The notes under the pieces are model-generated. The model saw nothing but the letters and a program-made list of their open reading frames with translations. It searched no databases and was not told the origin of the DNA. The position numbers were made by a program, and so were the translations under genes. Shown piece after piece: positions 1 to 64,000 of a DNA stretch of 64,000 nt (within the stretch, counting starts at the first letter, position 1; the number at the start of each line of letters is the position of its first letter). Origin of the DNA: Candidatus Aminicenantes bacterium. Lineage in GTDB: Bacteria > Acidobacteriota > Aminicenantia > UBA2199. Where the stretch lies: positions 185,988-249,987 of the forward strand of contig JAPKZK010000038.1 of NCBI GenBank assembly GCA_026393835.1. Reading direction: 5' to 3'.

Positions 1-1090
1 ACATGGCTATAGCAAGAAAAGGATTCCGGTAATGCTGTTGGGGGGCATCTTCTTTGATGACTTTTTCTACCGAGCCGGGGATGAAGTCGCCGTAATTGGA
101 GAAAACAAGGCGTCCATTTTCGAATTCGACGGCATTGATGCGGCCGCATTTGGTGTAATCTTGATGGGCAATGCAGTTGTTGAGCGCTTCCCGGATAATA
201 AAGGGCTCGTAGGTGAGTACTTCGTCCGGGAAAAGGGTTCCCTCTTTTAAGTAGCGATATGTCAGGTTCCTGATTTTTGAAAAGACTTTGTCCACGGCGA
301 GTAAAAAGGGAATGTTTACGATCTCATAATCTTTTTCTATGTTATTTTGGTCTTTGAGAATCCAGCGGATTTTGGCGTCCGAGGGGGTAACAAAATGTTC
401 CGATTCTTCGCGCCCCAGGAGAAGAATAGCGGTTCGGGTGATTTTCCCTTTAATTGTAAGTTTGGCTTTATTGAGGAAGGTGAGGTCATCCCATGTATCT
501 GTTTCAAGGGCCAGTTCCGGGAATTTCCCTTTGAAGTTTTCCCTGGCCTTTAGGATTGCTTTTGGGTCAAGGTCTTCAAGTTCCGCATCCGGTATTATCA
601 TGGCGCTCCAGTCTTCCCTGGTTGCCTGGGACCGGATTCTTTCAATTTCTTCCAGGTTTAGCGGCGATAGTTCTTGGCCGTCGCGTCCGTAGTAATGGCC
701 GTCGAAAGCAATGGGGATGCCTTGCGGCGCGGCAGGGACCTGGAACATAACAACGCGACCTTCGGCCAGATTGAGTTCGTAGATTTCCATAAAGGTAATG
801 CGGTTTGTGATTTTATTGGCAATTTCGCTTTTGAGGCTGTCCAGGTCGGCCCGACTGGTTCGGAAGGAGCTGCCAATGATGGTTCGTCCGTTATCTTTTA
901 CGCCGAAAACAAGCCATGCGAAGGGTTGCCCTTTGAGGTTTGCTTCGTTGGACAGCGCGGAAAAATAGCGGCCGATTTTTGTGAAATCATATCCTCGATT
1001 TGCCTCCTTAAACTCAAATACTTCGTTTTCCGCTGGTTGATCACGAAGATCATTTAAGATAGGCAATAATTGTTCTTTTGATAGATTCAT
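1..1090 (-). CDS. AlbA_2 (Schlafen-like) domain protein with RecG-C/HATPase_c_4-type region; runs off window edge
   Basis: Manual translation (absent from the ORF track because no stop lies in the window): MNLSKEQLLPILNDLRDQPAENEVFEFKEA..SALSNEAN..WLVFGVKD..REALNNCIAHQDY..YRNPFLA. Confidence 0.8.
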   Translation of the reverse strand, partial: MNLSKEQLLPILNDLRDQPAENEVFEFKEANRGYDFTKIGRYFSALSNEANLKGQPFAWLVFGVKDNGRTIIGSSFRTSRADLDSLKSEIANKITNRITFMEIYELNLAEGRVVMFQVPAAPQGIPIAFDGHYYGRDGQELSPLNLEEIERIRSQATREDWSAMIIPDAELEDLDPKAILKARENFKGKFPELALETDTWDDLTFLNKAKLTIKGKITRTAILLLGREESEHFVTPSDAKIRWILKDQNNIEKDYEIVNIPFLLAVDKVFSKIRNLTYRYLKEGTLFPDEVLTYEPFIIREALNNCIAHQDYTKCGRINAVEFENGRLVFSNYGDFIPGSVEKVIKEDAPQQHYRNPFLAIAM

Positions 1091-1251
1091 ATTGTTTTCC
1101 TCACATCGATTTTTCCCGCCATTTCCACAAGGAGTTCCACGGTCTCCGCTTCCAATTCCGCAATGTAAGCCTTGATTTTCTCCAGGCCGCGGAGCAGGTT
1201 GCAGATGCTCCGGATAAAGTTTGCCATCTGGCTGTGAGATTGAACGGACAT
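1087..1251 (-). pseudogene. Internally deleted type I RM methyltransferase (HsdM-like) remnant, 54 aa
   Basis: RBS AAGGAG + MSVQSHSQMANFIRSICNLLRG (HsdM N-terminus-like) joined in frame to LEKIKAYIAELEAETVELL (HsdM C-terminus-like); ATGA overlap with the AlbA_2 gene. Confidence 0.6.
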
Positions 1252-1258
1252 TGGGTAG

Positions 1259-1359
1259 TTCTCCTTATCCAGCGTTTAAAAACATCCAATGCGGTATTAT
1301 AAACCATGTCCCCGCGATTTGCAAATAAACAAGTGTTTTAGCCACCAGGCAAATTTTTT
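1259..1359. repeat. ~100-bp direct repeat, copy 1 (copy 2 at 2434-2534); contains a minus-strand sigma70 promoter
   Basis: Near-identical ttatccagcgtttaaaaacatccaatgcggtattataaaccatgtccccgcgatttgcaaataaacaag; TTGCAA-17-TATAAT on the minus strand (1296-1324). Confidence 0.92.
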
Positions 1360-1428
1360 TACCCCTCCAAATGTTCCGGCACATCACCCAACCATTCTAC
1401 GCCGCTGGATTTATAGTGCGGATAGGGG

Positions 1429-2415
1429 TTATATTTCATCGGTGGCCTCCGTTTCCGCATTTCGTGCATCTAACATCGTCGCCCATTCATGCATTTTTTG
1501 TTTTAATAAGGCCCTGGAAATTAGTTTATGCTCATATTCGGCCACAAGGGCGGGCGAAAGTGTACGGCTTAAGGCGTATTCAACCACTTCATCATCTTTG
1601 TTGCGACATAACAAAACCCCGATACTAGGGTTCTCGTGCGGCCGTTTGCGGTCCCTATCAAGCGCTTCAAGATAAAAAGAAAGCTGCCCTATATGAGCCG
1701 GCTCAAATTTGCCTGTTTTTAACTCAAAAGCCACCAGGCATTGTAAGTCGCGGTGATAAAAAAGTAAGTCCAATTCAAAGTCCGTATTCCCCACCTGCAA
1801 ACGAACCTTTTCACCCACAAACGTAAAACCGTCTCCTAACTCAAGAAGGAACCGGCAGAGATTTTTAACCAGCGCCTCCCGTAAATCTTTTTCATGGTAT
1901 GGAGAGGGTAAATCGATGAAATCCAGCATATAACTATCTTTGAAAATACCGCCGACGTCCTGTGGTAATTCTCTCACCACTGGTGAGAGTTTTTGTTCGG
2001 CAAGCATGGTGCGCTCAAATGCCCCACTTTTAATTTGGCCTTCAAGTTCGCGTTTCGACCAGTGCGCCCAGGCAGCATTTTGTAAATAAAACATCTTTTC
2101 TTCCAGGGATTTACATTGAGCCATGATAATGCAATTGTTGGTCCACGATAATTCTCTCAGCAGTGCCGAGAGTTTTTCATTTCCATTATAGAGTTCAAAA
2201 AATTGCTTCATTCGCCATAGATTCTGGGCGGAAAAACCCTTTATATCGGGCGCTTTCCAGGCTAACCATTGCGCCAGCTCATTTACAACACCTTTTCCCC
2301 ATCCGGCATGGGCTACCTTGCTGGATAGATATGAACCGACAGCCCAATAAGTATCTATCAAAGCTACATTAATTGCACTATAGGCGTGAGAACGCCCTGT
2401 CTGAATGAGTTTCAA
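1429..2415 (-). CDS. YhcG/DUF1016 family PD-(D/E)XK nuclease
   Basis: GWGKGVV, GFSAQNLWRMKQF, LSWT, FKDSYMLDF, DLLFYHRDLQCLVAFELK, NPSIGVLLC; native ATG appears lost at the repeat junction, so a TTG start is used. Confidence 0.9.
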   Translation of the reverse strand: MKLIQTGRSHAYSAINVALIDTYWAVGSYLSSKVAHAGWGKGVVNELAQWLAWKAPDIKGFSAQNLWRMKQFFELYNGNEKLSALLRELSWTNNCIIMAQCKSLEEKMFYLQNAAWAHWSKRELEGQIKSGAFERTMLAEQKLSPVVRELPQDVGGIFKDSYMLDFIDLPSPYHEKDLREALVKNLCRFLLELGDGFTFVGEKVRLQVGNTDFELDLLFYHRDLQCLVAFELKTGKFEPAHIGQLSFYLEALDRDRKRPHENPSIGVLLCRNKDDEVVEYALSRTLSPALVAEYEHKLISRALLKQKMHEWATMLDARNAETEATDEI

Positions 2416-2433
2416 AACTTCAGAAAAATCCTT

Positions 2434-2534
2434 TTCTCTTTATCCAGCGTTTAAAAACATCCAATGCGGTATTATAAACCATGTCCCCGCGATTTGCAAA
2501 TAAACAAGAGTTTTAGGCGCCAGGCAAATTTTTT
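2434..2534. repeat. ~100-bp direct repeat, copy 2 (promoter-bearing)
   Basis: Matches 1259-1359. Confidence 0.92.
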
Positions 2535-2544
2535 CAGCTCTATT

Positions 2545-3855
2545 TCAAGAACAAAGCGGGAAAAGTGAAATCGCGTAAAGCGGGTAATTATAGGTTCTGC
2601 CATCCTTCCGTAAATTCAACAAATTGCTCCGCGATACCACCACGGGATCGTACTTCTCATTGTAAACCTTAAGACTCTTACTTAATAGGTTTAAGCCGGC
2701 TTTCGTTTCAAGCGGATATACCCGGTCATCCACTGAATACACGAAATCTACCTCTGCCTTGCCCTGGCTGCTCCAGTAAAAAAGATTCCCAGGTAGCTTA
2801 CTCCTTAACTGCTGCGCCGCATAATTCTCCACGAAAGCGCCGTAAAAATGTGTAAAAACTGCGTTTCCATTGATAAGCGTCGCCGGCGAAATATTCACCA
2901 TCGCCCCCAACAACCCGATGTCCAATAAATATACTTTAAAAATATTTTCATTGGCATAGCCCATAAGCGGTATTCCCGGCCTGGAAATATTGTAACATTT
3001 ATAAATCAAACCGGCGTCGCATAACCATTGCAATGCTACCTCGTATTCCCTGGCCCTGGCATCCTTCCGGACTACTGAGAATATAAATTTCTTGTTTTCT
3101 TTTGACAGGTGCACCGGGATGGATTGCCAAACCGATGTGATTTTCATGACTTCGGGGCTGTCCGCATGCTTTGTAAAATCAAGTAGATAGGTATCCATAA
3201 TATCTTTCTGGATTTTCCTGGCGGCGTCAAAACTCCTGGTTTTGCAGTAAACCGATACGGCTTCCGGCATTCCCCCGGTAAAATAATAATACTTTAATTG
3301 CTCGATCAATTCGACATGGAAAGGTTCGGGGAACGACTCGAAATCTTTATTCGCACTCTCGATTAATCCCCGTAGTTCCGGTTTCCCTACGGCGTTGAGA
3401 AATTCGAGGAAAGTCGCGGGGTAAAGGTCTAAGAAAGTCACCTGTCCGACAGGAAAAGATCTTTGTCTTCCCAACTTGATACCCAGCAGCGATCCGGCGG
3501 CGGCAATATGGTACTCTTTGGCTCTTTCATTGAAATACTTGAGAGAATTCAACGCATTATTCGATGCCTGGATTTCATCGAAAATAATCAAGGTTGACCC
3601 GGGTAGGACTTTTACGCCGCCCCCATAAATGGATAGACCCGTTATTATTTTCTCCTTATCGAACCGTTGGCTGAAAAGGGCATCAAGGGTTGGGTCATCC
3701 TCGAAATTAAGATAAATATAGTTTTCATATTCTTTTTTTGCGAATTCAAGGAGGATATAGGTTTTTCCAACCTGGCGGGCGCCGCGTAAAATAAGCGGTT
3801 TCCTTAGTTCCGAATGTTTCCATTCGATCAGTTGTTGGTAAATATCTCTTTTCAT
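2545..3855 (-). CDS. AAA_14 ATPase with DUF4143 domain
   Basis: GARQVGKT Walker A, IIFDEIQ Walker B, YLLDIGLL, EVDFV..PLETK; start reassigned to MKRDIY, 7 nt after TTGACT-17-TATATT. Confidence 0.9.
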   Translation of the reverse strand: MKRDIYQQLIEWKHSELRKPLILRGARQVGKTYILLEFAKKEYENYIYLNFEDDPTLDALFSQRFDKEKIITGLSIYGGGVKVLPGSTLIIFDEIQASNNALNSLKYFNERAKEYHIAAAGSLLGIKLGRQRSFPVGQVTFLDLYPATFLEFLNAVGKPELRGLIESANKDFESFPEPFHVELIEQLKYYYFTGGMPEAVSVYCKTRSFDAARKIQKDIMDTYLLDFTKHADSPEVMKITSVWQSIPVHLSKENKKFIFSVVRKDARAREYEVALQWLCDAGLIYKCYNISRPGIPLMGYANENIFKVYLLDIGLLGAMVNISPATLINGNAVFTHFYGAFVENYAAQQLRSKLPGNLFYWSSQGKAEVDFVYSVDDRVYPLETKAGLNLLSKSLKVYNEKYDPVVVSRSNLLNLRKDGRTYNYPLYAISLFPLCS

Positions 3856-4126
3856 GGAGGGTAATATAAGCTGAATGGATTGTAAAGTCAAGTACTCGTT
3901 CCGAAAAGGTGAGAATTTCCACGTTTTTGGAACGAGATTTGTGGGATTCCCCACGTTTTAGGAAGAACCCTGGAAACGCGGCCTGGAATGAAAATAGCCA
4001 CCAAGGCACAAAGGTTCACCAAGGGGTGATTATTTGAGTGTCCCTTAATCCATAAACGGGGAAAAAAAAGAAGGTGGGAAGGTGAGAAGGTAAGAAAAAA
4101 CATGACTGGAGGGGCTTGATTTATCG

Positions 4127-4194
4127 GTAGGGGCTTGATTTATCAAGCCCTTCACCGGCGTTCATCTTTGGGGTTTGATGAAATCAAACCCCTA
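4127..4194. repeat. GTAG-type REP-like inverted pair (BIME-like)
   Basis: gtaggggcttgatttatcaagccc ... gggtttgatgaaatcaaacccctac; related GGGCGAACAC..GTTCGCCCCTAC hairpins near 13344, 22144, 22350, 51837. Confidence 0.7.
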
Positions 4195-4361
4195 CATTGT
4201 CGCAGTATTCATGGAAGAGCAGAGAAAAATCTGTGTTAATCCGTGTAATCTGTGGACGAATGTTTTTTTAATTCGTGCCAATTCGTGTCATTCGTGGGCT
4301 GTTTTTCATCTCTTGTTTTCCCGATCTTTATATTTTATAATGAAGGCCCACGGAGGTTTTT

Positions 4362-7100
4362 ATGGCAGATATTGAAATCATCAAGGAAATGGAGAAGATA
4401 CTAAAGGTGCTGCTATTGCCTCTCAAATCCGGCGATATCAGTAGGAGCGGCAAACTCGGGTACTCCCTGGACGAAATGGGGGCGGTCACCGGGTTAAATT
4501 TGTACTCTCTTGCTATAAAGCCGGTTTTGAAGTATGTTGACCGGCTTCGCCGGGCGACCCGATTAAACCTATGGGGTTGCAAATTGGAACAGGGCGATAT
4601 TGGTTTTCTCCGCGGACGGTGCGATTTAACCTATTTGAATCTGGGCGCGAATCCCGGCATAAAAGATTTTTCCTTCCTCCGTGAGTTGAAGGGATTAACG
4701 TCGGTGAATTTGAGCTTTAATAACTTAACCGATGTCTCCTTCCTCCGTGAGTTGAAGGGGTTAACGTCGGTGTATTTGTGGGATAATAACTTAACCGATG
4801 TCTCCTTCCTCCGTGAGTTGAAGGGATTAACGTCGTTGGGTTTGCGGAATAATCAATTAAAGGATATTTCTTTCGTCGCAGACCTGGACCATCTGACCGA
4901 TCTCTACATCATTGATAACCCGGTTGAAAATCCGCCGCCGGAAATCGTTGACCAGGGCCTGGCCGCCATCCGGGATTACTTCCGCTCATTAAAAGAAAAA
5001 GAATTATGCCGCTTAAACGAAGTAAAAATTCTCCTGGTGGGCAGCGGTGGCGCAGGCAAAACTTCCCTGCTTAAACGCCTCGGCAACCTTGACTTCGATC
5101 TCAATGAAGACAAAACCCACGGCATCGGCATCCATACCATCGATATGGAAATAAACAATCCCGCTGGCGCCGGTTCACAATCCACCCTGATCCACGCCCA
5201 TTTCTGGGATTTCGGCGGCCAGGAAATTATGCACGCTTCCCACCAATTCTTCCTTTCCAAACGCTCCCTGTACATTTTAGTCGTGGACTCCCGCGAAGAA
5301 CAAACCGCGGAATACTGGCTCAAACACATCGAAACTTTCGGCGGCGGCTCCCCGGTGCTGGTGGTGATTAATAAAATCGACCAAAACCCCCACTTCGACC
5401 TGGACCGTAATATCCTCAGACGAAAATACCCCAATATCCTGGACTTTTACCGCATCTCCTGCCAAACCCGCGCCGGCCTGCCCCAACTCCGGGACGCCAT
5501 TAAATCCGCCATCCCCCAAACGGAGTTAATCAAAACCCCGGTGGCCGCCTCATGGATGAAAGTCAAATCCACCCTGGAAAACGTCACCAGGGACAAATGC
5601 TATATTTCCCACAACGAATTCCACGATATCTGCGGCAGCGCCGCCATCCCCACGGATACCACCCGGGAAACCCTGGTCCAATTCTTAAACGAACTGGGGA
5701 TCGTACTCCATTTCAAAGATTTCGAACTGCAAGAATACCACGTACTGAACCCCAGGTGGGTCACCGAAGGCGTTTACCGCATCATCAATTCCCCCTCCCT
5801 GGCGGCGCAACACGGGCTGTTGAAAAAAAACGAGCTTAGCCATATCATCAACGAAGAGAAAACAAAAACCTGCGTGTATATGCAGGAACTGGAAAACCGG
5901 CCCTATACCCCGGGGGAACAAAATTACATCGTGAAGTTAATGCAAAAATTCGAACTGTGCTACGTACTGGATGAGGAGATCATCCTGGTTCCCGCTTTGC
6001 TGGACACCAAAGAACCGCCGCTGCCGATGCCGGAGGAACCGGGCCACAGCCTGGATTTTATATTGACTTATGATTTCCTGCCCAAATCCGTGATATCCCG
6101 GTTGCTGGTCAAATTGCACAAAGACCTCGCACCCGGTCAAAGTTGGCGCACCGGCATGGTTTTGGAAAGCGATCTCTTTCACACCCGCGCGTTGATCCGG
6201 GCCGATGAAGTGGAAAAAACCATCGGCATCCACATCCGCGGCGGCCAGAAACGCGAACACCTCAGCGTGGTCCGAAGCGCCCTGCGGGAAATCAATAAAA
6301 GTTTCCAACAAATGAAAATCGAAGAACTCATTCCGTTACCGTTACCTCTACCCGCCGCTCTCCCGGACGACACCAGGGAGAAACACAAAGGCGCCGGCAA
6401 ATATGCGCGGACCGTATCTTACTCATTTCTTTTGGGTTATGAGCGGGAAGGCATCGGTGAATATTTCGACGGCGAAACCGGGCAGCGGTACCGGGTGGCG
6501 CAATTACTGGATTCCGTCGCACTGCCGGAAGAACGAAAACGGGAAGGTTTCGATATCGATGGCCCTAAAGGACGTTTCCACCGGTCGATGGATGATTTCG
6601 ATAGGCCGGGAACAGGGGCCCCAATAATGAAACCCGCGCCGGTCCCGCGGGAACGCCAGGAAGAAGACGCCGGTAGGTACAGGAGACTCAAGGAACTGGT
6701 TCCACGGATCGCCGCCCTGGAAAAACAAACAGCGGAAGCAAGGAAGATAAAAGACAACCTGGACGCCCGGGCCCGGAAACGTGTGCGCCTGCGTTATGCC
6801 ATCCTATTGGGGATCGATATCCTGCTTATTGCAGTTCTTTGCATTCTTTTATTTAATAAGGAATTGACATGGGGCGATATCGAGCCTTATACCTATATTG
6901 CCGGGCTATTGCTGTTTGCCTGCAACCTGGGTTACCTGATGATCAAAGGAAACAGTTTCAGCCTCACCTCTATATATAATAGAAACCTGGAGATGACGCG
7001 GGAGAATTCTTATCGGGAATATAATTTCGATGCAGCTAAGTTTGACGACCTGGAGAATGAATTGAGACAAGCAAAAGAGGAACAAGCCCGATTGTTGTAA
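4362..7100 (+). CDS. Roco protein: LRR - Roc GTPase - COR - C-terminal two-TM/coiled-coil region
   Basis: 22-aa LRRs, NPPPEIV cap, GSGGAGKTSL, FWDFGGQE, VINKID, LNPRWVTEGVY, WRTG; two hydrophobic helices near the C-terminus. Confidence 0.92.
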   Translation: MADIEIIKEMEKILKVLLLPLKSGDISRSGKLGYSLDEMGAVTGLNLYSLAIKPVLKYVDRLRRATRLNLWGCKLEQGDIGFLRGRCDLTYLNLGANPGIKDFSFLRELKGLTSVNLSFNNLTDVSFLRELKGLTSVYLWDNNLTDVSFLRELKGLTSLGLRNNQLKDISFVADLDHLTDLYIIDNPVENPPPEIVDQGLAAIRDYFRSLKEKELCRLNEVKILLVGSGGAGKTSLLKRLGNLDFDLNEDKTHGIGIHTIDMEINNPAGAGSQSTLIHAHFWDFGGQEIMHASHQFFLSKRSLYILVVDSREEQTAEYWLKHIETFGGGSPVLVVINKIDQNPHFDLDRNILRRKYPNILDFYRISCQTRAGLPQLRDAIKSAIPQTELIKTPVAASWMKVKSTLENVTRDKCYISHNEFHDICGSAAIPTDTTRETLVQFLNELGIVLHFKDFELQEYHVLNPRWVTEGVYRIINSPSLAAQHGLLKKNELSHIINEEKTKTCVYMQELENRPYTPGEQNYIVKLMQKFELCYVLDEEIILVPALLDTKEPPLPMPEEPGHSLDFILTYDFLPKSVISRLLVKLHKDLAPGQSWRTGMVLESDLFHTRALIRADEVEKTIGIHIRGGQKREHLSVVRSALREINKSFQQMKIEELIPLPLPLPAALPDDTREKHKGAGKYARTVSYSFLLGYEREGIGEYFDGETGQRYRVAQLLDSVALPEERKREGFDIDGPKGRFHRSMDDFDRPGTGAPIMKPAPVPRERQEEDAGRYRRLKELVPRIAALEKQTAEARKIKDNLDARARKRVRLRYAILLGIDILLIAVLCILLFNKELTWGDIEPYTYIAGLLLFACNLGYLMIKGNSFSLTSIYNRNLEMTRENSYREYNFDAAKFDDLENELRQAKEEQARLL
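4671..4868 (+). repeat. Three 66-bp tandem LRR-coding repeats
   Basis: tccttcctccgtgagttgaaggg(a/g)ttaacgtcg at 4671, 4737, 4803. Confidence 0.9.
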
Positions 7101-7693
7101 TAGCCACCAGGGCACGCAATTACAGTCGAATTCTTTTCTTTCGCGGGTAAACCCGGGGATATTCCGGTTTTCCTGTTCCGATTTGCCGGGAAAGTTCCAA
7201 AAAAAGCGGATTGCCGGGGAAAATTCTACAAAACATTCGGGCAATTCTGGTCGCTTACACGCAATTTGACAAAAAATTGCGCCCCACCAGGCGGCTGCTA
7301 TTTATTTGGCGCGAATGATACCTACAGCGTCGTCGGAAGCGATCTCAGGTGATGAAAAATGGAATATTCCACGTCGGATGGAGTTTTTTCCCCAAAAAAA
7401 TCCCTGCGGCCGCTTTTTATGGAGTATTTAACCGAAAAAAATCCCTGCCGCCGCTTTTTGCCGATCTTTTAGACTGAAAAAATGACAGCCGCCACGATTT
7501 GGGGTTCTTTTTCCAATTTTCCTCTTCACCGGTTTTCTTTTTCATTAACAATTAAACATTAATAATTGACAATTATCCCTTTTCCGCTTGCATAATAGGG
7601 CAGACACGAGGGGGATTATTTGAGTATCCCCTAATCGTCCCTCTTTTCATCTTTGTTTCTCCTTGTGTTCTTACATTCTAAAAAGGCAAAAGT

Positions 7694-7733
7694 AAGGTTG
7701 AGGGGAAAACGGATTTAACTTCCCCTCAACCTT
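7694..7733. terminator. Hairpin, probable terminator for the DUF2911 gene
   Basis: aaggttgaggggaa ... ttcccctcaacctt just past the stop codon. Confidence 0.55.
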
Positions 7734-7754
7734 TTCCTCAACCTGGGATTTCAA

Positions 7755-8621
7755 TTATTTTTTCTTCGTTTTCAATTCATCCAGCAATTTTTGGGCTTCC
7801 TTCGCGTACTCCTGCTGTTCTTGAGGAAGCGCTTTCCCAAACTGGGCGGCTTTTTCCAACATTTTGACGACCTCTGCCTCATCTTTCTTGTTCTTTGCCA
7901 GCTTCTGGTAAATCTTGGCCTTTAACAACATATTGCCATAACCGGCTTTAAGATTTACGGATAAATCGATCAACTCTTTGGCTTTGTCAACCATCCCGTT
8001 TTCAAAGGCAAATCTTGCAGACTGATACGGCGGTACCCAATACCGGCCCATGGTCTTCTCAATATTAGCGAAGATCATTCCCTTGGTGTCTACCTTAACG
8101 GTAAAACCGATCATTAATTTTTCCCAGTGCAGGACGACTTTGGCGGAATCCTCTGCCAGGTCGGTGAAAGCAAACATCATCCATTCACAGAAAGGGGCAG
8201 GCATGGGCTTTACTTTAATTCGCAGCACATCCTCGCTCTCTTTATATTCATAATCGCCCCAGATGTCGCCCTGTTTGCTGAAAATGACTACCCACTCTTC
8301 CACGCCGGGGATGGTAAAAAGACCATATTTCCCGGCGGCCAGTTTATTGCCCTCTATCATCACGTCATTACTGAACTCGATGGTGGTAGCGTTATTGGCC
8401 CCGGTCCGCCATGTTTTGTCATAAGGCACCAGCCCGCCCCAAATCACCCGCCCTTTCACGCCGGGACGGAAATAGTTGACGGTTATGTCGGTCAAACCGA
8501 CAACCTGAGTTACAGACGCCTTCTGACTGACAGTCGGGAATTTAATCTCCTGCGCCCAAAGGCCACCGGCCATCAGGCTTACAAATACCATTACTACTAA
8601 AATAAACGTTGCTTTTTTCAT
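7755..8621 (-). CDS. Exported DUF2911 family protein
   Basis: Signal peptide; SQKASVTQVVGLTDITVNYFRPGVKGR, LVPYDKTWRTGAN. Confidence 0.85.
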   Translation of the reverse strand: MKKATFILVVMVFVSLMAGGLWAQEIKFPTVSQKASVTQVVGLTDITVNYFRPGVKGRVIWGGLVPYDKTWRTGANNATTIEFSNDVMIEGNKLAAGKYGLFTIPGVEEWVVIFSKQGDIWGDYEYKESEDVLRIKVKPMPAPFCEWMMFAFTDLAEDSAKVVLHWEKLMIGFTVKVDTKGMIFANIEKTMGRYWVPPYQSARFAFENGMVDKAKELIDLSVNLKAGYGNMLLKAKIYQKLAKNKKDEAEVVKMLEKAAQFGKALPQEQQEYAKEAQKLLDELKTKKK

Positions 8622-8736
8622 TTATTACCTCCTTTAATATTTCTTTATACTACAGGGGATATACAGAAGTCAACTTTTCTGTTATTATTCTTTCTAAAAA
8701 ACTTTCAGTTTAAAAAAAACAAAAGGATGAAAGAAT

Positions 8737-11253
8737 ATGAAACAGGTAAAGAAAATCTTTTTTTTAACGCTGTTATTATCTATATTTAATGCGCTCTCGC
8801 TTTCCCTCCCGGTATTCTCCCAGCAGCCGGAGATTATGAACAGCGCAAAGTTAAAAATCGCGCTGGAGAAGCTGCAGGTGCTGGGCAGCGCCCTGTACAT
8901 CGGCGCCCACCCGGATGATGAAAACACGGCGCTGCTGGCATGGCTTTCCCGCGAGAAAAAGGTGCGGGCGGCGTATCTCTCGGTGACGCGGGGCGAGGGT
9001 GGGCAGAACCTGCTGGGCGCGGAAAAAGGCCCCCTGATGGGCGTGCTCCGTACTTACGAACTGCTCCAGGCCCGGCAATTGGACGGCGCGGAACAATTTT
9101 TTACCCGGGCCGTGGATTTCGGTTACTCCAAAACAGCAAAGGAATCCCTGGCTTTCTGGGGAGAAAAAAATATCCTGGAAGACATGGTGTTTGTGATCCG
9201 CAAATTCCAACCGGATGTGCTGTTCAGCCGTTTCCCCGTCGATCCCGCAATGGGCGGCGGCCACGGCCATCATACGGCTTCGGGTATTTTGCTCCTGGAA
9301 GCGTTTAAAGCCGCCGGCGATGCGTCGCGATTCCCTGAACAACTGGAATACGTTTCTACCTGGCAGCCCAAACGGATTCTCTGGAATACCTGGCAACCTT
9401 ATATGAAAGATTTTAAACCGGAAGACCTGGTGAAATTTATTACAGTGGATGCGGGCGTCTATAACCCGCTGTTGGGGCAATCCTACGATGAAATCGCGGC
9501 CCTGAGCCGCAGTATGCATAAAAGCCAGGGTTTCGGCGCCATACCCCGGCGCAATATGCGACTGGAGTACTTTCAAGTGCTGGACGGCGAACCAACGAAG
9601 AATGACCTGTTCGAAGGCGTCGATATTTCCTGGAACCGGCTCCGCGTCGCCGTTCCCGGCTCGGAAAAGGTCCGCCAACTGCTGGAAAAAGCCGATAAGT
9701 CCTTTCAATTCGAGCACCCGCAAAAGATTCTACCGCTTCTTATGGAAGCCCTCTCCCTGCTTAAGGCCCTGCCCCCATCCCACTGGATAATAATAAAAAC
9801 AAGGGAACTGGAAGAAGTAATCCGCTCCTGCGCCGGCCTCTGGTTGGATGCCGCGGCTGAAACCCCGGAAGTAACCCCGGGCCAGGAAATTAAAGTGAAT
9901 GTCATGGCAATCAACCGCTCGGATTTTCCTTTTTCCATTAAAAAAATCATAGTCCCGGGGGAAAATAAAGAGATTGAAGTCAATCAACCGCTGCCCATCA
10001 ACCAGCCGCTGACCCGCGATTTTATGATGAAAATTTCGGAAACGGAATTTACGCATCCTTACTGGCTGAGAGAAAAACCCCAAAAGGGCATCAATATTAC
10101 GGCGAATCATGAGTTCAGGGGATTGGCGGTCGCGCCGTACCCGTTTAATTTACAAGTGGTGCTGGAGGCCGATGGCCGCGAAGTCTCCCTGGAAACCCCG
10201 GTGATCTACCGCCAACGCGACCCGGTAGAGGGAGAAAAAATCCGGGACCTGGTGGTCACTCCCCCGGCAACCGTGAACTTCACGGAAGAGGTGTTCTACT
10301 TCCCCGGCAAAGAGCCGCAAACCATTGCGCTGGTCCTGCGCAGCGGCCCGGCGCCGGCAACCGGCAGTTTAAAACTCATCCTCCCTGCTTCCTGGAAAGT
10401 GGATCCGGCAATGCTTTCGTTTAAGATCGATGAGCCCTTTTCCGAGAAAAAGGTATCTTTCACGGTCACGCCCCCTGCCAAAGATAGTGCCGTGTGCGCG
10501 GCCACGGCCGAAATTACCGTGGGCGACCGCGTTTACGATCGCAGCCGGGTTACCATTCGCTATTCTCACGTGCCGCTGCTGACCCTACACCCCCAGGCGG
10601 AAGCCCGGTTGGCGCCAATGGATTTAAAAAGAACCGGCCAACGCATCGGTTATATTATGGGTTCCGGCGATGATATCCCGGGCTACCTCAACCAGGTGGG
10701 CTACCGCGTAGACTTGCTCTCCGACGAAGATTTGTTTAACCGCGACCTGGCGCAGTATGATGCGATTATTACCGGCGTCCGGGCTTATAATACCCGCGAT
10801 ATCCTGAAATTCGTACAGGGTCGTTTGCTGGAATATGCCGCCAACGGCGGCCGCTTGATCCTTCAATATAACGTGGCCCGCGGTTTGAAAATCGAACCGG
10901 TGGGCCCCTACCCGATTCAATTATCCCAGCAGCGCGTGTCTGAAGAAGACGCCGTCGTTACCCTGTTAGACCCCACACATCCCTTGTTTCATTTTCCCAA
11001 TGAAATCCTACCTACGGATTTTGACGGCTGGGTGCAGGAACGGGGCCTCTATTTTGCGGACAAATGGGATGAGAAGTATACCGCCCTGCTGTCCTGCCGC
11101 GACGAAGGCGAAGAACCGCAAAACGGCGGCCTGCTGTTTACCCGGTACGGAAAAGGCGTGTTTATCTACAGCGGCTATTCCTTCTTCCGCCAGTTACCGG
11201 CCGGCGTCCCGGGCGCATTGAAACTGTTTGTTAATATGATTTCGGTTAAATAG
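8737..11253 (+). CDS. Exported PIG-L/LmbE family deacetylase, long form
   Basis: AHPDDE, TRGEGGQN, DFGYSK, HGHH, HKSQGFG, WVQERGLYF, FFRQLPAGVPGA. Confidence 0.9.
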   Translation: MKQVKKIFFLTLLLSIFNALSLSLPVFSQQPEIMNSAKLKIALEKLQVLGSALYIGAHPDDENTALLAWLSREKKVRAAYLSVTRGEGGQNLLGAEKGPLMGVLRTYELLQARQLDGAEQFFTRAVDFGYSKTAKESLAFWGEKNILEDMVFVIRKFQPDVLFSRFPVDPAMGGGHGHHTASGILLLEAFKAAGDASRFPEQLEYVSTWQPKRILWNTWQPYMKDFKPEDLVKFITVDAGVYNPLLGQSYDEIAALSRSMHKSQGFGAIPRRNMRLEYFQVLDGEPTKNDLFEGVDISWNRLRVAVPGSEKVRQLLEKADKSFQFEHPQKILPLLMEALSLLKALPPSHWIIIKTRELEEVIRSCAGLWLDAAAETPEVTPGQEIKVNVMAINRSDFPFSIKKIIVPGENKEIEVNQPLPINQPLTRDFMMKISETEFTHPYWLREKPQKGINITANHEFRGLAVAPYPFNLQVVLEADGREVSLETPVIYRQRDPVEGEKIRDLVVTPPATVNFTEEVFYFPGKEPQTIALVLRSGPAPATGSLKLILPASWKVDPAMLSFKIDEPFSEKKVSFTVTPPAKDSAVCAATAEITVGDRVYDRSRVTIRYSHVPLLTLHPQAEARLAPMDLKRTGQRIGYIMGSGDDIPGYLNQVGYRVDLLSDEDLFNRDLAQYDAIITGVRAYNTRDILKFVQGRLLEYAANGGRLILQYNVARGLKIEPVGPYPIQLSQQRVSEEDAVVTLLDPTHPLFHFPNEILPTDFDGWVQERGLYFADKWDEKYTALLSCRDEGEEPQNGGLLFTRYGKGVFIYSGYSFFRQLPAGVPGALKLFVNMISVK

Positions 11254-11257
11254 AATT

Positions 11258-11380
<123 letters not shown>

Positions 11381-11419
11381 TTTTCCCTGGACCACCAAAA
11401 ACTTTTGTTTAGGAGGAAA

Positions 11420-11557
11420 ATGATAACTATGGAAGACACAGATAAAGAAGAAGCCCCGCCCATTCTCAAATCCTGGCGAAACCTCTACCTCGTCGTCCTG
11501 GCCCACCTCATCGCCTGGATAACCTTCCTCGCTTTCTTCACACGGATATTCAAATGA
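11420..11557 (+). CDS. Small single-TM protein (45 aa) coupled to the SSS transporter
   Basis: AGGAGG RBS; MITMEDTDKEEAPPILKSWRNLYLVVLAHLIAWITFLAFFTRIFK; ATGA overlap with the next gene. Confidence 0.75.
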   Translation: MITMEDTDKEEAPPILKSWRNLYLVVLAHLIAWITFLAFFTRIFK

Positions 11558-13248
11558 GCGCCATCGACTGGTCCGTATTAATCCTTTCCCTTGTTTTTAT
11601 CGTCATATACGGCGTGTACAAAGGAAGGGGCAGCAAAGACATCACCGGTTATTTAATGGCCGACCGCAATATCCGGTGGTATATCGTCACCCTTTCCGTC
11701 ATGGCCACCCAGGCCAGCGCCATTACGTTTATCTCCACGCCCGGCCAGGCCTACAGCGACGGCATGCGGTTTATACAATTCTATTTAGGACTCCCCCTGG
11801 CCATGATCGTGCTTTCTATCACGGCGATTCCCCTTTTCCATAAACTCAAGGTTTTTACCGCTTACGAATACCTCGAAAACCGTTTCGATCTAAAAACCCG
11901 CGGCCTGGCCGCCGGTTTGTTTTTAATTCAACGGGGATTGGCTTCCGGGTTGACCATCTATGCCCCGGCCATTATCTTATCCACGCTCCTGGGATTGAAT
12001 ATATATATAACCAACCTTATCCTCGGCGGCCTGGTCATCATATACACCGCTTCCGGCGGCAGCAAAGCCGTAAGCTGGACCCAGACCCAGCAAATGATTA
12101 TTATTTTCTTCGCCATGGCCGGCGCTGTTTTCATGATCCTCCACCTCCTGCCCCAGGACGTATCGGTTACCGATGCCCTTTTCGTGGCCGGGAAAATGGG
12201 AAAATTAAACGCCATCGATTTTTCTTTTGATTTGAATAACCGTTACAATATCTGGTCCGGCGTCATCGGCGGATTTTTCCTGGCCCTTTCTTATTTCGGG
12301 ACAGACCAATCCCAGGTGCAGCGTTACCTCACCGGGAAATCCATTACTCACAGCCGGTTGGGGTTGCTGGCCAATGGCGTGGTAAAAGTTCCCATGCAAG
12401 TTTTCATACTCCTTTTGGGGGTGTTTGTGTTTGTTTTTTACCAGTTCACTGCGCCGCCATTATTCTTTAATTCAGTGGAGAGCCGGAATGTCAGGGCCGG
12501 TCGATTGGGGGAACAATACAGACAGGTGGAGCAGCAATACGAAACCGCCTGTCAAGAAAAAAGCGGGTTGATAAAACAATTGGTGCAAGCCCGGCATAAC
12601 AATGATGACATAGCCCTGTCTGTTGCGGGGCGGCAACTTGATTTGGCGGAACAAAAAGTTTCCGGTCTCAAGGCGCAGGGCGCAGCGTTAATTCGGCGGC
12701 ATACCGCCAATAAAGACACCGGCGACACCAATTACATATTCCTTTTCTTCGTATTAAAGTATATACCCGTGGGGCTTTTAGGGTTGATTATTGCCGCGAT
12801 ATTTGCCGCGTCCATGTCTTCCACGTCTTCGGAACTTAACGCCCTGGCTTCCACCACAATGGTGGATATATACAAGCGGATGTTGAAGAAAGACGGCAGC
12901 GATAGGCATTACCTGGTGGTATCGAAAGCCATGACCGTCGGGTGGGGAATTTTTGCCATTATGTTTGCCCAGTATGCCAACCGGTTGGGAACGTTGATAG
13001 AGGCCGTGAATATATTAGGTTCGTTGTTTTACGGGACCATCCTGGGAATTTTCCTGACAGCGTTTTATTTAAAATCCATACGTGGGGCGGCGGCGTTTTA
13101 TGCGGCGATTGTTGCCGAGGTTGGGGTTGTTTTATGTTTCTTATTTACCCAAATCTCGTATCTCTGGTATAATGTAGTGGGTTGTTTCCTGGTTATCATA
13201 TTTTCCATCCCCATCGATCGATTCCTTCAACGAAGGAAGACGCGCTGA
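11554..13248 (+). CDS. Sodium:solute symporter family protein
   Basis: SVMATQASAITFISTPG, TAYEYLENRF, GTDQSQVQRYL, AASMSSTSSELNAL; many TM helices. Confidence 0.92.
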   Translation: MSAIDWSVLILSLVFIVIYGVYKGRGSKDITGYLMADRNIRWYIVTLSVMATQASAITFISTPGQAYSDGMRFIQFYLGLPLAMIVLSITAIPLFHKLKVFTAYEYLENRFDLKTRGLAAGLFLIQRGLASGLTIYAPAIILSTLLGLNIYITNLILGGLVIIYTASGGSKAVSWTQTQQMIIIFFAMAGAVFMILHLLPQDVSVTDALFVAGKMGKLNAIDFSFDLNNRYNIWSGVIGGFFLALSYFGTDQSQVQRYLTGKSITHSRLGLLANGVVKVPMQVFILLLGVFVFVFYQFTAPPLFFNSVESRNVRAGRLGEQYRQVEQQYETACQEKSGLIKQLVQARHNNDDIALSVAGRQLDLAEQKVSGLKAQGAALIRRHTANKDTGDTNYIFLFFVLKYIPVGLLGLIIAAIFAASMSSTSSELNALASTTMVDIYKRMLKKDGSDRHYLVVSKAMTVGWGIFAIMFAQYANRLGTLIEAVNILGSLFYGTILGIFLTAFYLKSIRGAAAFYAAIVAEVGVVLCFLFTQISYLWYNVVGCFLVIIFSIPIDRFLQRRKTR

Positions 13249-13537
13249 CCAAAAATTTTGGGAGTACAGGATAAAAGAAGAGCTGAAAAAAATCAGGGCA
13301 AGAAAAGAAGGGCTACACGAGAAATCTTCTTTTTTATCTTAATAGGGCAGACACGGGGGTCTGCCCCTACAGGGAAATGGCAAAACCCCCGAGGGGAACG
13401 ACAAAACCACCGGGGGGATTGAGAAAGGGAGAGTGTATAAGGTTCCATTTTCATAGGCGGTAAACACTTTCGTGGGCCGCGTGGGAGATATGGCAATATA
13501 TTCGGGTATCCAGGGAAGCGGCAGGGCTTAAGGCATT

Positions 13538-13791
13538 CTAACTGGGCGCCTCATCATTCTCGAAAATATCTTTAATATAGGCTTCAATCCTATTTATGAA
13601 TTTTTCTGCATTTTCAAATTGCTTCTTAGCATCATCATAACACGCAATGTAGAAATCATCATAATTGAATAATAAGACCTGTTGATAGATTGGGAAAATT
13701 TTTTATTTTCCAGGTTTAATTTAGATACCCCAAGGTCATCCTTTGCCTTTTCCAATCTGTATTTTGATAAATCAAGCCGCGTCTCTTCCAT
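13538..13791 (-). pseudogene. HEPN toxin with central deletion and frameshift
   Basis: MEETRLDLSKYRLEKAKDDL..SINRSYYS jumps, with a frame change, to YDDFYIACYDDAKKQFENAEKFINRIEAYI; the middle of the domain is missing. Confidence 0.8.
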
Positions 13792-14140
13792 AGATTTCAA
13801 CCCCTTCATCATAAACATTTCTATAGAAAGGTAAAACTTCCTGGTATTTTTTATAGCGGGTATAGGGAACCTCTATTAAGGAAATCAATTTCTCATGCTT
13901 CATAGACAACTCGCCCATAATATCCGCCACGACATCACTAAATTTCCTTAACCTCTCCTCTGTTTCATCCACCAAAATCATGATATCGATGTCGGATTCG
14001 GTATCCTGGTCTTCCCTGGCGTAGGAACCAAACAAAATCAATTGTTTCAATCCATCTCCGAATACTTTCCTTGTTTCTTCCTTCACATCTGCCAAAACAG
14101 ATAAGAGATATTTATCATTTATAGTTTTTACCGACCTCAT
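13772..14140 (-). CDS. Minimal nucleotidyltransferase (MNT) antitoxin
   Basis: ILFGSYAREDQDTESDIDIMIL; overlaps the HEPN start. Confidence 0.88.
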   Translation of the reverse strand: MRSVKTINDKYLLSVLADVKEETRKVFGDGLKQLILFGSYAREDQDTESDIDIMILVDETEERLRKFSDVVADIMGELSMKHEKLISLIEVPYTRYKKYQEVLPFYRNVYDEGVEIYGRDAA

Positions 14141-14367
14141 TCAGCGCCTCGCATTAACCGGGAATCTATTTTTTATCTTCATGGTATAGATTATAATATT
14201 AAAATTCTTTTTGTGCAACATTTAACATTTTCACGTTTTCACTTCAATTCTTCAAACTCGAACATGGTCGCCGCGCCGTTCAGGTTGGAGGTAAACACTT
14301 TCGTGGAAAAGGGGATATACAAGAAATCTTCCTTAATAGGGCAGACACTTTTACCCGGAGTTGATCA

Positions 14368-14910
14368 TTAGCAATAAAACGTCTTAATATTTCTTCCCGA
14401 TTTTTCCTTTCCTTTTTGAGTGATGTAGTAGGTGATCATCCCCAGGATTCGTTGTTTGTAATCGGTCAATACTTTATCGATGGGATTTTTGAAGAGTTGC
14501 GAAAGGATATACTGGATTTCCCACATGCTGCCGCCGACGGCATCCCGGATTTTTTCAGCATCTCCCCGGTTGAGCGTGTAATCCTTTATCCTGGAATATT
14601 TTTCCAGGTTCAGCAGCCATTCCATTACATTTTTTTTCTTGAGATAATCCACCTCATAAAACGCCGCGCACTTTTTGAGTCTCGAATCGTTGTAAACCGT
14701 ATTCAAGAAGCATCCATCCGAGGAAGCGACGATAATATGAACCAGGTGAGCCTGTTTGGTCAGGGCCACGAAAAAATTAAACAATGCAGTGATGAATAAG
14801 CGGTTTTTGTCATTAGCAAAGTAAATTTTTTCCAGGAGTTTCCTCTTCACTGCGGCATCGATCTTGAAAAAAACCGGGGTTTTCTTTTTCATGTCCAGGT
14901 TATCCGCCAT
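14368..14910 (-). pseudogene. Degenerate partial paralog of the upstream ATPase
   Basis: Aligns with 14943-16040 but lacks the N-terminus and the Walker B segment (LLEK|IYFAND) and is frameshifted at the 3' end. Confidence 0.8.
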
Positions 14911-14942
14911 AAGAGCTAATTCGCGTCATTCGTGGGCTGCTT

Positions 14943-16040
14943 TTATTTTTCTATACTTTCAAAATATAATTTTATTCCCCACTGATAGCTTTTCCCCTGG
15001 GGGTAATATAAGGCTTCGGTGGGGTCAAAGTAGAGGATATTGTTGCGAACCAAATTTTGTAATAAATGATCGATTTCAACCGGGGTGATTCCCCCGGCAA
15101 TAAAGTCTCTCAGGCGTGCGGTTTCTTGTTTTAGAAACACGCGCAGTACTTTTTCTTTTTGTATATCGGCGCCGATATAGTATTCGATCATTCCTTTAAT
15201 TTTCTTTTTATACAGGTGGAGAACTTCATCGATGGGCTCTTCGAAAAGATGCGAAAGTATATTCTGGATTTCCCACATACTGCCGCCAACGGTATCCCAG
15301 ATTTTTCCCGCGTCGGCTTCAGTTAAGGTATAATCCTTTATTTTCGAGTATTTCTCCAGGTTCAGCAGCCATTCCATTACATCTTCTTTTTTGAGATAAT
15401 CCACTTTATAAAACTCCGAGCACTTTTTGAGTTTGGAATCGTTATACACTGTATTCAAAAAATATCCATCCGAGGAAGCGATGATGATATGCGCCAGGTG
15501 GGCCTGTTTGGTCATGGCCACAAAGAAATTGAACAACGCCGTGATTAATTGGCGGTCTTTGTCATTATCGAGATAAATTTTATCCAGGGCCTGGAGTTCA
15601 TCGATAATCAAAACGGGTTTAATACCTTTCCGGGTAAGTTCCAGGAATTCGGCTTTCATCACTTTAAAGGGATCGGCCCGTTTTTCAAGAATTTTCTTTT
15701 CCACCGAAGCATCGATTTTAAAAAAACCGATATTGATATTGGATGCCCGGGATTCCTTTTTTTCCCCGTGGGTCTCAATGTTAAAAAAAGTTTTAAGGAA
15801 ATCATCATATACATTGGTGAAGGTTTCGCGGAGGTCCATGAATTTGACATCCACTTTTTGTTCCTGCTGGATTTGTTCCAGGAATTTGTAGAGCAGGGTG
15901 GTTTTACCCGAAGATTTGGGGCCGTGAATAAAAAGGATTTCCGAAGGTCGCCTATTGACGAAAAGCCTTAAATCGGATAATTCTTTATCCCTATCGATGA
16001 ATGCGACATCCTGGCGGTAAGGTTCATTCTTTTCTTTCAT
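14943..16040 (-). CDS. Archaeal-type (ATPase_2/COG1672-like) P-loop ATPase
   Basis: FIDRDKEL, HGPKSSGKTT, LIIDELQ; start MKEKN, 6 nt after TTGATA-17-TATAAT. Confidence 0.85.
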   Translation of the reverse strand: MKEKNEPYRQDVAFIDRDKELSDLRLFVNRRPSEILFIHGPKSSGKTTLLYKFLEQIQQEQKVDVKFMDLRETFTNVYDDFLKTFFNIETHGEKKESRASNINIGFFKIDASVEKKILEKRADPFKVMKAEFLELTRKGIKPVLIIDELQALDKIYLDNDKDRQLITALFNFFVAMTKQAHLAHIIIASSDGYFLNTVYNDSKLKKCSEFYKVDYLKKEDVMEWLLNLEKYSKIKDYTLTEADAGKIWDTVGGSMWEIQNILSHLFEEPIDEVLHLYKKKIKGMIEYYIGADIQKEKVLRVFLKQETARLRDFIAGGITPVEIDHLLQNLVRNNILYFDPTEALYYPQGKSYQWGIKLYFESIEK

Positions 16041-16750
16041 GATGAGATTATAGCATGTACGGATTTTTTTATCAACTCCCGCCATTTAAATAAACATTGC
16101 TTCCTTTTTCTTGCTCCTGATTCACAGTTTTGTTCATTGCCCCTTTGTTATTTGTTTGTGGTTTGAGGTTTGGAATTTGTGATTTGCTTTTAAACTCTTA
16201 ATAGGGTGCCCGCGTCTCGTCACCGGGGACAGTAGGTATAAGTGTATAAACTTGATGTCCTAATGGCTGAGGAAGAGATGCCATAAATATCCGGGGATAT
16301 ATCCCGACTGTCCCGTTCCTCCCCCATTGCTTGCTGCCGGTCCACCTGGTATCCCGACCACAACATCATATTGTCCAGCGCCGTATGGATGAGCACTTAT
16401 TTCCCTTAAGATGATATTCGGGACAGGCCAATTTTTTCCAATATGGGGCCTTTTCTATGTGCTGATAGTCGTCGTTAAAGTGGCCCTGGAACATCTGGTT
16501 TTTACGACGCTCAACGCGATGTGAAATGGATATTTGTCAATATCCCTTTAGCATCTACCGTTATTGCGATTTTTCTTGTCGGTTTCAATTGTCTTTGTCC
16601 TGGTTTGTCATCATATTTATCTCCTGCTGTTCAGGTAGAGGATTCCTTTTCCACTGCCCTTTTCACCAGTCCCGTCTCGCCGCTATTTGATCTTAAAAGA
16701 GGAAAATTCGTGTAATTCGTGGGCCCTATTTTTTCAACCCATTGCGCTCT

Positions 16751-18118
16751 CTATTTCACATAAACCGTTTTGATATTGACAAACTCCTTGATGCCGTAAT
16801 GCGACAATTCCCGGCCGTAACCGCTTTCTTTGATGCCGCCGAAAGGCAACCGCGGATCGGAACGGACAAAGGTATTAACAAAACAATTCCCGGATTGGAT
16901 TTCTTGTTCAGCCAGGCGGGTTCCTTTCGCGATGTCCCGGGTAAAAATGGCCGCGCCCAACCCGAAATTGGAATCATTGGCGGTGCGTACGGCTTCCGCT
17001 TCGTCTTTTACCGGGATAATGGCCGCCGCCGGACCGAACAATTCCTCGTCGTAGGCGGGCATGCCTTTTTTGACATCGGTTAAAACCGTCGGGGGGTAGA
17101 ACGCGCCCTTCCCGGCGGGAATCTCGCCGCCCAGCAAACACCCAGCGCCTTTGGCAATGCTTTCTTTCACCTGGCGATGCAGGTCGTCCCGCAGATCATG
17201 CCGCGCCTGGGGGCCGACTTTCACCGTCTCGTCCAACGGATCGCCCATTTTATACGTTTTCATCTTTTCCACAAAAAGTTCTTCGAATCTCTTTCTCACC
17301 TTCTCCACCACGATAAACCGTTTGGCGGCAATGCAACTCTGACCGGCGTTCATTAAGCGACTCAACACGCACGTGTTTACGGTTTCCTCCAGGTCCGCGT
17401 CTTCCAGGACAATATAAGGATCGCTGCCCCCCAGTTCCAGAACGGTTTTTTTCAGCATCTGCCCGGCTTTAGCGGCCACCGCTTTACCGGCGGGCGTACT
17501 GCCCGTTAACGTAACCGCCATGACCAGGGGGTTTTCGATTACTGCCGATACCTGGCTGCTGCCGATCATTAACAAGCGAAATACATTGTCCGGGAACCCC
17601 GCTTTTTTAAACACCTCTGCGATTGCCAGGGCACAGCCCGGGACATTGGAAGCGTGTTTCAGGAGACATGTATTTCCCGCCATCAGGGCCGGAGCGGCAA
17701 AACGGAAGACCTGCCAGAAAGGGAAATTCCAGGGCATCACTGCCAGCACCGCACCCAGCGGTTGGAAAGAGACAAAGCTCCGGGAGGCGTCTGTTGGAAC
17801 CGGTTCCGGTTGCAGGTATTTTTCCGCGGTTTCAGCGTAGAAATCGCAGGCCGCGGCGCATTTATTCACTTCGGCGCGGCCCTCGTTTAGAGGTTTGCCC
17901 ATTTCCAGGGCCATGAGTGTGGCATATTCGTTCACGTTGTCCCGCAGAATCCGCGCCGCTTTTTTCAGCGGCCCGGAACGGTCGGCAAAAGACCTATTGC
18001 GCCAGTGGTGAAATGCGCTGTGGCATGATTGGATTACGTGTTCGACTTCTTCGCCCGACATAGTGGGGTAAGTTTTTATCACTTCTCCGGTTGTGGGGTT
18101 AATGGCTTCCATTGACAT
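16751..18118 (-). CDS. gabD: NAD(P)-dependent succinate-semialdehyde dehydrogenase
   Basis: VMPWNFPFWQ, KHASNVP, TGSTPAG, ELGGSDP, NAGQSCIAAKR, EELFGP, PFGGIKESGYGREL. Confidence 0.88.
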   Translation of the reverse strand: MSMEAINPTTGEVIKTYPTMSGEEVEHVIQSCHSAFHHWRNRSFADRSGPLKKAARILRDNVNEYATLMALEMGKPLNEGRAEVNKCAAACDFYAETAEKYLQPEPVPTDASRSFVSFQPLGAVLAVMPWNFPFWQVFRFAAPALMAGNTCLLKHASNVPGCALAIAEVFKKAGFPDNVFRLLMIGSSQVSAVIENPLVMAVTLTGSTPAGKAVAAKAGQMLKKTVLELGGSDPYIVLEDADLEETVNTCVLSRLMNAGQSCIAAKRFIVVEKVRKRFEELFVEKMKTYKMGDPLDETVKVGPQARHDLRDDLHRQVKESIAKGAGCLLGGEIPAGKGAFYPPTVLTDVKKGMPAYDEELFGPAAAIIPVKDEAEAVRTANDSNFGLGAAIFTRDIAKGTRLAEQEIQSGNCFVNTFVRSDPRLPFGGIKESGYGRELSHYGIKEFVNIKTVYVK

Positions 18119-18262
18119 CGGTTACTCCTTCTTACGGTTATTTGGACTTTGATTATAGCATTTTTTTTCTTGAAAAAAAAATATATTTACCATATCATAT
18201 AGCCGTTTCATTGAAAAAAAGAAAAAAAAGAAAAAAGTGAAGACCTACGAATGGAGGAAAAG

Positions 18263-18883
18263 ATGAAAGTTTACATCGTATATTATTCAATGTATGGTCA
18301 TATCCACAGTATGGCGGCTGCCGTCGCCGAAGGCGTAAAAGAAGTAGCCGGCGCGGAAGCTTTTTTACGAAGGGTTCCCGAAACCCTTTCAAGCGAGATA
18401 CTGGGAATGATGGGGGCGTTGGAGCCGCAAAAAATGATGCGGCATATCCCAATTTGCCAGGTGGAGGAGCTGAGAGAGGCGGACGCCCTAATATTCGGAA
18501 CCCCAACCCGGTTCGGCAATATGATTGGGCAAATGCGCCAGTTCCTGGATGCAACGGGCAAGTTGTGGGGGGAAGGCGCGCTGGTCGGGAAAGTAGGGAG
18601 TGTATTCGCCAGTTCCGCTACCCAGCACGGCGGCCAGGAGTCCACTATCCTTAGTTTCCACACGACGCTGCTCCACCATGGTATGATTATTGTGGGGCTG
18701 CCTTATACTTTCAAGGGCCAGATGCGCATCGATGAAATCACCGGCGGCTCCCCTTACGGCGCATCTACCATTGCCGGCGGAAAGGGTGAACGCATGCCCA
18801 GCGAAAACGAATTGGCGGCCGCCCGATTCCAGGGAAAACATGTGGCGGCCATCGCTAAAAAATTAATTAGTAATAAACAGTAG
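18263..18883 (+). CDS. wrbA: NAD(P)H:quinone oxidoreductase, type IV flavoprotein
   Basis: [33 protein letters not shown]. Confidence 0.95.
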
Positions 18884-18931
18884 ACAGTTATAATTGATTG
18901 GGAACCCTTTTATGGGCGCCTTCCGTCTACC

Positions 18932-19016
18932 ATGAAAATAGCCACAGAGTGCACAGAGAGCACAGAGAGAAAAATTTTTTTTAACTCTGTGTCCTCCGTG
19001 TCCTCTGTGGCTATTT
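18932..19016. mobile_element. Gene-less inverted-repeat (MITE-like) element with TAGCCAC ends
   Basis: aaatagccacagagtgcacagagagcacagag ... ctctgtgtcctccgtgtcctctgtggctattt. Confidence 0.6.
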
Positions 19017-19665
19017 ATTTATTTTTGCCAGAAAATGTCAGGATTTCACGTGTTATTAAATAGCAGTGTGAAATAAAAACCCGAATGCCTTTTTTTAAAG
19101 CCCGGAGTTCACGTTCCCTGGTGTTTTCCATAGACATATCGTAACTCACCTGGATTAAACGGCTTACTTTCTGATTCTCAAGCACTACAAAATCGACCTC
19201 TTCACCTTTATCATTTCTCCAATAATAAAGATCATATCCTCTTCTTACCAATTCGATAGCCGCCAGGTTTTCAAGCGACCTGCTTTTATCCGGGTTTAAA
19301 GAGAGGTATTTTAAAAAACCGGTATCGACAAAATAGATTTTTCTCGGATACTGCATCTGGTCTTTTACATTGGTGGAATAAAACAATGCCTGGTATAGAA
19401 AGAGGGATTTTTCCATGTAAGAAATATAATTCGAAATGGTATTTTTACTGCACCGGAACCCCATGCTTTGTAACGTATTGGCGAGTTTAGATATCGAAAT
19501 CATCAACGAATTCAAAATTAACCTGACAGTGGCGGATAATAAAGCTTCTTCCCTTATGTTGAAGCGCTCCGCCAGGTCCCGCTGCACCAGGGTCCTGAAA
19601 TATTCTTGTATAACTTCTTTGCATTCCAGGTCATCGGCGTCGAAATGAAATTGGGGGTCAGGCAA
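19015..19665 (-). pseudogene. DUF4143 ATPase fragment, truncated at both ends
   Basis: No Walker motifs; KIYFVDTG, LENLAAIEL, EVDFVV, IQVSY; stops at RERELRALKKGI. Confidence 0.8.
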
Positions 19666-19765
19666 AAATTAACCCTCAACAAAAAAAATCGAAAAAGGAA
19701 TATTCTATCAAATTATTGACATTTAAGGCATTTTCTTCTATTGTATTCACTGGAGGTAATTAAAG

Positions 19766-19981
19766 ATGCGATTTAACATAATAATGGAACCAGCGGAAGA
19801 AGGTGGGTACAATGTAACTGTCCCAGCGCTGGATGGGTGTTTTACCCAGGGTGATACAGAGGAAGAAGCTCTTAAAAATGCCCAGGAAGCGATCTCCTGC
19901 TATCTCGAGGGGCTCGAGAAGTTAAATCAAATTAAAGCCAGGCCAGGAGTTCTTTTGAGAGAACTGGAGGTCTGCCTTTGA
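19766..19981 (+). CDS. hicB: HicB-family antitoxin
   Basis: EEGGYNVTVPALDGCFTQGDTEEEALKNAQEAI; GGAGG RBS. Confidence 0.88.
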   Translation: MRFNIIMEPAEEGGYNVTVPALDGCFTQGDTEEEALKNAQEAISCYLEGLEKLNQIKARPGVLLRELEVCL

Positions 19982-20031
19982 GTAAAACTTTTACCGGGAA
20001 ACAAATTGAGGAATTGAAAGATTTGATTTAA
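19978..20031 (+). pseudogene. Internally deleted hicA remnant (17 aa)
   Basis: GGAGG + TTG overlapping the hicB stop: MSKTFTGKQI|EELKDLI*, resembling HicA N- and C-termini with the GSH core missing. Confidence 0.65.
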
Positions 20032-20037
20032 TTATAT

Positions 20038-20445
20038 TTAAATAATAAACATGGCATCGCCGTAAGAGAAAAAGCGATAACCACTCTCTACAGCGACCCG
20101 GTACGCTTCTTTCATCAATTCGAGCCCACCAAACGCGGCAGTCAATATGAACAAACTCGACTCAGGCAAATGAAAATTGGTAATTAATTTGTCCGCCATC
20201 CGGAACCGGAACCCTGGTGAAATAAATATCTCGGAATAAAACGTCTCTTCCTCGGGCTCTTGCAGGGCATACGTTTCCAACGAACGAACCGACGTCGTAC
20301 CCACGGCAATAAGATGTTTCGTTTCCTTCAACCGCCGGATGCGTTCCCGGTCCTGCCGCGTTATGGTAATATATTCCCGCCCCATGCGATGCCGCGATAT
20401 ATCTTCTACCTCTATCTTTTGAAAGGTGGCCTCCCCCACATTTAG
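20038..20445 (-). pseudogene. queA: 3' fragment of queA
   Basis: NVGEATF, AVGTTSVRSLET, LITNFHLPESSL, YRFFSYGDAM; N-terminal ~60% absent. Confidence 0.85.
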
Positions 20446-20556
20446 TGGCGCTTCCGGACTGTCCCCTTCGTCCCATAATTAACAAGTGACCATTAGCAAT
20501 TATTTCTTTAAAAGGGGGGGCACTGTGAAAATCCGTGCTGTATGCGAAGTCGCGAA

Positions 20557-20613
20557 GTCGCGTCGTTCAGGGGTGCCGCGAAAAAAGCGAACCGCACCCC
20601 TGAACAACGCGAC
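20557..20613. terminator. Long GC-rich hairpin downstream of the 104-aa gene
   Basis: gtcgcgtcgttcaggggtgc / gcacccctgaacaacgcgac, 20-bp arms with one mismatch. Confidence 0.5.
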
Positions 20614-20641
20614 AATGCTCCGCTGCGAACTCAAAGACTTA

Positions 20642-20956
20642 CTATTTTTTGTCTGTAATTCCGCATTCTTTCCAGAGCGCAAAATCGATTTCCAATTTAA
20701 CCAACTTCCTGGCTTCAATCATTTTAGCCATCATCTCGTCCAATTTCGCGTCTAACTCTTCGGTTTTCTTTTTCAACTGGGCTTTGAGACTTTCCTGGTC
20801 ATTATTTAAGATGACAGATTCCAGTTTCAAGGTTGAAATCGATTGGATAAACGGTTCATCGACTCCCCGGCGAGTTAACCTGGACAGGTTTTTCGTAAGT
20901 CCCGATACCATGACTTCGGCATCGCTAATTTTTTCTGCATAAGATGTTTTAGGCAT
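20642..20956 (-). CDS. Hypothetical helical/coiled-coil protein, 104 aa
   Basis: Strong RBS AAGGAGG; SYAEKISDAEVMVSGL..LNNDQESLKAQLKKKT..WKECGITDKK. Confidence 0.8.
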   Translation of the reverse strand: MPKTSYAEKISDAEVMVSGLTKNLSRLTRRGVDEPFIQSISTLKLESVILNNDQESLKAQLKKKTEELDAKLDEMMAKMIEARKLVKLEIDFALWKECGITDKK

Positions 20957-21019
20957 TTTTGCCCTCCTTTTTATATTCTATTTTCATGGCGACAACCGCC
21001 ATTTTCTACCTTGTTTTTA

Positions 21020-21240
21020 CCTTCCCCAACGTAGGGGAACCCTTCCCCCATGTAGGGGAAACCTTCCCCCATGTAGGGGACCTCTTCCCCCATGTAGGGG
21101 AGACTTTCCCCGATGTAGGGGATGCCTTCCCCCATGTAGGGGAGATTTTCCCCCATGTAGGGGAACTCTTCCCCCATGTAGGGGAACCTTTGCCCTAAGT
21201 AGGGGAAACCTTCCCCCAGGTGGGGGAACGTTTCCCCCAA
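21020..21240. repeat. 21-bp tandem array, 10 units, each a small hairpin
   Basis: Consensus GTAGGGGA-nnnn-TTCCCCCAT; units start at 21031, 21052, ... 21220. Confidence 0.95.
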
Positions 21241-21383
21241 CTTTTTTAAAGAGTTATTAAGTTCGGGGGACAATTCCCCAATCTGAAGGATAATCTCCCC
21301 TAACTCGGAAAGGCTTTCCCCCACTTGTTTTTTCATTGGAAACAACCGGGAAATATCACGCCCCATTTGAGGTGGCACCAGAA

Positions 21384-21602
21384 AATGTAACATCATCATT
21401 TGGATGTAATGCATATCTGTTACATTCTGCCACACAAAATAATTAGAGATCCGTTCTGTTTTTACCATCAAATGCTTTATATCACGGATTATTTTTGATG
21501 TCAAGTATTATTTTTATTTTGAAACATATCTGTTATATTTATGCATATGTGTTACATCCGAATCACTAACCTCTTGCAAAGTATAGGGAATTGGGATATA
21601 AT
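21384..21602. promoter_or_regulatory. Divergent sigma70 promoters with repeated operator-like boxes
   Basis: Leftward TTGACA-17-TATAAA (~21477-21505), rightward TTGCAA-17-TATAAT (21574-21602); CATAT(C/G)TGTTA(C/T)AT three times (~21412, 21525, 21544). Confidence 0.7.
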
Positions 21603-21608
21603 GACTGT

Positions 21609-22079
21609 ATGAGTGTGAAATCTTTGCCGGATATATACGAAGAAATAAGGCTAAAAATTGGGAACAAACTCAAAAGCCTGAGGAATAGTAAAGGCCTGAC
21701 CCAGTTTCGAGTGGCAGGGACCCTGCTAATATCCCGGATGCATTATATGAGACTTGAAAAGGGTGAAATGATACCCAGTGCAATGCATCTGTATCGGTTG
21801 GCGAAATTTTATGGTGTATCCATGGAGTGGTTCTTTGATGACGATTCAAATGTACCGCCGCCGGGGGTTCGAGCCCCATCTGATTTCGGAGCGGACCAGG
21901 ATACGGTGACGGAACTCTTTCAGGTTATGCGGGAGGTTCCTTTGATTCGTTACAGTATCCTGAAAGATTTTATGGAAATGAAGCAGGAGCATAAGGCCCT
22001 CATAAACTCCACCCGGGAGAAGTATAAGGAATACTCTGAAACGGCCATGAAGCATCAATCCCCTGACCAGGGCGCGTAA
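21609..22079 (+). CDS. XRE-family HTH transcriptional regulator
   Basis: IGNKLKSLRNSKGLTQ..YMRLEKGEMIPS..LAKFYGVSMEWF; ATG 6 nt after the -10 box. Confidence 0.88.
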   Translation: MSVKSLPDIYEEIRLKIGNKLKSLRNSKGLTQFRVAGTLLISRMHYMRLEKGEMIPSAMHLYRLAKFYGVSMEWFFDDDSNVPPPGVRAPSDFGADQDTVTELFQVMREVPLIRYSILKDFMEMKQEHKALINSTREKYKEYSETAMKHQSPDQGA

Positions 22080-22267
22080 AAAGGTGGGCTCTGGTTTATT
22101 GGTAGGGCCGGGAGCCCTGCGCAAAAAACTATGAACAATAAGCGGGCGAACACGGGGGTTCGCCCCTACAAAAGCAATATATCCGCTTATGCCCGTTAAC
22201 AATTAATAATTAACAATTGACCATTAAGAATTATCTCTTCAAAGAGCCAGGTTTTCTGTCTGTGAGC

Positions 22268-22359
22268 GTCGCAACGCTTGTGTCCGTCCGTGGCTCATAT
22301 TTTCCGGATTATCGGTAGGGCCGGGGGCCCTGGGCAAAAAACAACAAACGGGCGAACAC
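22268..22359. repeat. ~92-bp direct repeat, copy 1 (copy 2 at 24387-24478)
   Basis: acgcttgtgtccgtccgtggctcatattttccggattatcggtag.gccgggg.ccctgggcaaaaaacaa.aaacgggcg. Confidence 0.92.
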
Positions 22360-22451
22360 GGAAACAAGGCGGTTCGCCCCTACATAATAATATTAGGGCA
22401 TTCGCTTGAAATCCTTAATGGTTTGCTATAAAATACAGGGAGGAGTTGCTG

Positions 22452-23699
22452 ATGAAGATAAATAAAGTACACTTTGAAGACCACCCGTTTTTCGGGACCA
22501 TGGATATCGATTTTTCCGGTTCCGACGGCAGTCGTCCATTAAATACTGTAGTCATTGCCGGGATTAACGGTTCGGGGAAGACCACACTCCTGGATGCCAT
22601 CGTCGATATGATGACCGATGCGGCTAATCCCCTGGAAAAATCCTATCTCGAAATAGAACTGACGGAACTTTACGAAAAAAAACTTTTACATTGGGAATAC
22701 TACGATTTATCCTCGGTATTGGGGTGGAATGACGGCGATGAGAATAAAAGGCGTCGTGAAATTATTAAATTTAATGCCGGTAAGAAAGATGAAAGCAGGA
22801 ATTTGATCGACAAATTCAAACAACTGGAAGACAGTGAAAAACCGCGAATCGTGTATATGCCCACGGAGATAAATTTTAGCAAGATAGTGCCAAAGATTAA
22901 TCCTTATGTCTATAAATACAAATTCCTTAATATTGTCGACGAAAATGTCGCCCAGGATGTCCCGAACTATTTTGCAACCGATATCGACCGGGGTGTTTAC
23001 AGTAGCGACCAAAAACCGGCGGCTGAATCGATTAAGAAGGTTTGTGACGAGATAAATTCCATTTTCAAAGAACTTGAGATGGAATCATGGATAACCGGTT
23101 TGAAGAAGGATGGCTCACGGATGCCTATTTTCCGGAACAAAATAGGGAAAGAATTTGATATCACGGGATTATCATCAGGCGAGATGCAGCTTTTCCTTAG
23201 AATCATGAGTTTAAGAATGATGCAAATCAATAACTCCATCATTTTGGTGGACGAACCGGAAATTTCCTTGCATCCTTCGTGGCAGCAGAGGATCATAAAG
23301 GTTTACGAGAATATCGGTAAGAACAACCAGGTTATCGCGGCCACACATTCCCCGCATGTGGTATCTTCCGTTCCGAATGAAAATCTAAGAATATTATTGG
23401 TTGATCCCCCCGGCATACAGGTACTGGACCACAGGGACATAAGGAATTCATATGGGGTCGCCATTAAAAGGGTATTAAAAGATATCATGCTCTTGAAATC
23501 GGATAGAGACCCGGAGATTCAGTCGCGAATCGATGGTTTGAAGAGTGATTTAAAACGGGATGATTACAATCCGGCCAAATTTGAAACCTCTTTTAATGAA
23601 CTTGAAGAAATCCTGGGAACGACCGACGAAGAATTGATTCGAATCAAAATGGAAATGTTGAGAAAGGAGAAGAAAGCTAGAGATGCTGAAAATAGATAA
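22452..23699 (+). CDS. ABC/AAA_21 ATPase, PtuA-like
   Basis: GINGSGKTT, LSSGE signature, ILVDEPEISLHPSWQ, ATHSPH. Confidence 0.88.
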   Translation: MKINKVHFEDHPFFGTMDIDFSGSDGSRPLNTVVIAGINGSGKTTLLDAIVDMMTDAANPLEKSYLEIELTELYEKKLLHWEYYDLSSVLGWNDGDENKRRREIIKFNAGKKDESRNLIDKFKQLEDSEKPRIVYMPTEINFSKIVPKINPYVYKYKFLNIVDENVAQDVPNYFATDIDRGVYSSDQKPAAESIKKVCDEINSIFKELEMESWITGLKKDGSRMPIFRNKIGKEFDITGLSSGEMQLFLRIMSLRMMQINNSIILVDEPEISLHPSWQQRIIKVYENIGKNNQVIAATHSPHVVSSVPNENLRILLVDPPGIQVLDHRDIRNSYGVAIKRVLKDIMLLKSDRDPEIQSRIDGLKSDLKRDDYNPAKFETSFNELEEILGTTDEELIRIKMEMLRKEKKARDAENR

Positions 23700-24357
23700 A
23701 GCGGAAGAGCCCCAGGAATTCGTTGATTTCAAAAAAACACACCCGAAACAATGGGATGAGATTGACAATGTCCCCGGTTTAAAAAAGAGATTAAGGGACT
23801 ACCTTCTTGAACATGAGCAAAAAATAAATAGCAGTTACTGCTGCGTCTATTGCGAGCGCAAAATTAGCCTGGAACGTTCCCATATCGAGCATATCAAACC
23901 GAAATCCGTATATAAAGCCGATACCTTTAACTATCAAAATCTCACGGTCTCCTGCCAGGAGGATAAGGATAAGGTCAAAGTAAAAGGTCTAAAAAGAAAT
24001 TTGAAAACATGTGGGCATTATAAGGAGAATCGATTTGATGAAGCCAAATTTATAAATCCTGTCCTGGATTACCCCAAGGATTTCTTTACTTATGATATAA
24101 CCACCGGGAACGTTATTTCCCGGGAGGGTTTGAGTGGTAAGGAGCAGGGGAAAGCGAACTATACGATTGACCTTTTAAACCTAAACCATGCCTATTTAGC
24201 CGATACAAGAACCGAGATAATTAATAATTTTCGTTCAATTGAAAACAGGGAGGAATTGCTTTATGTTCTCGATCATTTTGACCAGTTTCCCGGGGTTGTT
24301 GACTTTTTCAGGAGTGAATATCTTGATATATGGAGCGAGATGCATGCCGCCACTTAA
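23683..24357 (+). CDS. HNH endonuclease, PtuB/TIGR02646-like
   Basis: EQ..CCVYCERKI, HIEHIKPKS, YQNLTVSC, TCGHYK, TIDLLNLN; overlaps the ATPase gene. Confidence 0.88.
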   Translation: MLKIDKAEEPQEFVDFKKTHPKQWDEIDNVPGLKKRLRDYLLEHEQKINSSYCCVYCERKISLERSHIEHIKPKSVYKADTFNYQNLTVSCQEDKDKVKVKGLKRNLKTCGHYKENRFDEAKFINPVLDYPKDFFTYDITTGNVISREGLSGKEQGKANYTIDLLNLNHAYLADTRTEIINNFRSIENREELLYVLDHFDQFPGVVDFFRSEYLDIWSEMHAAT

Positions 24358-24386
24358 ACGCCCCTGTTGCCGTTTTGTCCGTGTTT

Positions 24387-24478
24387 GTCGCGACGCTTGT
24401 GTCCGTCCGTGGCTCATATTTTCCGGATTATCGGTAGAGCCGGGGTCCCTGGGCAAAAAACAATAAACGGGCGGACAC
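24387..24478. repeat. ~92-bp direct repeat, copy 2
   Basis: Matches 22268-22359. Confidence 0.92.
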
Positions 24479-24577
24479 TGGGATAAATTTTACTTTTTCT
24501 TTTCAATGCTTTTGGTTTATAATTTAATTCCTCAAGTCGAATAACGATGAGTCGCTTTTTAATACGGCGGAACAAAT

Positions 24578-25051
24578 ATGAAAATAATCTTTTTAGACAT
24601 CGACGGTGTTGTTAATCCATGGAGATCGGAAAGGGATTCAAGCGGAAGATTCGGACAAAAAGCCCTTGAAAATTTCAAGCTGATCATGGACACCGCGGCG
24701 GATACCTTTGTAGTTATAACCAGTTCCTGGCGCTACCATCATACACTTTCCGAGATAAAGAAATTTTTCCATCAAGCAGGGATCAGTCCCGGGCGGATTT
24801 TGGATATTACGCCGGATCTCAGGCGTGATGAGGGGCAGATAAGGCATGATCCCGGGCGAAATGAAGAAATACAAGCCTGGTTGGATCAACATCCTGGAGT
24901 TGAAAAATTTGCCATTATTGACGATGTTGACTTTGAACAAATGGAAGGCCTGGAAGAGCATTTCTTCCAAACGCAGTTCGAGGAGGGCTTGACTCTTGAT
25001 CAGAGCCTTAAAATAATTAATCACCTGAATACTTCAGGGCCTATGTGTTAA
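24578..25051 (+). CDS. HAD-domain protein (Swiss-Army-Knife RNA repair-like)
   Basis: IFLDIDGVVN, VITSSWR, RNEEIQAWL, FAIIDD. Confidence 0.85.
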   Translation: MKIIFLDIDGVVNPWRSERDSSGRFGQKALENFKLIMDTAADTFVVITSSWRYHHTLSEIKKFFHQAGISPGRILDITPDLRRDEGQIRHDPGRNEEIQAWLDQHPGVEKFAIIDDVDFEQMEGLEEHFFQTQFEEGLTLDQSLKIINHLNTSGPMC

Positions 25052-25097
25052 CCTTTTTTGCCCATATTGCGAAGAAAAAACTCCGCTATCGACCTTT

Positions 25098-25217
25098 TTA
25101 ACCCAATCCTTGCTTGAAAAATTGAAAAAGTTCCATCTCATCATCTTCAAGAAAGAATTTAATTTCGATTTCCGAAATGATTGATTTAACCATATCTGTC
25201 TGTTCTTCATCAAGCAT
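25098..25217 (-). pseudogene. Internally deleted AbiEii-like nucleotidyltransferase remnant (39 aa)
   Basis: TAATG-coupled to the AbiEi-like gene: MLDEEQTDMVKSIISEIEIKFFL|EDDEMELFQFFKQGLG*. Confidence 0.55.
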
Positions 25218-26281
25218 TATCCAATCCATCCCAGGTATTTTTCCTTAATCATATGAGCTGTTTCAATACACCGCTGATCCGATGTTTCCAGTAAATCGGC
25301 ATACATCGCCAATGGATGCAGTTTTTTTATTTGAATTCCTTCCCCTGGTTCATCAGTATTGAGGAGATCATCTGAAAAAAGCGTATAAAGTCGAATTGTT
25401 CCCTCCGGGGATTCCAACAATTTAACCTGCTTTTTGAATTCCGCCATATAATTTTCCGGCGCCCACAAATCCATGAACGCCGGTTTTAAATATCCGGTGT
25501 ACAACTCCCCTGCCCGTTCACCGCCAATACCTATCGCTGTCTTTAGTTGAGCCGAAACCCTGTCGATGTTTGAAAAATCCGGGCCATAAGGCCATTTGTA
25601 TTTTCCCTTAAATAATTGCGGTTTAATCTTTTCCAGGTAAATCTGGACCCAGAGTTCCAGCAGCTTCAGCGATTCTAAAATACAAACGCCATCAGCCATG
25701 ATTTTTATGATTTTCCGTCGTTTTAGTTCCGCCATTGTTTGAGAAACTTTACCCAGGGATACCATTGATTTTGCGGCGATCTCCCTGTACCCACTCTTCA
25801 ATTGCGGCCCATTTTTTAACAGGTAAAAAAATAACTTCCCATTGGTCTGAGAAACCAATGGATGCCGTTTTTCAATTTCGATCTTCTTGTTATTTGTATT
25901 GAATATAAAAATTTTTCCCGGGACTTCGATGTAAATATTACCGGCTTCATCGATAAACCATATTTTCTTCATTCGCAAAGTATCTGCGATAGGCGGCGAT
26001 ATATAGTCGGACAACAGCATTTTAAATTGAGAGTTCACTGTAGTAAACCGGGATTCAAGCAATGACAGCGTTGATGGTCTCAAATTCCTTCTAACTAAGG
26101 CTGTAACCTGGGATGTATGTTCATCGCCAACTTTTATATCGAATTCGATTTCGTTTGCGGCTGAGGAAGAATGTTCCTTTTTAAACTCAAGCCTGGCATT
26201 TATAAGATATGATTTTAAGCCGTTTTCAATAATAGCGGCGGCTTCATTTCTGTTCATTTTTTCAAACCGTTCATGTATCAT
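25217..26281 (-). CDS. Type IV TA antitoxin, AbiEi-like
   Basis: FIDEAGNIY, HTH YREIAAKSMVSLGKVS, GGERAG, HPLAMYADLL..DQRCIETA; start 6 nt after TTGACA-17-TATCAT, with a gttcatg-tat-catgaac palindrome over the start. Confidence 0.8.
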   Translation of the reverse strand: MIHERFEKMNRNEAAAIIENGLKSYLINARLEFKKEHSSSAANEIEFDIKVGDEHTSQVTALVRRNLRPSTLSLLESRFTTVNSQFKMLLSDYISPPIADTLRMKKIWFIDEAGNIYIEVPGKIFIFNTNNKKIEIEKRHPLVSQTNGKLFFYLLKNGPQLKSGYREIAAKSMVSLGKVSQTMAELKRRKIIKIMADGVCILESLKLLELWVQIYLEKIKPQLFKGKYKWPYGPDFSNIDRVSAQLKTAIGIGGERAGELYTGYLKPAFMDLWAPENYMAEFKKQVKLLESPEGTIRLYTLFSDDLLNTDEPGEGIQIKKLHPLAMYADLLETSDQRCIETAHMIKEKYLGWIG

Positions 26282-26374
26282 GAACATATGATAATACTGA
26301 ACGCATTGAATGTCAAATACAATATTGAAAATGTTTTCCAGGAAAGCTTTGTTGATTAATCCGGTCTCTTTCAT

Positions 26375-26539
26375 TCAAAAAGAACTATCGGAAAGAAGCC
26401 ATTTGGGAAATGGAATGACATCGATTTCAGAGTCCCGGTCTTTTATCGATTCTTCCCGGTTAGCCGCTAAAATGATCCCTTTTTTTAGGCCAAAGTGCAT
26501 CATGCCTTTTTTTAAAGCCCGGACTTCACGTTCCCTGGT
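26375..26539 (-). pseudogene. Extreme C-terminal fragment of a DUF4143 ATPase
   Basis: TREREVRALKKGMMHFGLKKGIILAANREESI..IDVIPFPKWLL; first 38 bp repeat 19085-19122. Confidence 0.75.
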
Positions 26540-26699
26540 AAGGATACGGGACAGGCGAATTTTTATTACTGGAGGGAACAGATTAGTATCCAGTCAGAAA
26601 ATTTCACAGTTGATAAAAAAATGAATTAATATTATAATAGGGAAAAGAATGGACCCAAAAAAGGAAAAAGACAATGAGTGAAAACAAGGAGGCCCAAAA

Positions 26700-26897
26700 A
26701 TGAACGCTCAGCCGCTTACCAATGTGCAGATAGAACTTCTTAAATTATATTCGACGAATTTGAGCCAGGATGATTTACTGAACTTAAAAAAAATATTAGC
26801 CAGGTATTTTGCCCAAAAAGCGATTAACGGAGCGGATAAAATCTGGGAAGAAAAAGGTTTGTCAAATGCGGATATGAAGAAGTGGCTCAATGAATGA
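26700..26897 (+). CDS. Putative antitoxin of the PIN module
   Basis: PLTNVQIELLKLYS..ADKIWEEKG; RBS AAGGAGG; overlaps the PIN gene. Confidence 0.75.
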   Translation: MNAQPLTNVQIELLKLYSTNLSQDDLLNLKKILARYFAQKAINGADKIWEEKGLSNADMKKWLNE

Positions 26898-27309
26898 AAA
26901 ACCGAAAATTGTTTTAGATACAAATGTTTTGCTTGTTTCTATTTCAAGCAAATCGGAAATGCATTGGATCTTCCAAAAATTACTTCAAGAAGAATTTGAA
27001 CTTGTAGTTTCAAATGAAATTTTACTTGAATACGAAGAAGTAATTTCGAAGAAATATTCCGATGAAGTGGCTGATGATGTTATTCGCACATTGCTTTTAC
27101 TTTCCAATGTCATTAAAAGTGATGTTTATTATAGATGGGCGTTACTGGTGGCCGACGCTGACGACAACAAATTTGTCGATTGTGCGGTGTCGGCTAATGC
27201 GGATTATATTGTAACGCAGGATAAGGATTTCAAGCCATTGGAGACAGTGGATTTTCCCTCTGTAGAAGTTCTTGATATCAATGGATTTAAAGAGCTTTTA
27301 AACTTATAG
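26890..27309 (+). CDS. PIN-domain toxin (TIGR00305-like)
   Basis: IVLDTNVL, EILLEYEEV, DADDNKFVDCA, IVTQDKDF. Confidence 0.9.
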   Translation: MNEKPKIVLDTNVLLVSISSKSEMHWIFQKLLQEEFELVVSNEILLEYEEVISKKYSDEVADDVIRTLLLLSNVIKSDVYYRWALLVADADDNKFVDCAVSANADYIVTQDKDFKPLETVDFPSVEVLDINGFKELLNL

Positions 27310-27430
27310 ACCGTTCCGTAAACCTTAAGCCCCTTATCAACTTTACTTTTGCCTCCGGCGGGTCAGAACCCTTTTGAAAAAGGGTTCCGACACCTCCTAA
27401 AACTTCTAATAGGCTCCCCGCGCCGCGGGG

Positions 27431-28786
27431 TTATCCTTTTATCTTACTGTAAAAATCATACAGGTTCTCCACCGGCACGAGGGAAACATTGTTATTAATC
27501 CTGATATCCGCCTGGGTCGCCGGTAATATGAATTTCGTAAAACCCTGCCGCACCGCTTCCTTGATCCGGCCCTCAATGAATGTGACCGGCCGGATTTCCC
27601 CGGTAAGTCCCACTTCCCCAATTACTATTAAATCCTTGGGCGCGGCAATGTTCTTATAACTGGTCAACAACGCCGAGATAACGGAAAGGTCCGCGGCGGT
27701 CTCACGAATAGCCATGCCCCCGGTAACATTTAAAAATACATCGGATTTGTAAAAAGGCAATTTTAATTTTTTCTCGATAATGGAGATCAACATGGCCATG
27801 CGGTAAGGATCACACCCAACGGTAATCCGCCGCGGATTCCCGGCAAACGGACTGTCAGTGACCAACGCCTGTATCTCGATCAATATGGCACGCATGCCAT
27901 TCAATGCCGGGAAAATGGAAATGCCGGACTCGGCCGTTTGCCGGTGCTGGAGAAATAACAACGAGGGATCGCTAATGGAAGTAAGCCCTTTAGCCGTCAT
28001 CCGGAATATACCGACTTCATCGATGGCCCCAAACCGGTTCTTCTCGGCCCGCAAGATTCGCAAATCGGTCTTGATCTCCCCCTGGAAATAAAAAACCACA
28101 TCCACCATGTGCTCCAACATTTTGGGCCCGGCGATCTGCCCCTCCTTGGTGATATGCCCGATAATGAATACGGATATGTTATTGCTCTTGGCGGTATCGA
28201 TGATCTCCGCCGTGACATAACGCATGGAAGAAATAGAACCGGAAATGAGCGACGCTTTCTGCGAAGTAATGGTCTGGATGGAATCGATAATCAAAAAATC
28301 GGGCCGCAACTCCTCGATAGAACTTTTTAAATCTTCCAACGTACCCATGGTCAACAAGTAGATGCTCTCCGAATCCACCCCCAACCGGTTGGCCCTTAAC
28401 TTTATCTGCACAGCCGACTCTTCCCCGGAATAGTAGAGTATCTTTTTCCCTTTTTTCGACAGGATGCCGGAAACTTCCAACACCAACGTGGATTTTCCTA
28501 CGCCGGGTTCGCCGCCGATCAATATGACGGAACCGGGCACGATTCCCCCGCCCAATACGCGATCGAACTCCTCTAACCCGGTAATCTCCCGCTGCACTTC
28601 AATGTTATCGATTTCATTCAATACGATAGGCTTGACCTGTTTGGTCCCGATTGTATGTCCGCTTTCATCCTTTTCGGGTTTCACCTCGATCATGGAATTC
28701 CAGGCATTGCACTGGGGACATTTGCCGTAAAACTTGGGACTCTGATACCCACACTCCACACATTCAAATAAGGCTTTAGCTTTCAT
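27431..28786 (-). CDS. radA: DNA repair protein RadA/Sms
   Basis: C4 zinc finger, GEPGVGKST, KNRFG motif, GEVGLTGEIRP. Confidence 0.96.
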   Translation of the reverse strand: MKAKALFECVECGYQSPKFYGKCPQCNAWNSMIEVKPEKDESGHTIGTKQVKPIVLNEIDNIEVQREITGLEEFDRVLGGGIVPGSVILIGGEPGVGKSTLVLEVSGILSKKGKKILYYSGEESAVQIKLRANRLGVDSESIYLLTMGTLEDLKSSIEELRPDFLIIDSIQTITSQKASLISGSISSMRYVTAEIIDTAKSNNISVFIIGHITKEGQIAGPKMLEHMVDVVFYFQGEIKTDLRILRAEKNRFGAIDEVGIFRMTAKGLTSISDPSLLFLQHRQTAESGISIFPALNGMRAILIEIQALVTDSPFAGNPRRITVGCDPYRMAMLISIIEKKLKLPFYKSDVFLNVTGGMAIRETAADLSVISALLTSYKNIAAPKDLIVIGEVGLTGEIRPVTFIEGRIKEAVRQGFTKFILPATQADIRINNNVSLVPVENLYDFYSKIKG

Positions 28787-28791
28787 AGATT

Positions 28792-29251
28792 TTTAGCCAC
28801 GGACGAACACGGACAAACACGGACAATAAAAAATTTAGAATATTTTTCTTTTAAATTCAAGCTTGTCTCCAAAGTTTACTAATAGCCCGATTTTAGTCCC
28901 GGTTACCTTAAGATAATTCAATAACTGGGCCTCATGTATGGATAATAAACAGCTAACCGCTTTGACTTCAATCAATACCTTCCCTTCTACCATAATATCT
29001 GCCCGAAAATCTCCAACTAAGTGATTCTTATAATATACATTTAAAACCTTCTGGCTTTCAGCACATAATCCCATATCGCCTAACTCGATCATTAATGATT
29101 TTTCATATACAGATTCTAAAAACCCCCCACCCAATTCATCATAAACATTATAAAAACATCTTATAACGCTATCCGTCAAATCTTTATACAAAATATCGCT
29201 GCCCATTTTTTTCTTTTTGTCCGTGTCCGTCCGTGTTCGTCCGTGGCTAAA
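28792..29251. mobile_element. GxxExxY cassette bounded by 35-bp terminal inverted repeats
   Basis: tttagccacggacgaacacggacaaacacggacaa (28792-28826) and its reverse complement at 29217-29251, 33/35 match. Confidence 0.7.
28835..29206 (-). CDS. GxxExxY protein (PD-(D/E)XK-like)
   Basis: LGGGFLESVYE, ADIMVEGKVLIEVKA, AQLLNYLK, GLLVNFG. Confidence 0.93.
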   Translation of the reverse strand: MGSDILYKDLTDSVIRCFYNVYDELGGGFLESVYEKSLMIELGDMGLCAESQKVLNVYYKNHLVGDFRADIMVEGKVLIEVKAVSCLLSIHEAQLLNYLKVTGTKIGLLVNFGDKLEFKRKIF

Positions 29252-31328
29252 TTTTATTGGTTTCGACGATTAATGAGAAATCGGCGATCTGCGATAATAA
29301 TTCATCCATGCGCTGCACCAGGCCGACCCGGTTCTGCTTTAACCCCTCATCCTCCGCATTTACAAGAACTTTTTCAAAGAAATTATCCACCACGGGCTTC
29401 ATTTCCAGGAACTGGGAACAGGCTTCCACGTATTCGCCCATAACAATGGAAGCTTCGATCTTAGTTTTGGTCTCTTTAAAAATATCGAACAAGATTTTTT
29501 CTTCCTTCTCAATTAAACGGTCTTCGGAAACGACGCAGCGTTGGGCGTTCTTAACGATGTTTTTGAGGCGCTTGTGCAGCGATACCAGGTGGAGAATGGC
29601 GTCGCTGTTGGCTACTTTGGATACGCCGTAACACCGGACAAAGAGCCGGTAAACGTTCAGGCGCTCGCTGGGGATGTTAAGAATGGCATTCACAACGTCA
29701 TACCGGTACTTGAGGATATCTTTGAAAATATTCTCCACCCGGCTTAAAAACAAATCGACGGCGGTTTTAACCAACGCCTCATGCGCCTCGCCGCCGGAAA
29801 CGAAATGCCCGGCCGCCAGGTGAATGAATGCTTTGAGATCGAAACCTAACTTAAACTCGGTAATGACCTTGATAATGGCATTGGCGTCGCGACGAATGCC
29901 ATAGGGGTCCTTGGAACTGGATATTTTGATGTCCTGCGAAATAAAACCGGTGATATTATCGATCTTGTCGGCTATGGACAACAACCCGGCCCCCAGGTCT
30001 TCCAACCTTACTTTCACGTACCCTTTAGGCTCATAATGACCGTAAACGGCTTTCCATATAGTTTCCTCGGCCCCGGTTTCTTTTAAATAAAGCCCGCCCA
30101 TGATGCCCTGCAGCGAAGGGAACTCCCTCACCATACGGGTGACCAGGTCGTTCTTGCAATACAGGGCCGCTTTTTGCAGGGGCTCCGCCAGGCGCTCTTC
30201 TTTGGTTTGCTTGACCAGGTAATTCACCAGGCTAAACAAGCGGTCGGTTTTTTCAAAGAAAGTTCCCAAACCTTTGTGAAACATAACATTCTTTAGGCTT
30301 TCCCGTAAGGCGATGAAATCATCCTTGCGGTCCTTATCCCAGAAAAACCGGGCGTCCTCGAAAGTGGCGCGAATGACCCGCTCATTCCCTCGCGCTACGA
30401 ATTTATTCTCATCCGGGATATTGGATACGCCGATGAAAATATTCATAAGAATGTTCTTTTTATCGTAAACCGGCAGTAGTTTTTTCTCTTTTATCATAAA
30501 GGTGGAAATGATCTCGGAAGGCAATTCCAGGTATTTCCGGTCGAATTCGCCGTGGAATATCACGGGGTATTCGTTGTTGTAAACATAGTCATCCAGCATG
30601 GCGGTGTCGGGCTTGATGTTGGCATTATACTCTTCCTCGATATCGGTAATCTCATCGACGATTTTTTTGCGCCGTTCATCTTCCCTGACAATGACAAAAT
30701 TTTTGGCCAACAGCTCGCAGTAATCTTTAAAGGACTTAACCGTGAAAAAATCTTCGGACAGGAGAATGTGACCGAAGGTTTTATTGGAGGAACGCACCCC
30801 GGCGAATTCGCATTCCACCACCTGGTTGTCCAGCAAGGCCAGGATATTTTTGACGGGGCGAACAAAAGGGACCCGCGAGGCATTCCACACCATGGTTTTG
30901 GCAAAGGTCAACTCCCCCAACACCTGGGGCAATATGCCTTTTAAGATTTCCAGGGTGGGACGGCCCTCGGCCCTCCTCTCGATCACCATATAAGGACCTT
31001 TGGGTGAATTCACCTCTTTTAAATCGGCCAACTCCACGTTGTTAAATTCCATGAATTTGGTTAAGGCAATGGTGGGGTTTCCCTGCTCGTCGAAGGCGAT
31101 GCGTTTGGCCGGTCCTTTGAGCTGCTCTTCGGTGTCTTCGGCCTTGGGGTTGATCTGGTTGATGTAGATCATGAACCGGCGGTTGGTGGCCGCGGCTTCG
31201 ACGTATTTGAATTCCACCGATTCTTTGGTCAACCGGTCCTGCAATTTCTTATTCAATTGTTCGAGAATGTTGGGTATCTCGGAAACGGGTACTTCCTCGA
31301 CTCCCAGTTCAAAAAGAAAATCACTCAT
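29247..31328 (-). CDS. glyS: Glycine--tRNA ligase beta subunit
   Basis: FLFELGVEEVP, FVRPV, MVREFPSLQGIMG, SSKDPYGIRR, FFEKVLVN. Confidence 0.95.
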   Translation of the reverse strand: MSDFLFELGVEEVPVSEIPNILEQLNKKLQDRLTKESVEFKYVEAAATNRRFMIYINQINPKAEDTEEQLKGPAKRIAFDEQGNPTIALTKFMEFNNVELADLKEVNSPKGPYMVIERRAEGRPTLEILKGILPQVLGELTFAKTMVWNASRVPFVRPVKNILALLDNQVVECEFAGVRSSNKTFGHILLSEDFFTVKSFKDYCELLAKNFVIVREDERRKKIVDEITDIEEEYNANIKPDTAMLDDYVYNNEYPVIFHGEFDRKYLELPSEIISTFMIKEKKLLPVYDKKNILMNIFIGVSNIPDENKFVARGNERVIRATFEDARFFWDKDRKDDFIALRESLKNVMFHKGLGTFFEKTDRLFSLVNYLVKQTKEERLAEPLQKAALYCKNDLVTRMVREFPSLQGIMGGLYLKETGAEETIWKAVYGHYEPKGYVKVRLEDLGAGLLSIADKIDNITGFISQDIKISSSKDPYGIRRDANAIIKVITEFKLGFDLKAFIHLAAGHFVSGGEAHEALVKTAVDLFLSRVENIFKDILKYRYDVVNAILNIPSERLNVYRLFVRCYGVSKVANSDAILHLVSLHKRLKNIVKNAQRCVVSEDRLIEKEEKILFDIFKETKTKIEASIVMGEYVEACSQFLEMKPVVDNFFEKVLVNAEDEGLKQNRVGLVQRMDELLSQIADFSLIVETNKI

Positions 31329-31341
31329 GATGGTCCTCGTT

Positions 31342-32214
31342 TTACGGTTTAGGCGCTTTTACCAGGTCCTCGCCCTCTGTTAGTCTTATATATGCTTGCG
31401 CGATTTTCGCCGAAAGGTCCCGCATGTTGGCCATGAAGGCATTTCTTTCGGCGACGGATACGGCTTTCCTGGCGTCCAGGATATTAAAGGTATGCGAACA
31501 CTTTAACACGTAATCGAAAGCGGGCAGGTAAAGGTCGGCTTCGATAAGGCGCCTGGCTTCGCTCTCGTATTGGGTGTAGAAACCCCGCAGCATCGTGATG
31601 TCGGCAAATTCGAAATTATAAATGGAAAACTGGCGTTCTTCTTCGGTGCGCAATTCGGCGTAACCCACCTGGTTGCCCCATTCGAGCCTGTAAATGGAAT
31701 CCTTGCCGTCCTGGAAAGCGGCCAGGCGCTCGATGCCATAGGTGATTTCCATGGAATTGGGGTTTAAATCGACGCCGCCGGCCTGCTGGAAATAGGTAAA
31801 CTGGCTGATCTCCAGGCCGTCGCACATGACCTGCCAGCCGACGCCCCAGGCCCCAAGGGAAGGGGACGCCCAGTTGTCTTCATCGAATTTGATGTCGTGG
31901 TTGCGGATATCGATGCCCAGGTACTGGAGGCTCTGGAGATATAAAACCTGGCCATTTTTGGGAATGGGCTTGAAAATGACCTGGAACTGGTTGTGCTTCT
32001 GGACACGGTTGGGGTTCTGGGCGTAACGGCCGTCGTCGGGTCTCCTGGCCGGCTGCCAATAGGCAACCTTCCAGGGTTTCTTCCCCAGCACCCGGAAGAA
32101 AGTGTCGGGCGTCATGGTGCCGGCCCCCACTTCATTGTCGTAACCGGAAGCGATATAGCAGCCCGTGGCCGCCCAGAATTCCTGCAGCTTTAATATTATG
32201 TGTTGTACGCTCAT
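31342..32214 (-). CDS. glyQ: Glycine--tRNA ligase alpha subunit
   Basis: EVGAGTM, RRPDDGRY, LGAWGVGW, QFTYFQQ, TYGIERLA, KCSHTFNILDAR. Confidence 0.96.
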   Translation of the reverse strand: MSVQHIILKLQEFWAATGCYIASGYDNEVGAGTMTPDTFFRVLGKKPWKVAYWQPARRPDDGRYAQNPNRVQKHNQFQVIFKPIPKNGQVLYLQSLQYLGIDIRNHDIKFDEDNWASPSLGAWGVGWQVMCDGLEISQFTYFQQAGGVDLNPNSMEITYGIERLAAFQDGKDSIYRLEWGNQVGYAELRTEEERQFSIYNFEFADITMLRGFYTQYESEARRLIEADLYLPAFDYVLKCSHTFNILDARKAVSVAERNAFMANMRDLSAKIAQAYIRLTEGEDLVKAPKP

Positions 32215-32238
32215 CTTTTTATTTTTTATCTCTTTAGT

Positions 32239-33684
32239 TTATTCTACCTTTTTTTCCCATTTAAGCACTAATTGCCGGGCGGCCAGTACTTCATCCAACC
32301 GCCGGACGGGTGTACCGTAAGGGGCGTTTCGTAACTTGTCCGGGTCTTCCTCGGCTTCTTTCAATATGGTTTTCATGGTCCGGATAAATGTATCCAGCGT
32401 CTCTTTGCTTTCGGTTTCGGTGGGCTCGATCATCATGGCGCCGTGCACGATCAAGGGGAAATAGATGGTAAAGGGATGGATGCCGAAATCCAGCAGCCGT
32501 TTGGCAATGTCCAGGGTTTTGACGTTTAAGCCTTTATCGGAGAAAACCACTTCATGAAGGCTTTTGGATTTGTAGGGTAAATCCAGGAAGCCTTCCAGGT
32601 TTTTGCGGATGTAATTGGCGTTTAATACGGAATCTTCGGCGATTTTCCTGAGGTTTTCCTTGCCTATGGCCATGAGGTAAACCAGCGCCCGGACCATGAT
32701 GAGAAAATTGCCGTAATAGTTTTTGACCCGGCCGATGCCTTGATTGAAATAGGCGGCGTGATAAAGGTCGCCTTGTTTGGAAAGCACGGGTACGGGTAAG
32801 TGCGGCAGCAGTTCCGCGGCGACGCCCACCGGGCCGGACCCGGGTCCGCCGCCGCCGTGGGGGGTGGCAAAGGTCTTGTGCAGGTTTAAATGCAGCACGT
32901 CCACGCCCAGGTCCCCGGGCTTGACAATGCCCATAAAGGCGTTCATATTGGCGCCGTCCATGTAGAGCAGCGAACCGTTCTTATGAAGAACCCGGGAAAT
33001 CTCGACGATGTTCCGCTCGAATACGCCCAGGGTATTGGGGTTGGTCATCATCAAAGCGGCCACGTCTTGATTCAAATGGGCTTCCAGGGTGGCCACATCC
33101 AGGATGCCGTTTTCATTGGAGGGTATTTCTTTGACTTCGTAGCCGGAAAAATGGGCGGAAGCGGGATTGGTGCCGTGGGCGGAATCCGGGATCAATATGA
33201 TTTTCCGGGGGTTGCCCCTGGCGGCCAGGTGCGCACGGATGATCTTTATCCCCGTGAATTCGCCGTGGGCGCCGGCGGCCGGCGCCAGGGTAAATCCCGC
33301 CATGCCGGTGACGTCCATCAACCACTTTTCCAGGGTCTTCATGATCTCCAGGTTGCCCTGCACCAGTTTCATGGGCGCATAAGGATGGGCGGAAAATTCT
33401 TCCCAACCGGCTATGGCTTCGTTGATCTTGGGATTGTATTTCATGGTGCAGGAGCCGAGGGGGTAAAACCCGGAATCCACGGAATGGTTCAACTGGGATA
33501 GGTTGGTATAATGCCTGACGATTTCGACTTCGGACAGTTGGGGGAAATCGGCGAGGTCTTCATCATGCCGGCGGTATTGGTCATCCATGGCGATCAAGTC
33601 GCCGGGGAGCTCGGTCTCGGAAAAGGAATAGCCTATTTTTCCTTCTTTGCTTTTATTAAATATCAATTCGGGCAGCTTGTTCAT
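32239..33684 (-). CDS. gcvPB: Glycine dehydrogenase subunit 2
   Basis: PLGSCTMKYNP, SAHGTNPASA, LNLHKTFATPHGGGGPG, MIEPTETE. Confidence 0.96.
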   Translation of the reverse strand: MNKLPELIFNKSKEGKIGYSFSETELPGDLIAMDDQYRRHDEDLADFPQLSEVEIVRHYTNLSQLNHSVDSGFYPLGSCTMKYNPKINEAIAGWEEFSAHPYAPMKLVQGNLEIMKTLEKWLMDVTGMAGFTLAPAAGAHGEFTGIKIIRAHLAARGNPRKIILIPDSAHGTNPASAHFSGYEVKEIPSNENGILDVATLEAHLNQDVAALMMTNPNTLGVFERNIVEISRVLHKNGSLLYMDGANMNAFMGIVKPGDLGVDVLHLNLHKTFATPHGGGGPGSGPVGVAAELLPHLPVPVLSKQGDLYHAAYFNQGIGRVKNYYGNFLIMVRALVYLMAIGKENLRKIAEDSVLNANYIRKNLEGFLDLPYKSKSLHEVVFSDKGLNVKTLDIAKRLLDFGIHPFTIYFPLIVHGAMMIEPTETESKETLDTFIRTMKTILKEAEEDPDKLRNAPYGTPVRRLDEVLAARQLVLKWEKKVE

Positions 33685-35036
33685 TGTAACTCTCCAATGG
33701 CGTTTATTAACCGGTCGATATCTTTTTTCTTATGCATTTCGGTGAAATTGACCAGGACCGCTGTTTCATAATCTTTATGAAACCATTTCAACGGGATACC
33801 CGCCAGGATGCCTTTGGATTCGAGTTTAGCGGTAAAGTCGTCCACGGTCATATTCTTGATTTCCAGTACGATTTCATTGAAAAAGTTCCGGGGGTACTTG
33901 ACGGCCACATGGGGGAATTTTTGGATTTCTTTGACAAAGTAGGCGGTGTTGAGGTGGTTGGTTTTGGCGATTTTCAGCAGCCCGGTTTTGCCCATGGTGG
34001 CCAGGTACATGCCGGCCCTCAGGGCGCACCAAGCTTCGTTGGAGCAGATATTGGACGTGGCTTTTTCGCGTTTGATGTGTTGTTCGCGGGTGGAGAGGGT
34101 CAGCACGTAGCCGCGTTTTCCTTCGACGTCAAGGGTTTCGCCCACGATGCGGCCGGGCATCTGGCGGACAAAATCTTTTTTAACGGTCATGAAGCCCAGG
34201 TAAGGGCCGCCGTAACCAAGGGGCAGGCCGAAAGCCTGGGCTTCGCCCACCACGATATCCACGCCGCATTGCCCGGCGGGTTTTAGGAACGGCAGCGACA
34301 TGGCTTCGGTTACCGCCTGGACGGCCAGGGCGTCTTTGCCGTGCAGGATATCGGAAATCTTTGGGCTGTCTTCCACTACACCGAAGAAATTGGGAGATTG
34401 GAAAAGAAAACCGGCGCAGTCGTCGCACACTTTTTTATTTAAGTCTTCCAGGTTGACGGTTCCCGTGTTTCGATCAAAATCCACATATTGAATTTTTAAT
34501 TCGACCAGGTCGCGGAGGTAGGTTTCGATGATTTCGATGTATTCCGGGTGGAGGTTGCGGGCGATGAGGATGGTATTTTTTTTGCGGGCTTTGCGGGCCA
34601 CCAGGAGCGCCCCTTCGGCGGCGGCGGTGCCGCCGTCGTAAAGGGAGGCGTTGGATACGTCCATGCCGGTCAACATGGCCATCATGGTCTGGTATTCGAA
34701 CATGCCCTGCAAACTGCCCTGGCTCACTTCGGGTTGGTACGGGGTGTAGGGGGTGACGAATTCTCCTTTGCCGCTCATATGTTTCACGACTTCGGGGATA
34801 AAATGATGATAAGCGCCGCCGCCTAAAAAGCTTAAATAAGCGGAGAATTTATTTTTCCCGGCGATTTCTTTGAAGGTTTCCAGTAAACGGTCTTCCGGTA
34901 CAGCGGGGGGGATATGATCCAGCGCGTAATAGGCTTTATCCCTCGGGATATCTGAAAATAACTCCCGGGTGTCTTGTATACCGAGGCATTTTCGCATCTC
35001 GTCCCGGTCGGAATCGGTGAGTGGAAAATATCTCAT
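33681..35036 (-). CDS. gcvPA: Glycine dehydrogenase subunit 1
   Basis: YTPYQPEVSQG, NASLYDG, PGRIVG, TREQHIKREKATSNICSN. Confidence 0.96.
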   Translation of the reverse strand: MRYFPLTDSDRDEMRKCLGIQDTRELFSDIPRDKAYYALDHIPPAVPEDRLLETFKEIAGKNKFSAYLSFLGGGAYHHFIPEVVKHMSGKGEFVTPYTPYQPEVSQGSLQGMFEYQTMMAMLTGMDVSNASLYDGGTAAAEGALLVARKARKKNTILIARNLHPEYIEIIETYLRDLVELKIQYVDFDRNTGTVNLEDLNKKVCDDCAGFLFQSPNFFGVVEDSPKISDILHGKDALAVQAVTEAMSLPFLKPAGQCGVDIVVGEAQAFGLPLGYGGPYLGFMTVKKDFVRQMPGRIVGETLDVEGKRGYVLTLSTREQHIKREKATSNICSNEAWCALRAGMYLATMGKTGLLKIAKTNHLNTAYFVKEIQKFPHVAVKYPRNFFNEIVLEIKNMTVDDFTAKLESKGILAGIPLKWFHKDYETAVLVNFTEMHKKKDIDRLINAIGELQ

Positions 35037-35435
35037 TTATTTCTCCTCTAAAATTCCTTTCAGGTATTCTTCGTATGCGGCGGCGTTCATGAGATCAGCC
35101 AATTGGCCGGAATCGTCCATCTTGATTTTGAAAACCCAACCGTCGCCGTAAGGGTCTTTATTAACGGTTTCCGGTTTGTCTCCCAGGAGTTCGTTGGCTT
35201 CGACGATTTCGCCGGTAACAGGGGAATATATATCGCTGACTGCTTTGACGGATTCGATATTGGCGCAGGCGTCTCCTTTTTCGACGGCGTCGCCCACGGC
35301 CGGTAGTTCGACGTACACCACATCGCCCAGCTCTTTTTGTGCGTAATCGGAGACGCCGATAATGGCGATTTCTCCTTCTGTTTTCACCCATTCATGTTCT
35401 TTGGTAAATTTTAAATCCTTTACATTTGCACTCAT
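35037..35435 (-). CDS. gcvH: Glycine cleavage system H protein
   Basis: HEWV, LGDVVYVELP, IESVKAVSD lipoyl-lysine motif. Confidence 0.96.
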   Translation of the reverse strand: MSANVKDLKFTKEHEWVKTEGEIAIIGVSDYAQKELGDVVYVELPAVGDAVEKGDACANIESVKAVSDIYSPVTGEIVEANELLGDKPETVNKDPYGDGWVFKIKMDDSGQLADLMNAAAYEEYLKGILEEK

Positions 35436-35448
35436 AATTTCCTCCTAT

Positions 35449-36549
35449 TTATTTTTCTCTTTTATAAAAGGGCATTTCTACGACCCTGGCGGAAACCATC
35501 CGGTCGCGGATGCCGATCTCGAATTCGGTCCCGGGTTGGCATTTAGCCAGGGGCAAATAAGTCATTCCGACGGATTTTTTTAAGTAGGGGGCAAAGGTGC
35601 CGCTGGTAACGGCGCCGTATTGTTTGCCGTCAACATAAACCGGGTACTCGTGGCGGGCGATTCCTTTGCCGGTCACCTGGAATCCTACCCGTTTCCGGGT
35701 AATACCTTGTTCTTTTTGTTTTTCCAGCGCCTCTTTTCCGAGAAATTCGCCTTTTTTCAGTTTCAGTATCCATTCCAGGTCGGCTTCCAAAACGGTATGG
35801 CTGTCGTCGATATCGTTGCCGTACAGGGGCATGCCGGCTTCCAGTCTCAGGGTATCCCGGGCGCCCAGGCCGGCCGGGATGATGCCCAGCGGTTTTCCTT
35901 TTTCCGCCAGTTCCAGTAGTAGGTTGGAGGCGTTTTTTTCATCGGCTTTGAAATAGATTTCGAACCCGTCTTCGCCGGTGTACCCGGTGCGGGAGATGAG
36001 GCAATCCAATTTCTTTACTTTGCCGAAGGTGAAATGGTAGTATTTGATGGCGGCGAGGTCGGTATCGGTGAATTGGGAAAGTAGTTGTTCGGCTTTGGGA
36101 CCCTGGATGGCGATCTGGCTATAATCATCGCTTTCATTTTCGATTTTCACATCGAAGTGGCCGGCTTTTTCCAACATATGTTTGAAATCCTTGTCGGTAT
36201 TGGCGGCATTGACCACCAGTAAGTATTCCTTTTCGTTGATCATGTGGACCAGCAGGTCATCGACAAAGCAGCCTTTTTCCGTCATCAGGCCGGAATACTG
36301 GATTTTGCCCGGGACTAATTTGGCCGCATTGTTTGAGGTGAGGTATTGGACGGCGTCCAGCGCTTGCGGGCCGCGGAAGAAAACTTCTCCCATGTGGGAG
36401 ACATCGAAGAGGCCGCCGGCGGTTCGCACGGCGATATGTTCTTCGTTCAGGCCCGAATCCGCATATTGAACGGGTAATTCCCACCCGACGAACTCGATCA
36501 TTTTTCCATTTAAGATATGGTGCGCCTTGTTAGGCTTTGTTTTTTTCAT
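35449..36549 (-). CDS. gcvT: Glycine cleavage aminomethyltransferase T
   Basis: LFDVSHMGE, SRTGYTGEDGFE, GLGARDTLRLEAG. Confidence 0.96.
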   Translation of the reverse strand: MKKTKPNKAHHILNGKMIEFVGWELPVQYADSGLNEEHIAVRTAGGLFDVSHMGEVFFRGPQALDAVQYLTSNNAAKLVPGKIQYSGLMTEKGCFVDDLLVHMINEKEYLLVVNAANTDKDFKHMLEKAGHFDVKIENESDDYSQIAIQGPKAEQLLSQFTDTDLAAIKYYHFTFGKVKKLDCLISRTGYTGEDGFEIYFKADEKNASNLLLELAEKGKPLGIIPAGLGARDTLRLEAGMPLYGNDIDDSHTVLEADLEWILKLKKGEFLGKEALEKQKEQGITRKRVGFQVTGKGIARHEYPVYVDGKQYGAVTSGTFAPYLKKSVGMTYLPLAKCQPGTEFEIGIRDRMVSARVVEMPFYKREK

Positions 36550-36767
36550 ATGAAGTCTCCGTTAAATATGAAATTAAATAGCCTTTAAAGTATCACACTA
36601 GCCTACAAAAATCAATAGTGCGGACTCAAAATCTTAAAAAAATGGGCATGCTTCCTCTAGCCGCGGACGAACACGGACGGACACTGACGAACACCTGCCA
36701 TGAAAAATGAGGGGATAAATTGGGCTGCGGCTAAATAGATTATTTGGCGGCAGGCCAATCGTTCAAC

Positions 36768-36800
36768 AAAAAAAAGGCGGCGCCCGAAGACGCCGCCCTT
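36768..36800 (-). terminator. Intrinsic terminator of the cytochrome operon
   Basis: ggcggcg/cgccgcc stem followed by a U-tract on the minus strand. Confidence 0.8.
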
Positions 36801-36836
36801 AATCTATATTAAAGTTTACTTTAAACCATCCGCGGT

Positions 36837-38948
36837 TTATCGCCAGGTATAAGGCGCGATATTCCCTCCCACATTCTGGATCGAATCCACCAACAATTGG
36901 GCTATATAGGTCGGATTGTGAATGTACCCGTGGGGTTCTTTATAGCTCATTTGCAAATTGAAAGCGGCCTTCAACATGGCGGCGTCAAACTTGTAACCGT
37001 TGGCCGAAGTGGCCTCACCCGGGTCTACCACGCCGTTGCCGTTGGTGTCTTTAAAGAAGTAGGGATAACTGTTGGGATCGTAGAGAATGGGTTTGCCGAT
37101 GGCCAAACCATAAGCCTGCATATTGGCGTAAAGGGCAACTTGAACCCCTTCGATTTCTTCCTTGATGGATTCGGCAATATTGCCGTCGGCATCGAAATCC
37201 GGGATGGAGGCGGGACGAATTCCTTCAAAGACAAATAACGCCGGGTCTCCTCCGGGGTTGGGCTGGGCAATATCCTGGCCGTGACAATTGACGCAATTGG
37301 CCGGGTTGGGTTCCGCTACGTTATGCCCCTTGATGGCTTCCCTGCCCATGTGACACTGCACACAGGTATTGAATTGTCCCATATGATTGGGAAAGGGATT
37401 TTTCCCGGCATAAATTTTGCCGGTAAACTCATAACCGCCCTTGACTTCGGCGCCCAGGAATACGGCCGCCGCGGGGAAGTAGTGGATGTTGGAAAATGAA
37501 TACGGCCCTGCCGACGCTGCAATGGCTTTATCAACCGTGGCTTTGGCTGCGCGCCCCTGGTGACAGATCATACAGAGGTTGCTGCTGTCTCCCAGGTTGG
37601 CCGATAAGCCGGAGGGGAAAGTGACGCTGTCGACCTGCCGGACATTGGGCGGCGAGGTGTGACAGGTGGTGCACAACAGCCCATTGGCAATCGGTTGGGC
37701 AATACTTTGCCCGTTATTGGCCAGGAAGTAAGGAAGTCCCTTCGCGCTGTGACACCTGGCGCAACTGGACGGGACTTCACCTTCGGCGTCCCAATCCCGC
37801 CAGGGCATACCGGAACCGTCGAAATGACCTTCGTCGCCCCGGTGCATACCGGCCATGCTTACGGCGCCGCCGATCTGACTATTCAAACCCTCAAGGGAAT
37901 CGAACATCAATTCGATGAGATATTTCCCGCCGTGGGCAAAACCGCCCGGGTCTTTGTTGACCACCTGGTAGTTGTAACAGGCCTTCAACAAGCGGGGGGT
38001 AAAACTGGCGTAGCGGTTCCCGGAAACAGCCTCCGACGCATCGATCACGCCGTCTCCATTGGTATCTTTAAAGAAATAGGGATTGGTATTGGCGTCGTAA
38101 CCGATAGGCGCGCCCACTACCTGGGCGGCGTAAGCCTGGATACCGGCGTACAGTTTGTCCAACACCCCTTGCACTTCGTAATAGATCCCTTCGGACATGT
38201 TGCCATCGCCGTCATAGTCGGTCAAAGAGCCCAGGAAACGGATATTCCTCAGGTCTGCCCTACCCCTTACATTGGTATGACAGGTATCGCACCGTTCGGT
38301 CCTGATCTCCAATGAATGGGGTTCATGACAATCGATACAGGCGCCGTAACCTTCGATGTGGGCAAATTTGGCGTCATAGGTTTTGTCCGCATACTGGTAA
38401 CCGCCTTTAACCAGTGTGCCGTACATGGTGGCGGCGGCCGCAAAATAATGGATATTGGCAAAAGTTAACTTTGAATTGGGTGTATCTTCCGCCATACCGA
38501 CTACTTTATCATTCACGGTGGTAGTGGAGGCCCGCCCCTGGTGGCACTGCATACATATGGCCTCTTTTCCCAGATCGCCGATAACGGCGCCGGAAGGAAA
38601 GGTAACGGTATCGATCACCCGGGTGACCCCATTTTTCTCGTCCGTATGGCAGAGCCGGCAGGTAAACGCACCCGGGGCGGCGGCGGCGCTGACCACGCCG
38701 TCTTCAATATAATCCAGAAAACCGTCTACACTGTGACACCTGGCGCACCCGGCGGCCACTAACGGCGGAGTATCCCCGTCCCAATGGGTAAACGCTTCCG
38801 CGCCCCTGTCGGCATGGCCGGACGCGGCAAAATTCGCCTCCTGGGCGGTCTCATATACCGCCTTGACTACTTTACAACCCTGCCAGAATAGTAGACAGAT
38901 GGATATTCCGAACAATATACTAAATATAGTTAATTTTCTTAATTTCAT
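36837..38948 (-). CDS. 10-heme c-type cytochrome lipoprotein made of two 5-heme modules
   Basis: 10 CxxCH motifs; lipobox-like WQGC; internal duplication (CHQGRA..NIHYF, YPYFFKDTNG.G); RBS AAGGAGG. Confidence 0.88.
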   Translation of the reverse strand: MKLRKLTIFSILFGISICLLFWQGCKVVKAVYETAQEANFAASGHADRGAEAFTHWDGDTPPLVAAGCARCHSVDGFLDYIEDGVVSAAAAPGAFTCRLCHTDEKNGVTRVIDTVTFPSGAVIGDLGKEAICMQCHQGRASTTTVNDKVVGMAEDTPNSKLTFANIHYFAAAATMYGTLVKGGYQYADKTYDAKFAHIEGYGACIDCHEPHSLEIRTERCDTCHTNVRGRADLRNIRFLGSLTDYDGDGNMSEGIYYEVQGVLDKLYAGIQAYAAQVVGAPIGYDANTNPYFFKDTNGDGVIDASEAVSGNRYASFTPRLLKACYNYQVVNKDPGGFAHGGKYLIELMFDSLEGLNSQIGGAVSMAGMHRGDEGHFDGSGMPWRDWDAEGEVPSSCARCHSAKGLPYFLANNGQSIAQPIANGLLCTTCHTSPPNVRQVDSVTFPSGLSANLGDSSNLCMICHQGRAAKATVDKAIAASAGPYSFSNIHYFPAAAVFLGAEVKGGYEFTGKIYAGKNPFPNHMGQFNTCVQCHMGREAIKGHNVAEPNPANCVNCHGQDIAQPNPGGDPALFVFEGIRPASIPDFDADGNIAESIKEEIEGVQVALYANMQAYGLAIGKPILYDPNSYPYFFKDTNGNGVVDPGEATSANGYKFDAAMLKAAFNLQMSYKEPHGYIHNPTYIAQLLVDSIQNVGGNIAPYTWR

Positions 38949-38965
38949 CTTGGCCTCCTTATTTA

Positions 38966-40840
38966 TTACCATTTATAGCCAAAGGAGATTTCAAATATAT
39001 TGGCCTTATAATCATTCAAGCCAAACTTTTTCTCTTTGAAATCCACCAACCGGTATGCCAGTTCTCCTGTTAAACCACCGCAGTAGGTATATCTGAGGAA
39101 AGCTTTTAAGGAAGCGCGGGAAAGTTCCCAGGAACCTTTGTTCCGGTAATAATTAAAGTATCCGCCGAAACTCCAGGCGCTGCCGGGTTCGAAGTAGAGC
39201 GAGGCGTCGATCAGGCTGGATTTTCCTTCATAAAGAATTTCCCAAAGGAAAGAGCCGGCGGCGCCGCCCCATGAGGGCGGATAGAATATGGTACGGTCCG
39301 CTTCCCTGGTAACATCGATGAGGGAATAACCCAGACCGCCTTTTATCATTTTGCCATGCACGCCCAACCGCAGATTCAACTGATCGGAAGTGGCTTTAAA
39401 CAGCGTTACATTGGTTTCATCATTTTCATTGGCGGCGACGCTGCGAAGATAAGAACCCATGGCATAGAATTTTTTAACCTGGTACTTGACGGTCAAACGC
39501 AGCCGCTGGAAATCCGAAGGCGACATCAAGGTAAAGGGATTCTTGTAAGTCCCTAACTGGTAGTCGGCGGTGAAACGGAATGATTTGAACGGGTTCCACT
39601 TCAGGTTGCCGAAGAAACCGGTTCTTTTGGTGATACCGTTTTCCTCCTGGATATCGGTTTGACCGATAATATTCCTGCGTTCGAACCGGGCGCCGGCGGT
39701 TAAATTGAGGGAGGGGTACGGTTGCCACTGGATACCGCCTTCAAGTCCCCCGATTTCGTAATTCAAATCCATGATAGTGGTTTCCTGGTCGATGGTCAGG
39801 GAACCATCTTGTTTAAAATCATTGTAACGGGCGGCCCCGACAAAAGCCAGGCGATCGGTTAAAATGTAGGTAAGGTCCAAATCATAGACGTGGATGTTGC
39901 GGGTAAATTGACCCTGGCCGTCGTGCGAATACATGAACGAATCGCCCAGGTAATCGACGCCCGCGGCTTCTTCGCTGTAGGAAATTTTAGTATCCTGGCT
40001 GGTGACCTGGAAACTGCCCCGGATTTGTAAGTTTTTCATGGGGGCGGCGCTGAACCGGGCGCTGTAGATGCTGCCTTTCATATCATAGGGCTGGCTGAGG
40101 GTGAAATAGTACAACGCGCTGGGATAACCGGCAAACTCGCCGCCGTCGGCATACCCGGGCAAGAAAAGACTGTTGGCATTTTTGTAATCCTGGATCCTAT
40201 CTTCCGCGGCAATGGAAAAATTCTTACTGGAAAAATCCACCCCGAATGTGAAGTCGGAAGATTTCTCATCCACGGGTTTATCGAATTCGAATTCTACCCG
40301 GCCGATATCGTAGGTGGTAGTGCTTTTGCCTTTTTTGGTATAGCGGTTAAAATCCACGTAAGCATGGGCCTTGCTGCCCAGCCAGACTTTCAATCGCCCG
40401 GAGTCGTCGATGCGGTCAAAATCGAAGGTGTGATAATCCCCGGCTTTCAGCATATCGTTGTAGTAAAAAGCGGACTTTCTTCGATCGAATCGGAATTGGT
40501 ATTTGCCATACTTCTCGACGTCGAGGGCAAAAGTTTCGAAAGGATCGCCGCCGAGATTATATATGCTAAGGTCCAGGCGGTCGAAGAAGGATTTCAACTT
40601 TCCCTCCGGCGCAAAGTGCAGGTTAAAGTTAAATAGCCTGGCGCCTTTGTCCAGGTTGATGTCTTCCTTATACTTATCATGGATACCGTTGACATCTACC
40701 ATCCGGTAGCCCACCATGAAGCTGCCGTAGAACTCACCGTTTGTATTTTCGGGTTTTTTCTCTTCGCTCCATAGGGAACCGGCTAATCCATAGAAAAACA
40801 TGAACATGGTTATTAATAAAGCTAATTTGTTTACTCTCAT
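38966..40840 (-). CDS. Outer-membrane beta-barrel, MtrB/PioB-like porin
   Basis: Signal peptide, amphipathic beta pattern, C-terminal ISFGYKW; lies between two multiheme cytochrome genes. Confidence 0.75.
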   Translation of the reverse strand: MRVNKLALLITMFMFFYGLAGSLWSEEKKPENTNGEFYGSFMVGYRMVDVNGIHDKYKEDINLDKGARLFNFNLHFAPEGKLKSFFDRLDLSIYNLGGDPFETFALDVEKYGKYQFRFDRRKSAFYYNDMLKAGDYHTFDFDRIDDSGRLKVWLGSKAHAYVDFNRYTKKGKSTTTYDIGRVEFEFDKPVDEKSSDFTFGVDFSSKNFSIAAEDRIQDYKNANSLFLPGYADGGEFAGYPSALYYFTLSQPYDMKGSIYSARFSAAPMKNLQIRGSFQVTSQDTKISYSEEAAGVDYLGDSFMYSHDGQGQFTRNIHVYDLDLTYILTDRLAFVGAARYNDFKQDGSLTIDQETTIMDLNYEIGGLEGGIQWQPYPSLNLTAGARFERRNIIGQTDIQEENGITKRTGFFGNLKWNPFKSFRFTADYQLGTYKNPFTLMSPSDFQRLRLTVKYQVKKFYAMGSYLRSVAANENDETNVTLFKATSDQLNLRLGVHGKMIKGGLGYSLIDVTREADRTIFYPPSWGGAAGSFLWEILYEGKSSLIDASLYFEPGSAWSFGGYFNYYRNKGSWELSRASLKAFLRYTYCGGLTGELAYRLVDFKEKKFGLNDYKANIFEISFGYKW

Positions 40841-40862
40841 GGTTCGTCTCCTTGTGTTGCTG

Positions 40863-41738
40863 CTATTTTAGAAACAATGGGTCCAGGTTGGACCCATGGA
40901 CGGCGGAATGGCATGCGGCGCAATTGGCGTCGGCGGATTTCAAACCCTGGTGCCATGAAGGAGCGCCGGCATGGCAGCTAAAGCACAATTGGCCGACGGA
41001 CTGGAATTTTAGCATGTGGCGGTTGGGGGAACCATGGACTTCGTGGCAAATGGAGCATCCTTCGATGGCTGATGCTTCATGCTGGAAGATAAACGGGCCG
41101 CCCTTATCGGTGTGGCATTTGAGGCATTCCTGCTGTTTAAAACCGCCCAGTCGTTCGCGGGCAGCCGGTTTATGAGGGTCGTGGCAGGTGGTGCATTCTA
41201 AAATGCCTTCTTTCAGCCGGTGTCGTTCGTTTAAATTGAACTGGGCCATGACATCCGGGTGGCACCCGGCGCAAAGTTTACCGGCGGGGGCTTGCAGCAG
41301 CGCCCGGTTGTGGCCGGTCTTATGGATGCCGTGGCAGTCCGTGCAGGCCATGGACGCTTTGCCGTGGGGGCCGGACATATACTGCACACAGGTGTCCTGG
41401 TGGCAGGTTAAACACTTTTTTGCGCCCTGGAGAGCGGTATTTTTATCTTTGAGCGCCAGGATCGAGCCTTTTTCCCCTCCGGTATCGATATGTTTGGCGG
41501 CGTCGCCGTGGCAATCGGTGCAAACCGCTTTGCCTGCGAAATGCGGACCGGTTTTAAACGCCGTTGCCACGTCTTCGTGGCATTCGCTGCAAACTTCGAT
41601 GCCGGCGGTGTTTTTCTCATTCTCTGCCGCTGTAATACCGGTTATAAGTCCTGTAAAACCAAAAACAAAAACAACTATTCCCAATAGCCCCAAATAGCGG
41701 GGTATGGGCAACTTTTCGCTTCTTTTTTTCGTTGCCAA
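40863..41738 (-). CDS. Decaheme cytochrome c, DmsE/MtrA family
   Basis: 10 CxxCH motifs, GPFIFQH, CHEVHGS, CHSAVHGSN; TTG start after AAGGAGG. Confidence 0.92.
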   Translation of the reverse strand: MATKKRSEKLPIPRYLGLLGIVVFVFGFTGLITGITAAENEKNTAGIEVCSECHEDVATAFKTGPHFAGKAVCTDCHGDAAKHIDTGGEKGSILALKDKNTALQGAKKCLTCHQDTCVQYMSGPHGKASMACTDCHGIHKTGHNRALLQAPAGKLCAGCHPDVMAQFNLNERHRLKEGILECTTCHDPHKPAARERLGGFKQQECLKCHTDKGGPFIFQHEASAIEGCSICHEVHGSPNRHMLKFQSVGQLCFSCHAGAPSWHQGLKSADANCAACHSAVHGSNLDPLFLK

Positions 41739-41787
41739 GTGGTACCTCCTTGTTTTAAAATATATAATATACTTCATCTGCTTTAAT

Positions 41788-41803
41788 AGCAAAACCTGTG
41801 CCA
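41788..41803 (-). promoter_or_regulatory. Sigma54 -24/-12 promoter
   Basis: TGGCAC-AGGTT-TTGCT, 50 bp upstream of the decaheme start. Confidence 0.85.
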
Positions 41804-41981
41804 GTAATCGTTTAAAAACCGGGGACTTTAGGGGTAAAAAATCATTAAAAGCTTTAGGAAGTCAAGAAACCCTTTCTCGAAAGGGTTTCTTGCCGCCGGG
41901 GGCAATTGGCCTACCCCCCATTATATCATTACAGGAACTTAAACATAGTAAGATTTTGAATACCCTGGACAAAAAAAGGTG

Positions 41982-41997
41982 TGTTCAATTTTGAACA
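41982..41997. promoter_or_regulatory. Putative enhancer (UAS) palindrome
   Basis: TGTTCAATTTTGAACA (TGT-N10-ACA), ~180 bp upstream of the sigma54 site. Confidence 0.6.
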
Positions 41998-42054
41998 ACC
42001 GTTCGGAACAGTGCGCATGAAATTGAACGGGGGGCAAAATCGCGCAGGAAAGCA

Positions 42055-42423
42055 TTAAGAGTTGTGGGAGTTTTTAGCTAATTCCAGGAGTGCGGCGATT
42101 ATTTCCACGATATTTAGGGGTTTCCGGAAGAAGGCATAAGCCCCGGCGTTGCGGGAGCTGGTTTCGATATCGTCGGTGGGATCCCCGGTGACGACGATAA
42201 CCGGGGTATTATTTTTATTACCGTGGATTTTTTTAATCACATCGTCGCCCTTCATGGCCCGGAAATGGTAATCGGTAATCACCACATCGGTATTGGAGGG
42301 ATCATAGTCGCGGAGGGCCTGTTCCGGCGCTGAAAAAACCCGGACATTAAACCCGTTGAGGCGTAAAGCGGCATTCAAACTATCCAGGCATTCCAGGTCG
42401 TCGTCGATCAACATGATATTCAT
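42055..42423 (-). CDS. Stand-alone response regulator receiver
   Basis: MLIDDD, VITD, VVTG, FFRKP. Confidence 0.88.
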   Translation of the reverse strand: MNIMLIDDDLECLDSLNAALRLNGFNVRVFSAPEQALRDYDPSNTDVVITDYHFRAMKGDDVIKKIHGNKNNTPVIVVTGDPTDDIETSSRNAGAYAFFRKPLNIVEIIAALLELAKNSHNS

Positions 42424-42557
42424 ATTCGGTTTCCTTTGATTCATGAGCAAATTTATTGCCAGGAAAGCACCGGATCATTCGCCTGTTTATTTTCCCCGTT
42501 ACATTTTTCCAGGGAGTCGGATTTTACATTCACGCAGTTTTCTGTTAAAATGATCTG

Positions 42558-43574
42558 ATGAAATCTCTTAAAGAATTTAAATATTGGATTAGGGGTCGGG
42601 AATTTCTCGGCGTCGAATATCCCATTATCTGCGGGGCCATGACCTGGATCAGCGATTCGAAGCTGGTTAAAGCCGTAAGCGATGCCGGTGGATTGGGCGT
42701 CCTGGCCGGGGGCAATATGCCCGGGGAATTCCTTGCGCAAGAAATAAAAACTCTAAAGGACCAAAAAATCAACTACGCCGTTAACCTAATCACCATCGCC
42801 CCCAATTACCGGGAACATTTAAAAGTCGTCAGCCGCCTGGAAGTCCCCATGGTTTTCTTTGCCGGCAGTTTCCCGCGCAAAGAGGAAGTAAAAGCCGCCA
42901 AAGACAGCGGGGCCAGGGCCATTTGTTTCGCCTCCACCGACTCCATTGCCGGCCGCATGATCGATTACGGCGCCGATGCACTGGTGCTGGAAGGCAGCGA
43001 GGCCGGCGGCCATATCGGCCATGTATCCACCATGGTGCTGATTCAACAGGTATTGTTTGCTTTCCCGGGTATCCCCATATTCGTGGCCGGCGGCATTGCC
43101 ACCGGCAAGATGATCGCCCACCTCTTCCTTATGGGCGCCGCCGGGGTCCAGATGGGCACTATTTTTGCCATGGCCGAAGAGAGCCCGGCCCACCCCAATT
43201 TCAAAGAACGGTTTAAAAAAGCCCGCGCCAGGGAAGCTTTCGCTACCCCTCAATACGACTCAACACTGCCGGTAGTGGCGGTGCGCGCATTGAAAAATAA
43301 AGGCACCGACGAATTCGGCAAACTCCAGCTTACCCTGCTGGAAAAATTGGGCAAAAACGAAATCTCACGGGTGGACGCGCAATATAAAGTGGAAGAATAC
43401 TGGTCCGGCGCCCTAAGGCGCGCGGTCCAGGATGGCGATATCGAATACGGTTCCTTAATGGCCGGTCAAAGCGTGGGCCTGGTAAACGAAATTAAAAGCG
43501 TCAAACAAATTATCCACGACCTGGTGGCCGACGCTGAAAAAGAATTCAACTATGTTCAAGAATTAACAATTTAA
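42558..43574 (+). CDS. FabK-like enoyl-ACP reductase / nitronate monooxygenase family
   Basis: YPIICGAMTW, EGSEAGGHIG, VAGGIATG, GVQMGT, MAGQSVGL. Confidence 0.85.
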   Translation: MKSLKEFKYWIRGREFLGVEYPIICGAMTWISDSKLVKAVSDAGGLGVLAGGNMPGEFLAQEIKTLKDQKINYAVNLITIAPNYREHLKVVSRLEVPMVFFAGSFPRKEEVKAAKDSGARAICFASTDSIAGRMIDYGADALVLEGSEAGGHIGHVSTMVLIQQVLFAFPGIPIFVAGGIATGKMIAHLFLMGAAGVQMGTIFAMAEESPAHPNFKERFKKARAREAFATPQYDSTLPVVAVRALKNKGTDEFGKLQLTLLEKLGKNEISRVDAQYKVEEYWSGALRRAVQDGDIEYGSLMAGQSVGLVNEIKSVKQIIHDLVADAEKEFNYVQELTI

Positions 43575-43661
43575 AATAGTGTAGAGGAATGAAATGAATA
43601 GAGTAAAACAATACATGCGGGGTCCGCGGATCGAAATTCGAATCCCCGGTAGTGAATTAAG

Positions 43662-44201
43662 ATGCTGCAAGAGTTGATATTTTCAGGCATCGGAGGCCAG
43701 GGGGCCCAATCCATAGGAAAACTCCTGGCCAATGCCGCCAACAAAGAAGGAAAAGAAGTCATGTGGAGGCCCGCCTTTAGGGGGCAGATGAGGGGTGGGA
43801 TTTCCAACTGTATTATCAGCATATGCGACGGACCCATTACGTCCCCTATTTCAAATCGATATGACGCGGCGATAGTCCTAAATGGGCCTGCCCTGAAACA
43901 TTATGAGCAGTTGGTAAAAGCGGGCGGCATCCTGGTATGGGAATGCACCAATACCAGGGAAGCGGTAACCCGGGATGATATTCGGATATATGCTTTACCT
44001 GCTTATCAAAAGGCCACGGTGGATCTAAAAAATGCAAAAGTGATGAATATGATTATGTTAGGGGCATTGCTTAAAATCTATCCCCTGGTGCAAATAGAGA
44101 CAGTAATAGCGGAATTGAAAGAAACGATTCCCGCCAGGCACCATGATTTGCTGCAATTGGATGAACAAGCCATCGAATTGGGCATGAGCCTGATCCCGTA
44201 A
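43662..44201 (+). CDS. 2-oxoacid:acceptor oxidoreductase gamma subunit family
   Basis: SGIGGQG, MRGG, NMIMLGA. Confidence 0.85.
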   Translation: MLQELIFSGIGGQGAQSIGKLLANAANKEGKEVMWRPAFRGQMRGGISNCIISICDGPITSPISNRYDAAIVLNGPALKHYEQLVKAGGILVWECTNTREAVTRDDIRIYALPAYQKATVDLKNAKVMNMIMLGALLKIYPLVQIETVIAELKETIPARHHDLLQLDEQAIELGMSLIP

Positions 44202-44296
44202 CCCCCTATTTTTTAAGCGGGCAGCAGGGATAAAATGTGGATGGAGTCAAGGCATAACCATGGACCGTGGGGGGGCAAAAAGACGTTACGGTTCCT

Positions 44297-45463
44297 TCAA
44301 TCCCACAAGTGGGAATATTTATGGCCGCTGCCGGTATTAAAGAGGACAACCGTTTCGCCGGCCGTGATCCAGCCCTGCCGGAACAGGTGTATAAAACCGG
44401 TTAACGCCGCCGCCCCTTCGGGCGCCGCAAAGATTCCCTCGGTGCGACCCAATAAGTAAGAAGTTTCCATGATTTCCTCATCCGGGACCGCCACTGCCGC
44501 GCCGTTACTTTCACGCAGGGCGCGTAAGATCAAGAAATCTCCCACTGCCGCCGGGACCCTTAACCCGTCCGCGATGGTGCGGGCGTTTTGCCACATTTCA
44601 GCGAAATCCTTGCCCTCCCGGAACGCCCTGACCATCGGCGCACAGCCCGCGGCCTGGACAGTGACCATACGGGGCCGTTTGGAGTCGATCCAGCCCAGTT
44701 TTTCCATTTCCTCAAACGCTTTCCACATCCCCACCAGGCCCGTGCCGCCGCCGGTGGGATAGATTATTACATCCGGCAATGTCCAGTTCATTTGCTCGGC
44801 CAGTTCTAAGCCCATGGTTTTTTTGCCTTCGATACGGTAAGGTTCTTTAAGGGTTGAAACATCGAATCGACCGTATTTTTTCACCCCTTCGGCCGCGGCT
44901 TTTCCGCAGTCGGTGATAAGACCTTCGATGAGGGTTACCGAAGCGCCCAGGACGCGGCATTCGTTAATAAAAGGTTTGGGTACATCCCTGGGCATAAACA
45001 CGTGGGCTTCCATCCCGCCCAGGGCGGCATACGCACTCAATGCGCCGCCCGCATTGCCGGCGGTGGGTATGGAAACAGAGGTTATGCCCAGTTCCTTTGC
45101 CCGCGATATGGCCGCACTCAATCCCCGTGCTTTAAAAGAACCGGTGGGATTTAAACCTTCATCTTTTATATAAAGATTTGCAAATCCTAATTCTTTTCCA
45201 AATCGCCGGGCGTGGTGCAAGGGGGTAAACCCTTCCCCCAGGGTCAGGATATTGGCCGGGTCGCTGACCGGCAGCAATTCTTGATAACGCCACATATTGG
45301 GCTCTCTCCGGCTGATGATACCGGGGTTAACCGCCCCCTTTACCGCTTCCAGGTCATACCGGGCCAGTAAGGGTTTGCCGCATTTGGGACATAGGTTCCA
45401 GACCTTTTGCGCAGCCAATATTTCGCCGCACATGCCGCATTCAAGATGAGTTAGAAAATTCAT
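44297..45463 (-). CDS. thrC: Threonine synthase
   Basis: LGEGFTP, NPTGSFKARG, TAGNAG, EGKKTMG, PTGGG; start reassigned to MNFLTHLEC. Confidence 0.9.
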   Translation of the reverse strand: MNFLTHLECGMCGEILAAQKVWNLCPKCGKPLLARYDLEAVKGAVNPGIISRREPNMWRYQELLPVSDPANILTLGEGFTPLHHARRFGKELGFANLYIKDEGLNPTGSFKARGLSAAISRAKELGITSVSIPTAGNAGGALSAYAALGGMEAHVFMPRDVPKPFINECRVLGASVTLIEGLITDCGKAAAEGVKKYGRFDVSTLKEPYRIEGKKTMGLELAEQMNWTLPDVIIYPTGGGTGLVGMWKAFEEMEKLGWIDSKRPRMVTVQAAGCAPMVRAFREGKDFAEMWQNARTIADGLRVPAAVGDFLILRALRESNGAAVAVPDEEIMETSYLLGRTEGIFAAPEGAAALTGFIHLFRQGWITAGETVVLFNTGSGHKYSHLWD

Positions 45464-45479
45464 TTTTTGTCTCCTTTTC

Positions 45480-47210
45480 TCATAATAGCGGGACATTCTC
45501 AATCCAAATCTTCGTATTGGGCGTCCCGGGAAAACCACCGGTTGCATGAATATCCGTTCCGGCATCCGTTGCCATCCGGTGCCGGATCTTAAAATAATGC
45601 AGCCGCTCATGCACAGTTAAATAAAAAACATCCGGGACCACCGCTAAAATCTTTTGGGTCTGCCGGGTCTCTTCCGATAATGCCGCCATCTGCCGCTTAA
45701 ATTGCCGGTTCACGCCGAGGGTATACCCCGTATGCTCGATCATCACCATCATACAGTTTAACAGCAGCAGCGACAACACCAAACCCCTGCCATATTTCCA
45801 ACGCTTCCCGGGTAAATAATATAAGGAAACGATAAAAGTTATCGGCAGGAGCCATAATTGGGGAGATAACCTGGCCCACCATGCTTCAGGATTGATTAAT
45901 GTCAAAACCGCTGTCAAACCGACAGTAATAAAACAGAACCATTTCACCAACCGTTTTGCTTTAACTAAAACAACCAATGCGCCCGGGATGACCAACAGTA
46001 AAATAGAACCGAATAAAGGCCCAAACCCACCGTACCTGGCGTCAGCCACATCGAACGCTGCCAGTTCATTCTCATGAATAGTAAAAGGAATTTTTAACCG
46101 CGGCATATGGGTTAAATTGCTGTCAGACCTGGAAAACAGGGAATAAAATAATTTCCGGAAACGGTCTTTTGTCATAAAATCCGCTGGCGCCTGGCGGCCG
46201 ATAACGGTTTCAACAAGAGTTTTCCCGGTTCCGCCTGGGCGCAGGGCAGGATAGAACGGATTCCCTTTGGACGCCAGGTTTGTTATATAAGGTTGGAATC
46301 CGATAATAAAAACTGCCGCCAAAAAAGCCGCCCCCATGGTGAAAATGAACCGGCGCTGCACATCCCTATCCAAAATAAATACTACCAGCCAGGCCAGGCA
46401 TATAATGACAGCCCCGTAAATCAACCCGGTGAATTTAATATTGCTTAATACCGGCAGGGTTATAAATAAAAAAAACAGGGCTTTTTCCTCTCTAAACAAA
46501 ATGTACTCGAAAGCCAGGATAAGGGTTATGGAAAGCAGCGAAGCCAATTGACAGTCATTATAATAACTAAACACTTGATAAAGAACCACCGGGTTCAATG
46601 CGGTCACTGCCGCAATGACCAATTTCGCTTGCCCAGGGATACGCCCGAAATGAAATAGAAAATTCCAGGTAATTAAAAATGCTGCCGCCATGTACAGGAA
46701 GTTAAACAGTTTCCCGGATTCGACGGAACCGGTCAGCCGATAAACAGCGGCGGCGGTTATCCAGGGGGCTTTGGTATAATGATCGACGTACATTTCATTC
46801 CCGGCCATGGCCTGTTTATAAAATGGCTCATACTTCTCTATATAGGGTTCATGGAAGGGATTCCAACCTTTTGCCAGGGCGATAACCGCGGGTTGATGAT
46901 AGGCTTGCCCGTCCTGGGAAAAATCGTAAACAGACATGCTGATGAGCAGGCTAACAAGAAGAAGAATAAAAAACACCGCCGTTACTTTCCAATAATCGCT
47001 GGTTTTAAAATATCCCGGGCTTTTGAAATACCGATGTTTCTTAAAGAGCAGGAAAGATATACCCACGGCGGCTGCCAGCGACGCTAAAAAATGAGCGCCG
47101 GTAATGGGAATGGTTAAGAAGAAAAGCAAGGTCGAAATAGACGTCAATATGACCGGCAGCAGTAACACCTGGAGCGCCAATAGTCGGGCGTAGTAATTTT
47201 TTTCAGTCAT
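45480..47210 (-). CDS. Polytopic membrane protein, GT-C glycosyltransferase-like
   Basis: Many TM helices; DGQAYH, KFTG, GNPFYP, WWAR motifs. Confidence 0.65.
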   Translation of the reverse strand: MTEKNYYARLLALQVLLLPVILTSISTLLFFLTIPITGAHFLASLAAAVGISFLLFKKHRYFKSPGYFKTSDYWKVTAVFFILLLVSLLISMSVYDFSQDGQAYHQPAVIALAKGWNPFHEPYIEKYEPFYKQAMAGNEMYVDHYTKAPWITAAAVYRLTGSVESGKLFNFLYMAAAFLITWNFLFHFGRIPGQAKLVIAAVTALNPVVLYQVFSYYNDCQLASLLSITLILAFEYILFREEKALFFLFITLPVLSNIKFTGLIYGAVIICLAWLVVFILDRDVQRRFIFTMGAAFLAAVFIIGFQPYITNLASKGNPFYPALRPGGTGKTLVETVIGRQAPADFMTKDRFRKLFYSLFSRSDSNLTHMPRLKIPFTIHENELAAFDVADARYGGFGPLFGSILLLVIPGALVVLVKAKRLVKWFCFITVGLTAVLTLINPEAWWARLSPQLWLLPITFIVSLYYLPGKRWKYGRGLVLSLLLLNCMMVMIEHTGYTLGVNRQFKRQMAALSEETRQTQKILAVVPDVFYLTVHERLHYFKIRHRMATDAGTDIHATGGFPGTPNTKIWIENVPLL

Positions 47211-47673
47211 TTCCGAATTTCGTTGAGTCCCGGCGGAATTCGTAACGTACGATAAATTTCGCTTTGGAACTTTGGGCGGCGATTTTAAACCCGGCGCTTT
47301 CGTGGGCGGTTGTTAATGGTTTACAAGTCAAATTCAATTTGCTTTCACTCATGATTATACACTGCTTAAATCCTTTTGGATGGGGAAATATTATAAATGA
47401 AAATAGGGAATTATTCAACTGAAATGCAGGGAATTCCGCTTAAAATTGCCGTGTCAAAAAGATCCCCTGGTGGATTTTTACGTTTACCGGGATGTCCATT
47501 GGGCTGAAAAGCGGCAACCCGCACGGTGAAGCGCCGGGTACGAAGTCAGTCCGATGGGGCCTGCCCTTGCTTTTTCAATTTTTTATTTGAAAAAAACTTC
47601 GGAATGTAATACAATATATCCCTCAAACTGTTTGGTAAGTCTGAGAAATGTATAAAGTTACCAGGAGTAAAGC

Positions 47674-48021
47674 ATGAAATCGTTTTATATAAGGTCTAAA
47701 CTGCAAGAAGACACAGCAGTGCTTTATCCCAAAGGGCACCTGGATGCACATAATGTCGATCGCTTCGAAAAGGAAATGGTAAAACTGATCGCAAGCAAGG
47801 TCGTCAATATCATTATCAATTGCAAAGAACTGAATTACATCAGCTCCGCCGGGATGGGCATTATTATGGGGTACCTGGATGAAATCAGAGAAAAAGGAGG
47901 CGATATTAAGCTTTGCTGTGTGGACGAAAGAGTTTATGAGATATTCGACCTTGTCGGCTTTACTGAAATTTATGATTTTCTGGATTCCGAAGAAACCGCG
48001 GTTACTAAGTTTAAAGTTTAA
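47674..48021 (+). CDS. STAS-domain anti-sigma factor antagonist (RsbV-like)
   Basis: GHLDAHN, YISSAGMG phospho-serine motif. Confidence 0.92.
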   Translation: MKSFYIRSKLQEDTAVLYPKGHLDAHNVDRFEKEMVKLIASKVVNIIINCKELNYISSAGMGIIMGYLDEIREKGGDIKLCCVDERVYEIFDLVGFTEIYDFLDSEETAVTKFKV

Positions 48022-48023
48022 AA

Positions 48024-48464
48024 ATGTTCCCTGAAAAACCCGAATTATCGATTGCTATCCCGTCAACTACCGAATTGTTGAAAATGGTGGTGGAACTGTC
48101 GCGCCATATTGCCACCATCAATCAATTTTCTCCCCTGGAAGCCCAAAAAATCGCCCTGGCCATCGATGAAGCAATCACCAATGTGATCAAACATTCCTAC
48201 AAAGGTAAAATGACCGAAGACATCAAACTGGAGTTCTATACCTCCCCGGACGGCCTGAAAATAAAAATCGTCTTTACGGGTGTTCCCCCGGTCCTCGGCC
48301 AACCGGGCGTCGACCTGGATAAATTTATCAAAGAAAAGAAAAAAGGCGGCCTGGGCGTCGAACTGATCAGGCGCATCATGGATTCGGTTCAATATAAAAC
48401 CGTGGGAAATATCAATACATGCGAAATGATCAAATTGAAGAAACTGCAAAAATTACCAGCCTGA
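48024..48464 (+). CDS. Anti-sigma factor Ser kinase (RsbW-like)
   Basis: LAIDEAITNVIKHSY, GGLGVELIRRIMD. Confidence 0.9.
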   Translation: MFPEKPELSIAIPSTTELLKMVVELSRHIATINQFSPLEAQKIALAIDEAITNVIKHSYKGKMTEDIKLEFYTSPDGLKIKIVFTGVPPVLGQPGVDLDKFIKEKKKGGLGVELIRRIMDSVQYKTVGNINTCEMIKLKKLQKLPA

Positions 48465-49693
48465 AAAAAGAATTAAAACTGAAAGAATTCCAGTTTAATT
48501 CGATTTTCGAATTCTCCGAATCGATCTACTCCGCTTTCAACCTGGACAGCGTCGTACGCATCTTTTTTTCTACCTTAATGGGACAGTTGGGCGTTTCCCG
48601 GGCGTTTATCTTTGATTCCGGCAATAAGCTATTCAGGAAAAGGGGCTTCAAATCTTCGGAGCCGGAAATCGAAGCCTTTTACAAAAGCTTGAAGAAACTG
48701 GGCAACAATTGGTTGTACCTGAAGGCCGAAGATTTAAAACCCGCCGCCAAAAAGGTACAAGAGTTTTTAGCGAAGGAAAAAATCTACTACCTGGTCAATG
48801 TTTCCCAGACGGAGAAAAAAGTGGGCATCCTGGGCCTGGGGCTGAAATTGAACCAAAAAGAACTGACCCGGGAAAATTTAGAATATGCTTTTTTTGTGTC
48901 AAAGTTTGCCCTGAGCGCCATGGAAAATGCTATATTGATCAACAACCTGATCGAAAGTAAACGGGTAGAACGTGAGATGCAAATTGCCAGGGATATCCAG
49001 TTGTCCCTGCTGCCCCAGTCGGCGCCCCAGTTGAAGAATTTTGAACTGGGTGTGATTTATCGCCCCATCAGCGATGTGGGGGGCGACTATTACGATATTT
49101 TAAAGGAACATAAAGGCGCCCTGCCGATACTTATTGCGGATGTGGAAGGAAAAGGGTTGTCCGCGGCTTTGTTGGCCGCTTCCTCCCAGGCCATCCTGCA
49201 CTCCCTTAACGAACTTTATTTTTTCGAACCGGGGAAATTTATCTCCAAAGCCAATTCCCTGATCTATGATTTTACCAAAGGGCAGCGTTTTATTACCTTA
49301 TGCTGGATGCTGGTGGAAGATGAGAAAAAATCCATCACCTATGTCAATGCCGGCCATGTGCCGCCTATAGTCGTTTCCAAAAGCAAGAATTCAGTTACCC
49401 GGCTGACTACCGGCGGCTGCCTGACGGGTTTCATCGGGGAGGCGGAATACGAAAAAGAGACCGTAAACCTTGATCCGGGCGATATTATCGCTGTCTTTAC
49501 CGACGGCGTGCCCGAAGTGGCGAACCGGGAAGACCAGGATTACGGCGAAGAGGCCATGGTGGATTTTATTAAGAAAAATAGCCATCTTTCAGCCGCGCAG
49601 CTTACGGAAGGGCTGCTCAATGAAATGTTGGTTTTCAGTGAAGGCAAGAGTTTCAGGGACGATTTCACCCTCATCATATTGAAAGTAAAGTAG
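48419..49693 (+). CDS. PP2C/SpoIIE phosphatase (RsbU-like)
   Basis: ARDIQLSLLP, VGGDYYD, ADVEGKG, NAGH, FTDG, DDFT. Confidence 0.92.
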   Translation: MRNDQIEETAKITSLKKELKLKEFQFNSIFEFSESIYSAFNLDSVVRIFFSTLMGQLGVSRAFIFDSGNKLFRKRGFKSSEPEIEAFYKSLKKLGNNWLYLKAEDLKPAAKKVQEFLAKEKIYYLVNVSQTEKKVGILGLGLKLNQKELTRENLEYAFFVSKFALSAMENAILINNLIESKRVEREMQIARDIQLSLLPQSAPQLKNFELGVIYRPISDVGGDYYDILKEHKGALPILIADVEGKGLSAALLAASSQAILHSLNELYFFEPGKFISKANSLIYDFTKGQRFITLCWMLVEDEKKSITYVNAGHVPPIVVSKSKNSVTRLTTGGCLTGFIGEAEYEKETVNLDPGDIIAVFTDGVPEVANREDQDYGEEAMVDFIKKNSHLSAAQLTEGLLNEMLVFSEGKSFRDDFTLIILKVK

Positions 49694-49793
49694 GGTTTGC
49701 CTCCGGGAAAATCTTTTATATGCTGTCGGTCCTTAACCGCCGGAAGAATTGGTTGACAAAAAAATAAAAAAGGGGTACACTTCTTTCGATTTA

Positions 49794-49828
49794 CATGATA
49801 ATCTAAAACTATGTTTTAGATTATCATG
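49794..49828. promoter_or_regulatory. Perfect 16-bp-arm palindrome in the leader of the DUF4143 ATPase gene
   Basis: catgataatctaaaac-tat-gttttagattatcatg, downstream of TTGACA-17-TACACT. Confidence 0.65.
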
Positions 49829-49856
49829 ATAAACGAAAACAGAGGTTTGAATTATC

Positions 49857-51011
49857 ATGTTTGAACGCAGATTGGATTTGAGCTTAAGTTCAGAGGAAAC
49901 CTGTTTCCTATGGGGGCCTCGGCAGACGGGCAAAAGCACCCTGTTGAAAACCAGGTTTCCGAAGGCAATTATTTATGATCTTTTATTATCCGATCAATAC
50001 CGGCGGTTTGTCGCAGACCCATCTATTTTACGGCAGGAGTGCGAAGCGCGTGGGTTGAACCGCGCCAATCAAAAGGACCCCATCGTTATCGATGAAGTTC
50101 AGAAAGTCCCCGAACTGCTGGATGAAATCCACTGGTTGATCGAGAACCGGGGGCTGCGGTTCATTCTTTGTGGGTCCAGTCCCCGCAAAGTAAAAAGAAG
50201 CCACGCCAATTTACTCGGCGGACGGGGCGTCAGGTACGAACTTTTTCCGTTGGTCTACCCGGAGGTTCCCGGTTTCTCTTTGCTCAAAGCATTGAACAGT
50301 GGTTTGTTGCCCAGGCACTACCTGGGGAAATCCCCTGCCAAATTACTGGAAGCCTATTTGGTGAATTATTTGAAAGAGGAAATCGCGGCGGAAGCCGTAA
50401 CCAGGAATATTCCTGCCTTTAACCGGTTTTTCGAGGTGGCGGCCCTGTGCAATGGGGAGATGATTAATTTCAATAATATTGCCGGAGATTGTGGGGTCAG
50501 TGCGCCTACAATCAAAGGGTATTTTCAAATCCTGGAAGATACGCTTATCGGCAGGTTTGTCCCGGCCTTCCGCAAAAGAGCAAAGCGGCGTTTGATACAG
50601 GCCCCCCGGTTTATTTTTTTCGATATGGGAATCGTGGCCCACTTGACGAGGCGTGGAGAAGTGAAAGAAGGTTCAGAGCTTTTCGGAAGGGCTTTCGAGC
50701 ATTTTATCACTCTTGAAGTATTTGCTCATTCTTCGTATTCCGAACTCAATTACCCGGTGGCTTACTGGCGAACGGCTTCTCAATTGGAGGTAGACCTGGT
50801 ACTGGATGACGCGGCGGCAATTGAGATCAAATCCACCGATAGGGCAGCGGATAAGCATCTGCGGGGTTTAAGGGCGTTTAAAGAAGAACATAAATGTAAT
50901 TGTATTCTTGTTTCCCGTGATCCGGCCCCGCGGAAGACCTCCGATGGCATATTGATTCTTCCCTGGCAGGATTTCCTGGAGCGTTTGTGGTCAAACGAGA
51001 TTATCAAATAA
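49857..51011 (+). CDS. AAA_14 ATPase with DUF4143 domain
   Basis: GPRQTGKST, VIDEVQK, FFDMGI, EVDLV..IEIK. Confidence 0.9.
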   Translation: MFERRLDLSLSSEETCFLWGPRQTGKSTLLKTRFPKAIIYDLLLSDQYRRFVADPSILRQECEARGLNRANQKDPIVIDEVQKVPELLDEIHWLIENRGLRFILCGSSPRKVKRSHANLLGGRGVRYELFPLVYPEVPGFSLLKALNSGLLPRHYLGKSPAKLLEAYLVNYLKEEIAAEAVTRNIPAFNRFFEVAALCNGEMINFNNIAGDCGVSAPTIKGYFQILEDTLIGRFVPAFRKRAKRRLIQAPRFIFFDMGIVAHLTRRGEVKEGSELFGRAFEHFITLEVFAHSSYSELNYPVAYWRTASQLEVDLVLDDAAAIEIKSTDRAADKHLRGLRAFKEEHKCNCILVSRDPAPRKTSDGILILPWQDFLERLWSNEIIK

Positions 51012-51373
51012 TCCCGAAAGGGGTATAAATGACTTTCCGGACCTGATATGAAAATAGCCGCGAAGAACGCGAAGGACCGAAGGGAAAAGATAGAAGAGAA
51101 GAAGCGAAGAAGATAAGAAGATAAGAGAAAAGCATTGGTAAAAAATTCTTGGTGTCCTGGTGCGCCGTCTCCTGGTGGCAAAATTTTCATAAAGGCAATA
51201 GTTGATGATAGATTTAGGACTAAATCATCCCCAGGTATGTGAATATCGATAAAAAGGAAAACGTTTATTTGCCGGGGGAAAAGCAAAACCCGGCAAGGGA
51301 GAGCGCAAATCCTGCAAAGTAAGTAATAAAGAGCCTTTGGGAAGTCATTTTCATGGCAAATTAAGATAAATAC

Positions 51374-51688
51374 GTTGCGTGGGAAAACTACTTCTGTGCG
51401 TATGGAGACCACTTCTGTGCGCGGGGAAACTACTTTTGTGCGCGGGGGAACTTTATCTGTGCGCGGGGAAACTATTTTTGTGCGCGGGAGAACTTTATCT
51501 GTGCGCGGGAAAACTATTTTTGTGCGCGGGGGAACGTTCTCTGTGCGCGGGAAAACTACTTCCGTGCGCGGGGAAACTTTATCTGTGCGCGGGGAAACTA
51601 TTTCCGTGCGCGGGAAAACTACTGCCGTGCGCGGGAAAACATTATCGCTGTGCGGGAGGTCATTATCGTTGCGCGGGAGAACTTTTTC
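51374..51688. repeat. 21-bp tandem array, ~15 units
   Basis: Consensus TGTGCGCGGG(G/A)(A/G)AACT(A/T)(T/C)(T/A)T(C/T). Confidence 0.95.
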
Positions 51689-51894
51689 CAGGAAACGATC
51701 AGGCCTTTGCCTGTCCCGTAGTTATTCCAGGAGACGGCGCACCAGGGTGCCTGGGGGAAAAGATAGAAGCGAAGAAGATAGGAAGTGAAGAAGAGAAGAA
51801 AAAAGCAGGGAGGGCCAGAGGCCCCGGCCAATAAACGGGCGAACATGGAAACAAGGCGGTTCGCCCCTACTTCGCGGTCCTTCGCGTTCTTCGC

Positions 51895-52080
51895 GGCTAT
51901 TTTCATGGTAGTCAAGAATGTCACTCTTCAAATCTCTTCTCTTACTTTCCGTAGGGGATACCGGGCCGCGATCCACTTGCGCATTAATTTAACCGGGAAA
52001 CTGTAAACCATTCCTTTTTCCGTTAGTATCTCCCTGGAAACCAGTTTTCCCAGTGTTTCCATCATTTGCTTGCGGGTAAA
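51895..52080. repeat. ~185-bp direct repeat of the 3' end and downstream flank of the 1160-aa gene (other copy 53477-53661)
   Basis: Minus strand encodes FTRKQMMETLGKLVSREIL..WIAARYPLRKVREEI*; a few substitutions relative to the intact gene. Confidence 0.92.
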
Positions 52081-52233
52081 GGCGGCAGATACGGCGGCCC
52101 AACTTGCTTGACTTTTTTTTGAAACTGCCTATAATCTATATATGAATATAAATGATTTTCCGATTTGTACCGATATTAGCGCAAAACCATGGAATAGTTG
52201 CAGAGCGAGAGGGGTAATCTGACGGTTATTACG

Positions 52234-53307
52234 ATGAATGAATTGACACCAGTTGATATAACAAAGACTCTACACGATGAATTGAAATCGATGATTGTCC
52301 AGTGCCGGAATCGCGTTACAACAGTTGTTAATGCCGAATTAACACAGCTTTATTGGGCCGTGGGCAGACGTTTGGGCGAAGAAGTTTTGGGTGGCCAACG
52401 AGCCCAATATGGGGCGAAAATTGTGGCGACTCTTGGTGAAAAACTTGTGGGTGAATTTGGTCGTGGTTTTGAATCCAAAAATTTACGTCGCATGATACAG
52501 TTTGCCGAGACTTTTCCGGATATTAAAATTGTCGTGACACTGTCACGACAATTGAGCTGGAGTCATGTGGTCGCCATTCTTCCAATTAAAAACCATGAAG
52601 CACGGGAGTATTATGCGTTGACTGCTGCAAACCAAGGATGGGGGGTGCGGGAACTTCGTCAGCGTATCCAGGCAAAAACTTACGAGCGAGTTGTCATTGC
52701 CGGTAACCAGGGTATAGGATTATCCCAGGCACTGGTAGATTTAAAAAACGACGGAATGATGAGCCCCAGTTTGATTTTCAAGGACCCATATTTTTTGGAT
52801 TTTTTAAACTTGCACGATAGCTATAATGAAAAAGAGCTTGAAGCCGCCATCCTTCGTGAGTTAGAATCATTCATTCTTGAATTAGGATACGGTTTTGCCT
52901 TCATAGAGAGACAAAAACGCATTATTATTGATAATGAGGATTTTTATATTGACTTGCTGTTTTATCATCGTCGCTTGCGTCGTTTGGTGGCGGTGGAATT
53001 AAAACTTGGCCGTTTTAAGGCTGCTCACAAAGGTCAAATGGAACTCTATCTTAAATGGCTTGATCGGTATGAGCGTCAACCTGGAGAAGATGCGCCCGTA
53101 GGACTTATTTTATGCGCAGAAAGTAGCCGCGAACAAATCGAACTTCTGGAGATGCACAAAGACGGTATTGTTGTTGCCGAGTATTGGACCGAATTGCCAC
53201 CCAGGGCGGAATTGGAACGTCTTTTACACCAGGTAATGATTGAGGCACGCGAACGTCTTTCTTCAAGAAAGTGCCTCCAAGAAAATGGTGAAGAAGATGA
53301 ACTGTAA
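52234..53307 (+). CDS. YhcG/DUF1016 family PD-(D/E)XK nuclease
   Basis: RAQYG, NLRRMIQF, LSWSH, FKDPYFLDFL, DLLFYHRRLRRLVAVELK, PVGLILC. Confidence 0.92.
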   Translation: MNELTPVDITKTLHDELKSMIVQCRNRVTTVVNAELTQLYWAVGRRLGEEVLGGQRAQYGAKIVATLGEKLVGEFGRGFESKNLRRMIQFAETFPDIKIVVTLSRQLSWSHVVAILPIKNHEAREYYALTAANQGWGVRELRQRIQAKTYERVVIAGNQGIGLSQALVDLKNDGMMSPSLIFKDPYFLDFLNLHDSYNEKELEAAILRELESFILELGYGFAFIERQKRIIIDNEDFYIDLLFYHRRLRRLVAVELKLGRFKAAHKGQMELYLKWLDRYERQPGEDAPVGLILCAESSREQIELLEMHKDGIVVAEYWTELPPRAELERLLHQVMIEARERLSSRKCLQENGEEDEL

Positions 53308-53508
53308 ATGTTCAAGATACCCGCACGAGTTGCCTAAACTTCCAGCTTGAAAAGGCAGATGCGTTTTTTCTTGCCTGTCCCGGAGTTATTAGGTTTTTTA
53401 CCACCAGGTCGCCAGGTCACCAGGGATTTTTTTATAATAAACCTCTTGGTGTTCCTTGGTGCCTTGGTGCCTTGGTGGCTATTTTCATTTAGTCAAGAAT
53501 GTCACTCC

Positions 53509-56500
53509 TCAAATCTCTTCTCTTACTTTCCGTAAGGGATACCGGGCCGCGATCCACTTGCGCAGTAAATGGACCGGGAAACTGTAAACCATCCCTTTTT
53601 CCGATAGTATCTCCCGGGAAACCAGTTTTTCCAGTGTCTCCATCATTTGCTTGCGGGTGAAAGAGGAAGAGGCGATCTGGATTTTATTATAAATACCATC
53701 CACGCCCATATGGTCCGCCTGGGTATGGGTGAGTTCCTCGGCCAGGGCGCTTAAGACCAGTCGTTCTATGGTCGTGGCATCGTCCCAGATGTGCTGGGAA
53801 AAATTTTCGGTTCCCCCTGAAATGATGGCATCCACGGCATCATCTACATCGTCGATCAGGGCGTCGTTTCTTTTTTTCTTATCGTTCAAGGCATTCACCA
53901 GGGTTCTGCAGACCAATTGAATGAGATAAGGCTGGGCGCCGGTCATTTTGAGGATTTGTTCTACTGCCAGGCTGTCATAGGTCAGTTGATCTTTTACCGG
54001 TTCTTTGATTAAGCGGATGGCGTCTTGGGGTTTCAAGCGGCTGAGCCGGTAATATACGGCGGTGTTGAAGAATATGGACCAGTAATCGGCGGCCATTTCT
54101 TCTATTTTATGGGTGCCGCAAAAAAGGAATATGAGTTTTTCTTCATGCTGCATTAAGTGGCGGATGTTGCTGAAAATGGTCCTGGAAATCCGTCCGTCTT
54201 CCACGCGCATTTGCAGTTCTTCAAATTCGTCCACCATCAAAACGATAATTCTATTGCCCAGTTCCGGTCCTATCTCTTTGAGGAACTGTTTGAAGCCGCT
54301 GAAATTTTCAACCCCGGTATCGGCATGCAGCGCTAATTTCTCCGTGATGGTAGTGGCGAAGGTGGTATAGAAATCTTTTTCATCATCGATGCCCTGCATA
54401 TCGACATAAACGGGCGAGAGTCGCTTATCGGTAAAACCGTGGGTTTCGATGCGGTAGAGCAGGGAGGTTTTACCGCTCCTGCGCAAGCCGTGGCACACAA
54501 AGGTGTGGTGATCGCCGGAGGCCAGGATATTTTCATCGATAAAATCGTGGGCATCTTCCCTGCCGTAGAAGAGGGGTGTTTCGCCTTTCAATGGTTGGCC
54601 GGCAATGTAAGGATTTTTAATTTTTTTAAATTCGGCGCTCGTTTGTCGTACGTAAACTGGAAATGAAAAGGATGATTGTTTATTGGTACTGACCCTATCG
54701 GTAAAACGGAGGGTTCCCTGGACAATGGTTTCGATGGGTTTGCCGGCCTTGATGGGAAAATAAATTTCTTTTACTTCCCAGGTTTCGATGATATCGATTT
54801 CCTTCTCCATGCCGCCGGGAAAAACAATATCCGGGCTGTCGGTTCGGATTGAAATCGTTACATGTGAAGCCAGTTCCTGCCCCTTGTTGGTTATTTCAAA
54901 ATAGAGCTTGCGTTCCTCATCAGAAGCCGGAATTTCGTTATTTTTCAATTGGATGGTCAGCACGGCGGAACCTTGCAGTATTTTTGTTTCCTTATCTAAA
55001 ATCTCTATACACCGGATAAGCCCTATTACCCAGATATGTCTAAATGGTTCGAAAAAGTCTTGTTTCACCTGCCTCAAGATGGTTTCCATATCCTGTTTTT
55101 GATCGAAAAGTACAGACCGGCGTGTTCCCATACGCTCGATGGCATCGATTTTAAGGAGAGACTCTTTTACTTTATTTAAGCGGGGCATGATCGAATCAAT
55201 GAAGGAGAAAAAATTTATTCCCACGGGGAATTTGTCTATTTCCTGCAGCGTCCCAATCACCATGGAAATGTCTTTCAGATTTTCAGATTTCAATAATTGG
55301 AGGCAGGCTTGCAGTATTTTTATTATTTCTTCGTTAAAGCGATATTCTTTTTCTTCAGACATCAACCGACATACGATTTCTATCCGCTCTTCCAGTGGCT
55401 TCAGTATAAATTCACGTTTTTCTTCTCCCGCGGACTTGAAAATATCTTTTCTTTGCAGCCATGATAAATTGTTGTCTTCCGGCTTCTTGATGGATGAAGA
55501 GCTGAAGAAATTATTTCTCATGGATGCAGTCAATCTCTTATTAAATTCAATGTTGGTTAATGCATAGTAACAGCTTGCCAATGGGTTGGTCGAAAAAATT
55601 TTTTCTATTAATGCGATACCGTTGGATTCCAATATGGATAGGAATAGGTGATGGGCCATTTCCTTATTTTTTGCCAATTCCAGGACCGCTTTTTCCGCTT
55701 GCTTTTGCTGGAAGGTAGAACTATAGAGATGCATTATACGTTTTGCGGCCTCTTTGAGTCCCCATTCTTTGTTACCGGCGAAATGGAGCATTATTTTATC
55801 CAAACCCGGCAATTGGAAGAACAACCGTTCATGTTTGAATAAAATTGAGTTTTCATAAGAAATCGACGCCAATTTTTTGTTTTCAATATTTCCCAGGATT
55901 TGCCTGCGTTGTCTGGCCCACAGGGGAAGGCAAATTAAATAATCCGGGATATGGGAAATAAAGAGAGGTATAACTAAAAACCCGAGGGCCACGATATGAA
56001 AGGGAGTACCGTATTTTATCTTCTCATTCCAATACGGAAGAAGATAAACCATAATGCAAGCGAAGGGTCCCCATAAAAGGCTTGATTTTTGAATTTTTAC
56101 ATACCTTTGACGAAATATAATGCTTTTTTTTACATCATCATTTTTTCCTATCTTTGTTATTTCATCGAAAATGAAAAAATGAAACAGGTAGACGATCAGA
56201 AAATAGACAGGAAATAGGATGCATTCGTAAGATTTCGGCAATACGTACTGAGACTGGGCAATCACTAAAAGCATGAAGGCCGATGCGGCTGTAAAAATAT
56301 GGGGAGCAATTTTGTCATGTGTTTTCTTTTTTCCTTTAAAACTGAGGTAAAAAAAAGCAATGCATATCATAAATAATAGAGTCCAGACCATTTTTCCGTA
56401 GGGATGAAAAATAATCTTAAAAATAGATTTTATTACAGAATCCCGTACTACGTCTGAGGAAACTAATAAGATGGAACCTGCGCCTGCGATTGATAATATG

Positions 56501-56991
56501 ATTGCGCCAACGATTGCCATTGCGACTGCGCCTACGGCGAATAATACTGCGACTGCGCCTACGAATGCACCTATTAATGCTATTGAGCCTGAGTCTACGA
56601 ATGAGACTGGGGCTGCGATTAAGAATACCCCTATGAATACGATTGCGCCTGCTGGGTTTACGAATGAGATTGTGACTGAGAATGTGCCAGGGAATGTGAA
56701 TGTGCGCATGTATGAATGTGCGAATGCGTATGCACCTGCAAATGCGAATGTGAATGCGAATGCGACCAGAAATGCGGATCTAATGCTTTGATAGGGGTCC
56801 TGATAAAAAAAATAATGGGGAATAGCCAGGGCTGTTCCCACCAATAACCCTGAGAAAAAGAACGCCCAGGTGGACGTGTATATATTTTTTCTATCCGCTT
56901 TTACAAAAGCATACACTTTAGATGGCTGGATATACAACTGCCATAAAAAACGGGGCGCCAGTTTTAATGCTTCGATGATGATCTTAATCAT
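53509..56991 (-). CDS. Multi-TM protein with a C-terminal STAND-like AAA ATPase
   Basis: A/F/V/G-rich TM region; NPYIAGQP, FYGRE, GLRRSGKTS, LMVDEFE, TGAQPYLIQ. Confidence 0.85.
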   Translation of the reverse strand: MIKIIIEALKLAPRFLWQLYIQPSKVYAFVKADRKNIYTSTWAFFFSGLLVGTALAIPHYFFYQDPYQSIRSAFLVAFAFTFAFAGAYAFAHSYMRTFTFPGTFSVTISFVNPAGAIVFIGVFLIAAPVSFVDSGSIALIGAFVGAVAVLFAVGAVAMAIVGAIILSIAGAGSILLVSSDVVRDSVIKSIFKIIFHPYGKMVWTLLFMICIAFFYLSFKGKKKTHDKIAPHIFTAASAFMLLVIAQSQYVLPKSYECILFPVYFLIVYLFHFFIFDEITKIGKNDDVKKSIIFRQRYVKIQKSSLLWGPFACIMVYLLPYWNEKIKYGTPFHIVALGFLVIPLFISHIPDYLICLPLWARQRRQILGNIENKKLASISYENSILFKHERLFFQLPGLDKIMLHFAGNKEWGLKEAAKRIMHLYSSTFQQKQAEKAVLELAKNKEMAHHLFLSILESNGIALIEKIFSTNPLASCYYALTNIEFNKRLTASMRNNFFSSSSIKKPEDNNLSWLQRKDIFKSAGEEKREFILKPLEERIEIVCRLMSEEKEYRFNEEIIKILQACLQLLKSENLKDISMVIGTLQEIDKFPVGINFFSFIDSIMPRLNKVKESLLKIDAIERMGTRRSVLFDQKQDMETILRQVKQDFFEPFRHIWVIGLIRCIEILDKETKILQGSAVLTIQLKNNEIPASDEERKLYFEITNKGQELASHVTISIRTDSPDIVFPGGMEKEIDIIETWEVKEIYFPIKAGKPIETIVQGTLRFTDRVSTNKQSSFSFPVYVRQTSAEFKKIKNPYIAGQPLKGETPLFYGREDAHDFIDENILASGDHHTFVCHGLRRSGKTSLLYRIETHGFTDKRLSPVYVDMQGIDDEKDFYTTFATTITEKLALHADTGVENFSGFKQFLKEIGPELGNRIIVLMVDEFEELQMRVEDGRISRTIFSNIRHLMQHEEKLIFLFCGTHKIEEMAADYWSIFFNTAVYYRLSRLKPQDAIRLIKEPVKDQLTYDSLAVEQILKMTGAQPYLIQLVCRTLVNALNDKKKRNDALIDDVDDAVDAIISGGTENFSQHIWDDATTIERLVLSALAEELTHTQADHMGVDGIYNKIQIASSSFTRKQMMETLEKLVSREILSEKGMVYSFPVHLLRKWIAARYPLRKVREEI

Positions 56992-58094
56992 GATTTATCA
57001 CCCTTAACGACCTCTTTTCCTTTTAGTAAAATATCCAATCCATCCTTTATATGTTGAATAATTTTTTTCTCAGATAGCTTCTTTTTCTTTACTTCAAATA
57101 ACTTATCGATCAACTCCGCAAAATATCCTGAAAAAGGGGAATATGTCTTTTCTACCTGAATCGCCAGTCCACGAACTAATAAATCATTCAGGATAAATTC
57201 TTCTTTGGCATTTATGCCTTTTAAATCCTTTAACAGTTTCTGTTCCTCTACCTTTCTATTGTCCCATATTTCCTTATAATGCGGGCGTAATTGTACTTCC
57301 AACCTCTTCCAATCCACCGTGGCATTATTCCTCCCGGCATCCCAGGCAAAACCGCACGCCACCTGGTTGAAATAAGGATAAGCCCCGGCATAATATTGAA
57401 TTTTTTCTTCCGCTTCCTTTGTTAACGCGAACCCGGTCTTTTCAAATCCATATCGTCTTAATTTCACGATGCTTTCATGCTCCATCAGGCCAAGATAAAC
57501 ATGCTCAAAAATATTCCAGAACCCGGAAGATTTAACGGCTTGATGCGTCAACTCTTTAAGCGCCGTCTTTGATACCGAAACAAAGGCCAACCGGTTGTCC
57601 GGGTTATTGGCCAAAGCCCTTAAATTGGAAAAGAATGTATCATCCGCAAATGAATGTTCAGGCAGATGTTCAAACTCATCGATGAAGATGATGGTTTTGA
57701 CCCCGTTCCCCCCTTCTTTTTTTACAAACGCCTTAAAAGATGAATAATTGTCAAAAAGATTTCCTCCCTGCTTTTCCTTTGCCGCGTCACAAAACGCCTG
57801 GTTCAACAATTGAAAAAACCGTTCCTTTGTCTGGCAATCGCCATCGATCCCATCACAATCGATGTAAACGGCGCGGGTGTTTCCTTCGTTTTTGATTTTA
57901 TGAAACACCCGGTTGGCCAGGGACGATTTCCCGATTCGTCTTTCACCCACGATGGATACGCATTGCGGCCTATCGCCGGAAAGCATCTCCGCGATCCTCT
58001 GCATCTCTTTCTCCCGTCCGAAAAACATATCCGACTCGATGGGAATCATTGCTCTTTCCTTGAAAGGATTGGTAACGGTCATTTGTTGGGGCAT
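56988..58094 (-). CDS. STAND-like AAA ATPase
   Basis: NPF, FFGREKE, GERRIGKSS, IFIDEFE, AGAYPYFNQ; ATGA-coupled to the downstream gene; TTGCAA-17-TATAAT upstream (~58142-58170). Confidence 0.85.
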   Translation of the reverse strand: MPQQMTVTNPFKERAMIPIESDMFFGREKEMQRIAEMLSGDRPQCVSIVGERRIGKSSLANRVFHKIKNEGNTRAVYIDCDGIDGDCQTKERFFQLLNQAFCDAAKEKQGGNLFDNYSSFKAFVKKEGGNGVKTIIFIDEFEHLPEHSFADDTFFSNLRALANNPDNRLAFVSVSKTALKELTHQAVKSSGFWNIFEHVYLGLMEHESIVKLRRYGFEKTGFALTKEAEEKIQYYAGAYPYFNQVACGFAWDAGRNNATVDWKRLEVQLRPHYKEIWDNRKVEEQKLLKDLKGINAKEEFILNDLLVRGLAIQVEKTYSPFSGYFAELIDKLFEVKKKKLSEKKIIQHIKDGLDILLKGKEVVKGDKS

Positions 58095-58218
58095 TCCTGG
58101 CTCCTGTTTCTTTATTTTCTTGACTTATAACCTATCTCCCGATTATACAAATTAATTGGTTGATTTGCAAGTGCTAAACGGCCTCCCTTCGGGAGAATTT
58201 AAATTAAACAGGATACCA

Positions 58219-58389
58219 TTAACTTTGGGCCATTTTTTCTTTCATGCGATTTATTTTTTCTGCAGAGATGCCTGTAAGTTTCTCAATTATATTAATTGGT
58301 AAGCCCAGATCAAAGGCGTTTTTTATAATTTCCCTGGTAGTCTCTTTCTTTCCTTCTTTTCTTAATCTATCGGCTAAGGTTAACATCAT
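58219..58389 (-). CDS. Small C-terminal ORF of an Rpn/YhgA-like protein (RpnS-like, 56 aa); nuclease part absent
   Basis: GGAGGTGAT RBS + MMLTLADRLRKEGKKETTREIIKNAFDLGLPINIIEKLTGISAEKI; upstream in-frame remnant LLEETNIEGGD. Confidence 0.7.
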   Translation of the reverse strand: MMLTLADRLRKEGKKETTREIIKNAFDLGLPINIIEKLTGISAEKINRMKEKMAQS

Positions 58390-58440
58390 ATCACCTCCTT
58401 CTATATTGGTTTCTTCTAATAGCCCTTTGCCTTTGGTGGT

Positions 58441-60567
58441 TCAACCAACTTTCAACCGTTTCTCTTTATACTCATACAGCCAATCCATGGCGTCCTTGTT
58501 TTGACGGGTCATTTCCAGGATAGGCTCTTTTAAACTTTCGATGCGGATACCTTGTAAGGTTTTTTCCGTCAACCTTTCCAATTCAACCAGGCATTTGACG
58601 CCGAAAGCCAAAAGACGCAGCCGCGGATAAGATGGCTTTAGATCACGCAGTATCCCTAATATTTTAAACCCGGTCAGCATATCGCTGCCGCAGGCAATGG
58701 GGACCGTCTCAAGCTCCAGGTAATCTTCGTTGCCCAGGCACTTTTGTAATAGCGGAACAAACGTTTCATCCTGCCGCCTGCGATGCTCTACCAGGTAACA
58801 CGCGGCAATGTATTCCATTATAGTGGAGTGGGAAAAAACATACTCCCTATTGAAGGTTTGGATTAACAGGTGATCTTTATGAAGCTGCTCAAACCATTGT
58901 TCCGACCTTTTGGGCGCGGTCTTCTCCTCGGCTCCGGGCCAATTTTTCTTGATAAAACCGATGAAAAGCCCGATCAATGTCTCTTCATCGACTGTGAAAT
59001 GAGCCTTTCCATCGACGCTGTTATAGAAAAGATGAAAGCAAAGATAGGCCAATGCATCATATAAAACCTTTATTTCCCTGTGCTTTTCAAAAAAGTCCGA
59101 TTTTTTGACTTCCATGAAAAAAAGTTCCAGGTTTTTAAATGGAAACGCATTAATTTTAATATTATCCCAGGCCTTTAAAAGAATAAATTTCATCAACATT
59201 TCGTACATTTGAAAACGGAGGTCAAATTTTTCATAGGCCTGGTAATAAGCTGCAATCAGCAAGGCTATGATAGGAGTGACGGTCATCTTCACCACTACTT
59301 CCTCTTGCCATACAGCCGCATCAAAATTTTTATACGTGGTAGAATCTTCATCGAGAATATGCCGGGCTAAAGAACGCACCTGTTCCATGTTAAGCGATAA
59401 TGCTTCAAAAACCTGTATCTTATATTGCCTGATGCCTTGCGCCAGGTAAATTTTCTCCGAGGATATTGATGTCAGAACCAGGCGGTTTTCCGAATGTAGT
59501 ACAAAAAAGAGTTGTCTAATTCTTTCCCGCGTCTCAAGGTCCTGGGCTTCGTCCAATGCATCTACCAACAGGGTCAACCTTTTTTCTTTAAACGATTGGA
59601 CAACCTTTAATTCCGCATTCCGGAACTCTACTAATTCATCCGGCGTTAATTCATTTACCTGTTTTTTCCCGAACAAGAACACCCAGGTCATATACGAAAG
59701 GGCTTCTTCATACGACGGCGACCCCGGTTCCGAAGCGTACCTTTGCTTAAACCATGTGTCGTAAAAAGGAGCGTTGTAACACGAAACAAAGAGAACGGTT
59801 TGGGTTTCGCCGGGAAGTTTGGATTCATTGCCCTTGAATTCCCGGAAAGCCAGGCAGCGGAGGATGGTGATTTTCCCGGCGCCGGGAAGGCCAAAAATAA
59901 CCGCCCCCTTCCGGTGCTTCTCATAAAATAAGGTTACATCGATTTCCTTTCCTTGACGGGGTACATTTTTTTTTGTATTCCCTTTTTGTCCCGGTAGGGA
60001 TTCGCTCGATTCTGCCTGGAAAAAGTCTTCATCGTATGCCAGGGAAAGATTGATAAAATTTTTCTCCATGGGAACGGGGGGATAAATATTCCCGAATACC
60101 GGTATATAGGCGACATCTCTTCTTAACTCTTCCATCCGCTGCTCAAGCAGGTTGGAAACGCCGGCATCCCCACTTACAATCCTTAATCGATAAAAGGGTG
60201 GAAACCACGCCTCATTGTCAAACCCCGTGAGGGGTTCATTCAACTCCAAACGATTGGCCTCGATACTTTCCCCGGTTAGAAGATGCTTGATACCAAGATA
60301 CAACGGATGTGTTACTACCAATTCCCAGGAAAGGGCATATCTTTCCAAACGAAATACTTTGATGCCTTCTGCGCCGAAAAACAGGACGGCATCGCCCTGG
60401 GAGTTTACGATACGAAATCCGTGTTTTTCAACGATGTGTTTTATTTTGTCCTGGAAATAGGATATATAATCGGCCGTAACGGTATCCCCCATTTTAATGG
60501 ACTGATTTGTGAAATTCACAATATCCACCAGCGCCAGGATACCTTGTAAGACTTTAAATGCTGCCAT
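58441..60567 (-). pseudogene. Class III nucleotide cyclase-like + NACHT NTPase protein, probably degenerate
   Basis: LVDIVNFT, QGDAV; cyclase domain looks shortened; Walker A GLPGAGKIT (T to I); LLVDALDE; FSHSTIMEY; abrupt C-terminus. Confidence 0.65.
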
Positions 60568-60787
60568 TACCGTGCCTTTCCCTTCTTATAGCCATCGGGG
60601 AGCTTTACGAAAAGTTTATTTTTCTCAAGCCATTCGAGAAAGATGCTCTTAGTAAAGGTATGAAGGCAAACAAAAGTTTTCCAACGGTGCTTTTACCCGT
60701 GTCATTCTCGCCGGCAATTACGGTGAGACCGTTTAACTCGATCCCGGCATCTTCTATCATCCCGGTATTCTTAAATGTTACCTGCAT
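60567..60787 (-). pseudogene. Chimeric remnant: AAA ATPase N-terminus joined to an unrelated C-terminus
   Basis: MQVTFKNTG..LTVIAGENDTGKSTVGK; another frame gives FLEWLEKNKLFVKLPDGYKKGKAR*, TAATG-coupled to the NACHT gene. Confidence 0.6.
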
Positions 60788-60892
60788 ATACACCTCATTC
60801 GATTTATTATTCAACGTTCAACGTCTTCGCTGCTGCGGTGCTGCGGGATTATCATATTAAAAAAAAACTGAAATGTCAATGGTTTTCTGTGC

Positions 60893-60946
60893 CCTGAATC
60901 CGCCGCCTAATTTTATTAGCCGCGAAGATCGCGAAGGGACGCGAAG
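60893..60946. repeat. ~54-bp direct repeat, copy 1 (copy 2 at 61748-61801)
   Basis: cctg.atccgccgcctaattttattagccgc.aaga.cgcgaagggacgcgaag. Confidence 0.9.
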
Positions 60947-61039
60947 GGACGCGAAGAGAAGATGCCCACGAATTACCCGAATTAACACGAATGAAACGAA
61001 TTAACTCGAATGAAAAAAGCCTTGCTTGCAAACCCAATT

Positions 61040-61342
61040 TTATTTAGGTCTGCGTTTTTTTAGAATTGCCGGGTCTCTTTTGGCGTGAAGAACTGCAAGA
61101 ACTATTATATTATCCCTATCAATGATGTAAAATATCTCGTAGGGGAAACGGTGGGTTATGGACCTGCGTACATTTTTATAAATTTTTTGATATATTCTCG
61201 GATCTTTGATTATTAGATCAAAAGCATCATCAACACAACTCAGAAACTCTAATCCTAAACCGGGAACTTGATCTTGATACCACCGAAATGATTCGGTTAG
61301 ATCGGCCTCTGCTTCGGGTCGAATGATTATTTTGTAGCTCAC
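61040..61342 (-). CDS. RelE/ParE family toxin
   Basis: RPEAEADL..WY..GLGLEF, RFPYEIFY, VLAVLHAKRDP. Confidence 0.9.
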   Translation of the reverse strand: MSYKIIIRPEAEADLTESFRWYQDQVPGLGLEFLSCVDDAFDLIIKDPRIYQKIYKNVRRSITHRFPYEIFYIIDRDNIIVLAVLHAKRDPAILKKRRPK

Positions 61343-61560
61343 GGGGTTGACAGAAGCTTCTCCTTAATTTTTTCCCAGGGCTGACCTGCTCTTGGATTTT
61401 CGTAATAGGAATTAAGCCGAGTTTCGAGTTCCTGCTGTTGAGCAGTGGTTAAAGGAATCGACTCCGGACTTTCCGCAATGCTCTCCCATATCTGGCTCAT
61501 TATCATTAGTCGCTGGGCAACACTTAACTCAAGTATCTTCGAAAGTTCTTTGGTTCTCAT
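61339..61560 (-). CDS. Addiction-module antitoxin (TIGR02574-like)
   Basis: LSVAQRL..IWESI, QQQELETRL, PWEKIK; overlaps the toxin gene. Confidence 0.88.
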   Translation of the reverse strand: MRTKELSKILELSVAQRLMIMSQIWESIAESPESIPLTTAQQQELETRLNSYYENPRAGQPWEKIKEKLLSTP

Positions 61561-62103
61561 GGCTCTATTATAATATCAAAATAACGTTTTGGCAACCCAT
61601 ATCGTCTTAATTTCACGATACTTTCATGCTAAATCAGTCAATGCTGTAAGCCGCATGGAAACCTCCTAATTTGTCAGGCATTCTCTTCTTTTCTACCATA
61701 TCTGCCGAGTATACAAATTAATCGATGGATTTGCAAGTGCCCGGAAACCTGGATCCGCCGCCTAATTTTATTAGCCGCTAAGAACGCGAAGGGACGCGAA
61801 GAAAAAGAAAAAGCTCATTTTACCCCGGCACCACTACCCGGACCTATGTCGGGATTCCCTTGATTCCTGGGGAAACTTTCCAGGGCCGTGATAAAACTTG
61901 CCGGAGCTTCAATAAATCTTTCCAGGGCTTTGGTTAAACTTTCCTGGTGGGATTTGGAACTATAAAAGTAGAGAATGATGAATGATGAAGAAAAAAAGGA
62001 AGAGCGGAAAAAGCAGAAGAGTCCGTGAACCGTCCGTGTTCGTCGCGACGCTTGTGGCACATTTTTTTTCGTGAAAATTCGTGTAATTCGTGGGCTTTTT
62101 TTC

Positions 62104-62844
62104 TTACTTTTCAAAACCGTGCTTTTGTTTGAAGGCGTCCACTTCCTCTTTGGTCAACTCTCGCCAATAACCCACGGGCAGTTTTTTTAATTTAATGTCG
62201 CCGACAGCCATCCGTTTCAGTTTCTCCACCGGGTGACCGGTATATTTAAAGACCTTTCTTAGTATATGCTTTTTGCCTTCCACGATGACCACCTGGATCC
62301 AGGAATTGTTTCGGGCGGTTTTCCTGATAAATTCGATGCTCAACGGTTTCACTCGGGACCCTTCGATGTGGATGCCTTTACTGAGTAACTTTTTCCTCTC
62401 TTCCTCAGTGAGGGCGCCTTTTATTTTTATGTTATAGACCTTGGGGACTTTATTCCGGGGCGAAATGATGAAATTGGCCAGTTCGCCGTCATTGGTTAAT
62501 AATATCAATCCTTCGGAATGGTAATCCAACCGCCCCACCGGGTAAACGCGCTCTTTGATGCCGGCGATGAAATCTTTCACCGTGGGCCTGCCTTCGGGGT
62601 CATCGAGGGTTGTCATAACGCCATCGGGTTTATTGAAAATATAATATGACTTTTTCTCCACATGGAGCTTTATCTTCCTGTCCAGTCGCCGGATCACATC
62701 TTTGGAGATATCTACCATGAAATTGGGGTCTTGAATAACCGTATTATTGACCTTGAACTCACCGTCGACAATTCCTTTGCGAATGTTCCTGCGGTTATCC
62801 AATCCCGCTCCTTGCAGCGCTTTTTGTAATTTCATAAGGTTCAT
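62104..62844 (-). CDS. Pseudouridine synthase, RluB/RsuA family
   Basis: S4 domain, NKPDG, VGRLDYHSEGLILLTNDG, EGKKH. Confidence 0.92.
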   Translation of the reverse strand: MNLMKLQKALQGAGLDNRRNIRKGIVDGEFKVNNTVIQDPNFMVDISKDVIRRLDRKIKLHVEKKSYYIFNKPDGVMTTLDDPEGRPTVKDFIAGIKERVYPVGRLDYHSEGLILLTNDGELANFIISPRNKVPKVYNIKIKGALTEEERKKLLSKGIHIEGSRVKPLSIEFIRKTARNNSWIQVVIVEGKKHILRKVFKYTGHPVEKLKRMAVGDIKLKKLPVGYWRELTKEEVDAFKQKHGFEK

Positions 62845-62860
62845 TTTTTACTCTCTTTTT

Positions 62861-64000
62861 TTATTTTATGTTCAAACGCTTCATTAACTCGGACAGGGTG
62901 GTGGCTTTTAAACCCAATTCCCGGGCCGCGTTTTTCTGGATGCCGTCGTTGTCCCGGAGGGCCTCCAGGATTAACTCCCGTTTTAACTCGTCGAGCCTCT
63001 CGTAAAAATTTCCTTTCTTAACTTCTCTCCTGGCGGCGCCCAGGATTTCCTGGGGCAATAAATCCGCGCTTAACATGTCCGAAGGCGCCAGTAATACGGA
63101 GCGGATAACGGCATTCTCCAACTCCCTGATGTTGCCGGGCCAATTGTAATCCATCAGGTATTTCATAAATTTATTGTCCATGCCGACAATGGTTTTATTA
63201 TTCTCCAAAGCGTATTTTTGCAGGAAATGCTCGGCCAACAGGGGAATATCCTCTTTTCTCTCCTTCAAAGGCGGGAGATGGATGTTGATGATATTCAACC
63301 GGTAGTACAGGTCTTCCCTGAATTCATTCTTGTCTACCTTTTCCTTGAGGTCCACATTTGTGGCCACGATGATGCGGACATCGACTTTAACGGTCTTATT
63401 GCCGCCCAGGGGTTGGATTTCTTTCTCCTGGAGCACCCGCAATATTTTGGTCTGGGTGTCGTTGTCCAGGTTGGCTATTTCATCCAGGAACAGGGTGCCG
63501 GTATGGGCTTCCTCGAAAATTCCTTTTTTGTCGGCGTAGGCCCCGGTAAAAGCGCCTTTCTTGTATCCGAACAGGATGCTCTCGAACAGGGTGGGCGGGA
63601 TATTGCTGGAATTGAAAGAGAAAAAGGGTTTGTCCCTGCGGTTTGAATTGCGGTATATGGCTTTGGCGATCAATTCTTTGCCGGTTCCGCTGTCGCCGCT
63701 GATCAACACGGTGGAACTGGTATTGGACACGCTCTCCACATTGGAAAGTACACGCTCCAACGCCCGGCTCTTCCCGATTATATTCTTGAAGGAAAACCGC
63801 TGATCCAGCATCTTTTTTAACTGGATGTTCTCTCTATTCATGTTCCTTTCTTTGAGAATCCGCTCGATCTTATGTTTGATTTCGACATTATTAAAGGGTT
63901 TTTGCAGGTAATCCACGGCCCCCAGCTTGATGGCTTCTATGGCCGACTCGATGGTGCCGTAAGCGGTTAAAAAAATGCACCGGATATCCGGGTCGTCTTT
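62861..64000 (-). CDS. Sigma54-dependent NtrC-family response regulator; 5' end beyond the window
   Basis: Receiver tail (FLTAYG..GAVDYLQKP), GDSGTGKE, GAFTGA, LFLDEI, WPGNIREL, HTH_8. Confidence 0.93.
   Translation of the reverse strand, partial: KDDPDIRCIFLTAYGTIESAIEAIKLGAVDYLQKPFNNVEIKHKIERILKERNMNRENIQLKKMLDQRFSFKNIIGKSRALERVLSNVESVSNTSSTVLISGDSGTGKELIAKAIYRNSNRRDKPFFSFNSSNIPPTLFESILFGYKKGAFTGAYADKKGIFEEAHTGTLFLDEIANLDNDTQTKILRVLQEKEIQPLGGNKTVKVDVRIIVATNVDLKEKVDKNEFREDLYYRLNIINIHLPPLKERKEDIPLLAEHFLQKYALENNKTIVGMDNKFMKYLMDYNWPGNIRELENAVIRSVLLAPSDMLSADLLPQEILGAARREVKKGNFYERLDELKRELILEALRDNDGIQKNAARELGLKATTLSELMKRLNIK

Follow-up and report, generated by a model that had tools for sequence, protein, structure and literature searches.

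The window analysed here is a stretch of 64,000 nt from the genome of a Candidatus Aminicenantes bacterium (G000), and it contains five gutted genes of toxin-antitoxin and restriction loci. All five had been recognized in an earlier note, lie at or adjoining the positions given there, and were confirmed by alignment to presumed parents, paralogs or syntenic orthologs, with matches far above chance. Four are internal-deletion remnants: an hsdM/hsdS mosaic (1087-1251), a HEPN gene (13538-13791), a hicA gene (19978-20031) and an AbiEii-like gene (25098-25229). At the fifth (58219-58422), an Rpn gene has lost its 5' part, which makes it a truncation and not a fusion of N- and C-terminal ends. Comparison with paralogs and orthologs shows three partner genes, MNT (122 aa), HicB (71 aa) and AbiEi_2 (385 aa), to be complete, as had been supposed. 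Features lie on the minus strand unless stated otherwise.

The MNT nucleotidyltransferase gene (13772-14140), the antitoxin side of its pair, matches PF18765 (E 6.6e-11) and PF01909 (E 1.3e-9) and aligns with its paralogs over 110-131 aa. The neighbouring HEPN remnant consists of a 5' part of 42 codons (13666-13791) and a 3' part in another frame (13538-13665). In the same-genus genome G005, the matching site (contig C183) carries a full HEPN gene of 139 aa that covers positions 2-115 of the 117 in PF05168 (E 6e-19), while the window copy retains profile positions 2-35 only, short of a full adjacent HEPN domain. Alignment of the two places the junction between 13666 and 13665, with an AT ambiguity, and shows 163 nt to be missing; what is left differs little from the G005 sequence, with 2 mismatches over the coding remnants. 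The central deletion was thus correctly recognized, but it is out of frame, and the remnant is not the single hollowed ORF that had been read there: the frame of the 5' part ends at a stop at 13594.

The AbiEi_2-domain gene (25217-26374; PF09952, E 3.2e-16; orthologs at 86-94%) is followed by an AbiEii-like remnant of 43 codons counted from the ancestral ATG (25098-25229), slightly longer than the 39 aa (25098-25217) first assigned to it. About 600 nt are missing, with the junction near 25203/25202. An intact AbiEii-like gene of 243 aa occupies the matching site in G001 (contig C3); this intact partner (G001/L010) scores 18.3 bits against PF08843 (E 0.0024; cut-off 22.5). The deletion is common to G000 and G005, and G005 has one extra base, which puts the remnant out of frame there; the reading frame of the mini-ORF is therefore not conserved between the two genomes.

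On the plus strand, the hicB antitoxin gene (19766-19981; 71 aa, with paralogs of 63-71 aa) matches PF15919, HicB_lk_antitox, at E 5e-13. Its stop is overlapped by 4 nt by a 17-codon ORF (19978-20031), in which about 10 N-terminal codons are joined to the last 7 near 20004/20005. This ORF is absent from the 21 HicA profile matches of the genome and is far shorter than the HicA domain of about 58 positions; its identity as hicA is inferred from its position and from a different hicA remnant in G005 (contig C945), which matches HicA_toxin positions 22-55 of 58 (E 7e-6) and with which its 3' end aligns. The hicA deletions of G000 and G005 differ.

The mosaic ORF of 54 codons (1087-1251) joins codons 1-22 of HsdM (1186-1251), 24 codons of the HsdM C-terminal tail (1114-1185), and the last 8 codons and stop of HsdS (1087-1113), with both junctions in frame. 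It has no Pfam match, and its termini alone align to HsdM and HsdS of an intact paralogous locus on contig C32 of G000, which carries HsdM_N, N6_Mtase and Methylase_S. In an alignment of the mini-ORF halves to intact homologs, the check proposed earlier, the N-terminus of the paralogous HsdM pairs with residues 1-22 (pairwise E 4e-12) and its final 26 residues with residues 21-46 (58%, E 4e-6), and the terminal GKIDVRKTI matches the extreme C-terminus of the paralogous HsdS. A parse with one junction, from the hsdM N-terminus to the hsdS C-terminus, was weaker (44% with gaps). Upstream, a kept region (1261-1324) resembles that of the intact hsdM and contains TTGCAA (1319-1324), a spacer of 17 nt, TATAAT (1296-1301), and AAGGAG (1261-1266) 9 nt before the ATG; it is a putative promoter. 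The stop of the mosaic overlaps, as ATGA, the start of an intact AlbA_2/Schlafen-domain gene (2-1090; 558 aa on the contig; PF04326, E 1.3e-13). On the other side lies an intact YhcG/DUF1016 PD-(D/E)XK gene (1429-2415, by Pfam), whose end is overlapped by an hsdS N-terminal piece of 26 codons (1359-1439; blastx 72% to residues 8-36 of the paralogous HsdS).

The intact paralogous locus also has the order hsdM, YhcG, hsdS, although its own YhcG copy is hollowed to 96 aa (C32:16802-17092, blastx). In the window, by contrast, hsdM and hsdS have shrunk to 54 and 26 codons, while the embedded genes survive. No hsdR-sized ORF was found in about 10 kb downstream (contig 176000-186000, by ORF listing without a Pfam scan). 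AlbA_2 and YhcG are hitch-hikers of a lost type I restriction-modification locus from which hsdR, hsdM and hsdS are gone, and the mosaic would be the scar from loss of the entire unit. The reading of toxins inactivated by deletion beside whole antitoxins describes the general pattern, but it does not extend to this locus, which has no antitoxin logic.

Homology of the Rpn (YhgA-like) piece to its paralogs spans 58222-58422 (75% to the copy on C126, E 4e-27), and only the tail equivalent to RpnS is left. The Transposase_31 (PD-(D/E)XK) domain is absent from the window copy by Pfam; it is present in the C126 paralog (E 1e-30) and in the syntenic gene of G003 (C494; E 1e-22), which encodes at least 268 aa. 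The ORF at 58219-58389 starts at an internal ATG of the parent gene behind GGAGGTGA, a sequence that sits 5-8 nt ahead of the ATG in 10 of 10 Rpn copies, the window copy included, and may serve as an internal ribosome-binding site and start. The Rpn Gly-Gly is encoded GGAGGT in all 10. The 56-aa ORF has no Pfam match, and none to DUF4351 at E 0.01. The truncation would by chance have spared the RpnS coding part and its internal start. Such a piece resembles the RpnL/RpnS genes-within-genes described by Zhong et al. 2023 (PMC10400941), where a small C-terminal protein has its own internal ribosome-binding site and start, and where stand-alone small genes for that part (ypaA, DUF4351) exist. It differs from those free-standing rpnS genes in that it arose by 5' truncation of a gene still full in G003, has no cognate rpn upstream and lacks a DUF4351 match.

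Other fragments were found in the window: an ATPase_2 C-terminal piece (14368-14910; profile positions 125-223 of 225) adjoining a full copy (14943-16085); a 5'-truncated DUF4143 gene without its AAA_14 N-domain (19015-19665), compared with full copies at 2545-3954 and 49857-51011; a queA 3' fragment (20038-20439; profile positions 192-322 of 322), with the full queA on another contig; and a 53-codon copy (51931-52089) of the 3' end of a STAND gene, 89% to the 1160-aa gene at 53509-56991.

The intact HEPN (G005), AbiEii (G001) and Rpn (G003) genes at matching sites in same-genus genomes show that the deletions are real and are separate events of different ages. Lineages differ as well: the AbiEii deletion is common to G000 and G005, hicA was hit independently in the two, and the HEPN deletion is found in G000 only.

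Similar decay can be observed across the genome. HicA has 23 loci, with 18 apparently intact, 1 with a stop and 4 deletion remnants; HEPN has 28, with 23 near-full (a TAA interrupts the match in one) and 5 remnants; and PIN has 48 near-full copies, 1 frameshifted pair, 5 firm remnants and 2 ambiguous ones. Among the broken copies of these families, 14 are deletion remnants (7 with both ends) and 2-3 are point lesions, so that the earlier view of deletion rather than point decay is borne out for them; there is no genome-wide disarmament, since 88-89 copies appear intact. Antitoxin genes are less often damaged: none of 55 MNT matches lies in a reading frame shorter than 86 aa, and 1 of 25 HicB is likely broken (toxins against antitoxins, pooled, Fisher p 3e-4). 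About 20 genes hollowed to N- plus C-terminal ends were found genome-wide (11 credible of 13 flagged in a first blastx pass, about 5 more by a tail test and the 4 in the window), including HEPN 3, PIN 3, Rpn-like 5-6, HicA 1 and AbiEii 1; the hollowed genes on C199 and C207 share an identical junction. To be counted in this census, a gene needs a paralog of 100 aa or more, and dispersed repeats overwhelm the N-only, C-only and middle-only classes. For Rpn, where G000 has at least 8 full-length paralogs, the remnants comprise 4 N-only, about 6 C-only and 1-2 N+C.

It had been proposed that toxin and restriction genes lose their catalytic cores by clean excision in an unusual microhomology-driven or template-switch process, and that the antitoxins orphaned in this way may form a bank that serves anti-addiction or protects against incoming elements. 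The recurrence of hollowed forms, their concentration in nuclease-type genes, a hollowed Rpn also in G003, and the many full-length "recombination-promoting nuclease" paralogs in a genome in which Ku was not found all speak for such a process, and an anti-addiction role of orphan antitoxins has been proposed in a Klebsiella survey (PMC7192599). Moreover, both ends persist in 3 of the 5 HEPN remnants, which exceeds a simple random-endpoint expectation, although on small numbers, and counts against ordinary erosion. The junctions, however, are not generally clean. Half of them, 8 of 16, are in frame; this is more than the expected third, though not significantly so (binomial p 0.13, in a set partly picked by visible ORFs), and that excess itself counts against ordinary erosion. 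Microhomology is 2 nt at HEPN, 4 nt perfect or 7 of 8 at AbiEii, and 11, 0, 2, 4, 0, 1 and 4 nt at seven other hollowed genes compared with paralogs (approximate lengths, the flanks being 67-100% identical), so that 8 of 9 measured junctions have 0-4 nt, which is nothing unusual. One-ended remnants are as common as two-ended ones in the same families, the intact toxins and the unconserved AbiEii frame are further counterevidence, and the concentration in toxins is no measured enrichment, because only multi-copy families are detectable. A special process thus appears unlikely.

Selection for the mini-ORFs, as small proteins or as carriers of coupling and promoters (the mosaic driving AlbA_2, or an orphan RpnS inhibiting paralogous RpnL), is very improbable. 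The promoter-like element, ribosome-binding site, ATGA overlap and in-frame junctions of the mosaic would fit it, as would the start of the Rpn remnant exactly at the conserved internal signal and the expression of free-standing rpnS genes in E. coli (PMC10400941). Against this, the AlbA_2 ortholog in G003 lacks the mosaic, with about 26 nt of it remaining; the HEPN remnant and the AbiEii remnant of G005 are frameshifted; the Rpn ORF is without a Pfam match; and RpnS action in E. coli is specific to its own RpnL in that same account, while the closest full Rpn in G000 is 72-75% identical over the RpnS part.

Collapses or chimeric joins in the metagenome-assembled genome can practically be dismissed, even though the assembly has 212 contigs and 6.58% contamination and dispersed repeats break Logan contigs in the region, because the junction homologies are far under any assembler word size, the AbiEii deletion recurs in a second genome, and independent Logan contigs from run X1 agree with the window at every base across the HEPN junction (2910 nt covering 11356-14265) and the hicA junction (1265 nt covering 18987-20251), at depths of 18.6 and 22.3 that equal those of single-copy neighbours (about 18). 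This junction confirmation, called for earlier, is at the level of assembled contigs rather than raw reads, and minor intact alleles could escape it.

The five loci very probably reflect an ordinary course of decay, in which deletions erode toxin-antitoxin and restriction loci and strike the toxin first, with "ordinary" judged by the literature and not by a matched census. They would have formed separately, as accessory selfish and defence genes decayed in a large genome rich in repeats and in toxin-antitoxin systems. Deletions of about 0.15 to 2 kb may have arisen by RecA-independent illegitimate recombination, whether as alternative end joining or as replication slippage, where chance provides 0-4 nt of homology; many keep the start and stop of one gene because most are shorter than a gene. 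In a toxin-antitoxin pair, the survivable deletions would be those that remove the toxin first or both genes at once, and such selection may explain the observed pattern of toxin remnants adjoining intact antitoxins. The surviving antitoxins would be neutral leftovers that decay later. In bacterial pseudogenes, deletions reportedly dominate indel change. Microhomologies flanking such deletions resemble alternative end joining in one study (PMC6054270); the deletions in these studies are mostly small indels in reductive genomes, while those here are 0.15-2 kb in an 8-Mb genome.

The toxin-first deletional pattern has already been described in Photorhabdus (Belot et al. 2026, PMC13617665), and orphan antitoxins and free-standing rpnS are also known. 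According to the Photorhabdus study, toxin ORFs of 30 unvalidated toxin-antitoxin systems are mostly truncated, with two point-mutation cases only, and toxin-only pseudogenes number 185 against 8 antitoxin-only. Truncation over point mutation, the dominance of toxin-only pseudogenes and two-step decay, toxin then antitoxin, are shared with the chromosomal type II systems there. The present case concerns an uncultured sediment bacterium, offers base-level junctions against sister genomes, and takes in Rpn and a type I restriction-modification locus as well as a type IV-like AbiEi/AbiEii pair. The Klebsiella survey likewise lists antitoxin genes without a working toxin and names degrading pairs as one source (PMC7192599); in the present genome each orphan still has the remains of its toxin beside it, which indicates decay in place.

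Anti-addiction experiments on antitoxins exist. It is conceivable, though quite improbable, that breaks are rejoined without Ku at an elevated rate in the genus, perhaps with the many Rpn nucleases as a source of breaks, and that nuclease-type toxins are preferentially hollowed in this way, while antitoxins and RpnS tails are kept as a standing immunity bank against related incoming toxins.

The HEPN region of the window was aligned with contig C183 of G005, one of the same-genus genomes (G001 to G005) considered beside the genome under study, G000, where the window lies at C172:185988-249987. The G005 sequence aligns on both sides of 13665/13666 and carries 163 extra bases there, where its open reading frame encodes a full HEPN protein of 139 aa (PF05168 positions 2-115 of 117, E 6e-19). 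The window gene (13538-13791, minus strand) lacks 54 codons, from MFHAVRALL to KIRNDC, together with one base, so that its 5' part reads to a stop at 13594 and its 3' part (NYDDFY...EAPS) lies in another frame. Only the bases AT are shared at the junction. Because the retained coding sequence differs from G005 at just 2 positions of this alignment, the deletion is a recent one. The earlier note had proposed a clean internal deletion beside an intact MNT gene; the full gene in G005 confirms the deletion and its setting, whereas the broken frame speaks against a clean event. At G000:C163:1947-4035, on another contig, MNT genes of 123 and 115 aa, both intact, each precede a hollowed HEPN gene (ORFs of 84 and 41 aa), with a low-complexity repeat ORF region between the two pairs.

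The AbiEii-like remnant (25098-25229, minus strand) keeps both ends of a gene that is intact in G001:C3, where AbiEi_2 is followed by a 243-aa gene matching PF08843 weakly (E 0.0024, under the cut-off). Of this gene the window retains the ATG and the next five codons, fused in frame to the final 35 codons (43 aa, with no Pfam match). The homology flanking the junction is AAAC, or 7 of 8 positions for GAA[G/A]AAAC. The junction recurs in G005, where an additional A breaks the frame; the deletion of approximately 600 nt therefore predates the split of G000 and G005, or was exchanged between the two. Loci L009 and L010, from named records, show the same two states and are not counted as independent cases, their ORF sets being those of G005 and G001.

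The hicA remnant (19978-20031, plus strand) is a 17-codon ORF overlapping the hicB stop (TTGA). G005:C945 carries the orthologous hicB (89% DNA identity) followed by a different hicA remnant. Here the deletion has removed the 3' end of hicB and the 5' half of hicA, and what remains includes ISVIVPLHTELKKGTLNSILK (HicA_toxin positions 22-55 of 58, E 7e-6). The tails of the two remnants align (IEDLKDLL against IEELKDLI), in agreement with the hollowed hicA that had been proposed. Since the remnants differ, one hicA was hit by deletion twice independently, in sister lineages. At the DNA level the same-genus genomes yielded no intact hicA, the sole match being the G005 remnant, and the position of the junction is therefore uncertain by a few bases.

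Sequencing runs were compared through their Logan contigs. Run X1, labelled freshwater sediment metagenome, contains 0.95 of the words sampled from 12500-21500, and its contigs span 11356-14265 and 18987-20251 with zero differences and zero gaps. Depth in the HEPN and hicA junction bins (18.6 and 22.3) is the same as in single-copy neighbours; this check was made on contigs rather than raw reads, X1 is possibly the source sample, and rare intact alleles could escape it. Contigs of X2, X3 and X4 cover the stretch partially and are uninformative where coverage is absent, as in bin 13516-14179 for X2 and X4. Thirty ORFs of the window were scanned with Pfam, and the MNT, HicB, AbiEi_2, PIN, ParE and antitoxin genes among them were all full-length. 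Beyond the five loci first proposed, truncated genes turned up in the scan: an ATPase_2 C-terminal piece (14368-14910), a DUF4143 gene that lacks the AAA_14 domain (19015-19665) and a queA piece covering profile positions 192-322 only (20038-20439, minus strand).

The queA piece is a 3' fragment (residues 203-340) at the edge of an accessory region, and a full queA lies on a separate contig (G000:C114:11082-12101). Identity to G005 QueA is 94% for the fragment and 91% for the full copy; the fragment could be a 3' end displaced by an integrating element, or could reflect strain mixing in the assembly. Short dispersed repeats of 30-200 nt, MITE- or REP-like in appearance, occur in dozens of copies in G000 and the same-genus genomes, and in the window at 4107-4306, 11250-11373, 13332-13487, 14236-14304, 16702-16724, 18942-19014, 22177-22353 and 27343-27400. 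Logan contigs break or join at these repeats, with depth up to ~1760 in bin 10860-11523. The 912-aa LRR-Roc-COR (Roco GTPase) protein at 4362-7100 (plus strand) matches PF04678, the mitochondrial calcium uniporter family, at its C-terminus (residues 774-897; 46 bits, cut-off 30.8), and would combine a Roco GTPase with an MCU-like membrane domain in a single fusion.

At the Rpn site (58219-58422, minus strand), a tblastn search with the full 315-aa paralog on C126 matched residues 237-315 only (75%, E 4e-27), and the homology begins 19 nt past the stop of a 708-aa gene. In G003 the syntenic site, upstream of a 90%-identical STAND gene, is occupied by an Rpn gene that carries Transposase_31 and is at least 268 aa long. 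The ORF is thus C-terminal only, as had been described (56 aa, with no Pfam match); the supposed ribosome-binding site consists of parent-gene codons for EGGD. Rpn-like copies of G000, such as those at C126:1637 and on C71, C142 and C166, share the motif [EDN]GG[DE][IM]M with the window (58389-58422). In 10/10 copies Gly-Gly is encoded by GGAGGT, which gives the Shine-Dalgarno-like GGAGGTGA 5-8 nt before a conserved ATG. This conservation fits the internal start from which RpnS is made in E. coli, where separate rpnS genes (ypaA, DUF4351) also exist (PMC10400941). The predicted RpnS start is in this case conserved in a lineage far from E. coli. By tblastn, G000 holds about 8 full Rpn copies, 4 with the N-terminal part only, about 6 with the C-terminal part only and 1-2 keeping both ends; no preference for RpnS retention is apparent among these fragments. 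In G003, locus L045 (C1215, 346-973) is a hollowed Rpn gene that has lost its nuclease core: a frame change leads from 59 N-terminal codons into the final 150. The surrounding region (53509-60567, minus strand) encodes two STAND/ATPase_2-type NTPases (1160 and 368 aa) and the 708-aa protein, which has no Pfam match; it is flanked by Rpn and ParE/antitoxin genes and possibly represents a defence island. The 3' end of the 1160-aa gene recurs as a 53-codon copy at 51931-52089.

The 54-aa product at 1087-1251 (minus strand) has no Pfam match and is a mosaic. Its opening MSVQSHSQMANFIRSICNLLRG aligns with the beginning of an HsdM paralog on C32, which is intact and 727 aa long (pairwise E 4e-12). 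Residues 21-46 correspond to residues 696-721 of this paralog, near its end (58%, E 4e-6), and the terminal GKIDVRKTI to the very C-terminal end of HsdS from C32. The C32 reference proteins carry HsdM_N+N6_Mtase and Methylase_S. The mosaic is read as two junctions, from the hsdM N-terminal part to its C-terminal part and then to the end of hsdS; the second junction has two candidate sites in C32, each bearing GTGACCGG. A single junction from the N-terminus of hsdM to the C-terminus of hsdS is a weaker reading, aligning at 44% with gaps. The upstream TTGCAA-17 nt-TATAAT and AAGGAG are kept, and the stop overlaps the ATG of an AlbA_2 gene. The G003 AlbA_2 ortholog was unusable as a breakpoint reference, RM genes being absent upstream of it. 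A 26-codon N-terminal piece of hsdS remains at 1359-1439, and the ORF listing contains no hsdR-sized ORF within ~10 kb following the mosaic; with hsdM and hsdS reduced to pieces, the whole type I RM unit has been lost, and the genes for YhcG, AlbA_2 and a DUF4143 ATPase survive. The gene is hollowed, as claimed, but toxin/antitoxin logic does not apply to it. The reverse is observed on C32, where an embedded YhcG/DUF1016 gene is cut to a 96-aa ORF (16802-17092) in an otherwise intact hsdM-hsdS locus; aligned to a 343-aa paralog, the remnant covers residues 89-339 in two pieces, between which 162 residues are absent.

Family searches of the G000 assembly (8.19 Mb, 212 contigs, 91.7% complete, 6.58% contamination), counting matches at E <= 1, agree with the proposal that deletion rather than point decay inactivates such genes. 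HicA gave 21 matches and 23 loci in all: 18 intact-looking, 1 with a point lesion (internal TAA) and 4 deletion remnants, namely two short pieces and the window and C127 remnants, both missed by the HicA model. Among 27 HEPN matches, 23 are intact or near-full (one with a TAA inside the match) and one is apparently unrelated; the 5 deletion remnants are three short pieces and the two hollowed copies on C163 adjoining intact MNT genes. PIN gave 56 matches, with 48 intact or near-full, 1 point lesion (a frameshifted pair), 5 firm remnants (three keeping both ends), 2 more ambiguous and one apparently unrelated. None of the 55 MNT matches falls in a frame shorter than 86 aa (a stop inside the match in 4/55), and 1/25 HicB matches looks broken. 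Pooled breakage is commoner among toxins than among antitoxins (Fisher p 3e-4), with detection limits unequal between families.

In a paralog blastx census, 3,349 inter-ORF stretches were compared with 5,693 reference ORFs, each 100 aa or longer. Thirteen hollowed genes with both ends kept emerged from the first pass, and 11 were judged credible; C209:28210 was dropped for a dubious reference ORF, C199 and C207 were counted as a single junction, and the C139 call is complex (121 nt between pieces). In a tail test, 42/525 loci scored at least 35, against 2 for mismatched tails; most were rejected as repeat-derived ORFs with no real loss, and about 5 (C50, C43, C69/C117, C120, C170) plus two window loci were kept by eye. 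N-only (559), C-only (437) and middle-only (577) classes of 1,694 loci were not used as counts, being dominated by dispersed repeats and shared domains. Including the window loci, G000 holds approximately 20 hollowed genes, a lower bound biased to multi-copy families; by Pfam, the parents of those from the census are HEPN, PIN, Transposase_31 (Rpn-like), AAA_14/DUF4143, GAF and unknowns.

The unusual microhomology-driven process suggested by the earlier note was not borne out. Junction overlap is 2 nt for HEPN, 4 nt for AbiEii and 11, 0, 2, 4, 0, 1 and 4 nt for seven other hollowed genes measured against paralogs; the reading frame is preserved at 8/16 junctions (p 0.13 against 1/3). A search for Ku in the 91.7%-complete genome found none, which gives canonical NHEJ no support. 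Overlaps, frames and the absence of Ku fit RecA-independent slippage or alternative end joining, as has been considered for pseudogenes in bacteria (PMC6054270). No deletions removing the antitoxin yet sparing the toxin were seen, which also fits survivorship.

Deletional bias in bacteria is long established. In Photorhabdus, non-functional TA systems are reported mostly with truncated toxin ORFs, with point mutation in two cases only; pseudogenes were 185 toxin-only against 8 antitoxin-only, and a two-step decay was proposed (Belot et al. 2026, PMC13617665). Klebsiella strains carry a median of nine orphan antitoxins, for which degrading pairs and anti-addiction are given as possible explanations (Horesh et al. 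2020, PMC7192599). The window pattern is a well-resolved new case of a process already known, and shows no new mechanism or system. It provides base-level, phylogenetically ordered snapshots of the decay of TA, Rpn and restriction loci in an uncultured bacterium, including two independent deletions of one hicA in sister genomes and an RpnS orphaned by truncation. For annotation, short ORFs adjoining antitoxins should be treated as scars rather than genes, and the window adds a data point to models of toxin-first decay.

Follow-up and report, generated by a model that had tools for sequence, protein, structure and literature searches.

Tandem arrays of 21-bp, rarely 20-bp, units lie upstream of genes encoding a family of small proteins across phyla, with unit sequences that are specific to the locus. 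The association was followed from a module in a 64-kb stretch of DNA (hereafter the window), where ten such units precede the gene of a 104-aa protein that, on the evidence of profile comparison, is a single-domain relative of the NCBIfam NF052641 "PQLLE" family. The array contains neither a coding signal nor a strand-specific RNA signal, and the symmetry of the encoded protein matches the symmetry of the repeat unit. Array and helical protein most likely form an undescribed protein-repeat partnership, in which a regulator binds its own array; no published description of such a module was found in the full-text literature covered, which excludes subscription journals.

Organization of the module in the window

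Table 1. Features of the array module and adjoining sequences (positions in the window)
Feature	Position	Strand	Description or basis
Long inverted repeat	20557..20613	-	20-bp stem, downstream of the 104-aa gene
104-aa all-helical protein gene	20642..20956	-	ORF list; GGAGG shortly upstream of ATG
Tail	20957..21027	-	between array and gene; GGAGG ribosome site, A/T-rich TAGAATATAAAAA, small hairpin
GExFPYM heptad ORF	20971..21504	-	overlaps the array; judged a non-gene
Core array	21028..21237	.	ten 21-bp units; TRF, register, positional entropy
Degenerate units	21238..21321	.	four 21-bp units at the gene-distal array end; codon-register print-out
Leader	21322..21385	.	77-85% DNA identity to six other GGGGA-type array copies in the genome
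Three direct CATAT(C/G)TGTTA(C/T)AT boxes	21412-21425, 21525-21538, 21544-21557	+	pattern search
Leftward promoter-like site	21536..21507	-	ATAACA-18-AATAAT, 9 of 12
Rightward promoter-like site	21574-21602	+	TTGCAA-17-TATAAT, 10 of 12
XRE-family HTH gene	21591..22079	+	162 aa from TTG, or 156 aa from ATG at 21609

Tandem Repeats Finder (TRF) reports the repeats as a single array spanning 21020-21239, with a period of 21, 10.5 copies, 81% matches and a score of 265. In minus-strand register, the ten units extend from 21237 down to 21028 with the pattern GGG GAA nnn nTC CCC TAC ATG, in which the arms GGGGAA and TTCCCC enclose a loop of 3 nt and a spacer of 6 nt follows; this confirms the ten units reported in the preliminary description of the window. 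The palindrome is kept in the degenerate units GGGGAATTGTCCCC and GGAAAGCCTTTCC despite their drifted sequence. Over the 148 units of the 14 GGGGA-type arrays of the genome, mean per-position entropy was 0.32 bits for the pair of arms, compared with 0.85 for the spacer and 1.15 for the loop; the near-constant stem with variable bases described earlier is thus borne out, the bases then listed being the loop plus one arm base.

The copies homologous to the leader (blastn of oriented loci) are C119, C18, C13, C203, C178 and C86. Homology starts at oriented positions 2361-2381 and ends at 2801 in the longest matches (C119 and C13) and at 2673 to 2795 in the others, the widest homologous span corresponding approximately to 21385-20945 of the window. 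Flanks on both sides of the array are common to the window copy and C119, C18, C13, C203 and C178 (77-85%); C86 has the leader alone in common with it. The small hairpin of the tail is ATGGCG-GTTGT-CGCCAT, and the A/T-rich TAGAATATAAAAA is a possible -10 element; near-identical TAGAATATAAAAA or TGGAATATAAAAA stretches occur in the array-gene gaps of a paralogous locus (L005) and a relative (L012). Beyond the gene, the 20-bp stem folds as had been claimed: its 121-nt context (20530-20650, minus strand) reaches -53.2 kcal/mol (z = -5.4; 0/200 shuffles equal). The stem occurs once in the genome, a terminator-like inner hairpin lies at 20613..20591, and no U-tract follows the stem on the gene strand; it is possibly a transcript end or stabiliser.

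The XRE ORF passed the Pfam gathering cut-offs for HTH_19 (8.3e-11, 42.1 bits; cut-off 30.2) and HTH_3 (3.8e-10, 40.1 bits; cut-off 23), with RstR/DicA-like matches below curated cut-offs, and is one of 116 ORFs that form a paralog cluster in the genome. Interrogation of the window with CATATSTGTTAYAT, allowing at most one mismatch, returned three matches, all on the plus strand (21412, 21525 and 21544), against a mean of 0.07 in shuffles, of which 0/100 reached three; the three boxes noted previously are genuine, and they probably serve as the operator of the XRE protein. Divergent promoters had also been proposed: consensus matches are present in both directions, with nothing beyond the consensus to distinguish them (six promoter-like sites in the region, versus 2.8 +/- 2.1 in shuffles). 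The rightward -10 ends 6 nt ahead of the ATG at 21609, and the XRE mRNA may be leaderless. In contigs from four public sequencing runs, of which two are DNA, one is RNA and the fourth may be RNA, assemblies break at the array; one short contig from an RNA library maps on the XRE gene.

The small protein and its relationship to PQLLE

The strong ribosome-binding site attributed to the 104-aa ORF was verified. The protein, which carries the C-terminal motif W-x-E-[FC]-G-I-x-D-K-[KR], matched no Pfam or PHROG family, and phmmer retrieved 275 cluster representatives (50% identity) at E<=1e-3. Members of the family occur in Bacteroidota, among them Capnocytophaga, Riemerella and Bergeyella, as well as in Treponema, Bacillota, KSB1 and other MAGs. 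When a 60-sequence alignment of this family was compared with a 30-sequence PQLLE alignment by hhalign, the whole 104-aa protein aligned onto the first half of the roughly 211-position PQLLE family (96.5%, E 8.8e-10, 106 columns). Scores against NF052641 itself were 17.7 bits for the window protein (E 0.0022; below the curated cut-off of 80) and 17.9-24.7 bits for three other family members, compared with 172.3 bits for a true PQLLE member on the same contig. Each half of the PQLLE model has the same secondary structure as the 104-aa model, and the C-terminal motifs are alike (PQ.LE.LGI in PQLLE, PQ..W.EFGI in the window family). PQLLE genes also lie downstream of 21-bp-period arrays; they encode two domains in place of the one in the window protein, and their array units are non-palindromic, in contrast to the palindromic units at the window. 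NCBIfam assigns PQLLE no function, none of the papers retrieved under the family name deals with it, as judged from titles and abstract openings, and the superfamily as a whole is uncharacterised.

The 104-aa model is all-helical (pLDDT 90.4), with residues 1-5 in coil and no strand in the monomer. Helix 34-89, at 56 residues, would span about 84 A, and 21 bp about 71 A; conserved K/R clusters occur at residues 58/62/64 and 83/84/87, and their separation of about 24 residues (about 36 A) would approximate one DNA turn. A homodimer was predicted with a score of 0.74 (best of three controls 0.00), at least 94% of contacts agreeing between runs and partner pLDDT being at least 87, with antiparallel contacts around residues 57-61. 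In calibration, the mark for a dimer was reached by 20/30 proteins whose solved structures are pairs of one chain, and by 1/23 whose structures are single chains, counts that hold roughly here, the alignment used being our own. The double-domain relatives would fit naturally as a fused version of this predicted dimer.

Proteins of the family are mildly basic (median pI 8.7; window protein 7.8). Pfam, PHROGs, PADLOC and sequence searches of solved structures named no recognisable DNA-binding domain, the last returning E values of 0.083 or higher. Fold searches gave no Foldseek match at E<=0.001 for either the 104-aa model (best VIA Z 7.2) or a 247-aa model (best Z 9.7), the best in each case being generic helical bundles. 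Among 7999 scored candidates of 189-2000 aa, none reached E<=1e-5 and no fusion with a known extra domain emerged, which is weak evidence; the sole Pfam match above cut-off among 17 longer family members was a 19-residue match to ribosomal S7.

Pairing of arrays and genes among relatives

The preliminary description had coupled an array at one locus to a small protein that could be placed in no family; the pairing extends far beyond that locus. Upstream of homologous genes the best self-match lag was 21 at 110/136 loci and 20 at 10/136, compared with 14/146 and 7/146 in downstream controls, and the pairing thereby survives the test, suggested at the outset, of whether homologs lack arrays. TRF arrays of period 20, 21, 42, 63 or 84 were present at 66/73 metagenome loci with at least 400 nt of upstream sequence, with 67-232 nt (median 121) separating the array end from the gene; outside this position, 301,570 bp of these same loci yielded such arrays in two loci only. 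Named genomes had an upstream array at 45/69 loci. TRF found none at the remaining 24 named-genome and 7 metagenome loci, 31 in all, 20 of which still had a best lag of 21 or 20. The loci counted are not all independent. The period, which was 21 in 59/66 arrays and 20 in 7/66, corresponds to two turns of B-DNA, and unit sequences vary from locus to locus. PQLLE genes have upstream 21-bp arrays in 10/10 cases from three other genomes and 32/60 in the window genome, against a background of 86/3000 ORFs.

Since no conserved neighbour gene was found outside the window genome among 36 array groups, the encoded protein is the only locus-specific candidate for an array partner. Unit similarity rises with protein identity across loci (Mantel p ~0.001), as it does within the PQLLE and the XRE paralog sets of the window genome (p 0.002 for each), and falls fast as the proteins diverge (0.52 at 60-80% identity, compared with a baseline of ~0.45). 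The window genome contains 342 arrays of this period class, of which 69 are upstream of the three identified families and 273 are not; arrays thus also exist without such a gene.

A significant inverted repeat was present in the units of 15/58 arrays upstream of single-domain proteins (2.9 expected), and in none upstream of double-domain PQLLE proteins (0/27 in the window genome and 0/10 elsewhere, together 0/37; Fisher p = 3.3e-4); arrays upstream of XRE genes were not enriched (3/31). The single-domain proteins are those predicted to form homodimers, and this correspondence of symmetry is consistent with the protein itself recognising its array directly. The feature conserved among arrays is the period of 21 (rarely 20) bp and not the hairpin, inverted repeats being significant in 15/58 arrays only.

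A proposed regulator of its own expression

The explanation we prefer, tentatively and with slightly less than even confidence, is that a dimeric helical rod controls its own expression by binding phased double-stranded DNA repeats that precede the promoter of its gene. For the 104-aa protein we infer DNA binding, its stoichiometry and its regulatory outcome as follows: the protein would form an antiparallel homodimeric rod that recognises the 21-bp units upstream of its own gene as dsDNA, one dimer per two helical turns, and the resulting cooperative nucleoprotein stack would abut the promoter of the gene and thereby set its expression. Other genes in the genome could then be affected through eleven solo arrays that share this unit type, and the XRE protein would be a lineage-specific second regulator acting at the three separate boxes. 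The Bacteroidota-type promoter motif TAnnTTTG lies between array and gene at 20/57 non-redundant loci, peaking 41-60 nt before the ATG, and within 150 nt upstream of the array at 7/57, which places the array upstream of the transcription start there. For the lineage of the window we claim no promoter role for the array-gene gap, -10-like hexamers before the gene being weakly enriched (3/5 family genes and 28/61 PQLLE genes, versus 451/1500 background ORFs).

Known systems offer partial parallels. In ParR-parC type II centromeres and the heptad arrays of the omega repressor, a small dimeric protein of ~100 aa binds short head-to-tail repeats cooperatively; the repeats recur at roughly every one or two helical turns, in an array placed directly upstream of the operon that encodes the protein and overlapping the operon's promoter, and the repeat sequence varies between systems. 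The module proposed here has the head-to-tail array and the upstream position, and would share the small dimer and its cooperative binding. It differs in having no actin-like or other NTPase partner (ParM, ParA), the genes around it being those of XRE and Septu and a fragment of queA, and in being chromosomal, with many copies per genome. The monomer model is all-helical, with no ribbon-helix-helix predicted; a ribbon would form only in a dimer, for which the prediction gives contacts. The iterons of theta plasmids, direct repeats of 17-22 bp spaced by ~21-22 bp beside the gene of the Rep initiator and with replicon-private specificity, resemble the array in period and in nearness to the gene of the candidate binder; in contrast, neither a winged-helix protein of Rep type nor origin features are present at the window locus, and arrays of its kind number dozens to hundreds per chromosome.

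A more sweeping proposal, possible but doubtful in our estimation, is that the PQLLE superfamily constitutes a new class of sequence-programmable ruler proteins that polymerise head to tail, each on a private 21-bp minisatellite.

Alternative explanations

The array might instead act as RNA, being transcribed from the leftward promoter near 21507-21536 into 21-nt units that bind or antagonise the protein; we regard this as unlikely, and extend the same low expectation to a variant in which the units are processed or serve as a scaffold, loosely in the manner of a type III toxin-antitoxin system or an RNA sponge. A promoter-like site does point toward the array from upstream, and units of the window subfamily can fold as hairpins, more stably in the sense than the antisense orientation (-102.9 versus -94.9 kcal/mol), with G:T exceeding A:C at arm pair 6:10 on the gene strand (31 versus 11). 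This excess shrinks over all six arm pairs (38 versus 27), in units that are not independent, and across the 36 array groups no strand bias exists: the sense fold was the more stable in 22 and the antisense in 14 (Wilcoxon p 0.76), with G-U pairs numbering 171 versus 169. Folding is minimal in several arrays (L081, for instance, reaches -3.9 kcal/mol over 166 nt), and those associated with PQLLE lack inverted repeats altogether. The hairpin-RNA reading of the preliminary description finds no support here.

Its likeness to type III systems (ToxIN, CptIN, TenpIN) fares little better. These also place a promoter-proximal array before a single protein gene, as compact multi-copy modules within defence islands, and their antitoxin repeats diverge fast in sequence at a fixed period; the window module has variable copy number and similarly fast-diverging units of fixed period, and occupies a defence/TA island with Septu adjoining and a HicB-like gene nearby. 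The type III unit is ~34-45 nt long, whereas units of the window type measure 21 nt, in arrays of 6-20. No Pfam, NCBIfam, PHROG or PADLOC match to a ToxN/AbiQ, CptN or TenpN toxin was found at the window, the protein being modelled as a helical rod and not an endoribonuclease fold. No terminator-like site occurs in the 70-nt gap between array and gene (minus strand, 20957-21027), and the Bacteroidota promoter motif falls between the two.

It is likewise improbable that the array is a cis element independent of the protein, the phased repeats acting through DNA shape or number while the protein has an unrelated, for instance structural or membrane-associated, role; nor do we expect much of the mode of action that this would allow, copy-number steps of two helical turns serving as an expression rheostat or in phase variation. 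Conservation of the two-turn period without conservation of sequence would suit such a device, as would the variation in copy number: at loci with protein matches of 97-98% identity the arrays comprise 6.3, 6.3, 7.2, 7.4, 8.2 and 9.3 units, with 3.4 in a named genome, and the 85%-identical relative P0001 has ~2 units compared with 10 in the window. The fold bears a generic resemblance to BAR-like and other elongated bundles, and automatic cluster names in the Atlas read 'membrane-binding protein'. A general device should not, however, keep to one protein superfamily, as these arrays do within the metagenome loci; and both the match between protein architecture and unit symmetry and the tracking of protein identity by unit similarity would go unexplained.

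There is a slim chance that in the lineage of the window the XRE regulator binds the palindromic GGGGAAnnnTTCCCC units, the 104-aa protein being its regulated cargo. Dimers of XRE HTH proteins classically bind palindromes; an XRE gene lies beyond the gene-distal end of the array here and in two paralogous modules (L006 and L008), and a 21-bp array lies within 400 nt upstream of 36/114 XRE-cluster genes of the window genome. Against this, the XRE gene comes with three boxes whose sequence bears no relation to the array unit; inverted repeats are not enriched in the arrays that precede XRE genes; and XRE neighbours accompany 3/36 array groups, all three from the window genome, and 0/27 metagenome groups. 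The XRE gene that had been presented as part of the module is an occasional partner only.

Little weight can be given either to a selfish minisatellite, MITE-like or REP-like, that stands beside the gene by chance and whose solo copies attest its own spread. REPs combine a tetranucleotide with a G+C-rich palindrome, and the units had been likened to miniature REPs of GTAG plus a hairpin. On the plus strand they do read as GT[AGC]G followed by a short G+C-rich palindrome, and to that extent the comparison holds; they differ in running head to tail with a strict 21-bp period, as all 14 GGGGA-type occurrences do, whereas REPs occur singly or in inverted pairs, and no Y1 transposase (RAYT, PF01797) was found in the 8.19-Mb assembly (0 matches), the control search being positive in 6/14 genomes; with the assembly 91.7% complete, a slight doubt attaches to this negative.

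Eleven of the 14 GGGGA-type arrays lack a family gene, and seven have a common leader and tail. These solo arrays resemble in layout the BrickBuilt element of Porphyromonas gingivalis (PMC4596501), a minisatellite MITE with a 23-nt unit that is dispersed and intergenic, consisting of leader, tandem repeats (1 to 22.8 copies) and tail; in that account, promoter activity is reported in the tail, which is up to 318 nt long, and no associated protein gene is described. A conserved leader and tail, as in a BrickBuilt-type MITE, flank the window copy as well. Conceivably, the BrickBuilt tail could be a relic of a gene of the 104-aa family, which is ~315 nt long. A single spreading element could not produce a pairing that holds across phyla with unrelated units, and decayed gene remnants at C13 and, weakly (E 0.5), at C18 indicate that solo arrays may be relics of whole modules.

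The least credible possibility, which we dismiss, is that a genuine GExFPYM heptad-repeat protein is translated from the array and expressed together with the 104-aa protein. The heptad frame is open in 14/14 GGGGA-type arrays, the opposite-strand frame often containing TAA; hydrophobicity is kept at heptad positions 4 and 7; and gene callers have predicted five proteins of this type in public data. Yet the open frame is uninformative, since 0.19 stops are expected by chance in the sole codon able to become one, and the hydrophobic residues are an automatic result of a fixed T in arm or spacer. In the wider family, open frames are 39/108 antisense and 48/108 sense, the open sense frame is absent in 6/36 arrays, and some arrays have a period of 20. 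Over the 148 units, variability at codon positions 1, 2 and 3 was 0.85, 0.33 and 0.60 bits; wobble positions are almost invariant in heptad codons 1, 4, 5 and 6, and variation peaks at the first positions of codons 6 and 7 (1.59 and 1.76 bits). Variability consequently follows arm, loop and spacer and not wobble, the opposite of the protein-coding repeat, with synonymous bias and no stem conservation, that had been named as a refuting outcome. The doubt voiced earlier about this ORF, on account of its having no clear RBS, is upheld by the non-coding codon pattern and by the lack of any Shine-Dalgarno-like motif before its candidate starts.

Implications

If the proposed binding of the helical protein to its own array is correct, it would offer an initial clue to the function of a protein superfamily that is uncharacterised and explain bacterial minisatellites of strict two-turn period, so far taken as junk or MITEs; BrickBuilt may be one such minisatellite. 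With a separate 21-bp unit for each of the dozens of paralogs in a genome, these proteins and arrays would amount to a natural library of orthogonal protein-DNA pairs, useful for synthetic regulation and for learning how a simple helical rod can encode specificity. Were the more doubtful ruler proposal also true, with a rod length of about two DNA turns and one private minisatellite per paralog, the 342 arrays and at least 65 genes would represent a repeat-based regulatory or chromatin layer, in which dispersed solo arrays would be portable, protein-addressable promoters.

An upstream array is a trait of the 104-aa protein family

All parts of the architecture set out in the preliminary description (array, boxes, XRE gene, 104-aa protein and stem) were located correctly, and are listed below with their surroundings. 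The 20-bp stem 3' of the 104-codon ORF (z = -5.4 against shuffles) occurs once in the genome and has no U-tract after it.

Features of the module and its surroundings in the window
Feature	Position	Strand	Details
HicB-like antitoxin gene	within 19015-19981		71 aa
DUF4143 / PDC-S01-like fragment	within 19015-19981		216 aa; positions 192-387 of 412-position profile
Truncated queA	20038-20439	-	133 aa; profile positions 192-322 of 322 only
104-codon ORF	20642-20956	-	starts 70 nt downstream of array; GGAGG site before start
Tandem array	21020-21239		period 21, 10.5 copies, 81% matches; reported by Tandem Repeats Finder (TRF) as one array
Ten core units	21237 to 21028	-	read GGGGAA-nnn-TTCCCC-TACATG
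Four decayed units	upstream of core units, up to 21321	-	minus-strand reading
Three direct CATATSTGTTAYAT boxes	XRE side of array		3 matches vs 0.07 expected
Two divergent promoters	XRE side of array		consensus-level matches only
XRE-family HTH gene	21591-22079	+	beyond array, on side opposite 104-aa gene
G+C-rich palindromes, repeated	22100-22170; 22320-22395; near 24400-24470		form GGTAGGGCCGGG.GCCCTG...GGGCGAAC...GTTCGCCCCTAC; one element terminator-like (22165..22144)
Heptanucleotide tandem repeat	22196-22233		TTAACAA x 5.4
Septu pair, complete	22446-24357	+	directly past XRE gene

A word-based search returned just five close relatives of the 104-aa protein. Interrogation of 1.84 billion cluster representatives with phmmer yielded 275 matches at E<=1e-3, including 75 at E<=1e-10; nearly all are 100-107 aa in length, and a C-terminal W-x-EFGI-x-DKR motif is common to family members. 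Tandem arrays of period 21 (in one case 20) lie upstream of paralogs in the source genome and of relatives from its bacterial family, their units being mutually unrelated in sequence. In a metagenome sample of 80 loci, seven with less than 400 nt upstream were excluded; of the other 73, 66 carried an upstream TRF array (period 20, 21, 42, 63 or 84) and seven did not. Named genomes supplied 79 loci, of which 69 extended far enough upstream; TRF reported an array in 45 of these and none in 24. Homologs lacking arrays, an outcome that the preliminary description had held to be fatal to its proposal, are thus not the rule, and the pairing of array and protein is a family trait. The 66 metagenome arrays end 67-232 nt (median 121) ahead of the gene; in the rest of the metagenome sequence (301,570 bp), another such array is present at two loci only.

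A threshold-free test, scoring the best self-match lag (12 to 30) in the region -420 to -30 of 136 loci, gave 21 in 110 and 20 in 10, the other 16 having different lags; in downstream controls, 21 was best in 14/146 and 20 in 7/146. The loci are partly non-independent, reducing to 36 to 57 groups after de-duplication, depending on the criterion. The main carriers are Bacteroidota (Capnocytophaga, Riemerella, Bergeyella, Prevotellaceae, Tannerella and Porphyromonadaceae), with others in Treponema, Bacillota, KSB1, Caldithrix and additional MAGs. Copy number is unstable: genes having a 97-98% identical protein match carry from 3.4 to 9.3 units, and a relative 85% identical in the upstream region has about two units, compared with ten in the window.

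Three further loci (L011, at G004:C671, L052 and L111) also have GGGGA/TCCCC arms upstream of 104-aa-family proteins, with period 20 (superperiod 60 or 40) and the heptad frame lost; the protein at L011 is 47% identical to that of the window.

The array rule extends to the PQLLE proteins

Matches of 104-aa family members to NCBIfam NF052641 ("PQLLE family protein") are weak and fall in one half or the other of that profile, which spans 211 positions. When profiles were compared using 30 genuine PQLLE proteins, the small protein aligned from end to end (probability 96.5%, E 8.8e-10), and the predicted structure of the PQLLE model is a helical unit in two tandem copies. PQLLE genes follow the same upstream-array rule: lag 21 was best at 10 of 10 genes from one Riemerella, one Capnocytophaga and one KSB1 genome (TRF periods 21, 42, 62, 63 or 84), and in the source genome an array lies within 400 nt upstream of 32/60 PQLLE and 5/5 104-aa-type genes, against a background of 86/3000 ORFs. 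That genome (8.19 Mb, 212 contigs) contains 342 distinct arrays of period 20, 21, 42 or 63, totalling 80.6 kb. A cluster of XRE paralogs (116 ORFs of about 130-160 aa) has an array within 400 nt upstream in 36/114 cases, at a median of 134 nt, with no enrichment of inverted repeats (3/31). Together, the three families account for 69 of the 342 arrays.

Unit variation follows the palindrome, not a reading frame

The frame through the window array is open and reads G-E-x-[FLIV]-P-Y-M. Across 148 units, drawn from 14 arrays of the source genome that share the window's unit (GGGGA-type arrays), mean variability is 0.32 bits in the arms, 1.15 in the loop and 0.85 in the spacer; by codon position in the heptad frame it is 0.85, 0.33 and 0.60 bits for positions 1, 2 and 3. 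Wobble bases are near-frozen in four codons, and the freest bases are the first of codons 6 and 7. Variability therefore tracks the palindrome rather than codons. Openness of the frame is uninformative, because only one codon per unit can become a stop by mutation and 0.19 stops are expected. In the wider family, the sense strand lacks an open frame in 6/36 array groups, open frames are about equally frequent in antisense and sense (39 vs 48 of 108), and some arrays have period 20. On these grounds we reject the heptad ORF as a gene, bearing out the doubt first voiced about it.

Signals at the level of DNA and RNA

The preliminary description proposed a regulated repeat-RNA (or ssDNA hairpin) array paired with a small protein and organized loosely like a type III toxin-antitoxin locus. 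We regard such an RNA-level partnership of array and protein as unlikely. Across 36 array groups, folding is more stable for the sense strand in 22 and the antisense in 14 (Wilcoxon p 0.76), and G-U pairs number 171 and 169, respectively, neither measure showing a strand bias. Only 15/58 arrays have a consensus unit with a significant inverted repeat (2.9 expected), making the hairpin of the window locus a subfamily trait. In 20/57 non-redundant loci, the gap separating array from gene contains TAnnTTTG, the -7 promoter motif of Bacteroidota, its hits falling 41-60 nt before the ATG in 13 cases, 61-80 in four, 21-40 in three and 81-100 in one, with no more than three in any remaining 20-nt bin; the 150 nt preceding the array contain the motif in 7/57, and the array itself does in 4/57. 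In motif-bearing organisms the array thus adjoins the promoter from upstream, outside the mRNA. In the window lineage a leftward promoter-like site lies on the far side of the array, and -10-like hexamers show weak enrichment ahead of family genes. The array period, 21 in 59/66 and 20 in 7/66, equals two turns of B-DNA.

The encoded protein as candidate reader of its array

Since no conserved neighboring gene was found at module loci outside the source genome, the encoded protein is the sole locus-specific candidate reader. Unit similarity increases with protein identity across loci (Mantel p ~0.001), and likewise within the source genome for PQLLE paralogs and XRE paralogs (p 0.002 for each), a comparison free of base-composition confounding because a single genome is involved. 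For the 104-aa protein, complex prediction yields an antiparallel homodimer (score 0.74; best of three controls 0.00; contacts agreeing in at least 94% between runs, partner pLDDT at least 87), at a mark reached by 20/30 solved same-chain pairs and 1/23 solved single chains, a calibration that is only rough here because the alignment was our own. PQLLE proteins, with their two domains, resemble such a dimer fused into one chain. Palindromic units are over-represented ahead of the symmetric single-domain proteins (15/58) and absent ahead of the asymmetric double-domain ones (0/27 in the source genome, 0/10 elsewhere; Fisher p = 3.3e-4); unit symmetry matches protein symmetry.

Co-divergence, predicted homodimer and matching symmetry together fit direct recognition of the array by the encoded protein. 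In the modeled structure, the long helix (residues 34-89, ~84 A) would come close to the 71 A spanned by 21 bp, and conserved Lys/Arg would cluster at the dimer center (58, 62, 64) and some 24 residues away (83, 84, 87), a spacing of roughly one DNA turn. Against this reading, domain, fold and solved-structure searches turned up neither a DNA-binding domain in the family nor any informative relative by structure; the proteins are just mildly basic; between one-quarter and one-third of the named-genome loci show a weak array or none; and most arrays of the source genome do not adjoin genes of the 104-aa, PQLLE or XRE-cluster types. We propose, with somewhat less than even confidence, that the protein binds its own phased double-stranded DNA repeats. 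That the array is a cis device acting independently of any protein seems improbable, and the remaining rivals share the rest of the probability.

Genomic setting and dispersed arrays

The module appears to sit in an island of defence and toxin-antitoxin genes. The module occupies the place expected for the 5' half of the truncated queA, a full-length queA residing on another contig (G000:C114:11085-12095). No HicA was noticed beside the HicB-like gene. The Septu pair consists of PtuA (417 aa; PADLOC E 7.8e-117) and the HNH protein PtuB (224 aa; E 8.5e-51). The G+C-rich palindromes look like a distinct REP-like family. Seven-nucleotide arrays comparable to that in the window (AATGATG, GAATGAT and others) flank module copies at two other loci, L004 and L009, and such repeats with at least four copies account for 281 TRF rows in the source genome.

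The GGGGA-type unit, present also in one of five congeners, forms 14 arrays in the source genome: the gene is intact at the window locus only, a decayed remnant persists at contig C13 and a weak one (E 0.5) at C18, and 11 arrays lack it. Seven share a leader and six of those seven a tail. Solo arrays on C15, C40, C119, C159 and C203 are followed, within about 600 nt, by the start of a same-strand ORF of 296-796 aa, several with signal-peptide-like beginnings. These ORFs may be targets of the 104-aa protein. Solo arrays also resemble BrickBuilt, a minisatellite MITE of P. gingivalis whose tail has promoter activity (PMC4596501). The longest BrickBuilt tail, at 318 nt, is close to the 315-nt gene length of the 104-aa family, a lead by which such tails might derive from a family gene by decay.

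The module appears to be undescribed, no account having been found in the full-text literature searched, which does not cover subscription journals. The observation is real, the locus being the tip of a widespread module, and the arrangement of solo arrays hints that a single protein might act on more than one array.
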